In this document: positions 1 to 40,268 of the stretch, in pieces | How positions within the stretch are numbered: the stretch's first letter is position 1 | Layout: the number at the start of each line of letters is the position of its first letter | Source of the DNA: Patescibacteria group bacterium | GTDB taxonomy: Bacteria > Patescibacteriota > Gracilibacteria > BD1-5 > UBA2023 | Reading direction: 5' to 3' | Length of the DNA stretch: 40,268 nt | Assembly: GCA_041891375.1 (NCBI GenBank) | Contig: JASDUA010000002.1 | Coordinates: forward strand, 1 to 40,268 | Position numbers and translations under genes: made by a program | Notes under the pieces: generated by a model | What the model was told of the DNA's origin: nothing | Database searches by the model: none | What the model saw: the letters and a program-made list of their open reading frames with translations, nothing else

Positions 1-1
1 G

Positions 2-2098
2 TGCCGGCGGTGGACGCCGGATTTGTGCGGGAATCGACCGCCGTTAACAGGCGAGAACGGGTCCGGGAAAACGAACGCTTTCCGGGCCATCCGGCTGATG
101 TTGGACGACAACATGATCCGTTCTGCTTACAGGCTGGAGGAGTCCGACTTCCACAGGGGGCTCGGTTCTTGGAAAGGCCACTGGATCATCATCAGCCTCG
201 AGTTTGAGGACGTCTCGAAGGACGAGTCCATCCAGGCGCTGTTCCTTCACGGAACGGGCGTCATGGACGAAGGGACGGTCGGCAGGGCGACGTACAACCT
301 CATATTCAGGCCAAAGCAGGAAATCCGGAGCCGTCTCGCCTCGCTCACGCTTGGCGACGCGGCCGGCCTCGCAGCTATCCTCGACCCGCTCACGATCGGG
401 GATTACGAGACCGTCTTCACGGGTCGTAGCGATGCTGATTTCAACGACGAGGCCTTCTATAAGGAGGTAGTCGGGGATTTCGACCTCGTGAAGTTCAGCC
501 CGGAGCTGAACCCTCCGTCATTAGGAGCCAAGCTGCCGAGCATCCTGTCCTTGTACAAGGAGGTCTCGTTCACGTACGTGCAAGCCCTGAGAGACGTCGT
601 CGGGGAGTTCCACAACAACCGGACGAACCCGTTGCTCACCCTTCTGAAGGGGAAGAGCGGGGAGCTCGATCCGGCCGCGATCGCTCCGATCACGGCACAA
701 GTGAAGGCGCTCAACGAGTCGATCGAGCGCCTTCCCGACGTGAACCACGTACGTTCCGATATAAGGGAAACGATCAAAGGTGCCGCCGGCGAGGCCTATT
801 CGCCTTCGTCCCTGTCGATCAAATCCGACTTACCGGAGGAGGCCGATCGGCTGTTCCAGTCCCTGAAGCTGTTCGTAGGCGAGTCGGGGGAACCGCACGA
901 AGGGCCGATCCACGAACTGAGCCTCGGCGGGGCGAACCTGATCTTCCTAACGCTGAAGCTCCTCGAGTTCAAGTACCAGAAAGCGAAGCGCCCGTGCGCT
1001 AACTTCCTCTTGATCGAGGAGCCCGAGGCGCACATCCACACCCACATCCAGAAGACGCTTTTCGACCGGCTCGACTACGACGACACGCAAATCATCTATT
1101 CGACCCACTCGACGCAGATTTCGGAAGTCAGCAACGTCCGGAAGATGAACGTGCTCGGACGGACAGGCGGGGGCTGCGAGGCGTTCCAGCCGACCTCGGG
1201 CCTCGGTCCGGACGTCGTCGAAAACGTCGAACGGTACCTGGACGCGGTCCGGAGCAATCTGCTCTTCGCGAAGAGCGTCATCCTGGTCGAAGGCGATGCG
1301 GAGGAAATCCTCTTGCCAGTGCTCGTGAAGAAGGTTTTGGGCGTCAGCTTGGACGAACTCGGCATCAGCTTGGTCAACATCCGGAGCACCGGTTTCCAAA
1401 ACGTGGCGGCCCTGTTCCACCGTGACCGGATCAGGAAGCGTTGCAGCATCGTGACGGACCTCGACGAGTCGGTGATCGACACCGCGGCCGATCCGGCCGA
1501 TCCTGATTCGCTGCGGAAACTCAAGGACAAGTTCCGCGGTTCTCAGGAGAGCGGCGCGCGTCGGAAGACGGCGCTCGAGGCCTTCTCGGCTGGAAACGAG
1601 TGGGTTGGGACGTTCTTCGCGCCGCATACCTTCGAGGTCGACTTCGTCGCTGCCGGCAACGTAGACGCCGTCGTTAACTCCCTTGACGACGTCTACGTCG
1701 ATCCGGCGACTATCGCGCAAGCCAGGACGGAGCTCGAGTCCGGCGACGTCGGAAAGTACGGAATCCGTACCCTCAGAATGGCCTCCAATCAAGGAAAGGG
1801 TTGGTTCGCGATCCTTCTCGGGAAACGCATAGACCATAAGGTTGCGATTCCCGAATACATCCTCCGGGCAGTCGCCTTTGCCCACCCTGAGCTTTCCGAC
1901 GGCGTTTGGAGGAACGTTCTCGAATACCGGCTCCGGCATCTGTTGCAGGACGGTCTCGCGACGGAAGCGGAGGTGGCGTCGTTTCGGAACCAGATCGACC
2001 TCTACCTTCTGGGGTTCATCGATTTTCCGGCCTTGCGCCGCGAGTTCGGGTCCGCTTTCCCAAACGACGCGCTCAACGCAGTCCTTTCCGTTTATTAA
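2..2098 (+). CDS. gajA: OLD-family ATP-dependent nuclease (ABC-type ATPase + Toprim), Gabija GajA-like; 5' end cut by window edge
   Basis: The frame is open from base 2. Motifs: Walker A GENGSGKTN, Walker B LLIEEPEAHIH, STHS, Toprim VILVEGDAEEILLPVL and VTDLDES. TAA stop at 2096-2098. A UvrD-like helicase starts 2 nt later (class 2 OLD / Gabija architecture). No internal TGA. Confidence 0.8.
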   Translation, partial: CRRWTPDLCGNRPPLTGENGSGKTNAFRAIRLMLDDNMIRSAYRLEESDFHRGLGSWKGHWIIISLEFEDVSKDESIQALFLHGTGVMDEGTVGRATYNLIFRPKQEIRSRLASLTLGDAAGLAAILDPLTIGDYETVFTGRSDADFNDEAFYKEVVGDFDLVKFSPELNPPSLGAKLPSILSLYKEVSFTYVQALRDVVGEFHNNRTNPLLTLLKGKSGELDPAAIAPITAQVKALNESIERLPDVNHVRSDIRETIKGAAGEAYSPSSLSIKSDLPEEADRLFQSLKLFVGESGEPHEGPIHELSLGGANLIFLTLKLLEFKYQKAKRPCANFLLIEEPEAHIHTHIQKTLFDRLDYDDTQIIYSTHSTQISEVSNVRKMNVLGRTGGGCEAFQPTSGLGPDVVENVERYLDAVRSNLLFAKSVILVEGDAEEILLPVLVKKVLGVSLDELGISLVNIRSTGFQNVAALFHRDRIRKRCSIVTDLDESVIDTAADPADPDSLRKLKDKFRGSQESGARRKTALEAFSAGNEWVGTFFAPHTFEVDFVAAGNVDAVVNSLDDVYVDPATIAQARTELESGDVGKYGIRTLRMASNQGKGWFAILLGKRIDHKVAIPEYILRAVAFAHPELSDGVWRNVLEYRLRHLLQDGLATEAEVASFRNQIDLYLLGFIDFPALRREFGSAFPNDALNAVLSVY

Positions 2099-2100
2099 GC

Positions 2101-3903
2101 ATGTTCGAATGGGAGGAAGGGGACCTCAACCCCGAACAGGAAGAGGCTATCCGGGAGCCGGAAAGCGTTTTCCTCGTCGCCTGCCCGGGCAGCGGGAAGA
2201 CCCGGACGCTGACCTACAAGATCGCGTACGAGCTTTCCAAACTGGATTCCTACCGGCAGCACGTCGTGGCGATCACCTACACCCATAGGGCCGCGGACGA
2301 GATACACGAGCGGATCGAAGATTTGGGCGTCGACACGTCGAGGCTGTGGATCGGGACAATCCACTCGTTCTGCCTCGAGTGGATACTCCGTCCGTACGGC
2401 GTGTACCACCCGTCCCTCAAAAACGGGTTCAGGGTTCTGGACTCGCACGAGCGGGAGAAGCTCCTCGAGCAACTGTGCGAACCCTACCGGCGGCCGAAGA
2501 TCACGCACTGGGATTGCGACTGCCACTTCGTCCCGGGCGGATACGTGCTCGCCTGCCAGGACGCGCGGAAGCACTCCGGGCTGCACGCAATACTCGCAGA
2601 GTACTTCCGAATCCTCGACGAACGCCGGCAGGTGGACTTCGAACTCATCCTTTACTACGCGTACCAAATCGTCGAATCGAATCCGGCCGTCAGCCAGATC
2701 CTGTCGCGGATCATCTCGTTCGTGGCGGTGGACGAGTACCAGGACACGAAGCAGATTCAGTATTCCATCATCGCCTCCATCCTCCGGGCGGGCGACGGAA
2801 ACGTAAGGGCGTTCGTGGTAGGGGATCCGAACCAGGCCATATACGGAACGCTCGGCGGTTACCCCATCCCGTTCGACGACTTCAAGGACATGGCCGGTAT
2901 CGAGCTGAAGGAGAGGTCGCTGTCGAAAAACTACCGCTCGTCGGGGAGAATCATCGACTACTTCGGGAACTTCAACGTCCACGGGACTTTGGTGGAAGCC
3001 GCGTCCAAGGACAAAGATTACCCGAGCGTCGTCACGTTCGACTCGGGACTCGACCGTTCCGGCCTGGAGGCCGAACTGGTCAGGCTCATCCGCCACAACG
3101 TCGAAACGTTGGGAACGGCGCCGGGCGGGGTTTGCGTCCTCGCTCCCCAGTGGGTCCATTTGGCCGGCATGACGAGACGGCTGGTGGCCAGCCTTCCCGA
3201 GTACCATTTCGACGGTCCGGGGATGGTCCCCTTCGCCAGGGACCAGGACAACTTCTGGTACAAGCTCGCGAAGGTCGCGTTGACCGAGCCCGCGCCCGGG
3301 ACGTACGTGCGCAGGCTCCGATGGGCCGGCGAGATCCTGAAGGACCTCGAGTCGGCGGGAGTCCGAACCTCGGGGATCACTGCGTCGTCCTTCCTGAAGG
3401 ACTGCAATTCGGTCGAAACGGCAGAAACGGACGGATTGGCATATCTCCGCAGTTTCTTCGAGGGGCTTTTCGGGCGCCTCAGCATCGATTTTTCGGCATT
3501 CTCGGCTTTGGCCGACGACCATGCGGCGTTTTTCGAGAGCTCACAGGCGCGGATTGACCGTTTGAAGAAGGAAGGAACGGAATTCAGCGACGTCGAATCC
3601 TTTAAGAAGGTGTTCCGGAACCGGACCGGAATCACCGTTTCGACGATACACGGAGTGAAGGGCGCCGAGTTCGACTGCGTCATCGCGTTCGGACTCCTGC
3701 AGGACTGGGTGCCCCACTTCAGCGATCCGAAGGGGGATGAGAGCGCGAAAAAACTGCTGTACGTCATCGCCTCCCGGGCAAGGAAAAACCTCCACCTCAT
3801 CTCGGAGCGAGGGCGGGTCAATTTCTTCGGTAACGAACTCGCGGCGACCAGGGTCCTGTCCGGATGCCGCTTCGATTACGATGGCGCTGCCGGGCTGCCC
3901 TAA
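2101..3903 (+). CDS. gajB: UvrD/PcrA-family SF1 helicase, Gabija GajB-like
   Basis: Motifs: LNPEQEEAI, ACPGSGKTRT (motif I), VAVDEYQDT (motif II), NYRSSGRII, TIHGVKGAEFDCVI (motif VI). ATG at 2101 follows the gajA TAA. The 1906 start in the track is an Arg-rich overlap with gajA. TAA stop. Confidence 0.8.
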   Translation: MFEWEEGDLNPEQEEAIREPESVFLVACPGSGKTRTLTYKIAYELSKLDSYRQHVVAITYTHRAADEIHERIEDLGVDTSRLWIGTIHSFCLEWILRPYGVYHPSLKNGFRVLDSHEREKLLEQLCEPYRRPKITHWDCDCHFVPGGYVLACQDARKHSGLHAILAEYFRILDERRQVDFELILYYAYQIVESNPAVSQILSRIISFVAVDEYQDTKQIQYSIIASILRAGDGNVRAFVVGDPNQAIYGTLGGYPIPFDDFKDMAGIELKERSLSKNYRSSGRIIDYFGNFNVHGTLVEAASKDKDYPSVVTFDSGLDRSGLEAELVRLIRHNVETLGTAPGGVCVLAPQWVHLAGMTRRLVASLPEYHFDGPGMVPFARDQDNFWYKLAKVALTEPAPGTYVRRLRWAGEILKDLESAGVRTSGITASSFLKDCNSVETAETDGLAYLRSFFEGLFGRLSIDFSAFSALADDHAAFFESSQARIDRLKKEGTEFSDVESFKKVFRNRTGITVSTIHGVKGAEFDCVIAFGLLQDWVPHFSDPKGDESAKKLLYVIASRARKNLHLISERGRVNFFGNELAATRVLSGCRFDYDGAAGLP

Positions 3904-3907
3904 CGGC

Positions 3908-4096
3908 CTATCTCCAGGGGAGCAGGTCGCAGGCCGTGGACATCGACTGTCCGACCAGGCCGTTGAAGATGCCGAGCACCGGGTTCACGTCCTTAACGGG
4001 TTCTGACGGCCCGCACATGAGCGCGTAGGTCGTGGATCAGACGAGGAGTGCTCCAGCGACGGCGATCGCCGCCGCGATTTTCTGGTGTGTGGACAT
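3908..4096 (-). CDS. Small membrane protein (62 aa) with one in-frame TGA (4037-4039), 11 nt downstream of res
   Basis: Sequence: MSTHQKIAAAIAVAGALLV-[TGA]-STTYALMCGPSEPVKDVNPVLGIFNGLVGQSMSTACDLLPWR, TAG stop at 3908. One hydrophobic helix. Third-position GC is high on both sides of the TGA. Only a short ORF, so tentative. Confidence 0.4.
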
Positions 4097-4107
4097 TGGT
4101 GGAAGGG

Positions 4108-7101
4108 TTATGGACTGTTGGGTTCGAGGACCTCGTGGATGGTCGTGGCGTCCTTGAAGTCGACACCGAGCGCCTTGAAGTGGGCCTTGCCGCAGTCGAC
4201 CTTGCGGTTCTCCGAGCCGCGACGTTCGTCGCGGTCGAGCGTGCTCTTCGTTTCGCGCACCAGGTAGAGCTTCCCGTCGTCCTCGAGCACGATGGCCCAG
4301 TCCGGGTTGTAGTTGCCGACCGGCGTCGGGATCTTGAAGCCCCGCGGGAGCTTGCAGAAGAACTTGACCCTCGGGTCGCCGTCCAGCCGTTCGGCCACCT
4401 TCCGTTCGCCGTCGGATTCGTAGGCAATCCAATCGTACGGCGTCCGCACGACTTCCGTGCCGTCCTCGAGTGTCCCGTTCGTTTCCTGTACGGCGTAGAG
4501 CCGGTCGAGGTACTCCTCGATCTCCGACTCCTCGAACAGCCGCATCTCGTACGCCTGGCCGGTGATGGGCTCGTACTTGATTCCGGACACGATAAGCTCG
4601 TGGAGCGCGCGGTTGACGTGCTTGGCGCACTCCGTCATGAAGGCCTGCGGGTTCGTACAGAAGTCCTTCAGGCGGCCCGAGTCCTTGAGGATCCGCACCA
4701 GCGTGCCGCGCGTGAGCTCCGTCTCGCGCTGCAGGAACGCGAGGATGTCGGGGAGGGGGAGGGAGTTCTCCACCACGTACGTCCGGTTCGACGTGACCCG
4801 TCCGCCGCCCACGCCCGATTCCGTGAGCTCGACCGCGCGCTTGGTGGTCTCGATCCGGACGGCCTTTATCTCCGGCATTTCCTTCACCTTGGCCGCGGCC
4901 CGGGCGACCAGTTCGTCGGTCTTGAACTCGACCGAGTAACGGGTCTTCAGGCTGATCCGCTTCCAGAGTTCCTGGAACTCGGGGTTCAGTTCGACGCGCT
5001 TGTTGTACTTGACGGCCTCGCGCTTGCGGGCGTCCTTGGCGAAGTCGCGCGGGACGAACCGGTTCAGGCGGCTGAGGACGGACTTGCCGAATTCCGCTTC
5101 GGCGAACTCTCCCGGGAGTTCCAGGGAAAAGCCTTCCGCGGACGGCTTGAACGCCTCCTGGAAGTCGCCGTTCTTGTCGATGAACCCTTTGGAAACGAGG
5201 TGCTTCCAGAGCGCTTCCGACTGCTCCTGGGTGACCTGGGCCGTCCCTTCCGGGTTGAGCAGGGGCGTGAACGCCAGTTTCGGCACCCTGCCGAAACGGA
5301 AATTGCCGTCGGGGTCGATGGCCTTCTCGATGTCCGACTGGAGGCCCTTCGCGTAGTCCTGGAAGGTCTCGTTCGCGATGACTGTCAGGCGGTTGACCTG
5401 TTCGTCGAAGATCCGGTCGCCGTCCTTGTTGACGGGGAGGCGCAGGCCGCGGCCGAGGGTCTGCCGGCGTTCGTTCTCGGTGCCCATTTCCCGCAGCGTG
5501 CAGATCTGGAAGACGTTCGGGTTGTCCCAGCCTTCCTTGAGCGCGGAGTGGCTGAAAATGAAGCGGAGCGGCTCCTCGGGATCGAGGAGGCGTTCCTTGT
5601 CCTTCATGATGAGCTCGTACGTCTCGTCGTCCTTCGCCGTGCTCCCGCTCGTGTCGAGGAGCCCCACGACCTTGCCCTTCTTACGGTCCGCGGAGAAGTA
5701 CCCGTCGTGGACCTGGTCGGCGGAGTAGGGAAGGATGCCGCGGTAGATCGATTTCGCCGACACTTCCGCGTAGATTTCCTCGAACCAGTCGGCGACCTTG
5801 CCGTTGCCGCGGTTCCCGTCGTCGTCGTAGAGCCGGTAGCTGGCCACCTGGTCGAGGAAGAACAGGGAAAGGACCTTGATGCCGCGTTCCTTGAACCGCT
5901 TCTCTTTGGCGAAGTGTTCCTCGACGGTCTGCCGGATCTGGTTCTTCATCCGCTCGTCGGCCATCCCGCCGGTTTCCGCCGAAAGCTCCACGATCTGGCC
6001 GTTCCCGAATTCGACGTACTCGTTGCCGGGTTCCGCGCTCACGTTCGTCACCTGGTAACCGTCGTAGTCTGGCCGGTTGGTGAAGTGGGAAAGGTCCGCG
6101 CCGTGCTTGAGCGCGACCTGCTTCTCGCGCGGTCCGTTCGGCGTGTCCTCGAAGATCGTCACCTTGGCCTGCGGCGTCTTCGTCTTGCCCGGATAGCCGA
6201 TCCAGTCCAGGCGGACCATGGTCCGGTTGAAGTCCTGCGTGGGGCTCGCGTCCACCACCTCGATCTGCTTGACGAGCTTGAGGTCGTACGCCCGTATCGG
6301 GTCGAGCTGGTAAATCAGGTTGTACGGGTGGACGTGCGTCGCGGAGTACCTCAGGCAGAAGAGGGGGTTGAGGTTGGCGATGGCACGCTGCGACTTCGGG
6401 GTGGTGTCGACGCTCTGGGGCTCGTCGATGATCACCACGGGGTTGGTCGCCCGGACGAAGTCGATGGGCTTGCGGCCGGACATCCGGTCCTGCTCCTGGT
6501 GGATGACGTTCCCGGCCTTTTCCGCGTCCTTCGCGAAGGCCTGGATGTTGATCACCATGATCTGGATCTCGTTGTTCACGGCGAATTGCCGGACGCGGCT
6601 GAGGTCCTTGGAGTTGTAGACGAAGCTGTCGAAGGCGGCGTTGTCGTACAGGCCGCGGAAGTGGTCCCGCATGAGCTTGATCGACGTCGTGACGCCTTCC
6701 CGGATCGCCACGGAGGGGACGACGACGACGAACTTCCGGAGGCCGTACAGGCGGTTCAGTTCGAAGACGGTCCGCAGGTAGACGTAGGTCTTGCCCGTAC
6801 CGGTTTCCATCTCGACCGAGAAGTTGGGGAACCCGTACGGCCCCCCTTCTTCGACGAGCGCCCGGGACTTAGGGACGGCGTTTCGGGATTGGACCGCGTG
6901 GAGGTTGGCGAGGAGCTGTTCGGGCGCGAGGGCCAGGACGTTGCCGATACCGAGCTCGGAGTGCTGGGCGCCAAGCATCTCTTCCGTCCCGAGGGGAACG
7001 GAAAGCCCCTCCCGGTTCTGAGGAAGGCCTTCGAACAGGTCGGTTACGGCCCCGACGGCGTCGCGCTGGTACTCCAGCGATGAATCGAATTTCAGTTTCA
7101 T
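4108..7101 (-). CDS. res: Type III restriction enzyme Res subunit (SF2 helicase/ATPase + C-terminal PD-(D/E)xK nuclease)
   Basis: 997 aa. Motifs: MKLKFDSSLEYQRDAV N-terminus, VEMETGTGKTYVYLRT (motif I), VIIDEPQS (motif II), C-terminal NPDWAIVLEDDGKLYLVRETKS. TAA stop. No internal TGA. Confidence 0.85.
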   Translation of the reverse strand: MKLKFDSSLEYQRDAVGAVTDLFEGLPQNREGLSVPLGTEEMLGAQHSELGIGNVLALAPEQLLANLHAVQSRNAVPKSRALVEEGGPYGFPNFSVEMETGTGKTYVYLRTVFELNRLYGLRKFVVVVPSVAIREGVTTSIKLMRDHFRGLYDNAAFDSFVYNSKDLSRVRQFAVNNEIQIMVINIQAFAKDAEKAGNVIHQEQDRMSGRKPIDFVRATNPVVIIDEPQSVDTTPKSQRAIANLNPLFCLRYSATHVHPYNLIYQLDPIRAYDLKLVKQIEVVDASPTQDFNRTMVRLDWIGYPGKTKTPQAKVTIFEDTPNGPREKQVALKHGADLSHFTNRPDYDGYQVTNVSAEPGNEYVEFGNGQIVELSAETGGMADERMKNQIRQTVEEHFAKEKRFKERGIKVLSLFFLDQVASYRLYDDDGNRGNGKVADWFEEIYAEVSAKSIYRGILPYSADQVHDGYFSADRKKGKVVGLLDTSGSTAKDDETYELIMKDKERLLDPEEPLRFIFSHSALKEGWDNPNVFQICTLREMGTENERRQTLGRGLRLPVNKDGDRIFDEQVNRLTVIANETFQDYAKGLQSDIEKAIDPDGNFRFGRVPKLAFTPLLNPEGTAQVTQEQSEALWKHLVSKGFIDKNGDFQEAFKPSAEGFSLELPGEFAEAEFGKSVLSRLNRFVPRDFAKDARKREAVKYNKRVELNPEFQELWKRISLKTRYSVEFKTDELVARAAAKVKEMPEIKAVRIETTKRAVELTESGVGGGRVTSNRTYVVENSLPLPDILAFLQRETELTRGTLVRILKDSGRLKDFCTNPQAFMTECAKHVNRALHELIVSGIKYEPITGQAYEMRLFEESEIEEYLDRLYAVQETNGTLEDGTEVVRTPYDWIAYESDGERKVAERLDGDPRVKFFCKLPRGFKIPTPVGNYNPDWAIVLEDDGKLYLVRETKSTLDRDERRGSENRKVDCGKAHFKALGVDFKDATTIHEVLEPNSP

Positions 7102-7108
7102 GGGCGGG

Positions 7109-9019
7109 CTATCAGACGGTGCGGAAGACGATCTGCGAGGCCTTCTCCCGGCCCTGGTTGCGCGCCGCGAAGGTCTGGACGGCGTTCGCCTTGAGCTGGT
7201 CGTTGCCGCCGAATGCCGAATCGAGGCAGAAGAAGTGCATCGGCTCGGCCTCGGCCACGGCGTCCACGAGTTCCTTGGTAACCCGGTCGGCGAGGCAGAT
7301 CAGCAAAGCGCCGCCGGCGATCGAATAGACCGGTAGTCCGGCCATTTCGACGAGCTCGGCCTTCTCCGTCGGGCGGAAGCCCGCCTTCAGGAGGATTTCG
7401 AAGAGCAGGTCTTCCTGGGAGGCCGAAGGGTCGACGTGTTCGACGTGCAGTTCGAGCTGTTCCGCGATTTGGTCCGCCGTTGCGTCCGCTCCGAGCTTCT
7501 GCCACCGGCGGAAGTTGGACTTGTCGAGCATGAACGCCCGGAAACCCAAATCTGCGGCTTGCAGATGTCCGCTTGTGTCTTTCGTCTTGGCGATGAACTT
7601 GCGGATGCGCTCTTTCGCCATGTGCGAAATCGTGGGGAACTCGGGCTGCTCGGTCGGCTCTGGGAGCTGCACAAGAATAAATTGCCGATTCCCGTTGTCC
7701 TTTTGATTCATTGATAGGACCGCGTGCGCGGTCGTTCCAGACCCGGCAAAGAAATCGAGCACCACGTCCGCGGTCTCGCGGTTCGTTCCGAGTTGGAGAA
7801 GGCGTTCGATAAGGCGGGTAGGCTTCGGGGTATCGAATGGAATGCCCGTGGTAAGAAGTGCTTTCAGTTCCTTTTTCGCTTCATCGTTATGGCCCGCATC
7901 CTCATGCGACCACCACGTCGTTGGAGTGACCCCCTGCTTCACTTCGGTTAGGAAGAGTTTCTTGGATGGCTTGCTTGACCCATCCTTTCCAAACCAGAGG
8001 CGGTTATCCGCTAGCAGTGATGGGAGTTCCTCTTTGGTGAAAACCCAACTCCGGCCCTGTGCGGGATAAACTTCCTTGCCGGATGGAGTCGTGATAGGAA
8101 ACCATGCGTATTCTCGGTACTCCGCTCTCGTCGCATCAACTGACTTCCAGGGGCCACGGGGATCGTTGTCGAGGTTCGTGTAGGCGTCATCCTGCTTCGC
8201 AGTTCTCGGGAAAAGATTGACGTTGAAAAGGTCGCTCTTCTGGTAGCAGAGGACGTAGTCGTGCATGGCATCGACCCCCTTCTTGTCGTTCGCTGGACTG
8301 TAAGTCTTCTGCCATACGATGCAGGCAACGAAATTTTCTTCACCGAAGATTTCATTGCAGAGTCGCTTCAGATTCTCAACTTCGGAATCATCGATTGTGA
8401 TGAAGATGACCCCGTCCTGAGACAGCAAATTTCTTGCCAAGTAGAGCCTGGGGTACATCATGTTGAGCCACTTCGTATGGAAGCGCCCCTCGCTTGCCGT
8501 GTTTGTGGAAAACTTTTTCCCCTCATCGTCAGCAAGGCCGGCGTAAGCCAAGTACGTTTCAAGGCTTTCCGAGAAGTTGTCCGGATAGATGAACTCTTTC
8601 CCCGTGTTGTATGGCGGGTCGATGTAGATCATCTTGACCTTGCCGTAGTACGACTTCTGTAGGAGCTTCAGCGTCTCTAGGTTGTCGCCCTCGATGAACA
8701 CGTTTTCGGTCGAATCCCAGTCGACTGATTGGTCTTTCGCGGGCTTGAGCGTCGCGTACGTCGGCGTCTGGATCAGCTTGAGGGCGTCCTTCTTCCCGGG
8801 CCAGTCCACACCGTAACGCTCCCTCCTGGCTTCGAAGAGGTCCGTGAAAGTCCCGAGTTCGGCCTTCAGCCGCTCGAAGTCGAGGCTTTCTACGAGGTTT
8901 CCCTTTTCATCGCGCGTTTCCGTGAAGCAGGAAGGGAAGAGGGTGCGCAGGCGGGCGCGGTTGTCCGCGGCGACGTCGAGCGACGCGCCGTCCAGGCTGG
9001 GGGAGTTTTCGGTAGTCAT
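7109..9019 (-). CDS. mod: Type III DNA methyltransferase Mod subunit (beta-class N6A/N4C MTase)
   Basis: Motifs: IYIDPPYNTG (motif IV) followed by VLDFFAGSGTTAHAV (motif I). ATG at 9019 (MTTENSPSLDG). The GTG at 9076 in the track adds an AT-rich, low-GC3 leader that overlaps the SNF2 gene. The gene ends ...FRTV-TGA-TAG (7112-7114, 7109-7111). Confidence 0.85.
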
Positions 9020-9057
9020 GGTGCCGAGTTTATTCAAATGTTCTGAAATCGGAAGGG

Positions 9058-11907
9058 CTATCACCGCACCGTCCACCTGAGGGCGAAGAGGTCCTCCGAG
9101 GCGGTTTCCTGCCGGAGCTGTTCTTCGACCTGATCGAGGAGCTCGTCCTTGTGGCGTTCGACGTCCTTGGCGGCCGCGTCGTACGCCCGCCAGGCCTCGT
9201 CCCGCTTCTTGTCCACGTCGCGGAGCTTCTTCTGGACGGCGAGCTTCTCCGGGAGGGCCGGTGCCGTGCGGGCCTGCTTCTTGAGTTCGGCAATCTGGTC
9301 GTCGTAGTCCTTGAGTTCGGCCTTGAGGCCGCGGCGCTTGTCTTCCGCCCAGCCGTTGAGCTTCTCCATCTCCTCGTCGAACCAGGCCGCCTGCCGGGCC
9401 GAGAGGTCGGCGAGGATTTCGTTCGTCCTGCGTTCCGCGACTGCGGCCGCGGATCCCGCGCCGGCAGGGAGACCGGTACCGGAGATCGAGCAGGGAAGGT
9501 CGAACAGCCGCCGGACGACGGCTTCCGGGACTTCCTCCCCGTCGTCGGCCGCCGCGGCGAGGATCACGTGATCCTGGGCGTCCGCGCCGGATACCGAGAG
9601 CTTCTTCGCGAGGAGGAATCCCGACCGCCCCACCAGGCGTTCTACGCCCACGGCGGTCTGGGCCCAGTCGGAGTAACGGAATTCCGCTTCCGCCCCGGGA
9701 AGCGCACGTCCCGCCGCGGCCGCGATCACCGCCTGCGCGAGGGGGTGGCCGATCCGGTACCGGTGGGCGGCCCCCGGGTCTTTCGAAAGCGCGTACGCGC
9801 CCGCGTCGATTCCCGTGCCGGGGTAGGGGGCGTCCGGCAGGCGGAAGCGCAAGGACGCGTCGTCGAATTCGGCCTTCCCCGCGAGCTCGTGCCTCGTGAG
9901 CGCCCAGAGCATGGACTCGTACTTGTTCAGGTACTCGCGGCTCTCGTCCAGGTTGACCCTCAGCCGGTCGTGGACTTCGGCGTCGAAGTTCTCGAGGAGC
10001 TTCTTCCGCGTGTCCTCCATCGTCTCGCTGATCTGCGACTCCATCTCCTCGCGGAGCCGGGAGAACTCGGACTCGATTTCGCCCGTGGTCCGGCAGTTCT
10101 GGTAGATCGCGACGATGCGCTTCTCGAACTCCACCCCGGACTCGATCGCGCCGAGCACCTCGTCGCTCGCCCCGAATACGCCCGAGAAGAGCTTGAACTT
10201 CTCGGCGAGGAGTTCGAAGACGCGCTGGTCGGCTTCGTTCTTCTTGTTCAGGAAATTGACCACTACGACGTCGTGCTGCTGCCCGTAGCGGTGGCAGCGG
10301 CCGATCCGCTGCTCGATGCGCTGCGGGTTCCAGGGAAGGTCGTAGTTCACCACCATCGAGCAGAACTGGAGGTTGATGCCTTCGGCCGCCGCCTCGGTGG
10401 CGATCATGACCGTCGCCTCGTTCCGGAAGTGGTCCACCAGCGCCGCGCGAATATCCGCGCTCCTGGATCCGGTGACCTTGTCCGTCCCCTTGTTGGCCTC
10501 GACCCAGTCGGTGTAGATCGCTTTCGACTGGTCGTCCGAATTGGAGCCGTTGAACAGGACGAGCTTGCCGGCGTAGCCGTTGTCGCTCAGGAGGCGCACC
10601 AGGTAGTCCTGCGTCCGGCGGGATTCAGTGAAGACGATGGTCTTCTCGGCGGCCCCGAGGTCCCTGGCCTTGGCGAAACCGGCGCTCAGGGCCTTCAGTA
10701 GCGCCATCCCCTTGGCGTTCTCCGAAATCGAGACCGCCAGGTCGCGGAACTCCTCGAGCGCCGCGATTTCCTCCTCGATTGAGGAAATTTCCTCGCGGGA
10801 CAGGGCTTCCGGCTCCGGGTCGTCGCCCCATTCGTCGGCGTACTCGTCGAACTCCTCGAAGTCGTCGGCGATCGCCTCCTCGTCCCCGGTGGCCGCGGCG
10901 TTGTCGCGGATCTGCTTGCGGAGCTTGTTCGCCAGCGACTCCAGGGCGCCGGCGATCGCGAAGGTCGACGACGCGAGGAGCTTCCGGAGGATCAGCGTCA
11001 TGAGCTGCCGCTGGGAGTTCGGCAGGGCGTGGAGGGATTCCCGGCGGAGGTAGTCCGACACCATGTCGTAGAGCGCGTGCTCGTCGTCGGAGGGGACGAA
11101 CTCCTCGGTGATCGGGATCCGGTTCGTGTACCGGATGTACTCGAGCACCTGGCGCCGCAGGGTGCGGTGGCAGATGGGCTTCAGGCGGACCTTCAGCTCG
11201 TCGAACGTCGAATCGCCGTTCAGCCTGGCGAACTGGGTGCGGAAGCTTTTCGCGTCCCCGAAAGCGTAGTCGTCGATCAGGCTCACGAGGCCGTAGAGCT
11301 CGAGCAGGGAGTTCTGCAGCGGCGTCGCCGTCAAGAGGACCTTCGGCGCGTTCCCGAGCGCCCGCTTGAGGGCGTTCCCGATCTTGTTGTCCGGGCGGTA
11401 GACGTTCCGGAGGCGGTGGGCCTCGTCCATGACCACCAGGTCCCACCGCGTGACCATGAGCTCGTCGGCGTGCTTGGCGGCGAACTGGTAGGAGCAGACG
11501 ACCATCTGCTCCCGCTCGAACGGGCGCCGGACCCCTGATTTCCGGAGCTGGTTGTAGTTCTTCGCCTCGAGGATGACCGTGGGGAGGAAGAACTTCTCCG
11601 CCATCTCCTGGGACCACTGCTTCCGAAGGTTGGCCGGCGTGACGATGAGGATCCGGCGTTTCCCTTCCGCCCACTTCTGGGCGAGCACGAGACCGGCTTC
11701 GATCGTCTTCCCGAGGCCGACCTCGTCCGCGAGGATCGCGCCCTTGGAGAGCGGGGACTTGAACGCGAAAAGCGCGGCCTCGAGCTGGTGCGGGTTGAGG
11801 TCGACTTGGGCGTCGAGAAGGGCGCCGGCGAGCTTCTCGGAATCCGCCGCCGAATGCCGGCGGCTCAGTTCATGGGCGAAGTACTTGGCGTGGTAGTCGG
11901 TGATCAT
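9058..11907 (-). CDS. SNF2-family helicase with long coiled-coil C-terminal extension, first gene of the RM operon
   Basis: Motifs: ILADEVGLGKTIEAG (motif I), VVMDEAHRLRN (motif II), LLLTATPLQNSLLELY (motif III), QRIGRCHRYGQ (motif VI). The gene ends ...RWTVR-TGA-TAG (9061-9063, 9058-9060). No internal TGA in about 948 codons. Confidence 0.85.
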
Positions 11908-11930
11908 CCGGTGTCGATTTCTTATTCTTT

Positions 11931-11964
11931 ATCCGTACGGTAACCGTACTTTGGCCGTACGTTT
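11931..11964. promoter_or_regulatory. Cluster of CCGTAC / CGTACGTTT motifs in the AT-richer divergent spacer between the SNF2 gene and the SRAP gene
   Basis: Sequence atCCGTACGGtaaCCGTACtttggCCGTACGTTT. The CGTACGTTT / TACGTT word recurs in four other intergenic spacers (14655, 28438/28449, 31078/31089, 32517). Confidence 0.3.
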
Positions 11965-12115
11965 CCGATATGGTAATCGAACCTTGCCACATCCGCTAAT
12001 CGGTTTTCCAAGGGCATATAACCCTTAACATAAGTTCGATTATGTTATGCGTCGGAAGCCTTGGGACGCCCCCTCCCCCCGAGCCCGTCCGACGGCGCAG
12101 TCGTAGAATCGCGCC

Positions 12116-12760
12116 ATGTGCTCCCATTACGACCCGCTAACAGATCCGGTCAGGTTCAGGGCCCACTTCGGGGTTTCCGACGTCCCGCCGGGACTGAAGG
12201 CCAGCCTTTGGCCCGGCTATCAGGGCCCGTACGTCCGCCGCCACGAGTTCGCCGACGTCGGGGACGAGGCCGTCCCGGAGCGCGAGCTCATCGTCGGGTC
12301 TTTCGGACTGATTCCACACTGGGCGAAGGACGCGACGATCGCCCGGCGCACCTACAACGCCAGGAGCGAGACCGTCCACGAGAAGCCGAGCTTCCGGGAC
12401 GCCTGGAAGGCCGGCCGTTTCTGCCTGATCCCGGCGGAGGCGATATACGAGCCCGACTGGCGTTCGGGAAAGGCCGTGGCCACCAGGATCTCGAGGGCCG
12501 ACGGCAGGCCGATGGGGATCGCCGGAATCTGGTCGGTCTGGAAGTCCCCCGAGGGCGCGCGGACGTTCAGCTACTCGATGCTGACTGTGAACGCCGACGT
12601 CCACCCGTTCATGAACCGGTACCACAAGCCGGACGACGAGAAGCGGATGGTCGCGATCCTCGACGAGGCGGAATACGGCGCCTGGCTGTCCTGCCGGCCG
12701 TCCGACGCCCGGGATTTCCTTCGACAGTTCCCCGCCGACCGCCTGACGTCCGCGGCCTGA
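12116..12760 (+). CDS. yedK: SRAP (SOS-response-associated peptidase, YedK-like abasic-site sensor)
   Basis: N-terminal MCSHYDP (catalytic Cys2), 214 aa, typical SRAP length. First stop is TGA at 12758. If TGA=Gly, the ORF runs 23 more codons to TAA at 12830. Confidence 0.75.
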   Translation: MCSHYDPLTDPVRFRAHFGVSDVPPGLKASLWPGYQGPYVRRHEFADVGDEAVPERELIVGSFGLIPHWAKDATIARRTYNARSETVHEKPSFRDAWKAGRFCLIPAEAIYEPDWRSGKAVATRISRADGRPMGIAGIWSVWKSPEGARTFSYSMLTVNADVHPFMNRYHKPDDEKRMVAILDEAEYGAWLSCRPSDARDFLRQFPADRLTSAA

Positions 12761-12858
12761 GCCTCCTCCCCGCCGGAATTCCAACTCCGGCTTGACTTTC
12801 CTCCTTTTCCGCTTGTTATGCCATTGGCGTAACCGCGCCGAAAAAAGGAGAGAAATCA

Positions 12859-13724
12859 TGGACGCCAAGACGGACGTCTTCGGGAAGATCACCGAACGAA
12901 TCGTCTCCATCCTCGAGGCCGGTAAGGCCTCTGGCTCAATCACCTGGAGTGGCCAAGGGGAGGCCGGCCGCATTCCCTATAACCTCAGCACCGGCAAGCA
13001 ATACCGCGGCGCGAACGTCCTGTCGCTCTGGGGCTCGGCCCTCGAGGCCGGGTATACGTCGTGCGCCTGGCTAACCTTCAAGCAGGCCCTCGACATGGGC
13101 GGCCACGTCCGCAAGGGCGAGAAAGGTACCCTAGGAATCTACTTCGATTCCTACGAGCGCGACGAACCCGGAGACGGGGGCGGCGAGCCCGGAAAGCGGC
13201 GGATAGCCTTCGCGAAGGCCTTCACCGTGTTCAACCTCGACCAGGTCGACGGGATTGCCGGCCCGGAAGCCCGGGAACCGTGGGATCCCGTCGCCAGGGC
13301 TGAGGCGGTCATCGCGGCGAGCGGGGCGAACGTCATCGAGGGCGGCACCCGGGCCTGCTACAGCAGTGCCCAGGACGTCATACGGGTGCCGGACCGTTTC
13401 CGCTTCCAGTGCGCGGAGAACTTCTACGTCGTGTCCCTGCACGAGCTCACGCACTGGACCGGCCACGCGTCGCGCCTCGCGCGCAGCCTCGGAAATCGCT
13501 TCGGAAGCGAGGCTTACGCAATGGAAGAACTCGTGGCCGAACTCGGTTCCGCCTTCCTCTGCGCCGAAACGGGAGTGTCGGGGAAGCTCGAGCACCACGC
13601 GAGCTACGTCGACTCGTGGCTGGCCGTCCTCAGGAAGGACAAGCGAGCGATCGTCACTGCGGCGGCAGCGGCCGAAAAGGCCGCCCGCTTCCTGCTCGAG
13701 CACCAACGGGCCGACGCGGCCTGA
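12859..13724 (+). CDS. ardC: ArdC-like antirestriction protein (N-terminal ssDNA-binding domain + HExxH metalloprotease)
   Basis: Motifs: YRGANVLSLW, HELTHWTGH. Strong SD AAGGAGAG 5 nt before the ATG at 12859. Stops at TGA 13722-13724, immediately before the radC SD. Confidence 0.8.
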
Positions 13725-13740
13725 AACGGGGAGAAAGGCG

Positions 13741-14220
13741 ATGGATACGAAACGGACCGCGACCCCCCGCCGCGACGCCTCGGAAGACGAGGTCCTCGAA
13801 ATGGCGGCCCGGATCCTCGAACAGAGGATGGGCGGCTACAGGGGAGACCCGTTGGACAGCCCAGCCAAGGCTGGCGAGATCGCCTGCCTGCGGCTCGGAA
13901 GCCTCGAGCACGAGGTCTTCGCGACCTTCTGGCTCGACGCGACGCACCGGCTCTTGGAGTACGAGGAGCTCTTCCGCGGCACCCTCACGCAGACCAGCGT
14001 TTATCCCCGCGAAGTCGTCAAATCGGCCATCCGCGTCAACGCGGCGGCCGCGATCTTCGCGCACAACCATCCTTCGGGCTCGCTCGAGCCCAGCACTGCC
14101 GACGAACTGCTGACGCGGCACCTCAAGCAGGCGCTCGCCCTCGTCGACGTCCGCGTCGTCGACCACCTGGTCGTGTCCGGCAACCGGACGCGCAGCATGG
14201 CGGAAATCGGCATGATCTGA
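13741..14220 (+). CDS. radC: RadC-like JAB/MPN domain protein
   Basis: Motif AIFAHNHPSGSLEPSTADELLTRHL (HxHPSG..PSxxD JAB motif). SD GGGGAGAAAGG before the ATG. TGA stop at 14218, followed by a terminator. Confidence 0.85.
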   Translation: MDTKRTATPRRDASEDEVLEMAARILEQRMGGYRGDPLDSPAKAGEIACLRLGSLEHEVFATFWLDATHRLLEYEELFRGTLTQTSVYPREVVKSAIRVNAAAAIFAHNHPSGSLEPSTADELLTRHLKQALALVDVRVVDHLVVSGNRTRSMAEIGMI

Positions 14221-14272
14221 CCCTTGGGGGTGCGACGCCCCCATGTCCCACCGCGGGCGCGATGCCCGCATG

Positions 14273-14298
14273 ACCCGACCGCAACGGTCGGGTTTTTC
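14273..14298 (+). terminator. Rho-independent terminator after radC
   Basis: Stem ACCCGACC, loop gcaac, stem GGTCGGGT, followed by TTTTT. Confidence 0.6.
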
Positions 14299-14372
14299 AA
14301 TGGCCTGACGCGCTCCGCTTGTCGGCCGACCGTACCCCGCCCGGCGCCACGCGCGCGTTCCGGCCGGCTCCC

Positions 14373-14651
14373 CTACCCTTTCCGAGCCTTCCGTTCCTTT
14401 TCGAGCGCCTCGGCGACGGCCTCCTTTACGATTTCGCGCAGTCACGCCGCGTCGAACGCCGTCGCGAGCTCGATGCCGCGTTCGCGCGCTTCCCTTGCCC
14501 GCGTGGCGGCGAAAGCGCGGTCGAGATCCTCCTTCCTACGGTCGCTGTCGTGCTCCGGCGCGTGCATGGCGGTCTGGGTTACGTTCCCGGGCGAACGCCC
14601 GTCGATCGGTTTGACGTTAACCGTTATCGGTACGAAAGCAAGCCGATTCAC
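14373..14651 (-). CDS. Small helical protein with one in-frame TGA (14442-14444); the start may instead be the ATG at 14567
   Basis: Sequence ...MHAPEHDSDRRKEDLDRAFAATRAREARERGIELATAFDAA-[TGA]-LREIVKEAVAEALEKERKARKG, then TAG at 14373. The sequence after the TGA still looks like protein (helical, high GC3). Confidence 0.4.
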
Positions 14652-14848
14652 GTATACGTTCGGTACGTATAAAACGGATAGCCGTTACTCCAAGTATCCG
14701 CGGTTGGCCGTTTCTGGGCCGGCGTAAGGCGGCGGGTTTTCCGCGGCCGGATCCCGTCGTGCAAGGTAGTGCGCTCCGCGCCTCCACCTGGCCGAGCTTC
14801 CCGGTTTCCGCGTTTCGGGACCGCGCTTACGGCCTAACCCCAACGACC

Positions 14849-15211
14849 ATGCAGCAAGCGACCTATTCCGTACGCTGAGTACGCCACCTCTCGGACCGGA
14901 TCTCCGACGGGGTCGAATCCTATCCCCTGCGAACGTTTCCCGACGGTTTCGTCCCGGAATCCTACGGCGTGTACGCCACCGATCCCGCCGACGGGACGGA
15001 ACGGTGGGTGGCGGATTTCGCCGACAAGTTCCGCGCCGAACGGTACGCGGAACTGTTCCGGCGTCCGGCGCTCGAGACGTCCTGCCGCAACTTCTACCTT
15101 TGCCGCGGATGTGGCTACGAATGGAGCGAAGTCGACTGACCCTACCACGACGACTGCTGGGTCTGCGAGGAACGCGACATGGAGCCGGTTCGGACCGAAA
15201 CGGTCTTTTAG
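14849..15211 (+). CDS. Zinc-ribbon protein (120 aa) with two in-frame TGA (14876, 15137)
   Basis: Sequence MQQATYSVR-[TGA]-VRHLSDRISDGVESYPL...CRNFYLCRGCGYEWSEVD-[TGA]-PYHDDCWVCEERDMEPVRTETVF, TAG at 15209. CxxC..CxxC motif. A hairpin follows. Confidence 0.55.
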
Positions 15212-15222
15212 AGGCCGTTCGA

Positions 15223-15251
15223 AAGCCCCCTTCCGTCTGGAAAGGGGGCTT
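15223..15251. terminator. Bidirectional hairpin between convergent genes
   Basis: AAGCCCCCTT, 9-nt loop, AAGGGGGCTT (10-bp perfect stem). Confidence 0.5.
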
Positions 15252-15313
15252 AGGCGGTTCCGAGGAAACGTTCGGCTCGCCGCGGACCGGCCTCGGGCAT
15301 GGGTACTGCGCGG

Positions 15314-16843
15314 CTATTCGGCCGATATCGAACGCACGTACTCGGCTATCGTCTCGAACGCCCACGCGTCGGCGCGCTTCCCCTTCGCTTTCGCGCGGAG
15401 TTGCATGGTCCCGAGCTTCCCGACGACGGCGTCCGCCTGTTCGTCGGCTTTTGCTTTTCCGACGGCGATGACGCGGGAGTCGTACCAAGCCTTGGCTTTG
15501 GCCTTCACGTTCTCGACGGAAGCTCGGGCCGACGCGCTCGGAACGTACGATCAGCTGCTGCCCGCGCCGGTAGAGCAGGCGAGAAGAACGTAGCCCCGGT
15601 CGCTTATGCCGGCGAACCGGAACTCGTTCCCGACGAAGCCCTTGTCCACGACCTTCCCGTACTTTCCAAGCTCCTTGCCGTCCAAGACCGGAACCATGTT
15701 CCCGTCCGCGTCCTTCGCGACGAACTTCAGGTGCTTCGAGTCGCCGGAGAATCCGATCGAACCGTATTCGGCACCCGGATACCGGACTGACCGCCGCCCG
15801 CCATTCACGAAATAGTAGCCGGCGACGTCCCCCGAAAGATCGTTCAGGAGGTACGCGAGACTGCTTCCGTCCGGCGAGTAGGCGAGGTCGGCGACCATCG
15901 AGCCGGGGTGGGTTCCCACCTGGACGCCGTCGTTAACGACCGACTGCGAGCCGATATTCGCGTCCGACAAATCCCCTTCCAAGTGCCACTTCACGTACGC
16001 GATCTTGTCCCCGCGGGGCGAAATCGCCGGAAGGGTTCATTTTCCGACGATCTCGTCGTTCCGCACGATGAGTCAGCCCGGGGCGTCCACTTCGTACACC
16101 GCGTCCTTTCCGTTGGCCGACAGCCGCAACTTCACGATCGGGTAGTCGAAGCTCCTGAGCTTCCTCCCGTTCGATACGACGAAACTCCTGCCCCGTTCTT
16201 CCGCTACGTACGCGTACGTTTCGGAGCCCGGAAAGAAGCCCACGAGCCTTATGGATCCGTAGCCTGGAGACGCCTCCTTTCCATTGAATACCACGTAAGA
16301 CTTGCCGTTCCTCTCGGCCGTCATGAGGAACGATTCCTCGGAGTCCGAGAAGACCGCGGTTCACGGGTGGGAATAGTCGTACCCAGGGCTCGTAGCGCCG
16401 CCGAAGTGGACGCGGTACATCAGTTTTTCGTCCTGGTCGATCCTCGCGGCGGTCCTGCCGCTCTTGGAAACGATGCCCTCCTTCCGCTCGATGGCCACGC
16501 CGTCCCTGTAGAACGACTTGCGGTCGGAATGGATGAATCAGGTTCCGCCCGCTTCGTAGAAGAGCGATCCGCCGTTATGGTTGAGCCACGTCCCGTCGGT
16601 CGCCGCGATCTCCTTCCCGTCCTTGACGAGGCGCTCCAAGCCGCCGGGTTCGTTGGTCATGTACGTGTAGGCGAAGCTCGACGCGTCGTCGGAAACGTAG
16701 AAGTGGCGGTTGTATCAGTTCGTCGGGAACGTTCAGGCGGAGACCGTTCTGCACGGACCCGCGTCCGGCACTGCGGTTTCCGCCGATGCGGTAGCGAACC
16801 CGGCGGCTGCGGCCATGAGCATGGAAAGGGCGGTTTTTTTCAT
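15314..16843 (-). CDS. Secreted PD40/TolB-like beta-propeller repeat protein (509 aa) with seven in-frame TGA
   Basis: Signal peptide MKKTALSMLMAAAAGFATASA. Repeats of the type ISPRGDKIAYV, YSPDGSSLAYL, FSGDSKHLKFVA, LSANGKDAVYEV. Track pieces 16073-16324, 15551-15994 and 15314-15508 share one frame. In-frame TGA at 16733, 16715, 16538, 16361, 16073, 16037 and 15551. TAG stop at 15314. Confidence 0.7.
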
Positions 16844-16874
16844 AGGTTTTCGAGAGGTAACGGGATCGGAGGTG

Positions 16875-17123
16875 CTACTGCCCGTCGTTCACCAAGAGCG
16901 GCTTGATCTTCGGAAGAACGACGACGCCCTTCAAGAACGCGACCGCTTCCTCCCCGTCGAACGGGCCGTACGACTCGTTGTCCGGATTGCTCGGATCCTC
17001 CCAGTACCTCGGTTTCGGCACGGCGGAACGGCGCACGGAAAGTCGGACGTCGGCGAAGTCGACGGCCTTTCAGATGCGTTTGGCCCGGTCCTCGGGCACG
17101 TTCCTGATGACGACCGTGGCCAT
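16875..17123 (-). CDS. Small protein (82 aa) with one in-frame TGA (17070-17072), directly upstream of the beta-propeller gene
   Basis: Sequence MATVVIRNVPEDRAKRI-[TGA]-KAVDFADVRLSVRRSAVPKPRYWEDPSNPDNESYGPFDGEEAVAFLKGVVVLPKIKPLLVNDGQ, TAG stop. The N-terminus resembles RHH/antitoxin-like 'IRNVPE' proteins (from memory). Confidence 0.45.
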
Positions 17124-17152
17124 GTTCGGAATGTAACGGGTATTCGTCCCCA

Positions 17153-17539
17153 CTATATGCAAAGCGGGCAACCCCGCAACCCCGTGCTACGACCGCCCGG
17201 ACTTCAGCCTCCGCGCCCCTTCCCGTCCTGCCGCTCTTTCGCTTTCGCGTCCTTCTGGGCCGCCTCGAGCCCGCTTATCCTTTCCGGCGTGGACGGCCGG
17301 TAGCGGGGCTTCCAGTCCTTCCGGTATTCCTCGGCCTTCACCTGGTTGCGCTTCCGGTTCCCGTCGTCGTACCCCTTGCCGTACGCGCGAAGGAAAGTCT
17401 CGGTGTAGCTCTTCGGGCGGATCGCGTGCGCGAAGGTCTCGCGCACCGAGTCCACGGCCTTCTTCGGCCTCCCCGCGAGTCCGTCGCCGAAGCCCTTGTC
17501 GTACCCTTCCTTCGAGCCGTTGAACACTCCGCGGCGCAT
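17153..17539 (-). CDS. Hypothetical basic protein; first stop is TGA at 17204, and TAG at 17153 applies if TGA is Gly
   Basis: Sequence MRRGVFNGSKEGYDKGFGDGLAGRPKKAVDSVRETFAHAIRPKSYTETFLRAYGKGYDDGNRKRNQVKAEEYRKDWKPRYRPSTPERISGLEAAQKDAKAKERQDGKGRGG. High GC3. Alternative ATG at 17587. The true 3' end is ambiguous. Confidence 0.5.
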
Positions 17540-17782
17540 GCGTTCCCCCCAAGGCCGGCACCGGTCGTCGGGTCCTGGCACGCCCATTCTACGGAACCGC
17601 CCATCCGTCGGTTCTCCGGACAGCGGGATTGCGGCATGCCATCCGGGGGCAAGCGTCGAAAGACGCCGGAACGTATCCGCCCGCCGCCGTGGCAAGGAAT
17701 GCTCCCGGGGGGATTCCTCCTTGCCACCGCTGGCCGGTGGCGGACGTTTCGGAAGGCGCTTTACCGCTTACCCTTTCCCGAT

Positions 17783-18247
17783 ATGGCAACCGCCAAAATA
17801 ATCCGGAACCTCGAATCCGAAGATTTCCGGATCGACTCCAGCAAATGGAGAACCCTGCCGAACGCCTTGGCCGACTGACGCCCCGTCAAGATCAACCCCT
17901 TCGGCGACGTATTCGAAGTCACGCTCCCCGACGGAACCCCGGTACAACTCTTCACTCATGCGGCGGCGCTGCGGGAGGTTGCGGCCGCGAACAAGCGTTT
18001 GCCGACCTTGTCGGTTTTCCGTTCCCTCATGAAGGTCACGAACTCGTCGGTCAACCGGCTCAACCTTTCCGGATGCCTCGTCGGCGAAAGCTTCGAAGAA
18101 GTCGGAAGCACCGCCTATTACTGGGCGCACCGGACGAGCACCACTTCGGCACCCGGATTCCGCATCCACCTCGGTACGGGCATCTGATTCGAAGTCTTCG
18201 ACTACGACCGTTCGTTCTGCTTCGCCGTCCGCTGCGTGGAAACGTAG
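17783..18247 (+). CDS. DUF1566/Fib_succ-like (C-type-lectin-fold) small protein, 154 aa, two in-frame TGA (17876, 18185)
   Basis: Sequence MATAKIIRNLESEDFRIDSSKWRTLPNALAD-[TGA]-RPVKINPFGDVFEVTLPDGTPVQLFTHAAALREVAAANKRLPTLSVFRSL...STAYYWAHRTS...HLGTGI-[TGA]-FEVFDYDRSFCFAVRCVET, TAG stop. Very high GC3 in this frame. Paralogue of 26126-26620. The antisense ORF 17768-18169 is a shadow. Confidence 0.6.
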
Positions 18248-18266
18248 CGGACGTTGGCAGAACTCC

Positions 18267-19409
18267 CTACCACGCGTCCGTTCAGTGTCCGTCCAGAATT
18301 CGCTCGAGTTCCTCGTCCGTCCTCTGGGCGTACACCGCGCTGTAGGCGATGTTCCGGTGGGCGAGCTGTTTCTGGACGGCCGTGATGCCGCCCTTCTCGT
18401 TCATCAGGTAGCCGACGTGGTGACGGAAGAGGTGCGGGTGGATCCGCTTCGCCTCGGACTCCCCGAGCGCGTCCTCGGCCAAACGTCGGACAACCGCGAA
18501 CAGGGCCCGCGACGACATCCGCCCGTCGGCGTCTGGGTTCCGGTTCTTCGCCTGGTGCGGCACCGCCAGGAACAGCGGCGCGCAGTCCCCGCCGTACGCG
18601 GCGGCGTCCTTCTCCCGTTCCGACGCCAGGTAGAGCTCCACGGCCCGGGCGGCTTCCGAGGACATCACAACGTCCCTCTCCTGGCTGCCCTTTTCTTTCA
18701 CCCGCACCAACCGGCGCCCGGCGAACTGGGAAACGTCGAGCTTCGCGACGGCCGACACGCGCAACCCCGTGCCGATGAGCAGTTTGTAAACGGCGAGGTC
18801 GCGGGCCGGCCTCGCGTCGGACCGGGTTTCCATCACCCCGAGGTCCGTCCTCTTCCTGTCCCTTCGGATCCGCGTGCCGGCGAGCCCGCGCGCGGCGGTC
18901 TCGAGGCGGATCACTTCCTTCTCGGTGAGGCGCTTGGCCTGCAGGACGGGCACGTCGAACCGCTTTACGCCCTGCATGGGGTTCCCGCCAGCGACGAGCG
19001 GCGGCACCTGGGATGCGACACACTTCGCGAAGGTGCGGAGGTGGTCGATCTTCCTGTTCAGGCTCCGGGCCTACCAGCGCGGTTCGCCCGCCTTCTTCCC
19101 ACGCCCGGGGACGCGGACCGTTTCCTTGGCCAGAGTCTGGACGAAGAGGTTCGAACTCGCGCGGTTCCACCTCCCGACGTCGTCGGACCCGAAGGCCCAG
19201 ACGAACCAGGAGTAGAAGAGCTCGAGGTCCTCCTTCTTGTACCGGAGGGTGGCCGGGGCTCCGGTCGCGAAGGTGGTCAGGTACTCGACCATCCACCATC
19301 GGAGGCTCCGGCGCTCCCCTCCCCCCTCGGCTACGAGGGCCGGTACGGGGGCGTCGGATGAGAATTTCGCCGGGGATGCGGCAGCGGACGCCTGCGGGAG
19401 GTTCGCCAT
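18267..19409 (-). pseudogene. Tyrosine recombinase/integrase interrupted by an in-frame TAG (19071-19073) between the core-binding and catalytic domains
   Basis: Track ORFs 19071-19409 (LRWWMVEYLTTF...LRYKKEDLELFYSWF) and 18282-19007 (GTGLRVSAV, HLFRHHVGY, LAHRNIAYSAVYAQ) are in the same frame. The junction reads ...AGEPRW-TAG-ARSLNRKIDHLRTFAKC. First 3' stop is TGA at 18282, with TAG 5 codons later at 18267. Confidence 0.65.
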
Positions 19410-19421
19410 GGTTCCGCTGCC

Positions 19422-19706
19422 TCAGCGCCGCGGGACGTCGGCATGGAGCGTCACACCGCCGTCCCATTCGAGGACGACGGACGCTCCGCAGGCCAAACAC
19501 GCCGACGGCCGGCCGTCGTGCGAGTCGCCCGGCAGGCGTTCCTCGCCGCGATGCCCGCACGAAACGCACTCGTAGACGTACAGCACCGGGGCTTCCGGCG
19601 CCGCTTCCCCTCCCTCCGGTCCGCCGGATGCTCCGGCGTCGGAAGTGGGCTGTCCGCCCGATAAATTCTTATCGGCAACGGATTGGACGTTTTCGTTTTC
19701 TACCAT
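19422..19706 (-). CDS. Zinc-ribbon protein (94 aa); its TGA stop is in frame with the integrase ORF 12 nt downstream
   Basis: Sequence ...VLYVYECVSCGHRGEERLPGDSHDGRPSACLACGASVVLEW... (CxxC..CxxC). With TGA=Gly it would read ...DVPRR-G-GSGT-MANLPQ... straight into the integrase N-terminus. Confidence 0.5.
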   Translation of the reverse strand: MVENENVQSVADKNLSGGQPTSDAGASGGPEGGEAAPEAPVLYVYECVSCGHRGEERLPGDSHDGRPSACLACGASVVLEWDGGVTLHADVPRR

Positions 19707-19881
19707 GGTCGGGAAGTTCCGCGTAGTTACTGGGAACCGATTTTAAGGGGTTCCGGCCGAAAATCAATGTTCGTTGCTGATAAGATACCTTATCGGAAAC
19801 GGCTTATTGAATCCGCGAAATTTTGCCATCCCACCTCCAACGGATAGAATCCATAAGTCATATTCATTTGCGGCATCGGCT

Positions 19882-22473
19882 ATGGACCAGCTTGCGGGAG
19901 GTAAGAAGGACGGTTTCGAAATCTGGTTGTCGGATCGGCCGAAGTGGTTGCAGACCGCGGCCGCAAGACTGATCGAGGAAAGGAAGCACCCCGATCAGGA
20001 CGGAATCCGGGCATTGGCGGACCTCTGCCATGCAGAGGCCAACGGCACCACTGGGGTCGTCTTTCTGCCGGTCCCACCGGGTTTCTTCGACGGAGCGGTG
20101 GTCGGATCCCCTTTCAAGCTTGTGGGGATCGACAAGGTCGTTGGCGTGAACGCGCTAAAGGATAACGCGAGCCTCGATTTCGACCACTCGGACATCTCGG
20201 TCGTCTTCGGGATGAACGGAGCGGGAAAGTCCGGTTTCGCTCGGCTCCTGAAACACGCGTGTGGCGCCCGGCACAAATCCGACCTTCTTCCGAATGTTTT
20301 CAAGGCGGAACGCGTCTTGCCGGCTTGCGAGATCACGGTCTCTACCGGAACGGGGACGTTCTCGTATCCGTGGGAGTCCGGATCGGAAAGCGTTCGCGCG
20401 CTCCGGACCGTGAGCGTTTTCGACAGCCTCGCGGCCGAGTCCTACGTCGATTCGAACAACGAAGCGTCGTACGAGCCCAGGCGGATGCGCTTCATATCGT
20501 CGCTGATACGCATCTGCGACGCGGTTTCCGACGAGTTGGCGGCCCGTAAAGCTGCCATGCCGTCGAAGTTCCCGACCGTGCCGCTCGAGCATTCGGCGAC
20601 GAAGTCGGCGGCCTTCGCCTCCGGCATCCGGGCCGACACGAAACCCGAAATGGTCGAAGCCGCTTGTTCCTGGTCGGCGGCCGATACCGACTCGCGGCAG
20701 GAAACCGAGCGGTCCCTCAAACAGCACGATCTGGCCGAAAGAATCAAGCGCCTCGGTCTGGACAGGCGCACGTTCGACCTGTTGGCCGGAACCTGCAGGA
20801 CGTTGAAATCCGGCACGTCCGACGAAATCGCGGCGAGGTTGTCGGCCGCCAAGTCGGACGCCGAAACGAAGCGGAAGGCCGCGACCGATGACGCTGCCAA
20901 GGTGTTCGCCGGCGCTTCGCTCGACGGCATCGGCAGCGCTTCATGGAAGCTGCTCTGGGAACAGGCGAGGCGGTATTCCGAAGAGGCCGCGTATCCGGAG
21001 AAGGCTTTCCCCGCTACCGACGACGGCGACCTCTGCGTCCTTTGCCACCAGCCTCTCGAAGAAGGCGCCCGGCTGCGCATGGCGGCTTTTGAATCGTTCG
21101 TCAAAGGAGGCTTGGAATCCGCGGCCGGAGCTGCGGAAAAGTCGTTTTCCGATGCTCTCGGTGCCCTTCCGGTCCTCCCCGACCGGGCGAAGTGGGATCT
21201 CGACATGGATTTCCTGAAAGTCGAGAAGGGAGCGGGACAACGCCTTTTCGATACCCTCGAGAACCGAATCGCGGCACTCTCGAAAGCCCCGGACCCCGCG
21301 ATTCTTCCGGTAGCGGACTGGACCGCGGTCGATGCCGCGTTGGCCGCGAAATCCGAGACGTTGGCCAAGGAAAAGGCCCTTCTCGACGAACTGAGCAGGG
21401 ACGGGAAGAAAGCCGAGCTGGAAAAAGCGCTCAAGGAGCTTTCCGCACGGGAGTGGTTGTCGCAACAGAAAGTGGCCGCCTACGGTGAAATCGCCCGCAA
21501 GCAGGCGATCCGTGCCATAGAGCAGGCGGAGGCGCTGGCGAAGACCAACGCGCTCACCATCAAGAAGAACGAGCTCGCCGAGGAAGAACTGGCGGCGGGC
21601 TACAGGGACCGTTTCCTGTCCGAACTGCGGGCGCTCGGAGGAAGGCGCCTGAGGGTCCGACCCGAAGCCGTCCGACAAGGAAAGGGGAAGGTCAGTTTCA
21701 AGTTGGCGATCCAGGGGGCGGCGGTCCCGGCGTCCGCGGGGGCAGTCCTCAGCGAAGGGGAGAACCGCATCGTCGCGCTCGCCGCGTTCCTTGCCGACAT
21801 CACCGGATCGGGACAGCCGACGCCGTTCGTCTTCGACGATCCCGTTTCGTCCCTCGACCAGGAGTTCGAAGAACGCGTGGTCGAGCGCCTGGTGAGCCTC
21901 GCGGAAACCCGCCAGGTGATCGTCTTCACCCACAGGCTGTCACTGCTCGCGCTCATTGAGGAGGAAATCGAGGCGCGCGGACGTCGCCCGGAAGGGAAGG
22001 CGCCGGTCCTTTCGGTCAAGACCCTCAAGCGCGTAGGAAGCTGGTCCGGCGCGGTGGACGCGATGGACGCCAGGCACCAGAAGCCGAAGTCCGGTTTCGC
22101 CAATCTGCGCGACCAACAACTACCGAGGATTAGGAAGCACGCGGCGGAGGGTCGCGTCGCCGATTACGAGTCCGCGCTGAAAGCCGCTTGCGGAGACTTC
22201 CGGATCCTGGTGGAGAAATCGGTGGAGAAGGAGCTCTTGAAAGGGTTGGTCGAGCGATTCAGACGGTCGGTTCAGACCCGGCATATCAGAACGCTCGCGA
22301 ACATCACGGTCGAGGACTGCGTCCTCATCGACGAACTGATGACCAAATATTCGCGGTTCGAGCACTCCCAGTCCGACGATCTCCCGGGGATCCTTCCGGA
22401 GCCGGAAGAGCTGGCTGAGGATCTGGACAAGGTCATAAGCTGGATAGATGAGTATTCCAAACGGAAGGCGTAA
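19882..22473 (+). CDS. AAA_13-family ATPase, RloC/PrrC-like (Rad50-like ATPase with CxxC zinc hook in a coiled-coil insert)
   Basis: Motifs: Walker A GMNGAGKSGFARLLK, coiled-coil insert with LCVLCHQPLEE, Walker B FVFDDPVSSLDQEFEERV, VFTHRLS. C-terminal ~180 aa are of unknown function (FRRSVQTRH, SRFEHSQS). ATG at 19882 (the track's 19774 is a TTG extension). TAA stop. No internal TGA. Confidence 0.65.
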   Translation: MDQLAGGKKDGFEIWLSDRPKWLQTAAARLIEERKHPDQDGIRALADLCHAEANGTTGVVFLPVPPGFFDGAVVGSPFKLVGIDKVVGVNALKDNASLDFDHSDISVVFGMNGAGKSGFARLLKHACGARHKSDLLPNVFKAERVLPACEITVSTGTGTFSYPWESGSESVRALRTVSVFDSLAAESYVDSNNEASYEPRRMRFISSLIRICDAVSDELAARKAAMPSKFPTVPLEHSATKSAAFASGIRADTKPEMVEAACSWSAADTDSRQETERSLKQHDLAERIKRLGLDRRTFDLLAGTCRTLKSGTSDEIAARLSAAKSDAETKRKAATDDAAKVFAGASLDGIGSASWKLLWEQARRYSEEAAYPEKAFPATDDGDLCVLCHQPLEEGARLRMAAFESFVKGGLESAAGAAEKSFSDALGALPVLPDRAKWDLDMDFLKVEKGAGQRLFDTLENRIAALSKAPDPAILPVADWTAVDAALAAKSETLAKEKALLDELSRDGKKAELEKALKELSAREWLSQQKVAAYGEIARKQAIRAIEQAEALAKTNALTIKKNELAEEELAAGYRDRFLSELRALGGRRLRVRPEAVRQGKGKVSFKLAIQGAAVPASAGAVLSEGENRIVALAAFLADITGSGQPTPFVFDDPVSSLDQEFEERVVERLVSLAETRQVIVFTHRLSLLALIEEEIEARGRRPEGKAPVLSVKTLKRVGSWSGAVDAMDARHQKPKSGFANLRDQQLPRIRKHAAEGRVADYESALKAACGDFRILVEKSVEKELLKGLVERFRRSVQTRHIRTLANITVEDCVLIDELMTKYSRFEHSQSDDLPGILPEPEELAEDLDKVISWIDEYSKRKA

Positions 22474-22506
22474 CGGCGGGTCCGGAATTTTGGCGGATCT
22501 CGCGGC

Positions 22507-23670
22507 CTACTTCCCCTGCCCCTTCGGCAGCGAAAGCTTCAGGAACCGCTTCCCGATCCGGAACCCCTTCCGGGTTTCCGGCGATATCCGCTCCGTCGCG
22601 TACTTCTTCCGGATGCGGAAGGCGTCGAAATGCCCGAAGAGGCCCAGGTACGAATTCACCGAAGCGAGGAACGCCGGCCGGAGGCTTTCGGGCAATCCCT
22701 CCTTTCCGGCCAAGGCGTTCCAGTGCGCCGCGCGCTCCGAGAAATTCCCCTTCGTCCGGTTTCCGAGATAGGTCCGGTAAGGCTTGACGTAGCCCCCGAG
22801 GAACGGGAACCCGTCGCGGACGGAACGGAGCATGATTTTCTTCGGATGGAGCTGGAGCCTGAGGACGTCCCTGAGGAAATCCCGGATCGTCGGAATGCTC
22901 GCTTCGAGCACCGAACGGTCTTCGTGCATCAGGAGGAAGTCGTCCACGTACCGGCCGTAGTGCCGGATTTTCAGCGTCCGCTTCACGAAATCGTCGAGCG
23001 GGTGGAGGTAGAGGTTCGCGAATATCTGGCTCGTAAGGTTTCCGATCGGGAGGCCGACTCCCGTAGGGGAATGGAAGAGGCTCTTCCCTCTCGGAAGGTC
23101 CGCCCAGTCCGAACGGTTTCACCGGATGACGCAGTTCTCCGTCGGGTCGTTGGCCAATATCTTCCGGATGAGGAAGAGAAGCGTCTCGGGATCCGCGCCG
23201 CGGTATTTCCTTTCCACCGTCCGTTCGAGCATCGCCAGGAGTATCCGCCGGTCGATCGACATGAAGAATCCCGATATGTCGAGTTTCAGGACGTGCGCCT
23301 CCTTCGTGAAGGTGTCGGTGCAAGACCTGGCGAAATGTTCCGCGCGACGTATGCCGAACAGCGCGCCCTTCCCCACCCTGCAGGCGTACGAATCGTGGAT
23401 GAAAGTCCGGTCGATCGCCTCGCCGATTTCGCCCACGACGTAGTGGTGCACGACGCGGTCACGGAAGTCTCAGGCGAATATTTCCCTTTTCACCGGCCTG
23501 TCTACTATGAAGGCGACGCACCGGCCGACTTCGTACCGGCGTTCGACGATCTCGTCGTACAGTTGGAACAGCTTGCTCTCGTAGTCCATTTCGAAATCGG
23601 TGGCGTTGCGGGTTTTCCGTTTGTTCTGCCGGCAGTCGTAGTACGCGCGGAAAAGGTCGGCGGCTTCCAT
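22507..23670 (-). CDS. Diversity-generating retroelement reverse transcriptase (387 aa) with two in-frame TGA (23470, 23119)
   Basis: Track pieces 23470-23670, 23119-23451 and 22507-22986 share one frame. Junctions: REIFA-[TGA]-DFRDRVVHH and NCVIR-[TGA]-NRSDWADLP. Motifs: GLPIGNLTSQIFANLYL (DGR-type xGxxxSQ motif), YGRYVDDFLLM (YxDD). TAG stop. Confidence 0.85.
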
Positions 23671-23693
23671 TCGGTTCGGGTCAAGCGATAAGA

Positions 23694-23718
23694 AAAGCGC
23701 CCCGCGGAGGGGCGCTTT
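23694..23718 (-). other. 10-bp GC-rich hairpin in the 59-nt spacer between the TR and the RT start
   Basis: AAAGCGCCCC, loop gcgga, GGGGCGCTTT on the + strand. On the coding (-) strand it is followed by a T-rich run. Confidence 0.5.
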
Positions 23719-23729
23719 CGTCCTGGTTC

Positions 23730-23906
23730 GAGGCAGCGGACCGATAACCCGTTCGCCCGGTTATTGTTGTTAGCGGGAATCACTCCGTTAGTAGTCGAGA
23801 GATTCACGTTGTTCCCGTTCGTCCCGGTAGTAGACGCGGCCCAGTAGTTGCCGTTCGTACCCTGGTTATTGAACGCGGCGGTCGAGTTGTTACGGTTGCC
23901 GGCGAG
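23730..23906 (-). repeat. DGR template repeat (TR), 177 nt
   Basis: Aligns without gaps to 24537-24713 and 32739-32915. Asn-rich when translated (NGVIPANNNNRANG; AAC/AAT codons). Lies between avd and the RT. All about 17 differences from VR1 fall at TR positions that are T on the + strand, which is A on the coding strand. Confidence 0.85.
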
Positions 23907-24009
23907 ACGGAAAGCGGCCGCTTACGGCGGAGGCGTCCGGCTTCCGCTGGGGAGGGAGGACGCCTTCGGATTTCGTACCCCCGGCCTACGGCCGGAGGTG
24001 GGCCGCCAA

Positions 24010-24411
24010 TCAGGACTGGGGCTCGCCCGGGCGCTCCGTGGAGTCGCCAGGTTCCGGCCCGCGTGGTCCCGGGAGGGATTTGTCCCAGTGGAACAGTTGC
24101 TTCGAGATGCCTTCGATGTGTTCGTTCAACCGGACGAACTTGTCGACCGCGATGAGCTTGAGGTCCTTCGTGAGCCGGAGGTACAGCCTGACGGTTTCGA
24201 GGCATTCCCTCGCCTCCGTGACGTGTTCCTTCCTCCTGGCCATCGATCCGTTCGCCCGGTACACGGCGCGGATCAGGTCGAGGAGTTCCCTTTTCACGCT
24301 CTCGCCGAGCGTGTACTTGTATTCCCTGGGAAAGGTTTTGACGAAGGCGAAGGCTTCGACGAGGAAGTCGTAGCTTGCCCGGTAGACGGGAAGCCGGTCG
24401 TAGGTGGCCAT
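24010..24411 (-). CDS. avd: DGR accessory variability determinant (Avd; four-helix-bundle / 23S rRNA-intervening-sequence-type protein)
   Basis: Sequence MATYDRLPVYRASYDFLVEAFAFVKTFPREYKYTLGESVKRELLDLIRAVYRAN...RLYLRLTKDLKLI. Position between target and TR is canonical. First stop is TGA at 24010; TAG at 23986 applies if TGA=Gly (+7 aa). Confidence 0.75.
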   Translation of the reverse strand: MATYDRLPVYRASYDFLVEAFAFVKTFPREYKYTLGESVKRELLDLIRAVYRANGSMARRKEHVTEARECLETVRLYLRLTKDLKLIAVDKFVRLNEHIEGISKQLFHWDKSLPGPRGPEPGDSTERPGEPQS

Positions 24412-24470
24412 TCCGGTATTAGGTGAAGTCTCCGGCGCGGTGCCGGCCGGGGGTTATCCCCGGAAAGAAA

Positions 24471-24491
24471 CCGGACCCGCAAGGGGTCCGG
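24471..24491 (-). terminator. Hairpin about 40 nt 3' of the VR1/target stop (terminator and/or DGR homing-associated hairpin)
   Basis: CCGGACCC, loop gcaag, GGGTCCGG. On the - strand it is followed by TTTCTTTCC. Confidence 0.5.
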
Positions 24492-24527
24492 AAAGAGTCA
24501 GAAGAGTCGGAAGTGCCGAGGATTGTC

Positions 24528-26021
24528 CTAATTCTTGAGGCAGCGGACCGATAACCCGAGCGCCCGGGTATTGTGGTTAGCGGGAACCACTCCGTTAGTA
24601 GTCGAGAGAGTCACGTTGCGCCCGTTCGTCCCGGTAGTAGACGCGGCCCAGTAGCCGCCGAGCGTACCCTGGTTATTGAACGCGGCGGCCGAGGTGTTAC
24701 GGTAGCCGGCGAGCGGCAGGCGGAGCGTGGTCATGAACTTGTTGGCCGTGGTTTCCACGTGCCAGGCGGCGTCGCAAAGGGTTACGTCCGGCGATACGGC
24801 CTTGATGGCGTCGCACCACTCCTTCTGCGTCGGGACGTGGTAGCCGGACTGGCAGGGGCCCTGCATCGCGGCCGGGGATCCGAGCGACGAGTAGGTTCCG
24901 ACGGCGGTTGTCGAACCGGTGCCTCACCAGAGGTTGTCGTCCTGGACCGAGAGCCAGTCATACGGCGCGGTGCCTTTCGTTATGAACCGGGTTTCGGAAG
25001 CCGCCGTGGCGGCGGCCAGCGGTCCGGCGACCGTGGTTCCGGTGGTGACGTCCTCGTTCCTTCCCCACTGGTAATAGGCTCCCATATACGCCTTCTGCGC
25101 TGCCGTCGGACCGCCGGCCGCGGTGGCGTCGGTGAGCGCTACCGACTGTCCGGCGTACGCGGTGCTCGCGCCCACGTTGCAGGCCGCCCAATGCTGGTTC
25201 GATCCGGTGAGGTAAATGTCCGGAGCGTCGCAGCCCGGGTACTGGCTCGCCCCGCCTCCGGAAGAGGCCGAGCTTGAGGAAGACGACCCGGAAGTCCCGG
25301 TCGCGCCGCCGTCGACGAGCGCGCCGGTTCCGGTCGGGGCCTTCACGAGGCCGAGGACGGCTCCCGCGGAAACCTGTGCCGCGGTGGGCGCCGGGAAATT
25401 GCCGGAGACGGCGACGAGGCCTGTGGCCGGAGCCGTGCCGGCCACCTGGAAGAAGGAGGCGGAACGGTTCCTTCCGGAGGCGGTCGGGGCGAGCGCGGCG
25501 TCGACGGCTCAGACGGCGAGCGATTTCGAATCGTACGCGGCGAAAGAGTCCGGAAGGAAGGAGCCCAGCGACAGGAACCCGCCCATGGGCGGACGGCGGG
25601 AGAGCCGGAATTTCTCCGGATTGAGCTTGAGCTTCGTCCAATCCGGATTGCCGGCCGAGTAATTCGTGCCGGCCTGGTTCCAATCACCGCCGGTGAGCGT
25701 CACCGGGGAGCCGTCGACGTACGCCACGGCCGCTCCCGTGAGCGCGGCGGCGGCGTCGTGGACGACGTAGTAGCGCGGCGAGTTGTCGGTGACGGCCGAC
25801 TCGGAAGAAATCGCCGTATATACCGACCGGACGTTGGCTTTCACGGCGGCGTCCTTCGCGTCCTGCGAGTAGCCGGAAAGGGCGAGGAAGCCTATCGTTG
25901 CCAGAATCGCGAGGATCGTGATGACGACGATGAGTTCGGCAAGGGTGAATCAGGAAAGGATCGATGCTTTGGCGGCCTTGGCGGGCGGCCTGGAGGCCGG
26001 CGCCTCGCGTTTCGCGTCCAT
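24528..26021 (-). CDS. Type IV pilin-like protein with C-terminal Fib_succ_major (FISUMP)/C-type-lectin-like domain; DGR target 1 (497 aa, three in-frame TGA)
   Basis: Four track pieces share one frame and are joined by TGA at 25950, 25509 and 24924. N-terminus: MDAKRE...KASILS-[TGA]|FTLAELIVVITILAILATIGFLAL (prepilin G|FTLxE motif). Ser/Gly linker. C-terminal motifs: GYHVPTQKEWCDAI, LPLAGYRN, GGYWAASTTG, LSVRCLKN. TAG stop at 24528. Confidence 0.8.
24537..24713 (-). repeat. DGR variable repeat 1 (VR1), at the 3' end of pilin-like target 1
   Basis: Same length as the TR. Mismatches fall only at TR adenines on the coding strand, e.g. TR ATT/AAC/AAC/AAC versus VR1 GTT/CAC/ACC/CTC. The 3' 21 nt (GGGTTATCGGTCCGCTGCCTC) are identical to the TR. 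Confidence 0.85.
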
Positions 26022-26125
26022 GTTCGGAAAAAAACGGGTTAAAAATCCGTGGAACATCCTAGCCGGAAATGCGCGGGATGCAAGGCGGACCCCGCAGGCA
26101 TTCCCCTTTTCACCAGCGGGAACGC

Positions 26126-26620
26126 TTACGCGGCGACCGCCACCGGCGCGGCGCATCCGCTCGGAAGCCTTATTGACGAAGGTCCGTCCGTACCGTTCCT
26201 CACGGCCGGGAACGTCTTCCGGCCCCTTGAGCCCGCGGCGACGTCGCCGACCCAGCGGTAGGCGTTGGCCCTTTGGTCGTAGAACGCGCCGTGGGCGGAG
26301 TGCCGGAATCAGGAAAACGCCCTGCGGAAAAGGACGCGGTCCTCGTCGGACCGACCGGAGAACGCCACTGCGGCGGCTTCGAGCTCGGCGGCTGCCGGAA
26401 GGCGGAGGCCCGCGGACTGCAGTTCCCGGACCGCGGCGGCATAGGTGAAAAACTGCTCGGGTGCTCCGTCGGGAAGCAGGACCTGCCAGACGTCCCCTCG
26501 GGTGTTCGCGAGGATCGGGCGTCCGAACGCGGAGGATCAGGGAACGGCGGTCCATCCGGACGAATCAATCCGGAAAAGGCGGAATCCGGCGAATGCCGGG
26601 TCTGGTTTCGTTTCTGGCAC
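26126..26620 (-). CDS. DUF1566-like small protein (about 164 aa, GTG start uncertain) with two in-frame TGA (26537, 26309)
   Basis: Not in the track because two TGA split it. Sequence ...FRLFRIDSSGWTAVP-[TGA]-SSAFGRPILANTRGDVWQVLLPDGAPEQFFTYAAAVRELQSAGLRLPAAAELEAA...RRAFS-[TGA]-FRHSAHGAFYDQRANAYRWVGDV..., TAA at 26126. Clear paralogue of 17783-18247. The other two minus frames are Arg/Pro-rich. Confidence 0.5.
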
Positions 26621-26698
26621 GTGGGGTCGCGCTTGAAGGGGTAAGGCGTCCTGATGCTATCCGCGGAACCCTTCGGGTCAAGCCTGGCTTGGTACGGG

Positions 26699-28255
26699 CT
26701 AATCGAGGGCCAGCCCGATCGCCCCCACCATTTCACCGAACGACTCCGGAAATTTCCGCGTTACGGCGCCGGCCAGCGTCTTCAGGAAATCGTCGCGCTC
26801 GAGGCCGAGCTCCTTCCCCGCCGCGTACACCTCTTTGTGCTTGCCCGCCTTCGCTCCCGTATCGAGGGCTTCGGCGACCGTATCGGGATCGGAACCCACT
26901 AATGCGGCGAGGTCGTTGGCGATTTCCTTTCCTTTCCGCATGAGCCACGCTTCGGGCCATACGTCGCCCGGAAGGTAGGCCATCCGCGCTTTCATCCAGT
27001 CGTCGAAATCCTCTTCCGGATTCTCGGCCATCTTGCGGGCGTGGCCGACGTTGTCGCCCTCCTTCTTCCTTTGGTCGCCGTCGAAAACCGCCAGAACCGG
27101 ATGGTCCCCGTCCCGCAGGTACGTCGCGGCGAGCTGTCTGGCGAGGCAGTTCGCCGAGCCGATTTCGGTTACGGTGATCCGCGTCCGCTGTTGGGCCGAC
27201 AGCGCGGCGCAGACGAGCGCTTTGGCCACGTCGTCCTCGACCAGGACCTCGAGCTCCTTGCCGGCGACCCCTCCGAGTTTCGAAAAGGCGAACTCCGATG
27301 AGACCGAATCGAGGATCCTCGTCCGACCGTTGACGGTCTCTACGAAGTACCTGGCGTCGCTCGGGAGGCGCTCGAAGATCTCTTTCGAGTGCGTCGTGCA
27401 AATCACTTGGGCATTGAGCTTCAAGCACGCGTCCTTGAGCTTGTCGACGAACCGCCGCTGGGCTTCGGCATGGAGCCCGAGCTCGATCTCGTCGATGACC
27501 AGCAAGGCTCCCTTTCCGCAGTCGTACAGGACGGAAAAGATCTCGAAGAGGGCGTTCTCCCCCGCTCCCATGTTGAAGCCGGAATACACTGTCTCGCCCA
27601 CCTTCACGATGGGAAGGTTGTACTTCGAATATTCGAGGTACCGGAAACTGTCGTACGTCTTTCCGAGGATGGATCCGACGATGTCCTTAACCTCGTCTTC
27701 CCATCCTTTCTGCACCGCGTCCTTGAACGCTTTTGAGTACGACCGCGACTGGCTCCGCTCGGCGTGCGGGACGATCCGGTCGATTCCGAGGAACGCTACG
27801 TTCCGCCGTACCCGGTCCGCGTAGTCGTTCCATTTGCCGCCCCGCTTCTTCGATCGCTTCTGCCAGCCGACGCCCACGCCGTCCGGGAGGGTGTCGCTCT
27901 TCTTCCACTTGTCGTAGGCGATCCCGTACTTGATTTCGATTCCTTGCGGGGACAGTTCCTCCGGATGCTGGACGAAAAAATCCGAGAACGTGTAGTACGT
28001 CGTCTTCCGCTTGGGCAAGCGGTATCCGTCCCTCCTGTTGTGGTAGGCGCAGCATGCGAGGGCGAGAATGGTGGATTTTCCCGCGCCGTTCTTGCCGGCT
28101 ACGGCGACGATCGGGAAGTTGACCGGGAGGTCGAGCCGCGTCAGGCCACGAAGTTCGCCGGTAACGAGGTTGATGTTCCGAAGGAGCGCTTTGGTGTTGT
28201 CGTTGCAGAACCACTCGCGAAGCTTCTTATCGGTCTTTGTCTCGCTGTATTTCAT
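26699..28255 (-). CDS. OLD-like ABC ATPase with C-terminal Toprim/DUF4435-like domain (518 aa)
   Basis: Motifs: Walker A VAGKNGAGKSTIL, Walker B LLVIDEIELGLHAEAQRRF, CTTHS, then ELEVLVEDDVAKALV and LAVFDGDQRKKEG (Toprim-like E...DxD). TAG stop. No internal TGA. Confidence 0.7.
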   Translation of the reverse strand: MKYSETKTDKKLREWFCNDNTKALLRNINLVTGELRGLTRLDLPVNFPIVAVAGKNGAGKSTILALACCAYHNRRDGYRLPKRKTTYYTFSDFFVQHPEELSPQGIEIKYGIAYDKWKKSDTLPDGVGVGWQKRSKKRGGKWNDYADRVRRNVAFLGIDRIVPHAERSQSRSYSKAFKDAVQKGWEDEVKDIVGSILGKTYDSFRYLEYSKYNLPIVKVGETVYSGFNMGAGENALFEIFSVLYDCGKGALLVIDEIELGLHAEAQRRFVDKLKDACLKLNAQVICTTHSKEIFERLPSDARYFVETVNGRTRILDSVSSEFAFSKLGGVAGKELEVLVEDDVAKALVCAALSAQQRTRITVTEIGSANCLARQLAATYLRDGDHPVLAVFDGDQRKKEGDNVGHARKMAENPEEDFDDWMKARMAYLPGDVWPEAWLMRKGKEIANDLAALVGSDPDTVAEALDTGAKAGKHKEVYAAGKELGLERDDFLKTLAGAVTRKFPESFGEMVGAIGLALD

Positions 28256-28449
28256 ACGCTTGAGCGGTTACGTCCGGAATATTCGTTTGATCTTACCAGG
28301 GTTGGGAAAACCGCCTGGACGACTCGGCTCTCGTGGGGAGGAAACGTCGCAGTTCGCCAAATGGTAAGCACGGAACCGACCCCGTCAAGTTTGGCCGTTT
28401 CCGAATCCGCAATCGTCCCGAGAACGTACCTTTTCGATACGTTCCTCAT
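28252..28449 (-). CDS. Possible 65-aa ORF whose TGA overlaps the ATG of the OLD-like gene (ATGA); low confidence
   Basis: Sequence MRNVSKRYVLGTIADSETAKLDGVGSVLTIWRTATFPPHESRVVQAVFPTLVRSNEYSGRNRSSV. Composition looks like protein, but GC3 is only moderate and the region looks intergenic and carries operator-like repeats. Confidence 0.25.
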   Translation of the reverse strand: MRNVSKRYVLGTIADSETAKLDGVGSVLTIWRTATFPPHESRVVQAVFPTLVRSNEYSGRNRSSV

Positions 28450-28455
28450 ACGTTC
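28422..28455. promoter_or_regulatory. Operator-like inverted plus direct repeat upstream of the OLD-like gene
   Basis: GAACGTA (28422-28428), 9 nt, TACGTTC (28438-28444), 4 nt, TACGTTC (28449-28455). Confidence 0.3.
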
Positions 28456-28462
28456 ACCGGTT

Positions 28463-30124
28463 TTATTCCGTACCTTTACCGGGTATCCACTCCGCGCGCT
28501 CCGGCCACTCGACGCCGAACCGGTCGCAGGCCTTCGCGAACGCCGCGAGCACGTCCTCGGCGTGCGCGGCGAACCGAGCGGTTTCGACGACCATGCCCGC
28601 CCGCTTCGCGGCGCGGCCCGAGGCGCGGACTTCGGATTCGAAGGCGTAAGGGAACGCCTCCGCGAGGGCGGCGGCGGACCGCTCCGCCGCTTTCAGGAGT
28701 CCGGCGGGCGGCTTCCGGTTCCTCGTGGCCATGACCTGGACGAGCTCCGGGACGCCCCCTTCCCCGGGCGCCAGTTCGAAGTGCCCGGCCAGTTCTCCGG
28801 ACGGATGGAACGCCGCGAACACCGCCCGTCTTCCGGCCAGGAGCTCCGGCAGGTACCCGGCCAGGCAGTTCGAAGCCTCGTCGGCCTCGGCGATGAGCCG
28901 GCCAGCGGTGCCTATCCGCCTGGCCTCCCACCCTCCCCCGCAGCCGAGGGCGTCGGGGAACGGCGACGGGATCGGGTCTTCGGGAGGCCAGACTTCCCTC
29001 ACGGCCTCCCGGACGGCCGCGGTTTCCTTGCGCGCCCAAGCGCGGCCCGCGGCCGGAAGGTCGGCCGGGTGGTGCCGGCAGAGGGCCCAGAGGACCGCCC
29101 ACGTTCCCGCGCCGAGACGGACCGTTTCCCCGTGGAACGTCCCGGCGAACGTCCTTCCCCCGACGGCGGGGTGCTTCCCCACCTGCTCGGCGAGGTCGGA
29201 AAGCCAGGCCGTCCCGTGCCGGTCCGGAAGCTCGTACGGGCGGCGGCGGAGCGCCTGCCATACGGCCGCCGAGGCTTCCGCGAGCGCCACGCGCCCTTCA
29301 TGGTCGCCGGCGTCGCGAAGGATGCCGGCCGCCCAGCGTGCCGCCTTCAGGAAGCGGCCGAAGTCGGGGGCGCGGGGCCTCCGTTCCGGCGGTACGAGCG
29401 AGAACGCCGCGGCGTAGAACGCGGGGTCGGTCTCGAAGTCCGCCACGGGATACCCACGGGCGCGCGGATGCCAGGCGCCGACGGCCGCGAGCGACCGGAC
29501 GACGTTGGGCTCCGCCCGGAGCTCCCTGCAGAGCGCGGGCAAGAGTTCCGCCCGCGCGTCGATCGCGGCGAGCACGCGTTCCGCCGGTTCCGGAGTGCCG
29601 GCCGCCAGGCCGGCGCACGTCCAAGGCAGGAGCCAAGGGAAGACGGTGACGGCCTGGACCCTCTCCGGGCGCCCGGAGAGCAGGGCGTACTCCCTCCCGG
29701 TCAGCGGGCGCCCGACCGGGAGCTTCAGGAGGTCCCGATCCAGGGCGCCGAGGAACTCTTCGACGGCTCCCGCGACGCGGGCTGCGGCCGGGTCGGTCCC
29801 GTCCGGACCGCAGGCGGCATAGGCGATCCGCAGGGGCTCGAGGATCGGGTCGAAACCCGAGTAGGGTCCGGCGGCGGCCGCCTCCCTGACCGAGGCGCCG
29901 AGGCTCCCGGCGCCGGGTTTCGGACGGTGGCGCCCGTACGACACGGTTTCGTCGGCGGCATGGAAGAGGAAGGAGGACTCCGCGGCCCCGGGCCCGCTCC
30001 ATTCGACCGTAAGCAGCCGGCCTGGAATCCCGACGGCCCGGAGGACGTCCGCGCCCTCGAGGCTGCGGACCAGGCCGGAAACCTTCCCCGAACGGACGGC
30101 GAGGTACTTGCGGCCCGCGTTCAC
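28463..30124 (-). CDS. 553-aa cytoplasmic protein, C-terminus possibly PcfJ-like
   Basis: GTG start at 30124, preceded by GGGAGGGA. The real frame is the C-terminal 553 aa of the track's 854-aa ORF (the N-terminal 300 aa are an Arg-rich shadow of the vWA gene). The stretch EASNCLAGYLPELLAGRRAVFAAFHPSGELAGHFELAPGEGGVPELVQVMATRNRKPP resembles my recollection of the PcfJ-like domain. TAA stop. Confidence 0.55.
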   Translation of the reverse strand: MNAGRKYLAVRSGKVSGLVRSLEGADVLRAVGIPGRLLTVEWSGPGAAESSFLFHAADETVSYGRHRPKPGAGSLGASVREAAAAGPYSGFDPILEPLRIAYAACGPDGTDPAAARVAGAVEEFLGALDRDLLKLPVGRPLTGREYALLSGRPERVQAVTVFPWLLPWTCAGLAAGTPEPAERVLAAIDARAELLPALCRELRAEPNVVRSLAAVGAWHPRARGYPVADFETDPAFYAAAFSLVPPERRPRAPDFGRFLKAARWAAGILRDAGDHEGRVALAEASAAVWQALRRRPYELPDRHGTAWLSDLAEQVGKHPAVGGRTFAGTFHGETVRLGAGTWAVLWALCRHHPADLPAAGRAWARKETAAVREAVREVWPPEDPIPSPFPDALGCGGGWEARRIGTAGRLIAEADEASNCLAGYLPELLAGRRAVFAAFHPSGELAGHFELAPGEGGVPELVQVMATRNRKPPAGLLKAAERSAAALAEAFPYAFESEVRASGRAAKRAGMVVETARFAAHAEDVLAAFAKACDRFGVEWPERAEWIPGKGTE

Positions 30125-30366
30125 GGCGCGTCCCTCCCGTCCCGGTTGATCGTCGCCCGAACCTTCCCGTCCTTGCCCCGGACGAACTCGGAGCCGGGGG
30201 GAAGCCGGAACAGGAACGCGCGCAGGAGTTCGCCGACGTTGGCCGCCACGTCCGCCAGGAGCACGACGCGGCCTCCACGGCGGTTCCTCCATACGGGCGC
30301 CCGCGTCCCCTTCCGGCACCATCCGACCGGGACGAGACCGATCGCGACCAGCAGGATCCTGAACAT
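30121..30366 (-). CDS. 81-aa single-pass membrane protein ending in a TGA that overlaps the next start (GTGA)
   Basis: Sequence MFRILLVAIGLVPVGWCRKGTRAPVWRNRRGGRVVLLADVAANVGELLRAFLFRLPPGSEFVRGKDGKVRATINRDGRDAP. Very high GC3. If TGA=Gly, it would continue for hundreds of codons in a Ser/Pro/Arg-rich off-frame. Confidence 0.55.
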   Translation of the reverse strand: MFRILLVAIGLVPVGWCRKGTRAPVWRNRRGGRVVLLADVAANVGELLRAFLFRLPPGSEFVRGKDGKVRATINRDGRDAP

Positions 30367-30374
30367 GGCGGCCC

Positions 30375-31031
30375 CTACCGGATCCGGACCGGGTAGCGGC
30401 CGTACTGGACGACGGCGGCCCCGGGAGCGGACGAAAAGTAGCGGGTCCAAAAGGCCTCGACCGCCGCGTAGTCCTTCCCGCCCGCGCCGGCGACGTACAC
30501 CTTCGCGCCGGCGAGCGCCGCGGGGGCCGCGAGGTCCTTCTTCCGTCCCGACGCCAGGTCGAAGCGGCCGGTCTCGAGCATGTCCGAAAGGACCACGAGC
30601 GTCTTCCCCGAGTCCGGGGACTGGGAGAACGCCTGCGACGACGCTTCGACGGCGTCGACGATCCTGGTCGCCTTGTCCGGCGACTTCTCCGCGCGCCCGA
30701 GGATCCCGCCGAGGGCGGCCAGGGCGCCCTCTTCGAACTCCTTCCTCCGCTTCCCGTCTGCGAAGCGCCGGCCGGTCGGCGCGGGAGCTTCGGCGTCGAA
30801 GTCGCGGACCCACGAGGCCCGCTCCTTCCCTCCGAGCGCGGCCACCACCAGGCGGTCCCCCGGACGCACGGCCCGGACGACGCCCTCCACGCTTTCCCGG
30901 TACGCGGCCCGTTCTTCCGCGCCCACGCTCGACGACGCGTCGACGAGCACCACGTACGTGCCGGCCCACGCCGGCGAGGCCAGCGCGAGGCACGCGGCGG
31001 CCGCGCAGGCGGCCATTTCCATTGCATCCAT
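30375..31031 (-). CDS. Secreted von Willebrand factor A (vWA)-like protein, 218 aa
   Basis: Signal peptide MDAMEMAACAAAACLALASPAWAG, MIDAS-like VLVDASSSV (DxSxS), LVVLSDM. SD AGGAG upstream. TAG stop. Confidence 0.7.
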   Translation of the reverse strand: MDAMEMAACAAAACLALASPAWAGTYVVLVDASSSVGAEERAAYRESVEGVVRAVRPGDRLVVAALGGKERASWVRDFDAEAPAPTGRRFADGKRRKEFEEGALAALGGILGRAEKSPDKATRIVDAVEASSQAFSQSPDSGKTLVVLSDMLETGRFDLASGRKKDLAAPAALAGAKVYVAGAGGKDYAAVEAFWTRYFSSAPGAAVVQYGRYPVRIR

Positions 31032-31077
31032 TTCCTTCGGCTCCTATCCGATTACCGTCTTTTCACAATTCGCTATC

Positions 31078-31097
31078 CGTACGTTTCACGTACGTTT
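31078..31097. promoter_or_regulatory. Tandem CGTACGTTT repeat (11-nt period) in the spacer before the vWA gene
   Basis: CGTACGTTT at 31078-31086 and 31089-31097. On the coding strand this reads AAACGTACGtgAAACGTACG, about 50-65 nt upstream of the vWA ATG. Confidence 0.3.
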
Positions 31098-32165
31098 TCC
31101 GTCCGCATTCCAATCCCTCCCGATCTCCCCGACGGCCCTCCGGATATCGCCGGCAGGAGGGTCCGGCGGCGGATCGAGCGGCAGGGGTTCGAAGGCTTCC
31201 TCCCCCACCGCGGAGAGCATGTAGTCCGGCGGCAGGCAGCCGGGCGGGCGGTTGGCGAAGTTGTGGTCCCGGTAGGCGGCGACCATCCCGAGGACGCGGT
31301 GGACCGTTGCCGAAGCTTCGTCCCGCGCTTTCGCCCAGGCTTCCGCCCGACGGGAAGCCAACGCGGCGCGCTTCTTCCAGAGCCGCTCCCGCTCGTCCCG
31401 GAGCCGGTCGCACCGCGCGGCGAGCCTCGAGGCCTCGGGATCGGGATCGGCATTCCATGCGGCGAAAGCCGCCGCCGCCAGGTAGCCGAAGCACTGGACG
31501 GCGAGGAACGCCGCCGAATGCCCCACGAGCTCCCCCGCCCCGTCGGCCGCGAGCTGCACTTCCCGAATGGAGGCGAACCCCCAGGCGAAAGCCGCGACCC
31601 CGACGTTCGCGAAGGCGACGGCCCAGCCCGGCAAGCCGCCGGGACGGCCGGCTCCCCTCTGCCTGGCCCAAGTGCCGGTCGCCTTCGCGACGGCGAAGAG
31701 CGACGCCGCGAGGAAAAACGAGTACCAGAGCTTCTCGTTCAGCAGGAACCGGACGGCCGAGGCGGCGAAGTCGCCGAATCCCCCCTCCCCCGCCGGTTCC
31801 GTCGGGACCGGGCCGGCCATCCCGAAGTAGTCGAGCAACCCGTACGCGAGGGCCCATTCGCCGCAGACCGCGACCGCTGCGAACGCCGCGAAGGCCCATC
31901 CCGGCAACGGCTTGCGGTACCGGCGTCCGCCGCATTCCCGCAGGAACTCGGCCTCCGTCCGCACGAGTTCGTCCGAGGTTTCGCGGAGGGACAGGTCGAG
32001 CCGGTTAATCTCGGCCCGGTCCCGCTTGGCCTCCGCGTTCGCCTTCGAGGCGAGTTCGAAGCGCTCCCGGTTGCCCGGGGCGACGAGCCGGGCGGCGAAG
32101 GGCTCGCGGACCTTCGTTCCCGTGGCCGCCGGGCGGAAGCGCCGGAGTTCGAGCACGTCAGCCAT
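31086..32165 (-). CDS. 359-aa membrane protein: N-terminal coiled coil, about 4 TM helices, C-terminal coiled coil
   Basis: Sequence MADVLELRRF...EAKRDRAEINRLDLSLRETSDELVRTEAEF. Hydrophobic segments: GWAFAAFAAVAVCGEWALAYGLL, LWYSFFLAASLFAVA, GWAVAFANVGVAAFAWGF, AFLAVQCFGYLAAAAFAAW. Then RCDRLRDERERLWKKRAALASRRAEAW. SD AGGGAGG upstream. First stop is TGA at 31086. Confidence 0.65.
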   Translation of the reverse strand: MADVLELRRFRPAATGTKVREPFAARLVAPGNRERFELASKANAEAKRDRAEINRLDLSLRETSDELVRTEAEFLRECGGRRYRKPLPGWAFAAFAAVAVCGEWALAYGLLDYFGMAGPVPTEPAGEGGFGDFAASAVRFLLNEKLWYSFFLAASLFAVAKATGTWARQRGAGRPGGLPGWAVAFANVGVAAFAWGFASIREVQLAADGAGELVGHSAAFLAVQCFGYLAAAAFAAWNADPDPEASRLAARCDRLRDERERLWKKRAALASRRAEAWAKARDEASATVHRVLGMVAAYRDHNFANRPPGCLPPDYMLSAVGEEAFEPLPLDPPPDPPAGDIRRAVGEIGRDWNADGKRT

Positions 32166-32364
32166 TCGCGACCTCCCTTGCCTTCCGTACGCCCGTCTCC
32201 GGCACGGCCGCCGGCGCCGCAGCTTCCGCGGTTCCGGCGTTCCCGTACGTCGCGACCGCGACTCCGTGCCCGCGTGACGGATACCCGTTCCGCCCGTCGC
32301 GCGCCCCGGTCCAACCGGGGTCCGCCGACAGGACCCTCGCCAAGATTTCCCACAGTCCGCCCAT
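32158..32364 (-). CDS. 68-aa protein, first gene of the operon; its TGA stop lies inside the start of the next gene (ATGGCTGA)
   Basis: Sequence MGGLWEILARVLSADPGWTGARDGRNGYPSRGHGVAVATYGNAGTAEAAAPAAVPETGVRKAREVANG. Strong SD GGAAGGAG 7 nt upstream. High GC3. Confidence 0.5.
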   Translation of the reverse strand: MGGLWEILARVLSADPGWTGARDGRNGYPSRGHGVAVATYGNAGTAEAAAPAAVPETGVRKAREVANG

Positions 32365-32594
32365 TTTCGACTCCTTCCCGAACGCTCTCCGAAAAGCCGG
32401 CCCCCTCTCGGGAGTCCCGGCGGCGGAACCGTGGATTTTCGGCCCGCTTGGTTTGAACACTATTCGGACTAAAACCGGAAGTCAACCGAAAGCTATACGG
32501 TTTTTATACGTTAAGCGGTTTTTTGCCGTACCTTTTACGACCGCTAACGATGCGCTTTTGCCCCGGACAAATTTCCCTACGGGATCCGGCCTGC

Positions 32595-32638
32595 GCGGCT
32601 TCCGCGCCCGGCGGACGGGCCGCCTCCGCGGAAGCCGC
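32595..32638. other. 12-bp perfect GC-rich hairpin about 95 nt 3' of the pilin-like target 2 stop
   Basis: GCGGCTTCCGCG (32595-32606), 20-nt loop, CGCGGAAGCCGC (32627-32638). No T-run on either side. Confidence 0.45.
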
Positions 32639-32729
32639 TGCGGTCCTCCCATGGGTGGCGCAGGGCATAAAAAACCGCTCCTCCCGATGATGGGAAGGGC
32701 CGGTTTTCGAGCAAGCATCGGAGCGCTTC

Positions 32730-34178
32730 TTAGTCCCTGAGGCAGCGGACCGATAACCCGTGCGCCCGGTTAGTGTATTTGGCGGGAGACACTCCGTTAG
32801 TAGTCGAGAGATTCACGTAGTACCCGTACGTCCCGGTAGTAGACGCGGCCCAGTAGGAGCCGACCGAACCCTGGAGAGTGAATGCGGCGGTCGAGTTGTT
32901 ACGGTAGCCGGCGAGCGGCAGGCGGAGCGTGGTCATGAATTTGTTGGCGACGGCTTCGGCGTGCCAGTTGGCGTCGCATACCATCGCCGCCCCGCCGTTC
33001 TGCGTCGGGGATACCGCGACGATCGCGTCGCACCATTCCTTGGCCGTGGGCACGTGGTATCCGGCCGCGCAGGGTCCCTGCATCGCGGCCGGGGATCCGA
33101 GCGAGGAGTAGGTTCCGGCGGAAACCGTGGAACCGGTGCCTCCCCAGAGGTTGTCGTCTTGGACGGAGAGCCAGTCGTACGGAGCGGTTCCGTTGGTGAT
33201 GAACCGGGTTTCGGAAGCGGCGGTCGCGGTCGCGAGGGGTCCGGCGACCGTGGCTCCGGTCGTCACGTCGAGGTTCCGTCCCCACTGGTAGTACGCGCCC
33301 ATGTAGGCTTTCTGCGCGGCGGTCGGGCCGCCGGCGGCGGTCGCGTCGGCGAGGGTTACGGACTGTCCGGCGTACGCGGTGCTCGCGCCCACGTTGCAGG
33401 CGGCCCACTTCTGGCCGTTGGAGAGGACGACGTCCGGCGTGTCACAGCCGGGGTAGGCGGCGAACCCCGGGGAAGCGGAGCCGTCGACGAGCGCTCACGT
33501 CAGCGCGCCGGGGAACCCGACGAGTCCGGGGATTCCGCCACTTCCGGCCGGGAAATTACCGGAGACGGTGACGAGACCGGTGGCCGGGGCGGTTCCGGCG
33601 ACCTGAAAGAAGGAGGCCGAACGGTTCCTTCCGGAAGCGGTCGGGGCGAGCGCCGCGTCGACGGCTCAGACGGCGACCGATTTCGGATCGTACGCGGCGA
33701 AAGAGTCCGGAAGGAAGGAGCCCAGCGACAGGAACCCGCCCATGGGCGGACGGCGGGAGAGCCGGAATTTCTCCGGATTGAGCTTGAGCTTCGTCCAATC
33801 CGGATTGCCGGCCGAGTAATTCGTGCCGGCCTGGTTCCAATCACCGCCGGTGAGCGTCACCGGGGAGCCGTCGACGTACGCCACGGCCGCTCCCGTGAGC
33901 GCGGCGGCGGCGTCGTGGACGACGTAGTAGCGCGGCGAGTTGTCGGTGACGGCCGACTCGGAAGAAATCGCCGTATATACCGACCGGACGTTGGCTTTCA
34001 CGGCGGCGTCCTTCGCGTCCTGCGAGTAGCCGGAAAGGGCGAGGAAGCCTATCGTTGCCAGAATCGCGAGGATCGTGATGACGACGATGAGTTCGGCAAG
34101 GGTGAATCAGGAAAGGATCGATGCTTTGGCGGCCTTGGCGGGCGGCCTGGAGGCCGGCGCCTCGCGTTTCGCGTCCAT
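32730..34178 (-). CDS. Type IV pilin-like protein with C-terminal Fib_succ_major/C-type-lectin-like domain; DGR target 2 (482 aa, three in-frame TGA)
   Basis: Pieces 34107-34712 (tail), 33666-34001 and 32730-33392 share one frame. TGA at 34107 (G|FTLAE), 33666 and 33495. The N-terminal about 165 codons are identical to target 1; the C-terminal two thirds diverge (AAGYHVPTAKEWCDAI, LPLAGYRN, GSYWAASTTG, LSVRCLRD). TAA stop. Confidence 0.8.
32739..32915 (-). repeat. DGR variable repeat 2 (VR2), at the 3' end of pilin-like target 2
   Basis: Gap-free 177-nt alignment to the TR. Most mismatches fall at TR adenines on the coding strand, but about 5 do not (e.g. ATT>TCT, GCT>GCC, AAC>AAA). Confidence 0.75.
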
Positions 34179-34282
34179 GTTCGGAAAAAAACGGGTTAAA
34201 AATCCGTGGAACATCCTAGCCGGAAATGCGCGGGATGCAAGGCGGACCCCGCAGGCATTCCCCTTTTCACCAGCGGGAACGC

Positions 34283-34777
34283 TTACGCGGCGACCGCCAC
34301 CGGCGCGGCGCATCCGCTCGGAAGCCTTATTGACGAAGGTCCGTCCGTACCGTTCCTCACGGCCGGGAACGTCTTCCGGCCCCTTGAGCCCGCGGCGACG
34401 TCGCCGACCCAGCGGTAGGCGTTGGCCCTTTGGTCGTAGAACGCGCCGTGGGCGGAGTGCCGGAATCAGGAAAACGCCCTGCGGAAAAGGACGCGGTCCT
34501 CGTCGGACCGACCGGAGAACGCCACTGCGGCGGCTTCGAGCTCGGCGGCTGCCGGAAGGCGGAGGCCCGCGGACTGCAGTTCCCGGACCGCGGCGGCATA
34601 GGTGAAAAACTGCTCGGGTGCTCCGTCGGGAAGCAGGACCTGCCAGACGTCCCCTCGGGTGTTCGCGAGGATCGGGCGTCCGAACGCGGAGGATCAGGGA
34701 ACGGCGGTCCATCCGGACGAATCAATCCGGAAAAGGCGGAATCCGGCGAATGCCGGGTCTGGTTTCGTTTCTGGCAC
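34283..34777 (-). CDS. Second copy of the DUF1566-like small protein (two in-frame TGA at 34694, 34466)
   Basis: Offset of 8157 from 26126-26620, inside the identical repeat. Confidence 0.5.
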
Positions 34778-34855
34778 GTGGGGTCGCGCTTGAAGGGGTA
34801 AGGCGTCCTGATGCTATCCGCGGAACCCTTCGGGTCAAGCCTGGCTTGGTACGGG

Positions 34856-36412
34856 CTAATCGAGGGCCAGCCCGATCGCCCCCACCATTTCACCGAACGA
34901 CTCCGGAAATTTCCGCGTTACGGCGCCGGCCAGCGTCTTCAGGAAATCGTCGCGCTCGAGGCCGAGCTCCTTCCCCGCCGCGTACACCTCTTTGTGCTTG
35001 CCCGCCTTCGCTCCCGTATCGAGGGCTTCGGCGACCGTATCGGGATCGGAACCCACTAATGCGGCGAGGTCGTTGGCGATTTCCTTTCCTTTCCGCATGA
35101 GCCACGCTTCGGGCCATACGTCGCCCGGAAGGTAGGCCATCCGCGCTTTCATCCAGTCGTCGAAATCCTCTTCCGGATTCTCGGCCATCTTGCGGGCGTG
35201 GCCGACGTTGTCGCCCTCCTTCTTCCTTTGGTCGCCGTCGAAAACCGCCAGAACCGGATGGTCCCCGTCCCGCAGGTACGTCGCGGCGAGCTGTCTGGCG
35301 AGGCAGTTCGCCGAGCCGATTTCGGTTACGGTGATCCGCGTCCGCTGTTGGGCCGACAGCGCGGCGCAGACGAGCGCTTTGGCCACGTCGTCCTCGACCA
35401 GGACCTCGAGCTCCTTGCCGGCGACCCCTCCGAGTTTCGAAAAGGCGAACTCCGATGAGACCGAATCGAGGATCCTCGTCCGACCGTTGACGGTCTCTAC
35501 GAAGTACCTGGCGTCGCTCGGGAGGCGCTCGAAGATCTCTTTCGAGTGCGTCGTGCAAATCACTTGGGCATTGAGCTTCAAGCACGCGTCCTTGAGCTTG
35601 TCGACGAACCGCCGCTGGGCTTCGGCATGGAGCCCGAGCTCGATCTCGTCGATGACCAGCAAGGCTCCCTTTCCGCAGTCGTACAGGACGGAAAAGATCT
35701 CGAAGAGGGCGTTCTCCCCCGCTCCCATGTTGAAGCCGGAATACACTGTCTCGCCCACCTTCACGATGGGAAGGTTGTACTTCGAATATTCGAGGTACCG
35801 GAAACTGTCGTACGTCTTTCCGAGGATGGATCCGACGATGTCCTTAACCTCGTCTTCCCATCCTTTCTGCACCGCGTCCTTGAACGCTTTTGAGTACGAC
35901 CGCGACTGGCTCCGCTCGGCGTGCGGGACGATCCGGTCGATTCCGAGGAACGCTACGTTCCGCCGTACCCGGTCCGCGTAGTCGTTCCATTTGCCGCCCC
36001 GCTTCTTCGATCGCTTCTGCCAGCCGACGCCCACGCCGTCCGGGAGGGTGTCGCTCTTCTTCCACTTGTCGTAGGCGATCCCGTACTTGATTTCGATTCC
36101 TTGCGGGGACAGTTCCTCCGGATGCTGGACGAAAAAATCCGAGAACGTGTAGTACGTCGTCTTCCGCTTGGGCAAGCGGTATCCGTCCCTCCTGTTGTGG
36201 TAGGCGCAGCATGCGAGGGCGAGAATGGTGGATTTTCCCGCGCCGTTCTTGCCGGCTACGGCGACGATCGGGAAGTTGACCGGGAGGTCGAGCCGCGTCA
36301 GGCCACGAAGTTCGCCGGTAACGAGGTTGATGTTCCGAAGGAGCGCTTTGGTGTTGTCGTTGCAGAACCACTCGCGAAGCTTCTTATCGGTCTTTGTCTC
36401 GCTGTATTTCAT
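34856..36412 (-). CDS. Second copy of the OLD-like ABC ATPase-Toprim protein
   Basis: The 518-aa translation is identical to 26699-28255. Confidence 0.7.
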   Translation of the reverse strand: MKYSETKTDKKLREWFCNDNTKALLRNINLVTGELRGLTRLDLPVNFPIVAVAGKNGAGKSTILALACCAYHNRRDGYRLPKRKTTYYTFSDFFVQHPEELSPQGIEIKYGIAYDKWKKSDTLPDGVGVGWQKRSKKRGGKWNDYADRVRRNVAFLGIDRIVPHAERSQSRSYSKAFKDAVQKGWEDEVKDIVGSILGKTYDSFRYLEYSKYNLPIVKVGETVYSGFNMGAGENALFEIFSVLYDCGKGALLVIDEIELGLHAEAQRRFVDKLKDACLKLNAQVICTTHSKEIFERLPSDARYFVETVNGRTRILDSVSSEFAFSKLGGVAGKELEVLVEDDVAKALVCAALSAQQRTRITVTEIGSANCLARQLAATYLRDGDHPVLAVFDGDQRKKEGDNVGHARKMAENPEEDFDDWMKARMAYLPGDVWPEAWLMRKGKEIANDLAALVGSDPDTVAEALDTGAKAGKHKEVYAAGKELGLERDDFLKTLAGAVTRKFPESFGEMVGAIGLALD

Positions 36413-36619
36413 ACGCTTGAGCGGTTACGTCCGGAATATTCGTTTGATCTTACCAGGGTTGGGAAAACCGCCTGGACGACTCGGCTCTCGTGGGGAGGAA
36501 ACGTCGCAGTTCGCCAAATGGTAAGCACGGAACCGACCCCGTCAAGTTTGGCCGTTTCCGAATCCGCAATCGTCCCGAGAACGTACCTTTTCGATACGTT
36601 CCTCATACGTTCACCGGTT

Positions 36620-38281
36620 TTATTCCGTACCTTTACCGGGTATCCACTCCGCGCGCTCCGGCCACTCGACGCCGAACCGGTCGCAGGCCTTCGCGAACGC
36701 CGCGAGCACGTCCTCGGCGTGCGCGGCGAACCGAGCGGTTTCGACGACCATGCCCGCCCGCTTCGCGGCGCGGCCCGAGGCGCGGACTTCGGATTCGAAG
36801 GCGTAAGGGAACGCCTCCGCGAGGGCGGCGGCGGACCGCTCCGCCGCTTTCAGGAGTCCGGCGGGCGGCTTCCGGTTCCTCGTGGCCATGACCTGGACGA
36901 GCTCCGGGACGCCCCCTTCCCCGGGCGCCAGTTCGAAGTGCCCGGCCAGTTCTCCGGACGGATGGAACGCCGCGAACACCGCCCGTCTTCCGGCCAGGAG
37001 CTCCGGCAGGTACCCGGCCAGGCAGTTCGAAGCCTCGTCGGCCTCGGCGATGAGCCGGCCAGCGGTGCCTATCCGCCTGGCCTCCCACCCTCCCCCGCAG
37101 CCGAGGGCGTCGGGGAACGGCGACGGGATCGGGTCTTCGGGAGGCCAGACTTCCCTCACGGCCTCCCGGACGGCCGCGGTTTCCTTGCGCGCCCAAGCGC
37201 GGCCCGCGGCCGGAAGGTCGGCCGGGTGGTGCCGGCAGAGGGCCCAGAGGACCGCCCACGTTCCCGCGCCGAGACGGACCGTTTCCCCGTGGAACGTCCC
37301 GGCGAACGTCCTTCCCCCGACGGCGGGGTGCTTCCCCACCTGCTCGGCGAGGTCGGAAAGCCAGGCCGTCCCGTGCCGGTCCGGAAGCTCGTACGGGCGG
37401 CGGCGGAGCGCCTGCCATACGGCCGCCGAGGCTTCCGCGAGCGCCACGCGCCCTTCATGGTCGCCGGCGTCGCGAAGGATGCCGGCCGCCCAGCGTGCCG
37501 CCTTCAGGAAGCGGCCGAAGTCGGGGGCGCGGGGCCTCCGTTCCGGCGGTACGAGCGAGAACGCCGCGGCGTAGAACGCGGGGTCGGTCTCGAAGTCCGC
37601 CACGGGATACCCACGGGCGCGCGGATGCCAGGCGCCGACGGCCGCGAGCGACCGGACGACGTTGGGCTCCGCCCGGAGCTCCCTGCAGAGCGCGGGCAAG
37701 AGTTCCGCCCGCGCGTCGATCGCGGCGAGCACGCGTTCCGCCGGTTCCGGAGTGCCGGCCGCCAGGCCGGCGCACGTCCAAGGCAGGAGCCAAGGGAAGA
37801 CGGTGACGGCCTGGACCCTCTCCGGGCGCCCGGAGAGCAGGGCGTACTCCCTCCCGGTCAGCGGGCGCCCGACCGGGAGCTTCAGGAGGTCCCGATCCAG
37901 GGCGCCGAGGAACTCTTCGACGGCTCCCGCGACGCGGGCTGCGGCCGGGTCGGTCCCGTCCGGACCGCAGGCGGCATAGGCGATCCGCAGGGGCTCGAGG
38001 ATCGGGTCGAAACCCGAGTAGGGTCCGGCGGCGGCCGCCTCCCTGACCGAGGCGCCGAGGCTCCCGGCGCCGGGTTTCGGACGGTGGCGCCCGTACGACA
38101 CGGTTTCGTCGGCGGCATGGAAGAGGAAGGAGGACTCCGCGGCCCCGGGCCCGCTCCATTCGACCGTAAGCAGCCGGCCTGGAATCCCGACGGCCCGGAG
38201 GACGTCCGCGCCCTCGAGGCTGCGGACCAGGCCGGAAACCTTCCCCGAACGGACGGCGAGGTACTTGCGGCCCGCGTTCAC
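36620..38281 (-). CDS. Second copy of the 553-aa possible PcfJ-like protein
   Basis: Translation identical to copy 1 (offset 8157). Confidence 0.55.
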   Translation of the reverse strand: MNAGRKYLAVRSGKVSGLVRSLEGADVLRAVGIPGRLLTVEWSGPGAAESSFLFHAADETVSYGRHRPKPGAGSLGASVREAAAAGPYSGFDPILEPLRIAYAACGPDGTDPAAARVAGAVEEFLGALDRDLLKLPVGRPLTGREYALLSGRPERVQAVTVFPWLLPWTCAGLAAGTPEPAERVLAAIDARAELLPALCRELRAEPNVVRSLAAVGAWHPRARGYPVADFETDPAFYAAAFSLVPPERRPRAPDFGRFLKAARWAAGILRDAGDHEGRVALAEASAAVWQALRRRPYELPDRHGTAWLSDLAEQVGKHPAVGGRTFAGTFHGETVRLGAGTWAVLWALCRHHPADLPAAGRAWARKETAAVREAVREVWPPEDPIPSPFPDALGCGGGWEARRIGTAGRLIAEADEASNCLAGYLPELLAGRRAVFAAFHPSGELAGHFELAPGEGGVPELVQVMATRNRKPPAGLLKAAERSAAALAEAFPYAFESEVRASGRAAKRAGMVVETARFAAHAEDVLAAFAKACDRFGVEWPERAEWIPGKGTE

Positions 38282-38523
38282 GGCGCGTCCCTCCCGTCCC
38301 GGTTGATCGTCGCCCGAACCTTCCCGTCCTTGCCCCGGACGAACTCGGAGCCGGGGGGAAGCCGGAACAGGAACGCGCGCAGGAGTTCGCCGACGTTGGC
38401 CGCCACGTCCGCCAGGAGCACGACGCGGCCTCCACGGCGGTTCCTCCATACGGGCGCCCGCGTCCCCTTCCGGCACCATCCGACCGGGACGAGACCGATC
38501 GCGACCAGCAGGATCCTGAACAT
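38278..38523 (-). CDS. Second copy of the 81-aa TM protein (TGA/GTG overlap)
   Basis: Identical to copy 1 (offset 8157). Confidence 0.55.
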   Translation of the reverse strand: MFRILLVAIGLVPVGWCRKGTRAPVWRNRRGGRVVLLADVAANVGELLRAFLFRLPPGSEFVRGKDGKVRATINRDGRDAP

Positions 38524-38531
38524 GGCGGCCC

Positions 38532-39188
38532 CTACCGGATCCGGACCGGGTAGCGGCCGTACTGGACGACGGCGGCCCCGGGAGCGGACGAAAAGTAGCG
38601 GGTCCAAAAGGCCTCGACCGCCGCGTAGTCCTTCCCGCCCGCGCCGGCGACGTACACCTTCGCGCCGGCGAGCGCCGCGGGGGCCGCGAGGTCCTTCTTC
38701 CGTCCCGACGCCAGGTCGAAGCGGCCGGTCTCGAGCATGTCCGAAAGGACCACGAGCGTCTTCCCCGAGTCCGGGGACTGGGAGAACGCCTGCGACGACG
38801 CTTCGACGGCGTCGACGATCCTGGTCGCCTTGTCCGGCGACTTCTCCGCGCGCCCGAGGATCCCGCCGAGGGCGGCCAGGGCGCCCTCTTCGAACTCCTT
38901 CCTCCGCTTCCCGTCTGCGAAGCGCCGGCCGGTCGGCGCGGGAGCTTCGGCGTCGAAGTCGCGGACCCACGAGGCCCGCTCCTTCCCTCCGAGCGCGGCC
39001 ACCACCAGGCGGTCCCCCGGACGCACGGCCCGGACGACGCCCTCCACGCTTTCCCGGTACGCGGCCCGTTCTTCCGCGCCCACGCTCGACGACGCGTCGA
39101 CGAGCACCACGTACGTGCCGGCCCACGCCGGCGAGGCCAGCGCGAGGCACGCGGCGGCCGCGCAGGCGGCCATTTCCATTGCATCCAT
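38532..39188 (-). CDS. Second copy of the secreted vWA-like protein
   Basis: The 218-aa translation is identical to 30375-31031. Confidence 0.7.
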   Translation of the reverse strand: MDAMEMAACAAAACLALASPAWAGTYVVLVDASSSVGAEERAAYRESVEGVVRAVRPGDRLVVAALGGKERASWVRDFDAEAPAPTGRRFADGKRRKEFEEGALAALGGILGRAEKSPDKATRIVDAVEASSQAFSQSPDSGKTLVVLSDMLETGRFDLASGRKKDLAAPAALAGAKVYVAGAGGKDYAAVEAFWTRYFSSAPGAAVVQYGRYPVRIR

Positions 39189-39242
39189 TTCCTTCGGCTC
39201 CTATCCGATTACCGTCTTTTCACAATTCGCTATCCGTACGTT

Positions 39243-40268
39243 TCACGTACGTTTTCCGTCCGCATTCCAATCCCTCCCGATCTCCCCGACGGCCCTCCGG
39301 ATATCGCCGGCAGGAGGGTCCGGCGGCGGATCGAGCGGCAGGGGTTCGAAGGCTTCCTCCCCCACCGCGGAGAGCATGTAGTCCGGCGGCAGGCAGCCGG
39401 GCGGGCGGTTGGCGAAGTTGTGGTCCCGGTAGGCGGCGACCATCCCGAGGACGCGGTGGACCGTTGCCGAAGCTTCGTCCCGCGCTTTCGCCCAGGCTTC
39501 CGCCCGACGGGAAGCCAACGCGGCGCGCTTCTTCCAGAGCCGCTCCCGCTCGTCCCGGAGCCGGTCGCACCGCGCGGCGAGCCTCGAGGCCTCGGGATCG
39601 GGATCGGCATTCCATGCGGCGAAAGCCGCCGCCGCCAGGTAGCCGAAGCACTGGACGGCGAGGAACGCCGCCGAATGCCCCACGAGCTCCCCCGCCCCGT
39701 CGGCCGCGAGCTGCACTTCCCGAATGGAGGCGAACCCCCAGGCGAAAGCCGCGACCCCGACGTTCGCGAAGGCGACGGCCCAGCCCGGCAAGCCGCCGGG
39801 ACGGCCGGCTCCCCTCTGCCTGGCCCAAGTGCCGGTCGCCTTCGCGACGGCGAAGAGCGACGCCGCGAGGAAAAACGAGTACCAGAGCTTCTCGTTCAGC
39901 AGGAACCGGACGGCCGAGGCGGCGAAGTCGCCGAATCCCCCCTCCCCCGCCGGTTCCGTCGGGACCGGGCCGGCCATCCCGAAGTAGTCGAGCAACCCGT
40001 ACGCGAGGGCCCATTCGCCGCAGACCGCGACCGCTGCGAACGCCGCGAAGGCCCATCCCGGCAACGGCTTGCGGTACCGGCGTCCGCCGCATTCCCGCAG
40101 GAACTCGGCCTCCGTCCGCACGAGTTCGTCCGAGGTTTCGCGGAGGGACAGGTCGAGCCGGTTAATCTCGGCCCGGTCCCGCTTGGCCTCCGCGTTCGCC
40201 TTCGAGGCGAGTTCGAAGCGCTCCCGGTTGCCCGGGGCGACGAGCCGGGCGGCGAAGGGCTCGCGGAC
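39243..40268 (-). CDS. Second copy of the coiled-coil membrane protein; 5' end runs off the window
   Basis: Identical to 31086-32111. The frame is open to the window edge (the expected start would be near 40322). Confidence 0.65.
   Translation of the reverse strand, partial: VREPFAARLVAPGNRERFELASKANAEAKRDRAEINRLDLSLRETSDELVRTEAEFLRECGGRRYRKPLPGWAFAAFAAVAVCGEWALAYGLLDYFGMAGPVPTEPAGEGGFGDFAASAVRFLLNEKLWYSFFLAASLFAVAKATGTWARQRGAGRPGGLPGWAVAFANVGVAAFAWGFASIREVQLAADGAGELVGHSAAFLAVQCFGYLAAAAFAAWNADPDPEASRLAARCDRLRDERERLWKKRAALASRRAEAWAKARDEASATVHRVLGMVAAYRDHNFANRPPGCLPPDYMLSAVGEEAFEPLPLDPPPDPPAGDIRRAVGEIGRDWNADGKRT

Follow-up and report, generated by a model that had tools for sequence, protein, structure and literature searches.

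The window analyzed here, a stretch of 40,268 nucleotides, is most probably a code 25 genomic island or mobile element, in which UGA encodes glycine, from the GC-rich part of the Gracilibacteria (BD1-5/GN02) radiation, carrying genes imported from standard-code bacteria. Its native genes would use TGA for ~8% of their Gly codons, with TAA or TAG as the stop. They would comprise an active diversity-generating retroelement (DGR; reverse transcriptase [RT], Avd, and template repeat [TR]), two pilin-like targets along with small paralogues of the pilin C-domain, a Zn-ribbon protein, a secreted repeat protein, and further small proteins. Between these genes, and across the whole left 14 kb, lie defense and conjugative-plasmid genes: Gabija, a type III restriction-modification system with a DrmD-like helicase, PDC-S06, HEC-04, SRAP, ArdC, and RadC. 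At least part of this second set was presumably acquired from standard-code, GC-rich Betaproteobacteria.

The initial annotation had proposed that UGA is decoded as glycine, and this proposal finds support in the DGR and pilin genes and in those of the Zn-ribbon and small proteins. Each of the TGAs that it listed lies in frame at the position it gave, and its count of 22 to 25 TGAs in 2,700 codons is close to our recount of 27 in the 3,447 codons of the TGA-using genes (duplicated genes were entered once, except that both pilins were included). These 27 TGAs represent ~8% of the 339 Gly-type codons in these genes. Since long frames without TAA or TAG are common on both strands of 64% GC DNA, ORF length alone proves nothing; 99% of the window lies within an ORF of at least 150 amino acids under either code 11 or code 25, such that ORF length and coding density did not discriminate between the two codes. 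The case therefore rests on homology, orthologue comparison, and dN/dS. For orthologue comparison, we used L001, a contig that was independently assembled from another run (SRR17423263), is 5 to 19% diverged from the window, and also contains the TGAs.

Pilin-like target copy 1 (24528-26021, minus strand) is a single frame of 497 codons with three in-frame TGAs (25950-25952, 25509-25511, and 24924-24926) and a TAG stop. Its product has a type IV prepilin leader with a hydrophobic helix, an N-domain specific to the lineage, and a C-domain of the Fib_succ_major family (PF09603, E = 7e-10). The leader reads KASILS-[TGA]-FTLAELIVVITILAILATIGFLAL, with F-T-L-x-E preceding the hydrophobic helix as in type IV pilins and pseudopilins. 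The TGA at 25950-25952 indeed occupies the -1 position of the cleavage site (KASILS/FTLAELIVV), where three genes have TGA and the homologues have G, G, and A; the Pfam N_methyl model reported no match to the pilin with X at this -1 position. Pilin-like target copy 2 (32730-34178, minus strand) has TGAs at 34107, 33666, and 33495 and a TAA stop. The other pairings put forward in the initial annotation also held: TGA 24924 lies opposite GGA in both copy 2 and L001, copy 1 and four homologues all have Gly opposite TGA 33495-33497, and TGA 17876-17878 lies opposite Gly in a paralogue. This last TGA belongs to a small protein (17783-18247, plus strand; second TGA at 18185) whose paralogue, a relative of the pilin C-domain with an uncertain start, is encoded at 26126-26563 (minus strand; TGAs at 26537 and 26309). 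The latter gene has a second, identical copy at 34283-34720 and is 100% identical in L001, both TGAs included. TGA 26537 lies opposite Asn in the paralogue, and the alignment of the small paralogues with the pilin C-domain was too weak to score TGAs 26309 and 26537.

Codon exchanges at the TGA positions were uniform in kind. Between the window and L001, TGA is replaced by GGC and GGA in pilin copy 1, in columns that are Gly across the family, and by GGT in the Zn-ribbon gene; between paralogues within the window, it is replaced by GGA and by a Gly codon. All of these swaps are from TGA to GGN and never to TGG or TGY. Eleven pilin-family columns contain a TGA; beside it, nine have Gly (one of them also Ala), one has Ser, and one has Pro, and none has Trp or Cys. 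The DGR RT (22507-23670, minus strand; 387 codons) has in-frame TGAs at 23470-23472 and 23119-23121, both conserved in L001. The column of the second is G in 114 of 120 homologues; at the first, the five closest homologues have G and most of the others have A. Tabulated over the RT and pilin alignments, the residues opposite the TGAs were Gly and never Trp. In a solved bRT structure, Leu lies opposite the first RT TGA and the second falls within an unaligned stretch, making the structure uninformative.

These comparisons leave little room for UGA as tryptophan (code 4), selenocysteine, or cysteine, which we regard as extremely improbable. Tryptophan is the commoner bacterial reassignment and is present in one GC-rich genome, that of Hodgkinia (PMC8629427), and a public RT homologue (P0004) has W at the TGA columns, two positions where its relatives have G. 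However, those W residues are the signature of a code 25 gene that was translated with table 4, the residues aligned with the TGAs are Gly, and no Rfam family reached threshold anywhere in the window. Glycine decoding of UGA is well supported.

Selection acts across the TGAs. Downstream of them, dN/dS between the window and L001 is ~0.1 and indels are absent: the ratio is 0.08 for codons 25 to 140 of pilin copy 1 and 0.11 for RT codons 68 to 387, downstream of the first RT TGA. A small protein of 64 codons (14373-14567, minus strand), whose TGA at 14442-14444 is conserved in L001, has a dN/dS of 0.10; the 22 codons after this TGA have accumulated nine synonymous and no nonsynonymous changes. 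Given that a diverged copy from another sample keeps the same TGAs, they are not assembly errors, and their presence in two Logan contigs that are 100% identical to the window (L002 and L004) likewise excludes the consensus errors that the initial annotation had named as a possible refutation. A chimeric assembly that juxtaposes recoded and standard genes is also highly improbable. The contig does end in a repeat, and its near-perfect 6.7-kb tandem duplication could be an assembler loop, but the same TGAs and the same order (SNF2...ArdC-RadC...integrase, PDC-S06, RT-Avd-pilin, HEC-04) recur in L001, and order and TGAs recur in the identical Logan contigs of a third assembly.

Together with the RT, the DGR locus contains an Avd accessory protein (bAvd; 23986-24411, minus strand; PF22296 at residues 14 to 112, E = 2e-14), a TR (23730-23917, minus strand), and variable repeats at the 3' end of pilin copy 1 (VR1, 24537-24723, minus strand) and within pilin copy 2 (VR2, 32739-32925), i.e., the RT, Avd, and TR/VR pair with adenine-specific mismatches that identify a DGR. 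VR1 differs from the TR at 15 of 46 adenines and at none of the 124 other positions; across three TR-to-VR comparisons, 15, 16, and 20 of 46 adenines and 0, 4, and 0 of 124 other bases are changed. The TRs of the window and L001 also differ at one nonadenine position (T versus G), and each base has been copied into its own VRs. The DGR has thus demonstrably been active in both variants. The RT on which it depends, with its two in-frame TGAs, is functional. Avd has a single TGA (24010-24012), seven codons ahead of its TAG, which could be an ancestral stop. In its RT, Avd, TR, and two adenine-mutated VRs at the 3' ends of surface-protein genes, this DGR resembles the pilin- and adhesin-targeting DGRs of CPR/Patescibacteria; it differs in that its RT requires glycine at two UGA codons and in that both targets lie within a tandemly repeated 8.2-kb unit.

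TGAs occur in several other genes of the window. The Zn-ribbon protein (14849-15211, plus strand; 120 codons) has TGAs at 14876 and 15137 (opposite GGT in L001). A signal-peptide, propeller-like repeat protein (15314-16843, minus strand; 509 codons) has seven in-frame TGAs between 15551 and 16735, as the initial annotation had reported, and is absent from L001. A word-index search found one distant match to this protein, and an exhaustive search used a TGA-free segment of 161 amino acids; the homologues are repeat proteins whose columns opposite the seven TGAs are variable and hence uninformative. A public 143-amino-acid fragment of the repeat protein (P0122) terminates at TGA 15551. The tyrosine integrase (18267-19706, minus strand) is interrupted by a TAG at 19071-19073, carries a TGA at 18282-18284, four codons from its end, and has a Zn-ribbon insertion with one TGA (19422-19424). 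A membrane protein (31044-32165, minus strand) has a TGA 13 codons ahead of its end.

The contig is not uniformly recoded; it is a mosaic, with junctions near 14.3, 19.8, 22.5, 26.6, and 32.7 kb. Genes without any UGA hold about two-thirds of the codons in the gene models, and ~6,750 codons lack internal TGA, with TGA at 0 of 495 Gly-type codons versus 27 of 339 in the TGA-using genes. This TGA-free set comprises Gabija, the type III restriction-modification system, the DrmD-like SNF2 helicase, PDC-S06, HEC-04, SRAP, ArdC, RadC, and two hypothetical genes, and PADLOC models label TGA-free genes as defense genes. At the left contig end, an IS21-family element end (1-53) is 98% identical to betaproteobacterial copies (Alicycliphilus and Aromatoleum), which shows a very recent exchange with Betaproteobacteria. 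GajA (2-2098, plus strand; PADLOC E = 9e-289; TAA stop) is 5' truncated, its match starting at profile position 29 with the first ~28 positions missing; neither it nor GajB (2101-3903, plus strand; PADLOC E = 1e-252; TAA stop) has an internal TGA. The same is true of Res (4108-7101; REase_III, 8e-288), Mod (7112-9019; MTase_III, 1e-202), and the SNF2 helicase (9061-11907; DrmD, 4e-214), all on the minus strand; this 8-kb block is 79.4% identical at the DNA level to Cupriavidus taiwanensis plasmid NZ_CP016951, with the same end residues.

Further along, the PDC-S06-type AAA ATPase (19882-22473, plus strand; 863 amino acids, no TGA; PADLOC E = 3e-304) has its best plasmid matches in Ralstonia and Burkholderia (51% amino acid identity) and is nearly identical in L001 despite its diverged neighbors (dS of 0.009 versus 0.26 to 0.37 in the flanking genes). 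A HEC-04-type ATPase (26699-28255; PADLOC HEC-04, 2e-45), a hypothetical protein of 619 amino acids (28463-30322), and a signal-peptide protein of 218 amino acids (30375-31031) follow, all on the minus strand. We dropped a "PcfJ-like" label for the 619-amino-acid protein, which has no Pfam or PADLOC match. The block at 26699-32165 has a GC content of 70 to 72%, is repeated at 34856-40268, and is 98 to 100% identical across six sequencing runs. The contig is represented in runs SRR24078314, SRR17423263, SRR21120501/2, SRR21041034, and ERR12320433. The mosaic is not a chimera, given that an independently assembled, diverged contig has the same junctions. Absence of TGA by itself does not prove a foreign origin, since GlyRS, TyrRS, NadE, and PNPase in the chromosome of a GC-rich relative are likewise TGA free, and the nearly equal Gly codon preference of TGA-free and TGA-using genes does not help to date the transfer.

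Most genes of GC-rich donors end on TGA. Imported genes would be translatable in a code 25 cell because standard-code genes never have internal UGA, and import would affect only their termination. The imported genes of the contig are found in three states: some end on TAA or TAG, some have TGA with TAG directly behind it, and some have TGA followed by long, unselected read-through tails. Mod and SNF2 both end TGA-TAG (TGATAGCCC), such that a TAG would now stand directly behind the old TGA stop; this arrangement, seen in two genes, may represent adaptation to code 25. SRAP, ArdC, and RadC lack such a repair and would be made with unselected, presumably tolerated C-terminal tails. In these three genes, TGA falls exactly at the Pfam domain ends, and does so at homology-defined ends in both variants. 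The SRAP peptidase (12116-12760, plus strand; PF02586 at residues 1 to 212) ends on TGA 12758-12760, with 23 extra codons upon read-through. ArdC (12858-13724, plus strand), an antirestriction protein, ends on TGA 13722-13724, followed by a GGGAGAAAGG motif and then the RadC ATG. RadC (13741-14220, plus strand; PF04002 at residues 39 to 157, profile positions 2 to 120 of 121) ends on TGA 14218-14220, directly after ...AEIGMI and two residues past the JAB domain end; read-through would add 168 nonconserved codons, and dN/dS relative to L001 rises from 0.16 ahead of the TGA to 0.74 after it, with frameshifting indels. The assertion in the initial annotation that all recoded genes stop on TAG or TAA is therefore true by construction only, since RadC, ArdC, and SRAP stop on TGA. 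These three are unlike a fully adapted code 25 gene set, and we read their ends as a mark of imported genes rather than as evidence against glycine decoding.

The same TGA ends could be taken to mean that UGA has two meanings, Gly within the genes of the DGR, the pilins, and the small proteins but stop at the ends of RadC, ArdC, and SRAP. Such a dual use could arise from a UCA-anticodon tRNA competing with RF2, or from a suppressor tRNA encoded by the element outside the window in an otherwise standard-code host, for which stop-codon-recoded phages provide a model. Alternatively, tRNA-Gly(UCA) may coexist with a retained terminating activity in the GC-rich lineage, or the element may shuttle between a betaproteobacterial host and its code 25 epibiont, in which case its UGA-free, UGA-terminated entry and defense genes would function in either cell, but its recoded genes in the epibiont only. 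Consistent with two meanings, the RadC and ArdC TGAs are kept in variants that are 15 to 19% apart, the sequence after them is nonconserved and differs in frame between the variants, and the genes that lack internal TGA but terminate on it belong to a type, antirestriction and defense, that is expressed soon after DNA enters a cell. However, by our estimate two neutral TGA codons would be conserved at such divergence by chance about one-third of the time; the bases around sense and stop-like TGAs show nothing distinguishing; and tRNA genes are absent from the window and from all seven related loci scanned, L001 among them. Moreover, the pilin has relatives in chromosomes with TGA in housekeeping genes, for which ordinary code 25 suffices. 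We consider a dual meaning very unlikely.

Slightly less credible still is a standard-code betaproteobacterial host that carries the TGA-containing genes (DGR, pilin, and small proteins) as dead cargo from a code 25 patescibacterium. Betaproteobacterial affinities are seen in the left block (79% DNA identity), in the IS21-family end, and in the best plasmid matches of PDC-S06; RadC, ArdC, and SRAP end on TGA; and the GC content fits Burkholderiales. Nevertheless, the standard code would cut the RT off at residue 66 and leave the pilin ending at residue 23. Strong purifying selection extends across and beyond the TGAs (dN/dS of 0.08 to 0.11 without indels), three genes retain TGA as the -1 Gly codon of their prepilin leader, and both variants show past DGR activity.

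A code 25 element of Gracilibacteria is further suggested by its relatives. The closest named RTs are from Candidatus Gracilibacteria (55 to 57% identity), and relatives of the pilin N-domain (58 to 66% identity) occur in MAGs of 56 to 59% GC that have TGA within housekeeping Gly motifs. One of these, CAYZVC01 (contigs of 383 kb and 210 kb), has TGA in the GGDGT motif of NAD kinase and in PBP1A motifs, and its GlyRS is closest to those of named Gracilibacteria, including GN02-873 (71 to 73%); one relative carries a Peribacteria label at NCBI. Two other GC-rich genomes are GCA_048223445.1 and the MFD12080 bin. The contig itself has no marker gene. We infer that the lineage is a GC-rich branch of the known code 25 clade, above the published GC range of 21 to 53%. 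Searches for the host itself recovered no housekeeping genes flanking the element: exact-protein lookups yielded only short Logan contigs, IMG/VR scans gave no match to PDC-S06 and only 23%-identical matches to the RT, two JGI metagenome scans gave no matches, and the GC-rich Gracilibacteria GlyRS and the window did not co-occur in the same samples, their runs being different.

The initial annotation had also remarked that a GC-rich genome with UGA as Gly would be unusual. The contig, at 64% GC overall (60 to 72% along its length), does exceed the published range for code 25 clades (0.21 to 0.53; PMC8629427), and the sole closed BD1-5 genome has a GC content of 28.9% (PMC6851277). On the other hand, GC-rich code 25 genomes are already in public databases, although we found no paper discussing them, and because the contig is a mosaic that includes a block ~79% identical to Cupriavidus plasmid DNA, its 64% GC is not simply the GC content of a host genome.

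The window resembles the code 25 clades, Gracilibacteria (BD1-5/GN02) and Absconditabacteria (SR1) (GTDB class JAEDAM01), in having UGA at conserved Gly positions, in the TAA and TAG stops of its UGA-using genes, and in its closest named RTs and the GlyRS affinity of the pilin-relative MAG; a Gracilibacteria genome of 45% GC (L003) likewise has a DGR adjoining a Fib_succ_major/Avd gene. It differs in GC content, also from the nearest MAGs, in that about two-thirds of its codons lie in UGA-free genes, and in that three genes end on UGA. Like the phages and prophages of code 25 Absconditicoccaceae, it would be a mobile element with internal UGA in some genes but not others (in RSA-ATP1, 60% of ORFs have it; PMC13059738), whereas no phage structural genes were seen in the window, and its UGA-free genes, some of them UGA ended, include DNA-level relatives of betaproteobacterial plasmid genes.

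Bacterial UGA reassignment is usually explained by AT pressure removing UGA stops, and under strong GC pressure sense TGA codons would be expected to disappear. The contig and its GC-rich relatives show instead that a reassigned code has been kept, at ~8% of Gly codons, despite such pressure. Candidatus Hodgkinia cicadicola, an alphaproteobacterium, lives as a tiny endosymbiont in insects. Its genome, with a GC content of up to 58%, likewise keeps a reassigned UGA in GC-rich DNA, against a simple AT-pressure or codon-capture picture (PMC8629427), although UGA encodes Trp there rather than Gly and imported defense genes are not apparent. The contig is also a natural experiment in how the genetic code acts as a one-way barrier to gene transfer.

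GC-rich code 25 DNA is easily miscalled. Among the gene calls in the protein collection, the RT and the pilin are broken up at their TGAs. One public relative bears a Peribacteria label, and another has been given Trp at its TGA codons.

The first pilin-like target gene (24528-26021, minus strand) formed a single frame of 497 codons with three in-frame TGAs and a TAG stop. The initial annotation had proposed that UGA is read as glycine in at least ten genes of this GC-rich contig; this observation was confirmed as a whole, and all of its TGA coordinates were correct when the window was re-checked. Since DNA this rich in GC (60 to 72% throughout the window) has long TAA- and TAG-free frames on both strands nearly everywhere, ORF length was left out as evidence. 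We compared the window with L001, a contig from another run (SRR17423263) that carries a diverged copy of the element with the same gene order and a DNA identity of 81 to 97%. Three window TGAs were opposite GGC, GGA, and GGT in L001, and the remaining TGAs were TGA in both. Paralogue alignments, as had been claimed, placed the TGA at 24924 opposite GGA in the second pilin copy (32730-34178, minus strand), the TGA at 33495 opposite Gly in the first copy, and the TGA at 17876 opposite Gly in the other small paralogue.

In the reverse transcriptase (RT) of the diversity-generating retroelement (DGR) (22507-23670, minus strand), the second TGA fell in a column that is Gly in 114 of 120 homologues; the column of the first TGA is Ala in 105 and Gly in 9, and the five homologues nearest to the window RT, most of them from named Gracilibacteria, have Gly. 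One public RT homologue from ENA (P0004) has Trp at two sites where its relatives have Gly (IKWKREHWIWLPRNK versus IKGKREDWTGLPRSK) and has the appearance of a code-25 gene to which table 4 was applied. A scan of GTDB genomes for pilin relatives recovered five loci in three MAGs (49 to 66% identical), all five with in-frame TGAs of their own. TGA was present in 11 columns of this family, where the other residues were Gly in 9 (one also Ala), Ser in 1, and Pro in 1; neither Trp nor Cys occurred in any of the 11. The leader -1 residue of type IV pilins must be Gly, rarely Ala, and the first pilin TGA occupies exactly this position, where the homologues have Gly, Gly, and Ala. The columns opposite the seven TGAs of the secreted repeat protein were variable and add nothing to the case.

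Comparison of the window with L001 showed purifying selection on the codons downstream of the TGAs, with dN/dS values of 0.11 for the RT past its first TGA, 0.08 for the pilin past its leader TGA, and 0.10 for a 64-codon gene, whose 22 codons past the TGA had 9 synonymous and no nonsynonymous changes. Between template and variable repeats (TR and VR), 15, 16, and 20 of 46 adenines were changed, versus 0, 4, and 0 of 124 other bases, and at a site where the two variants differ in their TRs (T versus G), their VRs differ in the same way. Since the changes are adenine specific and the TR difference is mirrored in the VRs, the DGR has been functional since the two variants split, and such activity requires a full-length RT. 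Taken together, the orthologue, paralogue, family, selection, and DGR-activity results exclude sequencing error and pseudogenes as the source of the in-frame TGAs, and the same results rule out decoding of UGA as Trp or Sec. They show that UGA is translated in the cell where the element evolves and that Gly is the best-fitting amino acid.

The first 53 bases of the window are the terminus of an IS21-family element and match, at 98% identity, a site beside the istA/istB genes (~760 bp from istA) on Alicycliphilus pALIDE02 and on Aromatoleum plasmid 1. Next come the Gabija genes GajA and GajB; since the first ~28 profile positions are missing from GajA, the IS21-family element seems to have cut it. 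To the right lie a type III restriction enzyme (Res), a type III methyltransferase (Mod), and a DrmD-like SNF2 helicase (4108-11907, minus strand), then SRAP, ArdC, and RadC (12116-14220, plus strand). Between RadC and a tyrosine integrase (minus) are the 64-codon gene (minus), a Zn-ribbon gene (plus), the secreted repeat protein (minus), a 128-codon gene (minus), and a small pilin C-domain relative (plus). The integrase is followed by a PDC-S06 ATPase (19882-22473, plus strand) and the DGR, comprising the RT, TR, Avd, and pilin target 1 with VR1 (all minus), and then by a second small pilin-C relative, an HEC-04 ATPase, and three hypothetical genes. The right end holds pilin target 2 with VR2 and a repeat of the block that follows target 1. 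Positions 28000-32000 and 36000-40000 have 70 to 72% GC, clearly higher than the rest; Pfam and PADLOC gave no match for the genes of this stretch (a protein of 619 amino acids [aa], a signal-peptide protein of 218 aa, and a membrane protein of 373 aa). No tRNA genes were found in the window, and an Rfam scan of it gave no family at threshold.

Twelve genes with 6,757 codons were free of internal TGAs (none of 495 Gly-type codons), versus 27 of 339 Gly-type codons in the TGA-using genes (Fisher P = 1.5e-11, for classes defined after the fact). The TGA-free genes are mostly recognised defence genes (PADLOC) or conjugative-plasmid genes. The Res-Mod-SNF2 block recurs on a Cupriavidus taiwanensis plasmid, with 79% DNA identity and the same end residues, and the genes most similar to PDC-S06 (51%) are on Ralstonia and Burkholderia plasmids; this similarity and the 53-base IS21-family match are further signs of betaproteobacterial origin. 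The initial interpretation was partly supported: glycine as the meaning of UGA and the unusual GC content for this code both stood, and the contig is best read as an island or mobile element carrying many imported standard-code genes, three of them still UGA ended.

The stop-codon state of these imported genes is the most interesting detail of the contig. RadC, SRAP, and ArdC stop at a TGA that lies, respectively, two residues past the JAB domain, three past the profile match, and nineteen past the peptidase domain. The frame past the RadC TGA had a dN/dS of 0.74 and frameshifting indels between the window and L001. In L001 (5622-7420), RadC continues the frame of ArdC after a TGA and six codons, so that code 25 would yield a fusion protein; in the window, the frames differ. 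Mod and SNF2 end in TGA-TAG (7109-7114 and 9058-9063) within the identical nine bases TGATAGCCC, whereas their Cupriavidus homologues end in TAA-CCC and TGA-TCC, respectively. Given that TAA or TAG makes up ~0.6% of window trinucleotides, we estimate the chance of finding either directly behind two of five TGA-ended genes at roughly 4e-4, a figure that concerns two genes only. The TAG may be a back-up stop gained in a UGA-decoding host.

A standard-code gene functions in a code-25 cell, termination aside; a UGA-containing gene does not function in a standard-code cell. Selection between the two variants is purifying for both gene classes (dN/dS was 0.05 for SNF2); only a UGA-decoding host fits. 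The closest named RTs are from Gracilibacteria, and in a Gracilibacteria genome of 45% GC, the RT gene comes after a gene that matches both Fib_succ_major and Avd, the same arrangement as in the window. Relatives of the pilin N domain are in MAGs of 56 to 59% GC. One of these, CAYZVC01 (contigs CAYZVC010000002.1 and CAYZVC010000004.1; 383 and 210 kb), has TGA in Gly motifs of housekeeping genes: the GGDGT motif of NAD kinase is written as G-TGA-DGT, and TGA also stands at Gly positions of PBP1A. The genes of this MAG for GlyRS, TyrRS, NadE, and PNPase lack TGA. Its GlyRS is 71 to 73% identical to those of named Gracilibacteria, including oral GN02-873, and GlyRS relatives at 80 to 82% identity span 41% to 56% GC. 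The NCBI label of this MAG, uncultured Candidatus Peribacteria bacterium, is at odds with its code use and GlyRS relatives and is probably wrong, as is any table-11 annotation from it. Based on the RT, DGR-arrangement, pilin-MAG, and GlyRS evidence, we infer that the window host lies within the known code-25 Gracilibacteria, on a branch of high GC. Protein look-ups and scans of IMG/VR and JGI metagenomes recovered no host flanks of the element, and neither tRNA-Gly(UCA) nor prfB was recovered from the window or the related loci scanned.

The window GC of 60 to 72% is unusual relative to the 0.21 to 0.53 published for UGA = Gly clades in the Codetta survey, where UGA reassignment usually accompanies low GC and Hodgkinia is the GC-rich exception (PMC8629427). 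The sole closed BD1-5 genome has 28.9% GC (PMC6851277), and table 25 is the code given in GTDB-based work to class JAEDAM01, comprising Absconditabacterales and BD1-5 (10.64898/2026.05.24.727570). Among phages, one using code 25 has been described in which 60% of ORFs contain UGA (PMC13059738). Our literature search found no paper treating GC-rich code-25 genomes; such genomes are already deposited and public. The window lineage is probably a GC-rich member of the known code-25 clade.

Within the window, an 8.2-kb unit is repeated in tandem. Its bulk (25390-32111 and 33547-40268) is 99.8% identical, whereas the pilin 3' halves (24536-25241 versus 32738-33455) are only 82% identical over a stretch far longer than the 188-nt VR; L015, a contig from another run, departs from the window at ~32704 and lacks the second repeat copy. 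Either the cassette is truly duplicated, with a different pilin allele, or the repeat is an assembler loop. The integrase has an in-frame TAG (19071-19073) where L001 has TCG (Ser), together with a ~95-codon insertion (~19341-19625) that is absent from L001 and encodes a Zn ribbon with one TGA; it may be inactive in the window variant. The PDC-S06 genes of the window and L001 are nearly identical (dS of 0.009, versus 0.26 to 0.37 for the neighbouring genes), and the 27- to 32-kb block (26699-32165) is 98 to 100% identical across six sequencing runs; it appears that diverged copies of the element have recently exchanged defence genes. L001 carries a 610-aa LRV-repeat protein (3613-5445) in place of the window SRAP (12116-12760) and lacks the seven-TGA repeat protein (window 15314-16919); the element is modular in makeup.

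What the first reader, a model, noticed from the sequence alone, without database searches (positions are those of the whole stretch)
24528..34178. One TR serves two type IV pilin-like targets, diversifying a lectin-like pilus tip domain
Both VR-bearing proteins start with a prepilin leader and G|FTLAE followed by a hydrophobic helix, which is the type IV pilin/pseudopilin signature. Both end in a Fib_succ_major-type domain (GYHVPT.KEW, LPLAGYR, GxYWAASTTG, SVRC) whose last about 59 codons are the VR. The predicted product is a pilin with a ligand-binding C-terminal lectin fold that is hypervariable at roughly 15-20 Asn-templated positions.

CLec, DUF1566 and FISUMP folds are known DGR scaffolds, and DGRs are known to be abundant in CPR bacteria. 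I do not recall a described case where the scaffold is fused to a type IV pilin N-terminus. If this organism is an epibiont or predator of the UGA=Gly type, this would be a plausible mechanism for varying host attachment.

The second target is 8.2 kb from the first and has no RT, Avd or TR of its own.
Basis: partly seen in the sequence, partly recalled or inferred. Interest (0 to 1): 0.75.

Follow-up and report, generated by a model that had tools for sequence, protein, structure and literature searches.

The report
DGR-diversified type IV pilin adhesins
A self-mutating genetic cassette (a diversity-generating retroelement) in a bacterium that reads UGA as glycine rewrites the outer end of two pilus-subunit-like proteins; this plausibly lets the cell vary what its pili stick to, and it is a well-supported new example of a known kind of system, not a new kind.

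Summary
On the minus strand lie a DGR reverse transcriptase (22507-23670), one template repeat (TR, 23730-23906), Avd (23986-24411) and two targets, T1 (24528-26021) and T2 (32730-34178).

VR1 differs from the TR at 15 positions, all TR adenines. VR2 differs at 20, of which 16 are adenines. Both targets read through three in-frame TGAs. Five such TGAs in the targets and the RT align with Gly in paralogues or homologues, so UGA=Gly is supported.

Both targets pass the prepilin model (TIGR02532) and Pfam Fib_succ_major. A profile of the family hits solved type IV pilins.

The same pilin-FISUMP-Avd-TR-RT cassette recurs in at least five other Gracilibacteria/Patescibacteria assemblies, two with pilus-type ATPase genes adjacent.

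It is an 8,157-bp direct repeat, 100% identical over 6.5 kb. That stretch includes the targets' first ~155 codons and a 6.6-kb TGA-free module, which is found at 99% identity on a Rep3/relaxase plasmid contig. T2 looks like a recombinant, or possibly an assembly product.

Pilus-tip location and clustering of VR residues remain untested. Pilin-like DGR targets in CPR have been mentioned in the literature in passing.

The parts
22507..23670 (-). DGR reverse transcriptase (387 aa, two in-frame TGA codons read as Gly)
   Evidence: Pfam RVT_1 at 54.6 bits. It carries the IGNLTSQ and YVDD motifs. The best homologues are Gracilibacteria DGR RTs at 56-58% identity. The TGA at residue 184 aligns with Gly in 117 of 120 homologues.
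23730..23906 (-). Template repeat (TR) core, 177 nt, 46 adenines, 17 AAY codons
   Evidence: It aligns with both VRs, and the mismatches fall at TR adenines.
23694..23718 (.). 10-bp perfect hairpin just 3' of the TR
   Evidence: A role in the DGR RNA is inferred and was not tested.
23986..24411 (-). Avd accessory protein (133 aa up to a TGA, 141 aa if that TGA is read through to the TAG)
   Evidence: Pfam bAvd at 54.4 bits against a cutoff of 40. NCBIfam DivGenRetAVD is the best hit.
24528..26021 (-). Target T1: class III (prepilin) signal, pilin module, Gly/Ser linker and Fib_succ_major domain (497 aa)
24537..24713 (-). VR1, the last 59 full codons of T1 before ..KN-stop
   Evidence: 15 of 15 mismatches to the TR are at TR adenines.
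26059..32677 (-). Copy 1 of the 6.6-kb TGA-free module. It holds a 518-aa AAA_21/HEC-04-like ATPase (26699-28255), a ~550-aa protein (28463-30103), a 218-aa protein (30375-31031) and a 359-aa membrane protein (31086-32165).
   Evidence: It is about 99% identical to a Logan plasmid-type contig carrying Rep3, ParA, MobC and relaxase (L031). PADLOC HEC-04 at 1.5e-45.
32671..32707 (.). Hairpin plus T-run (terminator-like) 23 nt after the T2 stop. Similarity to the plasmid contig starts here.
32730..34178 (-). Target T2: the same N-terminal ~155 codons as T1 (100% nt identity), then a C-terminal part about 85% identical (482 aa)
32739..32915 (-). VR2
   Evidence: 20 mismatches to the TR, 16 at adenines. 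The 21 nt at the 3' end are identical to the TR and VR1.
34216..40268 (-). Copy 2 of the module, cut off by the end of the window
   Evidence: 100% identical to 26059-32111.

Best explanation
This is an active diversity-generating retroelement in a high-GC bacterium that reads UGA as glycine and is related to Gracilibacteria (Patescibacteria/CPR).

The RT, together with Avd, copies the TR RNA with errors at adenines. The cDNA then overwrites the last 59 codons of two paralogous genes. The theoretical repertoire is about 10^26 protein variants, and no TR codon can mutate to a stop.

Each target is a 'modular type IV pilin':
- a prepilin leader cleaved after the Gly encoded by TGA;
- a hydrophobic alpha-1 helix with Glu5, followed by a ~150-200-aa pilin module;
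- a linker, Ser/Gly-rich in T1 and much shorter in T2;
- a cysteine-rich Fib_succ_major (CLec2-class) domain whose C-terminal surface is the VR.

Most likely the protein is assembled by the type IV pilus machinery as a minor, probably tip-located, subunit that displays a hypervariable binding domain for attachment to other cells or ligands.

Shown here: the cassette anatomy, the adenine-specific TR/VR pattern, UGA=Gly, the class III signal and pilin homology, recurrence in relatives, and TR-to-VR transfer in a sister population.

Inferred: cleavage by a prepilin peptidase, incorporation into pili, tip position and the ligand.

T2 is best read as a recent recombinant. Unequal crossover between the N-terminal modules of two neighbouring targets, separated by an acquired plasmid module, would give module-[T1 N-terminus + T2 C-terminus]-module-T1-Avd-TR-RT.
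For: - TR/VR adenine bias.
- RT, Avd, N_methyl and Fib_succ_major hits.
- Homology to solved pilins.
- TGA aligns with Gly at the pilin -1 site (G/A in relatives), at T1 residue 366 (GGT in T2), at T2 residue 228 (Gly in T1), at the Gly171 site shared by T1 and T2 (consensus Gly in relatives) and at RT residue 184 (Gly in 117/120).
- The same pilin-FISUMP-Avd-TR-RT cassette occurs in L004/L009, L006/L010, L005, L007 and L017.
- T2SSE ATPase genes sit next to homologues in L003 and L005.
- An independent Logan contig, L033 (95.8% identity), carries PDC-S06-RT-TR-Avd-T1-ATPase module. Its VR differs from its TR only at adenines. A T-to-G change in its TR is mirrored in its VR.
- Diversity estimate.
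Against: - No pilB, pilC or pilD lies in the 40-kb window, and the rest of the genome is unavailable.
- The full-length model is poor (pLDDT 51). The C-terminal model is moderate (pLDDT 68), has no PDB fold match and came without coordinates, so VR exposure could not be tested.
- TIGR02145 is below its cutoff (26-34 bits against 41.65).
- VR2 has 4 non-adenine differences from the TR, so it may be targeted less often.
- The T2 arrangement rests on one assembly. I could not retrieve an independent contig spanning the T2 3' end into the module.
Confidence: 0.75

Rival explanations
1. The class III signal peptide serves only for export and membrane anchoring, or for a short pseudopilus, as with archaeal class III substrate-binding proteins or T2SS pseudopilins. 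On this reading T1 and T2 are DGR-variable cell-surface receptors that are not built into long pili.
For: Only the first ~60 residues of T1 alone match solved pilins. The globular pilin part is modelled at low confidence. The weak NCBIfam matches include GspG and GspH. No pilus genes lie in the window.
Against: The family profile matches S. sanguinis PilE1 over 124 residues and Neisseria PilE over ~120. Homologues sit next to T2SSE ATPase genes. Bulky modular pilins with this layout are shown to be pilus subunits in S. sanguinis (PMC8179133).
Confidence: 0.17
2. The two-target tandem layout is an assembly artefact. Under this reading the 6.5-kb perfect repeat was traversed twice, and the C-terminal part of T2 belongs to a co-existing strain or to another place in the genome, so each genome has only one target next to this DGR.
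For: The repeat is 100% identical over 6.5 kb, next to about 15% divergence in the remainder of the target gene. The window ends inside copy 2. The Logan contigs break at the TR (L034) and 38 bp before the target start codon (L031). L033 runs through T1 without a branch. No independent contig was found across the junction at the T2 3' end.
Against: A unique 620-bp spacer joins the T2 stop to the start of module copy 1. That spacer has its own terminator and a diverged promoter region, which a strain bubble would not create. VR2 still matches this TR with an adenine bias and an identical 3' end, so it is a target of this or an identical TR wherever it lies. VR-VR-TR-RT is the second commonest DGR layout (PMC11661182).
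Confidence: 0.15
3. The cassette is a dead relic carried on a standard-code (Betaproteobacteria-type) plasmid or ICE. On this reading the TGAs are real stops and nothing is diversified today.
For: The large defence genes and the module have no internal TGA. Several genes have a single TGA only near the 3' end, looking like a former stop codon. Window 4127-11906 is 79% identical to a Cupriavidus plasmid. The ATPase is 77% identical to a Vogesella protein.
Against: TGA sits at positions that are Gly in homologues, including an RT residue that is nearly invariant. The TGA at the pilin -1 Gly is conserved in L033. The L033 VR carries only adenine-site changes and mirrors a TR-specific T-to-G change, which needs a full-length RT. 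Relatives are Gracilibacteria whose genes are split under table 11.
Confidence: 0.03

Closest known systems
DGRs with DUF1566/DUF823/Fib_succ_major ('CLec2', category d) targets, exemplified by Legionella LdtA (Wu et al. 2018, PMC5758913)
   Same: The RT-Avd-TR cassette, the adenine-specific TR/VR pattern, the VR at the extreme C-terminus of a Fib_succ_major-type domain, and display on the cell surface.
   Different: LdtA is a lipoprotein anchored in the outer membrane. Here the N-terminus is a prepilin signal plus a pilin module, and the host reads UGA as Gly.
Modular type IV pilins such as S. sanguinis PilB (vWA) and PilC (lectin) (Raynaud et al. 2021, PMC8179133)
   Same: A small N-terminal pilin module joined by a linker to a bulky binding module. 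IPR012902+IPR011871 (Fib_succ_major) is listed among the 15 commonest architectures, with CPR representatives.
   Different: Those pilins are not hypermutated. The paper gives no function for the Fib_succ_major module and makes no link to DGRs.
Bacteroides DGRs that diversify type V pilus tip adhesins (bioRxiv 10.1101/2024.11.15.621889)
   Same: The concept of a DGR varying the adhesive subunit of a pilus.
   Different: Those are type V pili, assembled by strand exchange from lipoprotein precursors. The two systems share no homology in the display module.
CPR/DPANN DGRs (Paul et al. 2017, as cited in PMC6642488 and PMC10221324; DGR clade 2 of Roux et al. 2021, PMC8144416)
   Same: Cell-encoded DGRs in ultrasmall, probably host-dependent bacteria. 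'Putative pilin structures' are reported among their variable proteins.
   Different: I could not read the primary paper. The open literature searched here does not analyse the pilin-FISUMP family, its recurrence in Gracilibacteria or a two-target layout.

Membership tests
Diversity-generating retroelement | A TR/VR pair whose mismatches are almost all at TR adenines | tested here: met
   VR1 15/15 and VR2 16/20.
Diversity-generating retroelement | A DGR-type reverse transcriptase next to the TR | tested here: met
   RVT_1 at 54.6 bits. The IGNLTSQ and YVDD motifs are present. About 50% identity to thousands of DGR RTs.
Diversity-generating retroelement | An accessory protein (Avd) | tested here: met
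   bAvd at 54.4 bits, above the cutoff of 40.
Diversity-generating retroelement | A VR 3' end (IMH-like) shared with the TR, with a hairpin downstream | tested here: inconclusive
   The 21-nt GC-rich 3' end is identical in the TR, VR1 and VR2. Hairpins lie 40-60 nt downstream. No IMH/IMH* difference could be defined.
Diversity-generating retroelement | Ongoing TR-to-VR transfer | tested here: met
   In the sister contig L033, a T-to-G change in the TR is mirrored in its VR, and the VRs differ between samples at adenine sites. This was not shown within the window's own population.
Type IV pilin (class III signal peptide) | A charged leader, small residue at -1, Phe+1, Glu+5 and a ~20-residue hydrophobic helix | tested here: met
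   ...KASILS-G|FTLAELIVVITILAILATIGFLAL. TIGR02532 at 23.8 bits, above 16.3. Pfam N_methyl at the cutoff.
Type IV pilin (class III signal peptide) | A globular pilin domain (alpha-1 helix packed on a beta sheet) | tested here: inconclusive
   The family profile aligns with PilE1 over 124 residues and PilE over ~120. The AF2 model shows a long helix followed by strands, but at pLDDT below 50.
Type IV pilin (class III signal peptide) | A prepilin peptidase and assembly machinery in the same genome | not testable with these tools
   None lies in the window, and the genome is not in the collections. Relatives have a T2SSE gene next to homologues.
Fib_succ_major / FISUMP (CLec2-class DGR scaffold) | A match to the family model above its curated cutoff | tested here: met
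   Pfam PF09603 at 40.4/42.3 bits against 33.9. NCBIfam TIGR02145 is below its cutoff, at 26-34 bits against 41.65. The BFVD fold match is to phage Fib_succ_major proteins at 1.4e-4.
Fib_succ_major / FISUMP (CLec2-class DGR scaffold) | A C-type-lectin fold with the VR residues on one exposed face | not testable with these tools
   The model has pLDDT 68 and no PDB hit at E<=1e-3. No coordinates were returned.
Genetic code 25 (UGA=Gly; Gracilibacteria/SR1) | In-frame TGA at positions that are Gly in homologues, with TAA/TAG as the stops | tested here: met
   Five sites. Relatives are Gracilibacteria MAGs. No tRNA genes lie in the window, so tRNA-Gly(UCA) was not seen.

The most novel reading that the evidence does not exclude
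The DGR and its pilin-adhesin targets ride on a mobile element (plasmid/ICE-like) of a high-GC, UGA=Gly, CPR-type bacterium. That element has been collecting defence systems and a plasmid module from standard-code Betaproteobacteria, possibly its hosts or prey. It is now amplifying target genes by unequal crossover. On this reading it would be a transferable, self-diversifying host-attachment cassette that also records gene flow across a genetic-code boundary.
Probability: 0.2. Interest if true: 0.75.

Novelty: new member of a known kind. Interest (0 to 1): 0.5.

Why it matters
Type IV pili are a leading candidate for how CPR/Patescibacteria attach to their hosts. DGRs are unusually common in these organisms, but the roles of their target proteins are mostly unknown.

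A conserved family in which the DGR rewrites the outer module of a pilin gives a concrete, testable link between the two: variable pilus adhesins as host-range determinants.

The locus also shows how such targets multiply (recombination between pilin modules). It further shows that a UGA=Gly organism can carry large blocks of recently imported standard-code DNA.

Tried and rejected
I modelled the 73%-identical homologue P0001 and the TGA-free C-terminal 254 aa of T2 instead.
- Foldseek against the PDB gave nothing significant.
- A profile search of the PDB found no solved FISUMP relative.
- The 21-nt VR/TR 3' end is absent from the JGI metagenome contigs and from IMG/VR.
- The window's own genome is not among the GTDB representatives; the best FISUMP match there is 55%.
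- Exact-protein look-ups for Avd, the T2 C-terminal ORF and the membrane protein were not on record. The junction from T2 into the module therefore stays unconfirmed.
- Paul et al. 2017 could not be read.
- I dropped the 'small ORF' 26126-26656(-) as evidence for TGA use. On the plasmid contig the called genes in that stretch are on the other strand.
- I rejected a simple two-part chimeric contig. A TGA-rich ORF (15314-16870) lies among TGA-free genes, and L033 independently joins the defence genes, the DGR, T1 and the module.
Full report
**Observation**

The window is 60-71% G+C. All relevant genes lie on the minus strand. Translating 26180-24525 and 34340-32727 gives two long reading frames. 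Each is interrupted only by three TGA codons and closed by TAG or TAA.

Read with TGA=Gly, they are T1 (24528-26021, 497 aa) and T2 (32730-34178, 482 aa).

Downstream of T1 lie Avd (to 24411), a 177-nt template repeat (23730-23906) and a reverse transcriptase (22507-23670).

The TR aligns with the last 59 codons of both targets. VR1 has 15 mismatches, all at TR adenines. VR2 has 20, of which 16 are at adenines. Adenine makes up 26% of the TR, so the VR1 pattern has a chance probability near 2e-9. The TR core has 17 AAY codons, and 15 of the 20 codons that vary are AAY. Adenine mutagenesis could give about 10^26 protein variants and can never create a stop.

**Genetic code**

Several in-frame TGAs can be checked against other sequences:
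- The first TGA in both targets sits exactly at the -1 position of the prepilin cleavage site, which is Gly or Ala in relatives.
- The TGA at T1 residue 366 aligns with GGT in T2.
- The TGA at T2 residue 228 aligns with Gly in T1.
- The shared TGA at residue 171 aligns with the family consensus Gly.
- The RT TGA at residue 184 aligns with Gly in 117 of 120 DGR RT homologues, and the one at residue 67 with Ala/Gly.

The closest homologues of target and RT come from Gracilibacteria/Patescibacteria MAGs. One of them is an obvious code-4 mistranslation, full of Trp where Gly is expected. UGA=Gly is well supported, although the window has no tRNA genes.

**What the targets are**

- Pfam gives Fib_succ_major above its cutoff (40.4 and 42.3 bits against 33.9) and N_methyl at the cutoff.
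- NCBIfam TIGR02532 (IV_pilin_GFxxxE) is clearly above its cutoff (23.8 bits against 16.3). TIGR02145 is below its own.
- A profile of the family hits solved type IV pilins: Geobacter PilA-N at 3e-12, S. sanguinis PilE1 at 2e-9 over 124 residues, Neisseria PilE at 2e-5, and many PilA proteins.
- T1 alone hits the same proteins over its first ~60 mature residues.

The layout therefore matches what Raynaud et al. call a modular pilin. That paper lists IPR012902+IPR011871 (Fib_succ_major) among the 15 commonest such architectures, with no function assigned (PMC8179133).

Structure prediction was only partly informative. The 73%-identical homologue P0001 gave pLDDT 51, with a long N-terminal helix followed by strands. 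The T2 C-terminal domain gave pLDDT 68 and pTM 0.74. That model has no significant PDB match and matches only phage Fib_succ_major predictions in BFVD. No coordinates were available, so clustering of the VR residues could not be tested. The 'C-type lectin' assignment rests on the literature class CLec2 (PMC5758913).

**Recurrence**

The target search found 80 relatives. Many combine N_methyl and Fib_succ_major. The same ~220-aa pilin module is also fused to Fibrinogen_C, FGE-sulfatase, Laminin_G_3 and Flg_new modules.

The full cassette, pilin-FISUMP target followed by bAvd, TR and RT, is present in:
- GCA_028713325 (L004/L009);
- GCA_041660685 (L006/L010);
- GCA_003488655 (L005);
- JAVKLK01 (L007);
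- RRZU01 (L017).

In every case not truncated by a contig end, the motif [GA]F[TS]LVE[LI] is at the N-terminus. A T2SSE (pilus-type ATPase) gene lies next to the target in L005 and next to a homologue in L003. Other homologues have no RT within the flank (L001, L002, L012, L013).

**Activity**

A Logan contig from another sample, L033, is 95.8% identical to window 19636-29136. It carries PDC-S06, the RT, the TR, Avd, a T1 allele and the ATPase module.
- Its target keeps the TGA at the -1 Gly.
- Its VR differs from its TR only at adenines and differs from the window's VR1.
- A T-to-G change in its TR is mirrored in its VR.

That requires a full-length RT. It argues both for ongoing homing and for translation of TGA.

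**The second target**

The 8.2-kb spacing, however, is a direct repeat. Positions 24536-32111 match 32738-40268, with no differences at all from about 25600 to 32111. All divergence (about 15%, with indels) is confined to the C-terminal two thirds of the target. The window ends inside copy 2.

The repeat contains the first ~155 codons of the target plus a 6.6-kb block. That block encodes a 518-aa AAA_21/HEC-04-like ATPase, a ~550-aa protein, a 218-aa protein and a 359-aa membrane protein. None of these has an internal TGA.

The block is about 99% identical to part of a Logan contig, L031, that also carries Rep3, ParA, MobC/NikA and a relaxase. Similarity starts at the terminator hairpin after the T2 stop codon, and L031 ends 38 bp before the target start codon.

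The simplest reading has three steps:
1. Two neighbouring targets existed, the common VR-VR-TR-RT layout (PMC11661182).
2. A plasmid module was acquired between them.
3. A recent unequal crossover between the pilin modules produced module-[T1 N-terminus + T2 C-terminus]-module-T1.

This predicts a third target beyond the contig end.

An assembly artefact cannot be excluded, because I could not retrieve an independent contig across the T2-to-module junction. The T1-to-module junction is independently confirmed by L033.

**Literature and novelty**

- Roux et al. 2021 does not mention pili.
- No open paper combines 'diversity-generating retroelement' with 'type IV pilin'.
- PMC11661182 lists a GspG-type pilin domain among rare VR-bearing domains and counts 43 Fib_succ_major targets.
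- PMC6642488 cites Paul et al. 2017 for 'putative pilin structures' among CPR variable proteins.
- A 2024 preprint shows Bacteroides DGRs diversifying type V pilus adhesins.

The finding is therefore a clear, well-documented new member of a known kind. Its useful addition is that the pilin-FISUMP DGR target is a conserved Gracilibacteria family.

**Verdict**

Pilus incorporation, tip position and the ligand remain inferred. The reality of the tandem layout needs long reads or coverage analysis. Interest is moderate.

Noticed in passing
window 2-22473: A dense defence island. It holds Gabija (GajA 2-2098 at 958 bits, with a UvrD-like GajB to 3903), a type III restriction enzyme (4108-7083), a methylase (7109-9057), a DrmD-like SNF2 helicase (9058-11928), SRAP (12116-12832), ArdC (~12900-13800) and PDC-S06 (19882-22473 at 1009 bits). 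Positions 4127-11906 are 79% nt-identical to a Cupriavidus taiwanensis plasmid.
   Followed up: partly
whole window (e.g. SNF2 stop at 9058-9063, integrase 18267-18282, SRAP 12758, Avd 24010, membrane protein 31086): TGA use is uneven. T1, T2, the RT and ORF 15314-16870 have internal TGA=Gly codons. The large defence genes and the plasmid module have none. Several genes carry a single TGA only near the 3' end, as if a former standard-code stop is now read through to the next TAA/TAG. This suggests recent import of standard-code DNA into a UGA=Gly host.
   Followed up: partly
window 15314-16870 (-): A ~510-aa secreted-looking ORF with 7 in-frame TGAs and no Pfam hit. It is absent from the otherwise syntenic contig L033, so it is an indel between populations.
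   Followed up: partly
window 18267-19421 (-): The tyrosine integrase is interrupted by an in-frame TAG at 19071-19073, where L033 has a Ser codon and an intact 379-aa gene. It is probably inactivated here.
   Followed up: yes
window 28437-28477, 31079-31119, 32495-32535 (and 36594-36634, 39236-39276): A ~41-nt motif (ATACGTT..ATACGTT..CCGTACC) recurs just upstream of the ATPase, the 218-aa gene and the membrane-protein gene of the module. It may be a shared operator or promoter.
   Followed up: no
L031 (Logan SRR19749607, 16,446-bp contig): The module between the two targets occurs on a Rep3/ParA/MobC/relaxase plasmid-type contig at about 99% identity. Its upstream intergenic region is only ~75% identical to window 32400-32677.
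   Followed up: partly
one search hit list; L006 9344-11590: The same Gracilibacteria pilin module is fused to other binding modules (Fibrinogen_C, FGE-sulfatase, Laminin_G_3, Flg_new, Gly_rich_2). This suggests a general pilin 'display platform' family. FGE-sulfatase is itself a classic DGR scaffold.
   Followed up: no
L001, L002, L003, L013, L014 (GC 56-59%): The closest relatives form a high-GC lineage. Under table 11 their housekeeping genes are split (topA, hflX in L001). L013 and L011 are labelled 'Candidatus Peribacteria' in NCBI yet have in-frame TGAs in the pilin gene. The code and taxonomy of this lineage deserve a check.
   Followed up: no
window 25950-25952 / 34107-34109; L033 target codon 52: The glycine at the prepilin cleavage site (-1) is encoded by TGA in T1, T2 and the L033 allele. 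Closer relatives use Ala or a standard Gly codon there.
   Followed up: partly
window 1-53: The first 53 nt are 98% identical to unannotated stretches of Alicycliphilus and Aromatoleum plasmids.
   Followed up: no

Follow-up and report, generated by a model that had tools for sequence, protein, structure and literature searches.

A perfect 6.6-kb repeat beside a code-25 diversity-generating retroelement with pilin-like targets is probably a false duplication of a single-copy cargo module

The 40,268-nt stretch of DNA analysed here (the window; Patescibacteria group bacterium, GCA_041891375.1 JASDUA010000002.1:1-40268) carries a Gracilibacteria-type diversity-generating retroelement (DGR) translated with genetic code 25 (TGA = Gly), a code assignment made after PMC11452946. 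Its parts are as follows:

22507-23670, minus strand: DGR reverse transcriptase (RT), 387 aa in code 25 with two in-frame TGA codons; RVT_1 1.6e-14; motif IGNLTSQ
23730-23907, minus strand: template repeat (TR), 46 A in 178 nt
23986-24411, minus strand: bAvd accessory protein (PF22296, 2e-14)
24528-26021, minus strand: target 1, 'pilinA'; prepilin N-terminus G|FTLAE (G = TGA), Ser/Gly linker and C-terminal Fib_succ_major domain
24537-24713, minus strand: VR1, 177 nt; 15 substitutions relative to the TR, 15/15 at TR adenines
32730-34178, minus strand: target 2, 'pilinB', as assembled; shown as a distinct locus only for its 3' part, 32730 to ~33401
32739-32915, minus strand: VR2, 177 nt; 20 substitutions relative to the TR, 16/20 at adenines and four elsewhere

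The RT becomes a single ORF in code 25; its translation contains 'PIGNLTSQ', and the TR ends 60 nt upstream of its start. Its three top-ranked matches are from Candidatus Gracilibacteria (56-58% identity); among the first five matches these three alone carry Gracilibacteria names, the other two being without an organism name. The motif [I/L]GxxxSQ is a hallmark of DGR RTs, and here an RVT_1 RT with this motif lies beside the TR, together with an Avd-type gene, TR/VR differences at TR adenines and a putative IMH-like 3' boundary, as judged from the last 22 nt, CGGGTTATCGGTCCGCTGCCTC, which are identical in TR, VR1 and VR2. Each VR stops 9 nt short of the stop codon. The window's strain is present in only two public runs, X1 (~9x) and X2 (~5x), in which the contigs covering VR1 and VR2 match the window exactly (Logan contigs drop rare variants). 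With TGA read as Gly, the target N-terminus is recognised as a prepilin by TIGR02532 (23.8 bits; cut-off 16.3) and PF07963 (2.2e-4), the sequence running ...ASILS, then G (TGA), then FTLAELIVVITILAIL, which fits a class III signal peptide (G|FxxxE) with a hydrophobic helix after it. In the proposed model, RT, bAvd and TR would drive adenine-specific mutagenic retrohoming into the two 177-nt VRs; the VRs would code for the tip of the lectin-like Fib_succ_major domain that these type IV pilin-like proteins carry.

Further signs of recoding are a TGA in one paralogue where the other has GGA (DDNLW*GTG versus DDNLWGGTG), the TGA at the invariant -1 glycine of the prepilin site, and a gene with seven TGA codons, for which 6/6 aligned TGA are conserved in the orthologue of a relative (L006, see below), with one TGA<->GGG exchange, the seventh lying outside the alignment. 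No tRNA genes were found within the window. The Gabija, type III R-M system, DrmD-like helicase, PDC-S06 and HEC-04 genes on the element are all without internal TGA. We considered a chimeric contig, part code-25 genome and part standard-code plasmid, and rejected it, because k=31 contigs of even depth run through both code-25 and TGA-free genes (X1 13277-17719 and a 20-kb contig in the relative X4); the in-frame TGAs are, moreover, conserved in relatives. The GC content of the element is 65%, although its host reads TGA as glycine.

Between the two VR ends lies one 6.6-kb module, here called S', comprising the gene for a HEC-04-like ATPase together with four or five ORFs of unassigned function. 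It is also found in two relatives, L001 (SRR19749607_8685, a Rep_3/ParA/relaxase plasmid-like contig) and L006 (CAYQRN010000153.1). The module and the junction that follows it comprise:

26126-26620, minus strand: 164-aa ORF (g26126), readable in code 25 only; two in-frame TGA, conserved in L001 and L006
26699-28255, minus strand: 518-aa AAA_15/AAA_21 ATPase, HEC-04-like candidate defence gene
28463-30124, minus strand: 553-aa protein
30121-30366, minus strand: 81-aa ORF, called on L001; coordinates inferred by synteny
30375-31031, minus strand: 218-aa protein; N-terminal hydrophobic stretch ending AWAG, a putative signal peptide by eye
31086-32165, minus strand: 359-aa 'geneA'; hydrophobic stretches, putative membrane protein by eye
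32112-32729, no strand: junction from S' to the target 2 stop codon

An earlier note on this DNA had labelled several of these genes. Its 'OLD-like ATPase' is reasonable (AAA_15/AAA_21, PADLOC HEC-04, ATPase-Toprim_I-B), its 'DUF1566-like' gene at 26126-26620 has no Pfam or NCBIfam match, the Fib_succ_major lectin-like domain sitting instead in the pilin target, and its 'vWA operon' has as sole basis one sub-threshold VWA match (E=0.08) in the 218-aa protein. The 553-aa, 359-aa and 164-aa proteins matched no family in Pfam, NCBIfam or PADLOC. In the standard code geneA stops at a TGA, and code 25 adds 14 codons; its second copy is cut by the window end, which falls 54 nt inside it. Within the junction, 32166-32677 has its homologue in the intergenic region between Rep_3 and geneA in plasmid-like relatives, and a terminator-like hairpin lies at 32680-32698. 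An exact-protein look-up of the window ATPase returned no record, and the representative of its 100% cluster pointed to L001; a geneA scan of JGI metagenomes found no relative, and PLSDB held no match to S' and only ParA fragments of the L001 backbone. Three ATPase relatives at ~82% identity (P0005, P0006 and P0009) lie in unrelated defence islands and were set aside as uninformative on S'.

The second half of the window is dominated by a direct repeat:

25530-32111, no strand: repeat copy 1, S' together with 492 nt from the 5' end of the pilin target; supported as a single-copy path
33687-40268, no strand: repeat copy 2, reaching the window end; no extra depth

The repeat of period 8157 bp that the earlier note described is borne out in full: the copies are identical over 6,582 nt (0 mismatches, offset 8,157), the ORF lists recur at +8157, the final mismatch at this offset is position 25529, and at 40268 it is the window edge alone that stops the match. 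Such identity is beyond the reach of chance. To the left of 25530/33687 the pilin-like genes, as also described, are diverged (~77-84% identical, with a 45-nt net length difference and 177-nt VRs): 24528-25529 (1,002 nt) and 32730-33686 (957 nt) share 77% identity with gaps counted, 80-86% in most gap-free 100-nt blocks and 89% beside the boundary. Nothing within the sequence itself speaks against a very recent duplication. Taken at face value, the repeat would suggest a DGR target whose surroundings evolve in concert or undergo cassette replacement, and five or six genes would be counted twice.

The depth comparison that the earlier note had called for was made on the Logan contigs of X1 and X2, and the repeated block is present at 1x, not 2x. 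All depth values given here are mean k-mer depths of Logan contigs, as distinct from raw-read coverage. In X1, the single-copy baseline over window 1-20000 is 8.5-9.15 and the S' contigs have depths of 10.1, 6.17, ~4.3, 7.85 and 3.5 (length-weighted mean ~7.2), where two copies would give ~17.6; in X2, the baseline is ~4.8 and S' lies at 5.0-5.5. The block is likewise 1x in ~95%-identical relatives examined at 875x and 1,400x, where it is contiguous with RT-TR-Avd-pilinA on one path: X8 has 875 over the left flank, 877 and 701 over S' and 873 over the junction, and X9 has 1417 over the left flank and 1040-1568 over S'. None of X1, X2, X8 and X9 thus shows ~2x depth relative to the single-copy flanks. 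A single 20-kb contig in X4 runs from window 21000 to 25502 and continues directly into S', and L001 and L006 hold one S' each.

The same data show that the second VR end is no phantom. One X1 contig, 32111-32926, spans the joint with 0 mismatches at 8.7x, which places VR2 upstream of S' without showing S' double, and X2 contig 31660-32412 further covers the junction. The VR-bearing 3' ends of pilinA and pilinB (C'A with VR1 and C'B with VR2) reach 7.2x and 11.7x in X1, and both ends and the junction at 32112-32729 are each at ~1x, so that the cargo module does have a second DGR target immediately upstream. This also disposes of a simple strain bubble, the form of artefact that the earlier note had in mind, which we rejected on the ~1x depth of both 3' ends and the junction in both runs. 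Support is missing just for the repeated passage over 33687-40268 and perhaps for the 5' portion of 'pilinB', which is either the same as that of target 1 or mis-joined.

Several features of the contig bear the marks of a short-read assembly graph. X2 contains Nextera adapter, which marks this run, if not both, as a short-read library, and the longest Logan contig in the repeat region is <2 kb for X1 and X2. Window 1-55 is a multi-copy k-mer from which other contigs branch off at 49-55. The window end (equivalent to 32111) coincides with an X1 contig break in a polymorphic, thinly covered spot, 4 nt past a SNP cluster (32077, 32107) at which X1 and X2 have other alleles. Exact 41- and 43-mers are shared inside the pilin genes, at Logan contig breaks, the 43-mer overlapping the TR-homologous VR edge and hence being expected. 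The diverged pilin middle parts are sample-specific (33361-33943 in X1 only, 25330-25786 in X2 only, 25185-25329 in neither), which suggests that alleles were joined up in a co-assembly. Window alleles at 19072, 32077 and 32107 and the segment 25185-25329 are missing from both X1 and X2, which may differ from the runs behind the window assembly.

Probably, then, the perfect 6.6-kb repeat, although present in the contig, reflects a block that really occurs once per element, its second copy arising from loop traversal; copy 2 most likely stems from the assembler passing twice along one single-copy graph edge. In the proposed model, block 25530-32111 would be the pilin 5' end plus S', and the contig would be a short-read de Bruijn assembly, of assembler type and k-mer size that we infer, of a low-coverage, strain-mixed metagenome. 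Two pilin-like 3' ends would converge on one 5' end in its graph, and with C'B and VR2 directly upstream of S' the loop would be closed; the assembler would have followed S'-junction-pilinB-S' and halted at the next tangle, leaving a perfect repeat up to the contig end. The real order, in gene direction, would be [5' part]-C'B(VR2)-terminator-junction-S'-pilinA(VR1)-Avd-TR-RT. Among the three readings that the earlier note had offered, an assembly artefact linked to DGR-target variants is thus the one favoured by the evidence, and all populations examined speak against recent tandem duplication and against gene conversion. The flow at the shared 41-mer in X1 is unbalanced, with inputs of 7.2 and 11.7 and only 10.5 seen leaving, so the artefact model needs an unseen second 5' branch; a search of all loci compared here with the loose-end sequences of X1, X2 and X8 gave no match to a pilinB upstream region.

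A real, very recent tandem duplication of the 8.16-kb unit (pilin target plus S') in the source population, giving a DGR with two complete targets, is unlikely. It would call for either a subsequent exchange of two thirds of one target, on its 3' side, or gene conversion that evened out the 6.6 kb upstream. The contig itself shows two copies, DGRs with several targets are well known, and the joints of such an array occur in reads: S'-junction-VR2 through the X1 joint contig, the passage from the middle of pilinB to the common 5' end through X1 contig 33361-33943, and that from the middle of pilinA to the same end through X2 contig 25330-25786. However, S' is single-copy in X1 and X2 and in relatives at 875-1400x, the arrangement is absent from all relatives examined, and short reads cannot cross a perfect 6.6-kb repeat, so that the contig adds no independent support for duplication. 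Target 3' ends that are ~84% identical and four non-adenine differences between VR2 and TR are, moreover, hard to reconcile with 0 differences in 6.6 kb without a special mechanism. Some of the X1 depths around the loop would also suit a physical 8,157-bp circle (S', junction and pilinB), excised or autonomous and at ~1:1 with the larger element, in which case pilinA would have a different 5' end and upstream region and the false join would be L-pilinA-S' rather than the second S'. These depths agree (C'B 11.7, middle B plus 5' end 10.5, 5' end 9.95, left S' 10.1, junction 8.7), S' shows no way out on its right-hand side, X1 has no pilinA-specific middle part, and X1 and X2 contain, as a loose end at 26022, a pilin gene that agrees over its first 48 nt but has other upstream sequence. 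Such a circle is nevertheless decidedly improbable: L-DGR-pilinA-S' lies on one contig in X4 and X8, in X2 the shared 5' end is joined to a middle part of pilinA type, S' in L006 adjoins the same integrase region as in the window, the circle would be without a replication gene (in L001 Rep_3 is not part of S'), and the mean S' depth of 7.2 is no higher than baseline.

The pilS loci of Neisseria offer a further comparison, in which C'B would be a 5'-truncated silent cassette sharing one expression site, made up of 5' end and middle part, with C'A through recombination at short identity islands, the DGR diversifying both. Two VR-bearing 3' ends at 1x with one ~1x 5'/middle path in each of X1 and X2 point this way, as do exact islands of 41 and 43 nt in otherwise ~84%-identical sequence; yet the 43-nt island is the one expected from TR homology, the absence of a second middle branch weighs little because contig placement over a 161-nt stretch around the shared 41-mer would miss a branch that has only those 41 nt in common with the window, and no recombinase or switching reads were found for the locus, so that we regard this reading as highly improbable. 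That there is either one pilin 5' end or expression site per genome, with C'A and C'B swapped in pilE/pilS fashion at short identity islands and one DGR hypermutating both, or else an 8.2-kb unit truly duplicated and kept identical by gene conversion, seems to us improbable; if the first of these were true, two layers of adhesin variation would exist on a 65%-GC, code-25 mobile element. On the favoured reading, that of loop traversal over a single-copy block, the repeat calls for a label of probable false duplication, and any comparative or copy-number work should start from the contig cut at ~33.4-33.7 kb.

In short-read de Bruijn metagenomes, path-extension assemblers (e.g. metaSPAdes) can traverse a repeat edge as a loop and so create a false duplication. 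The window repeat resembles such cases in being perfect and far longer than any read or insert, in ending with the contig, in being bounded by branch points, and in having single-copy k-mer depth; unlike in a pure strain bubble, the loop-closing edge (junction plus VR2) is real sequence at 1x. L001 and L006 carry S' (window 26059-32677) at 98% identity, g26126 included, but, unlike the window, have no pilinB upstream of the junction, and L006 is without the whole DGR and PDC-S06 segment (window 19816-26085). The window's Gracilibacteria-type DGR, with its two pilin-like targets, is set around a module that is also carried by Rep_3/relaxase plasmid-like contigs; taken with the 65% GC of an element whose host reads TGA as glycine, and with its TGA-free defence genes, this offers a concrete case in which to study how standard-code defence genes enter a recoded lineage. 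Among known DGRs, multi-target examples include those of Legionella and Treponema and the type V pilus adhesins of Bacteroides. As in multi-target DGRs (bioRxiv 10.1101/2024.11.15.621889), a single TR/RT in the window serves more than one VR, and the VR is C-terminal in surface adhesin-like targets; unlike in those systems, the targets are type IV pilin-like, the host uses code 25, and the VRs flank a 6.6-kb defence- or cargo-like module. Counterparts are also found on the Gracilibacteria MAG contigs DNKW01000080.1 (GCA_003488655.1) and JAQTON010000003.1 (GCA_028713325.1), which share with the window the order target-bAvd-RT, a target with an N_methyl pilin-like N-terminus and Fib_succ_major, RTs that are 57-58% identical, and code 25. 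Their loci are chromosomal, with 32-47% GC and a single adjacent target, whereas that of the window has 65% GC, lies on a defence island or plasmid-like element, and has a second VR-bearing end 8.2 kb off.

The contig ends in a direct repeat, in which positions 25530-32111 and 33687-40268 are identical over 6,582 nt (0 mismatches, offset 8,157) when the window is compared with itself; the first mismatch lies at 25529, and on the right the repeat is bounded solely by the window end. Every ORF in the ORF listing of the window recurs at +8157, and the earlier note, which had described a base-identical period of 8157 reaching the last base and an exact duplication of all ORFs, was right in all its numbers. 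Its description of pilin genes that diverge left of the boundary also holds: the gene parts 24528-25529 (1,002 nt) and 32730-33686 (957 nt) differ by a net 45 nt; in alignment they are 77% identical with gaps counted and 80-86% identical over most blocks free of gaps. The repeat search also ties 23719-23969 to both copies. We regard the repeat as a correct reading of the contig that most likely arose by over-expansion during assembly and not by biological duplication. The DGR parts on which the argument draws are:

23670..22507, minus strand, DGR RT
23907..23730, minus strand, TR
24411..23986, minus strand, bAvd
26021..24528, minus strand, target 1, which holds VR1 (24713..24537)
32915..32739, minus strand, second VR (VR2), at the end of 'target 2'

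The repeated block corresponds largely to a cargo module, here called S', whose genes are:

26059-32677, the module S', encoding minus-strand genes
within S', minus strand, 359-aa protein with hydrophobic stretches, by eye a putative membrane protein
within S', minus strand, 218-aa protein with an N-terminal hydrophobic stretch, by eye a putative signal peptide; VWA at E=0.08 only
within S', minus strand, 81-aa ORF
within S', minus strand, 553-aa protein
within S', minus strand, 518-aa AAA_15/AAA_21 ATPase (PADLOC HEC-04, 1.5e-45)
within S', minus strand, 164-aa ORF, open in code 25 only

Two gene labels proposed earlier do not carry over, as 'DUF1566-like' finds no support at family thresholds and 'vWA operon' falls below them, the sole VWA match being that of the 218-aa protein.

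The same strain is found in only two public runs, X1 and X2, which are seawater metagenomes from one study; X2 contains the Nextera adapter as a loose end, so at least X2 is a short-read library. Depths are mean k-mer depths of Logan contigs and not raw coverage, and coverage is low in both runs. The X1 baseline, taken from long contigs of single-copy sequence across window 1-20000, is 8.5-9.15, and in the same run the S' contigs stand at 10.1, 6.17, ~4.3, 7.85 and 3.5 (mean ~7.2), the junction between S' and the target 2 stop codon at 8.7, the VR2-bearing end at 11.7 and the VR1-bearing end at 7.2. In X2, S' has 5.0-5.5 against a baseline of ~4.8. Two copies of S' would be expected to give ~17.6 (X1) and ~9.6 (X2), and the observed depths are well short of this in both; read as a choice between 2x and 1x for the repeated block, the Logan contigs of X1 and X2 thus return 1x, counter to a real duplication. 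Two root metagenomes contain relatives of ~95% identity in very deep coverage, with k-mer depths of 875 (left flank), 877 (target 1), 877 and 701 (S') and 873 (junction) in X8, and of 1417 (left flank), 1040-1568 (S') and 1378 (junction) in X9. In X4, another run with such a relative, one 20-kb contig starts at window 21000 and passes via RT, TR, Avd and target 1 straight into S'. Together, these depths and the X4 contig indicate that S' is single-copy wherever measurable and that DGR-target 1-S' is a conserved adjacency. Past 32674 the relatives part from the window, and the VR2-bearing end is therefore strain-specific.

How a single-copy module could come to be written twice is suggested by the layout of the targets. 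Exact 43- and 41-mers are common to both target genes, and Logan contigs break precisely there. Two pilin 3' ends would meet at one 5' end, with one 3' end upstream of S', which would create a graph loop running from S' via the junction and the 3' end of target 2 (C'B) to the 5' end and back into S'. An assembler that works by path extension and has to use each edge would output S'-loop-S' and halt at the next tangle; the assembler itself is inferred. Because a 6.6-kb repeat exceeds what any short read or insert can confirm, the contig does not count as separate evidence of two copies. Both contig ends bear assembly marks. At its start the window falls in a k-mer present in several copies, the GajA P-loop, with a first X1 depth bin of ~40, and other X1 contigs fork off at positions 49-55, as is typical when a contig opens on a vertex of a de Bruijn graph with k ~55. 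It ends at the equivalent of 32111, an X1 contig break (gap 32096-32110, next contig from 32111), just before which other alleles are present (32077T and 32107A in X2; 32077T at 3.5x in X1). Which 'diverged' middle part occurs depends on the sample: the copy-2 type is in X1 only and the distal copy-1 type in X2 only. Segment 25185-25329 is in neither run, and the window alleles at 19055 and 19072 are absent from both. These end, branch and allele patterns point to a co-assembly or a strain mixture. X1 and X2 are possibly not the runs behind the window; we consider it improbable that the source population, if not sampled by them, has a real duplication of its own.

The VR1-bearing end, the VR2-bearing end and the junction are each at ~1x in both runs, so that a further DGR target, complete or fragmentary, does exist immediately upstream of S'. 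The suggestion of an assembly artefact linked to strain variants is hence supported by the 1x depth, but not in its plain strain-variant form, as the second VR-bearing locus and the junction exist. With only one S', a 5' part outside the window is required for one 3' end or the other. We prefer the linear order ?-C'B-junction-S'-target 1-Avd-TR-RT, because relatives keep target 1-S' and the plasmid-like relative L006 (CAYQRN010000153.1) keeps S'-integrase synteny. An 8,157-bp circle of S', junction and target 2 would also fit, the X1 depths around the loop being mutually consistent and no exit from it being seen in X1. X1 flow at the 41-mer is unbalanced (7.2 + 11.7 in, 10.5 seen out), and an undisplayed branch must exist, contigs that share ~41 nt alone falling outside the display. 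C'B could also be a 5'-truncated silent cassette. An additional pilin paralogue in X1 and X2 has the same first 48 nt and different upstream sequence; a link between it and C'B was looked for and not found.

The element is related to plasmid-like contigs. Part of L001, the 16.4-kb Logan contig SRR19749607_8685, is 98% identical to S', which it carries together with Rep_3, ParA, NikA/MobC and a relaxase; its backbone (1-5500) has no relative in PLSDB. L006 has S' at 98% identity adjoining the same integrase region as window 17480-19815, and window 19816-26085 (PDC-S06, RT, TR, Avd, target 1) is inserted relative to it. L006 has code-25 genes, yet the MAG that contains it bears the label Planctomycetia, probably a binning error. 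Junction 32166-32677 is the plasmid intergenic region upstream of geneA, followed by ~30-50 nt with a terminator-like hairpin before the target 2 stop codon. The tyrosine recombinase at 18267-19706 is interrupted by TAG at 19071-19073 in the window; position 19072 is G (TCG, Ser) in X1 and X2 contigs and the L006 orthologue is intact. The TAG represents a minority variant, a pseudogene variant or a mistake in the assembly. At 12116-13724 two ORFs are adjacent, one SRAP-like (SOS-response-associated peptidase) and one ArdC-like (antirestriction/ssDNA-binding metalloprotease); both are putative, recognised from translations alone, and their pairing would be in keeping with an element that is conjugative or mobilisable. 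Elements ~95% identical over 21000-32674 (DGR, target and S') reach 875x in X8 and 1,400x in X9, with partial matches also in runs from sludge, soil, sediment and groundwater; the family occurs widely and is at times highly abundant.

Several minus-strand genes are broken by in-frame TGA and repaired when TGA is read as glycine; genes with TGA of this kind lie at 15314-16843, 22507-23670, 24528-26021, 26126-26620 and 19071-19706. The RT becomes a single 387-aa ORF, and the target gene gains the invariant Gly at position -1 of the prepilin cleavage site (...SILS-G|FTLAELIVV) and passes TIGR02532. One copy-1 TGA aligns to GGA in copy 2 (DDNLW*GTG vs DDNLWGGTG), and the 90%-identical L006 orthologue of gene 15314-16843 keeps six TGA and has one TGA in place of a GGG. 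On these translations, the window genes are read in genetic code 25, the code used by Gracilibacteria and Absconditabacteria (PMC11452946). The defence genes are set apart:

23-11907, 19774-22473 and 26699-28255, defence island: GajA/GajB (Gabija), type III REase + MTase, DrmD-like SNF2 helicase, PDC-S06, HEC-04-like ATPase

The large defence genes have 0 internal TGA in ~4,300 codons, neighbouring genes up to 7, and several TGA-ending defence genes meet TAA or TAG within 1-24 codons; they have the appearance of genes brought into a recoded host from donors that use the standard code. The repeat itself is of low discovery value, and the neighbouring biology merits separate study: a 65% GC, code-25 element, kin to plasmid-like contigs, combines a two-target pilin DGR with a defence stack (Gabija, a type III R-M system, DrmD-like helicase, PDC-S06 and HEC-04) in which none has an internal TGA.

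TR and VR1 differ at 15 positions, 15/15 at TR adenines, and TR and VR2 at 20, 16/20 at adenines. The four non-adenine differences of VR2 are G>A, two T>C and C>A, against none in VR1. It is possible that VR2 is an older target or one of lower activity, or that it was copied from a slightly different TR. At 25740-26022 (= 33897-34179), further X1/X2 pilin paralogues share the N-terminal coding stretch or just the first 48 nt, with C-terminal or upstream sequences that differ from the window. X1 contig depths at 25900-25963 sum to about 58, and with these paralogues this indicates that the host has a type IV pilin-like gene family with near-identical 5' ends. The window has 65% GC against 32-47% in those Gracilibacteria MAG contigs whose RTs are closest. 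Either the lineage is a high-GC one that uses code 25, or the window is a high-GC mobile element from a host that does. The top three RT matches are Candidatus Gracilibacteria at 56-58% identity, the sole Gracilibacteria-named entries among the first five, and the two fetched contigs (RTs 57-58% identical) share the cassette of the window, which has in order an N_methyl + Fib_succ_major target, bAvd and RT.

Follow-up and report, generated by a model that had tools for sequence, protein, structure and literature searches.

One plasmid-like contig links genes dependent on TGA stops to genes dependent on TGA as glycine

An operon with TGA stop/start overlaps

The window, 40,268 nucleotides, is an entire 40-kb plasmid-like contig, and an operon of five ORFs lies on its minus strand at 32364-28463. 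The operon counts 1,279 codons with no in-frame TGA (nine lie off-frame), in agreement with the roughly 1,280 TGA-free codons given by an earlier, sequence-only reading of this DNA. Its first ORF, orf68 (32158-32364; 68 amino acids; Shine-Dalgarno (SD) sequence AAGGAG), ends at a TGA within ATGGCTGA (32165-32158), which also holds the start of memb359 (31086-32165), a predicted membrane protein of 359 amino acids with the SD GGAGGT and a TGA stop. These are followed by p218 (30375-31031; 218 amino acids; SD AGGAG; stop TAG), which has a DxSxS motif and a signal/lipoprotein-like N-terminus, by tm81 (30121-30366), a conserved small protein of 81 amino acids with a hydrophobic N-terminus, and by p553 (28463-30124; 553 amino acids; SD GGAGG; stop TAA). 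The TGA stop of tm81 and the GTG start of p553 share GTGA at 30124-30121. Both overlaps, and the strong SD sites before orf68, memb359, p218 and p553, are present as that reading had described them. ATGA at 28252-28255 had been offered as a possible third overlap; its 65-amino acid ORF lies in the minus-strand spacer at 28256-28462, which is non-coding and in which a promoter scan placed a sigma-70-like promoter for the ATPase gene (28388-28361). The ORF was rejected as a gene, having no coding signal, containing the promoter-like site, and showing three nonsynonymous changes and one synonymous change against L003, a relative from a separate assembly and a different study.

The labels PcfJ-like and vWA, given earlier to proteins of this operon, find indirect or weak support. 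Set beside PcfJ-like proteins from conjugative plasmids (Pfam PF14284), p553 lacks a direct Pfam match but aligns by profile comparison at residues 396-482 with a PcfJ-domain protein (hhalign probability 92.8%, E 4e-7); Pfam PcfJ is carried by its remote relatives, and p553 may be called distantly PcfJ-like. p218 appears weakly vWA-like: it reaches E=0.08 against Pfam VWA, its orthologue in the relative L002 (58% identity) matches VWA_2 at E=1e-4, under the curated cut-off, and its AF2 model (pLDDT 43) was unusable. memb359 is 57% identical to a 400-amino acid protein of L002 and has no Pfam or PADLOC match. The N-terminal ~390 residues of p553 and its partners tm81, p218 and memb359 are undescribed.

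GC3 plots and codon-model frame plots both show the reading frame switching exactly at the overlap TGAs, past which the coding potential per codon, about +0.3 until then, turns negative at -0.4/-0.5 (for tm81, +0.35 before the TGA and -0.37 after it). If TGA were glycine, as in code 25, tm81 would gain 402 codons, out of frame over p553, orf68 would gain 50, and memb359 would reach the next TAA/TAG after 13; run-on by hundreds of codons, as had been claimed, therefore holds for tm81 and not for the other two. Against L003, tm81 shows only two synonymous changes, and its read-through frame has a dN/dS of 2.9. Homologues in L002 (h87) and L001 (h79) are 56-63% identical (E 1e-31 to 1e-33) and both stop at a TGA that overlaps the start of p553, so the overlap is retained in three lineages; a further homologue, in L008 (47% identity), does not overlap p553. 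The 68- and 81-amino acid ORFs had both been put forward as needing a TGA stop, and this stands for tm81. The status of orf68 as a real gene is doubtful, because its codon score is weak (0.18 per codon) and no homologue was found in L002; its in-frame GC3 is 0.80-0.84, its dN/dS 0.58, and its TGA is kept in L003.

The operon is under purifying selection (dN/dS against L003 of 0.19 for p218, 0.30 for p553 and 0.47 for memb359) and is a conserved plasmid-backbone module comprising memb359, the weakly vWA-like p218, tm81 and the PcfJ-like p553. Homologues of p553 occur on the plasmid-like contigs L001, L002 and L008, where the module adjoins Rep3, ParA, relaxase/MobC, ArdC and RadC genes. Not one TGA occurs in the roughly 2,200 codons of the p553 orthologues, which share 41-43% identity with p553 and mostly stop at TGA. 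On L001, where p553 is 41% identical, the backbone genes ParA, Rep3, ArdC, RadC, tm81 and p553 have SD sites, lack in-frame TGA and end at TGA; the cargo of the same contig is SD-negative and carries TGA at conserved glycine positions. The element belongs to a small plasmid-like or ICE-like family, with four to five known members.

Cargo genes that read TGA as glycine

The pilin, DGR RT and secreted-protein genes hold 18 TGAs in 2,029 codons and end without exception at TAA or TAG. TGA makes up 8.5% of their glycine codons, as it does at the code-25 Gracilibacteria chromosomal loci L004-L006, where all stops are likewise TAA or TAG and SD sites are missing too. Two of these genes, small1 (26126-26620, minus strand; 164 amino acids) and pilinA (24528-26021, minus strand), contain two and three in-frame TGAs respectively and have no SD, as reported earlier. 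small1 has its own promoter-like site (26681-26654), and both of its TGAs are kept in L003. pilinA joins a type IV pilin-like N-terminus to a Fib_succ_major domain (Pfam) and is a DGR target (VR ~24537-24713). One of its TGAs is the glycine of the prepilin motif G|FTLAEL, and TGA366 is aligned with GGA in the paralogue pilinB (32730-34178, minus strand), a second DGR target with three in-frame TGAs, a VR at ~32739-32915 and a downstream intrinsic terminator at 32698-32680. The DGR core (22507-24411, minus strand) consists of Avd (24411-24010), TR (~23906-23730) and RT (23670-22507, two in-frame TGAs), with Pfam matches to bAvd and RVT_1. The TR/VR pairs are intact and their mismatches all fall at TR adenines. 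The best RT homologues are those of Candidatus Gracilibacteria (56-58% identity), in which the target-Avd-RT order is conserved.

The remaining cargo includes secreted509 (16843-15314, minus strand), with seven in-frame TGAs, and FISUMP-small2 (17783-18247, plus strand), with two, both lacking an SD. Compared with L003 across 324 codons, secreted509 shows a dN/dS of 0.14 at a dS of 0.28, a GGG/TGA swap, and no frameshift or TAA/TAG. Such swaps between TGA and GGA, GGC or GGG occur between cargo paralogues as well as between orthologues, and this turnover is already visible at a dS of ~0.3; its rapidity in the cargo, set beside the absence of in-frame TGA from the backbone, indicates selection against TGA there. 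Both gene sets, backbone and cargo, are under purifying selection.

Other backbone genes, code-neutral genes and the repeat

Three further backbone genes on the plus strand end at TGA: SRAP (12116-12760; 203 of 214 profile positions matched), ArdC (12858-13724; SD AAGGAG) and RadC (13741-14220). The Pfam domain of RadC ends two residues ahead of its TGA and that of ArdC 18 residues ahead, and code 25 would extend SRAP by 23, ArdC by 315 and RadC by 168 codons. ArdC and RadC thus likewise need TGA as a stop, and SRAP has a TGA end with a 23-codon run-on. SD sites on the contig are confined to the operon, ArdC and RadC.

The defence island at 23-11907, in which PADLOC found GajA, GajB, type III Res and Mod, and a DrmD-like SNF2 helicase, has neither SD sites nor in-frame TGA, and its genes stop at TAA or at a TGA followed directly by TAA/TAG, so they are read alike under either code. 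The candidate defence ATPase PDC-S06 (AAA_13; 19882-22473, plus strand) is TGA-free and stops at TAA. The same holds, with a TAG stop, for ATPase518 (26699-28255, minus strand), an AAA_21/AAA_15 ATPase without an SD that matches the PADLOC candidate defence family HEC-04, and it too is therefore neutral to the code. This ATPase is the neighbour of small1, at 78 bp, and the claim that a gene needing a TGA stop lies about 80 bp from a TGA=Gly gene does not survive. Nor does the operon stand out as an anomaly among otherwise code-25 genes: TGA-free genes account for ~7,565 of the ~9,600 annotated codons of the contig, with no in-frame and 156 off-frame TGAs.

The identical 6.6-kb repeat noted earlier is exact over 6,582 bp. 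Its first copy (25530-32111), which contains small1, recurs at 33687-40268, offset by 8,157 bp and cut off at the contig end; since the window is the whole contig, a tandem duplication, a circle and an assembly loop are equally compatible with it. The module at 26086-32677 is 98% identical to L003, as against ~90% for the flanking DNA common to both, and this difference, together with the duplication, points to recent movement.

How two codes came to share one element

The sequence-only reading was right at its core: genes tied to TGA as a stop share one DNA molecule with genes tied to TGA as Gly. The conservation of the tm81 protein, dN/dS and the independent assemblies bear this out. Among the four explanations it listed, an element shuttling between codes fits best. 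From two gene classes observed to be linked, conserved and under selection, we infer an alternation of hosts, and we favor, tentatively and at somewhat less than an even chance, circulation of the family between code 11 and code 25, within the Patescibacteria or in their vicinity; lineages of this group use tables 4, 11 and 25. The family would move between UGA=stop and UGA=Gly cells of similar composition, which may be lineages of Patescibacteria akin to each other, or else an epibiont plus its partner. Repeated selection where UGA terminates would keep the backbone free of in-frame TGA and its TGA stops in place, and the cargo, which is of Gracilibacteria type and in code 25 without SD sites (a DGR, its pair of pilin targets and secreted proteins), would be selected where UGA is glycine. 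The operon is built for standard-code translation: its starts are led by SD sites, and UGA stop/start overlaps couple the translation of its genes, which needs a release factor that reads UGA. The defence genes are read correctly in either code. In a code-25 cell, read-through is predicted to add 13 residues to memb359, 50 to orf68 and an out-of-frame tail of 402 to tm81, and p553 would then be started from its own SD; because tm81, ArdC and RadC, with their long read-through, fall short of being 'bilingual', aberrant proteins would arise whenever the element replicates or transfers in such a cell.

Points weighed against circulation were the conflict in taxonomic binning (Patescibacteria at NCBI, Planctomycetia for L003), the GC of the cargo, the aberrant proteins expected from long read-through, the small number of family members, and the differences of the operon in GC, SD and tetranucleotides, the last of which also fit a one-way recent import. 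The contig departs from code-25 lineages in that most of its genes lack sense TGA and several need a TGA stop; furthermore, its cargo GC (0.60-0.68) exceeds that reported for code-25 genomes (0.21-0.53), so a code-25 host would be a high-GC lineage outside the reported range.

We regard as unlikely, if by no means negligible, a fairly recent one-way import of the standard-code backbone, operon included, into a Patescibacteria-like host that uses code 25 strictly (UGA=Gly, no RF2) and where native cargo was picked up; TGA stops would be read through and the C-terminal extensions tolerated until fixed by mutation. The operon does have the highest GC of the contig (0.71-0.74), its SD sites are shared only with ArdC and RadC, and in tetranucleotides it bears little resemblance to the remainder of the contig (r 0.29-0.47, with 0.29 for the cargo; cargo and defence genes correlate at 0.71). 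The recent movement of the duplicated module, the mostly short extensions (0, 0, 4, 7, 13, 23 and 50 codons) and the standard-code plasmid relatives of GajA (69% identity, enterobacterial plasmids) and ArdC (48%) would also fit. However, synonymous codon usage is common to all gene classes (r 0.96-0.98), including an unusual CTC>>CTG preference also found at a Gracilibacteria chromosome locus, so that the operon is indistinguishable from the cargo. Moreover, the identical mixed state occurs in two lineages whose p553 proteins are just 41% identical, the p553 orthologues stay TGA-free despite the TGA turnover of the cargo, the tm81/p553 overlap is conserved though read-through would give a junk tail of 402 to 883 codons, and the operon is under purifying selection. 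The codon usage, the p553 orthologues and the selection on the operon likewise weaken the earlier suggestion of a recent, unadapted cassette from the host of an epibiont, while the higher GC, the SD sites and the weaker tetranucleotide match of the operon still lend it some weight.

Improbable, in our assessment, is one host that decodes UGA ambiguously or conditionally, with RF2 and a tRNA-Gly(UCA) present together or under a switch, the SD-led backbone stopping at UGA and the cargo reading through, in the manner of the early/late split of stop-codon-recoded phages. Both classes do lie on one molecule under purifying selection with common codon usage, the SD tracks the TGA class perfectly in the window and in L001, and the host would be atypical, its GC being beyond the known code-25 range. 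Yet no tRNA was found on the window, L001, L002 or L003, nor any Rfam element, sense and stop TGAs do not differ in sequence context (which leaves context-dependent UGA without support), and the seven TGAs of secreted509 would be very costly under release-factor competition. We know of no bacterial precedent for dual Gly/stop decoding of UGA.

That the host is standard-code only and the TGA-containing genes are dead passengers from a Gracilibacterium is very improbable: the majority of standard-code-compatible codons, the Planctomycetia bin of L003 and the high GC would agree with it, but secreted509 is intact and constrained, TGA/GGN swaps act like synonymous changes, the cargo matches the defence genes in codon usage and tetranucleotides, and the TR/VR pairs are intact. 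A chimera of code-25 and standard-code DNA, to which we attach hardly any probability although the contig ends within the exact repeat and the low-coverage relative L007 is visibly chimeric (TR fused to p553 via a short shared k-mer), is unlikely because the same gene split occurs in L003, which spans the operon-ATPase-small1 junction, and in L001, and it is also at odds with the uniform codon usage and a three- to six-fold enrichment of CGTACG in each gene class.

Some known systems come close. Ivanova and colleagues are reported to have described, in 2014, stop-codon-recoded phages with an early/late gene partition. As in such phages (Borges et al., bioRxiv 10.1101/2021.08.26.457843), the reassigned codon is here in-frame in one functional gene subset and absent or a stop in another; in contrast, those phages infect standard-code hosts, recode TAG to Gln or TGA to Trp, and usually encode the suppressor tRNAs or release factors themselves, whereas here TGA is changed to Gly, the available sequence has no tRNA and no phage genes, and the split is into backbone and cargo instead of early and late. 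Absconditabacteria and BD1-5 'Gracilibacteria' are reported to use genetic code 25 (Campbell 2013, Rinke 2013 and Hanke 2014). The nearest precedent lies in phages compatible with code 11 and predicted to infect Gracilibacteria/Absconditabacteria (Liu, Jaffe, Chen, Bor, Banfield 2023 mBio, PMC10746230), which have no in-frame TGA and carry backup stops right after TGA, interpreted by those authors as a way of working in hosts of either code. Like them, the element is mobile and tied to UGA=Gly hosts, and its defence genes (5,252 codons, no TGA; TGA-TAA/TAG ends on Mod and SNF2) follow the same pattern. Unlike them, it is plasmid-like or ICE-like and not uniformly 'bilingual', with code-25-only genes alongside stop-needing genes that have conserved overlaps and no near backup stop (tm81 +402, ArdC +315, RadC +168).

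TGA-terminated genes of the operon and backbone

The five minus-strand ORFs read earlier in the operon, orf68 (32364-32158), memb359 (32165-31086), p218 (31031-30375), tm81 (30366-30121) and p553 (30124-28463), are supported by a codon log-odds model and by GC3 plotted per frame; a six-frame GC3 scan was unable to tell the strands apart, and the log-odds model was adopted. Whether orf68 is a real gene is doubtful. As the sequence-only reading had described, the stop/start overlaps ATGGCTGA and GTGA are present, the operon holds no in-frame TGA in 1,279 codons (versus nine off-frame), and Shine-Dalgarno (SD) sites precede four of the five ORFs; a proposed third overlap, ATGA at 28252-28255, had to be abandoned because its ORF lacks coding signal and holds a promoter-like site. 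A run-on of hundreds of codons with UGA read as Gly (code 25) had also been predicted, and this is true of tm81 (402 codons) but not of orf68 (50) or memb359 (13). The log-odds coding score, about +0.3 per codon ahead of the operon TGAs, is -0.4/-0.5 past them, and the coding signal of tm81, memb359 and orf68, and of the backbone genes ArdC, RadC and SRAP, terminates at TGA. With UGA as a stop, tm81 ends in ...INRDGRDAP; the predicted read-through continues ...DAPGTRAASTSPSVR...

Orthologues of memb359, p218, tm81 and p553 are all encoded in the plasmid-like relative L002 (57, 58, 63 and 43% identity, respectively), so that tm81 is better conserved than p553, and the TGA stop of tm81 overlaps the p553 start in the window, in L002 and in a second plasmid-like relative, L001. 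These data indicate that tm81 is a real gene with a UGA terminator. Compared with L003, an independent assembly, tm81 carries synonymous changes only, and its read-through frame has a dN/dS of 2.9.

The p553 family comprises four close relatives and 41 found by profile search, with no member in scans of JGI metagenome contigs, IMG/VR or PLSDB. Remote relatives from the profile search carry Pfam PcfJ (PF14284), an indirect link, and hhalign aligned p553 residues 396-482 with this domain (probability 92.8%, E 4e-7); direct searches of orf68, memb359, tm81 and p553 gave no match in Pfam or PADLOC. A remote 807-aa relative (L009) was set aside, as its codon usage differs. Another p553-bearing contig (L007; ENA, 2 kb, 1.2x coverage) joins a DGR template repeat to the p553 upstream region within positions 1-90 at a short shared ACCGGGACGG k-mer; both parts are thus present in that sample, but the contig is an assembly chimera, and nothing except its p553 stop codon, TGA, was taken from it. 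The p218 protein is weakly vWA-like judging from its sequence: it matches Pfam VWA at E=0.08, its L002 orthologue scores 23.3 bits against VWA_2 (cut-off 27), and it contains DASSS, in keeping with the MIDAS DxSxS pattern. A PDB sequence search with p218 returned no match, and the AlphaFold models of p553 (pLDDT 55) and p218 (pLDDT 43) are of low confidence and too poor for fold comparison.

The p553 module of both L001 and L002 adjoins Rep3, ParA, relaxase, MobC/NikA, ArdC and RadC, which links it to replication, partition and transfer genes of a plasmid or conjugative element. The window itself carries ArdC, RadC, SRAP and an integrase; no rep or relaxase was annotated on its 40 kb. SD sites precede ArdC and RadC, whose Pfam domains stop 18 and 2 residues, respectively, ahead of the TGA. 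Read-through would lengthen SRAP by 23 codons, ArdC by 315 and RadC by 168; RadC ends in ...SMAEIGMI if UGA is a stop, and its predicted read-through continues ...SMAEIGMIGPLGVR... At L001 6820-8970, Rep3 and ArdC lie in one frame, separated only by TGA plus 60 nt without TAA or TAG, and a code-25 cell would fuse them into a protein of more than 870 residues.

Annotation is affected as well. A spurious 1,414-aa ORF runs antisense to the operon (27764-32008, plus strand), and p553 in the public annotation (NCBI protein P0002, locus tag QMC36_00245) consists of the C-terminal 327 aa only. Mixed-code contigs break single-code gene callers, which mis-annotate high-GC examples such as the window, and binning is confused too, one and the same element having been assigned to Patescibacteria by one study and to Planctomycetia by another.

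Bilingual defence genes and cargo with TGA as glycine

The operon had been taken for an exception on the contig; it is not, since most of the contig is TGA-free. PADLOC identified a dense defence island consisting of GajA, GajB (Gabija), type III Res and Mod, and a DrmD-like SNF2 helicase (23-11907), together with PDC-S06 (19882-22473) and a HEC-04-like ATPase (26699-28255). These genes contain no in-frame TGA in 5,252 codons (129 off-frame), none is preceded by an SD site, and they end in TAA, in TAG, or in TGA with TAA or TAG directly behind. The last arrangement is seen in Mod (7109-7114) and SNF2 (9058-9063), and likewise in MobC of L001. Measured against a run-on null from the whole window, which is mostly coding DNA (median 165 codons, P(0)=0.005 per gene), the distance from TGA to the next stop is 0 codons in Mod and SNF2, 4 in the integrase, 7 in Avd and 13 in memb359, versus 402 in tm81, 315 in ArdC and 168 in RadC. 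A general shortage of TGA or GGA was rejected as the cause of TGA absence, because off-frame TGAs are common and scaling to GGA predicts about 33 in-frame TGAs where none was seen. GajA is 69% identical to GajA of enterobacterial plasmids.

Six non-redundant cargo genes (secreted509, FISUMP-small2, the DGR RT, pilinA, small1 and the unique part of pilinB) hold 18 in-frame TGAs in 2,029 codons, amounting to 8.5% of Gly codons. All six end in TAA or TAG and, as had been stated for the TGA-containing neighbours of the operon, all lack SD sites. UGA stands at glycines of homologues in pilinA, pilinB, RT, secreted509, small1 and small2, not in the operon, and never terminates the cargo genes, whereas it does terminate tm81, memb359, orf68, ArdC, RadC and SRAP. 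In pilinA, TGA occupies the Gly of the prepilin motif G|FTLAEL; it lies opposite GGA or GGC between pilinA and pilinB and opposite GGG between secreted509 of the window and of L003, and three of the four TGA changes compared involve Gly codons, the fourth being TGC. The coding score remains positive beyond each in-frame TGA of the pilin-type genes.

The DGR (window 22507-26021, 32730-34178) is complete and intact, with an RT gene holding two in-frame TGAs, Avd, a template repeat at about 23730-23906 and two pilin-like Fib_succ_major targets; every mismatch between template and variable repeats, in both pilins, falls at a template adenine. The best RT homologues (56-58% identity) led to Gracilibacteria chromosomal loci with the same target-Avd-RT order, 0.46-1.1% TGA per codon, stops of TAA or TAG only, and an SD site on one of 38 genes; the cargo genes of the window match this pattern. 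The secreted509 gene (15314-16843, minus strand) encodes a signal peptide and has seven in-frame TGAs, with sense-TGA-spanning stretches such as TVSAGTFPTNGYNR; the homologue search gave a single remote match, an 809-aa protein with PD40 (WD40-like beta-propeller) repeats, and by this likeness secreted509 may be a TolB-like propeller.

Relatives, repeat structure and composition

L003 comes from a different study, was binned as Planctomycetia, and is 98% identical to window 32677-26086, a stretch that takes in the operon, the ATPase gene and small1 with its in-frame TGAs; further on, at about 90% identity, it carries the region of the integrase, small2 and secreted509. The DGR and PDC-S06 are not in L003. 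In L001, the backbone is mostly SD-positive, with a TGA stop in 7 of 11 genes and in-frame TGA in none, and the cargo genes lack SD sites and have TGA at glycines that are conserved, for example in the GNKgVV motif of a Band_7 protein.

The repeat of about 6.6 kb reported earlier was verified as 6,582 exact bp (25530-32111 = 33687-40268). The copies are offset by a period of 8,157 bp, with the contig ending within copy 2 at the equivalent of 32111; a true tandem duplication, a loop in the assembly graph, or an 8.2-kb circle that has sequence in common with a larger replicon would each be compatible with this. The tyrosine-recombinase-like integrase (18282-19409, minus strand) has an in-frame TAG at 19071-19073 that is TCA (Ser) in L003, its halves on either side have a dN/dS of about 0.1 against L003, and the gene stop is TGA, four codons, then another stop; the TAG is due to a sequencing error or marks a gene that became a pseudogene very recently.

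A comparison of the gene classes by codon usage and tetranucleotide composition had been proposed. Synonymous codon usage is near-identical across four gene classes (r 0.96-0.98), and the unusual CTC>>CTG and GTC>GTG preferences recur in L001 and L002, the former also in a Gracilibacteria locus; the tetranucleotide signature is shared by cargo and defence genes (r 0.71) and matches less well in the backbone (r 0.29-0.47). GC content in 1-kb windows is 0.55-0.76. With 51 sites in the window versus 12.8 +/- 3.4 in shuffles, the palindrome CGTACG exceeds expectation about 4-fold. Each gene class shows a 3- to 6-fold enrichment, as do L001 and L002, whereas the palindrome is absent from L009 and the Gracilibacteria locus L004; the excess could be a codon-usage by-product or a methylation/restriction-related signature.

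A proposed element family between two genetic codes

One non-phage element here pairs genes legible only in code 25 with genes that need a UGA stop without backup, and this is new. The closest precedent is a group of code-11-compatible (UGA as stop) phages whose predicted hosts are Gracilibacteria and Absconditabacteria; their genes avoid TGA in frame, and other stop codons back up their TGA stops (PMC10746230). Bilingual elements in the sense of Liu et al. 2023 would be expected to have no in-frame TGA anywhere, unlike the 18 in the six cargo genes; only the defence and backbone genes are TGA-free in that sense. A stop-codon-recoded phage would be expected to carry its own suppressor tRNA or release factor along with structural genes, and this incomplete contig does not fit that pattern. 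A tRNA scan found no tRNA genes on the window or L001-L003, Rfam gave no match on the window, Pfam and PADLOC revealed no phage genes on it, and IMG/VR held no relative.

We tentatively favor an element family that straddles the genetic-code boundary, a reading we hold at somewhat less than even confidence. The backbone would be kept up in cells where UGA terminates and the cargo in cells where UGA is Gly, and the defence genes would be legible in either. TGA<->GGN turnover is visible in the cargo at modest divergence, and p553 orthologues as far apart as 41% identity have no in-frame TGA in about 2,200 codons; in-frame TGA is therefore selected against in the backbone. Against L003, dN/dS is 0.14 for secreted509 (dS 0.28), 0.07-0.11 for the integrase, 0.30 for p553 and 0.19 for p218. 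Code boundaries run between closely related Patescibacteria lineages.

Divergence from L003 is a mosaic: the small1-ATPase-operon module (26086-32677), which is also the duplicated unit, is 98% identical (dS 0.01-0.06) and the integrase/small2/secreted509 region (15876-19806) about 90% (dS 0.09-0.49), indicating recent exchange of the module. This recent mobility, together with the GC and SD sites of the operon, speaks for a one-way recent import of the backbone with read-through tolerated, which we judge less likely than circulation across the code boundary. It is improbable that a single high-GC Patescibacteria-like host reads UGA both as Gly and as stop, whether as a living ambiguous intermediate of UGA->Gly reassignment or by a regulated switch, with SD-led backbone operons stopping at UGA and SD-less cargo decoding it; the SD distribution would suit such a host, but the sequence around sense and stop TGAs yielded no usable rule for telling them apart. 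A code-25 host would be expected to possess tRNA-Gly(UCA) and to lack RF2 (prfB). Known code-25 genomes have a GC content of 0.21-0.53, and with cargo at 0.60-0.68 a code-25 host would be unusual. Mis-assembly is unlikely because L003 spans the same stretch and L001 contains the same two gene classes.

Genetic-code changes are often regarded as barriers to horizontal gene transfer. The mobile element described here carries two selected gene sets: the first works only if UGA is a stop, the second only if it is Gly. Diverged relatives show the same pairing. If this element shuttles across the code boundary, as we tentatively propose, it shows a plasmid route over that boundary and its cost, namely a bilingual defence, a monolingual backbone and a cargo in local dialect; if it does not, its host tolerates large read-through products or decodes UGA ambiguously. 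Both readings bear on the evolution of stop-codon reassignment.
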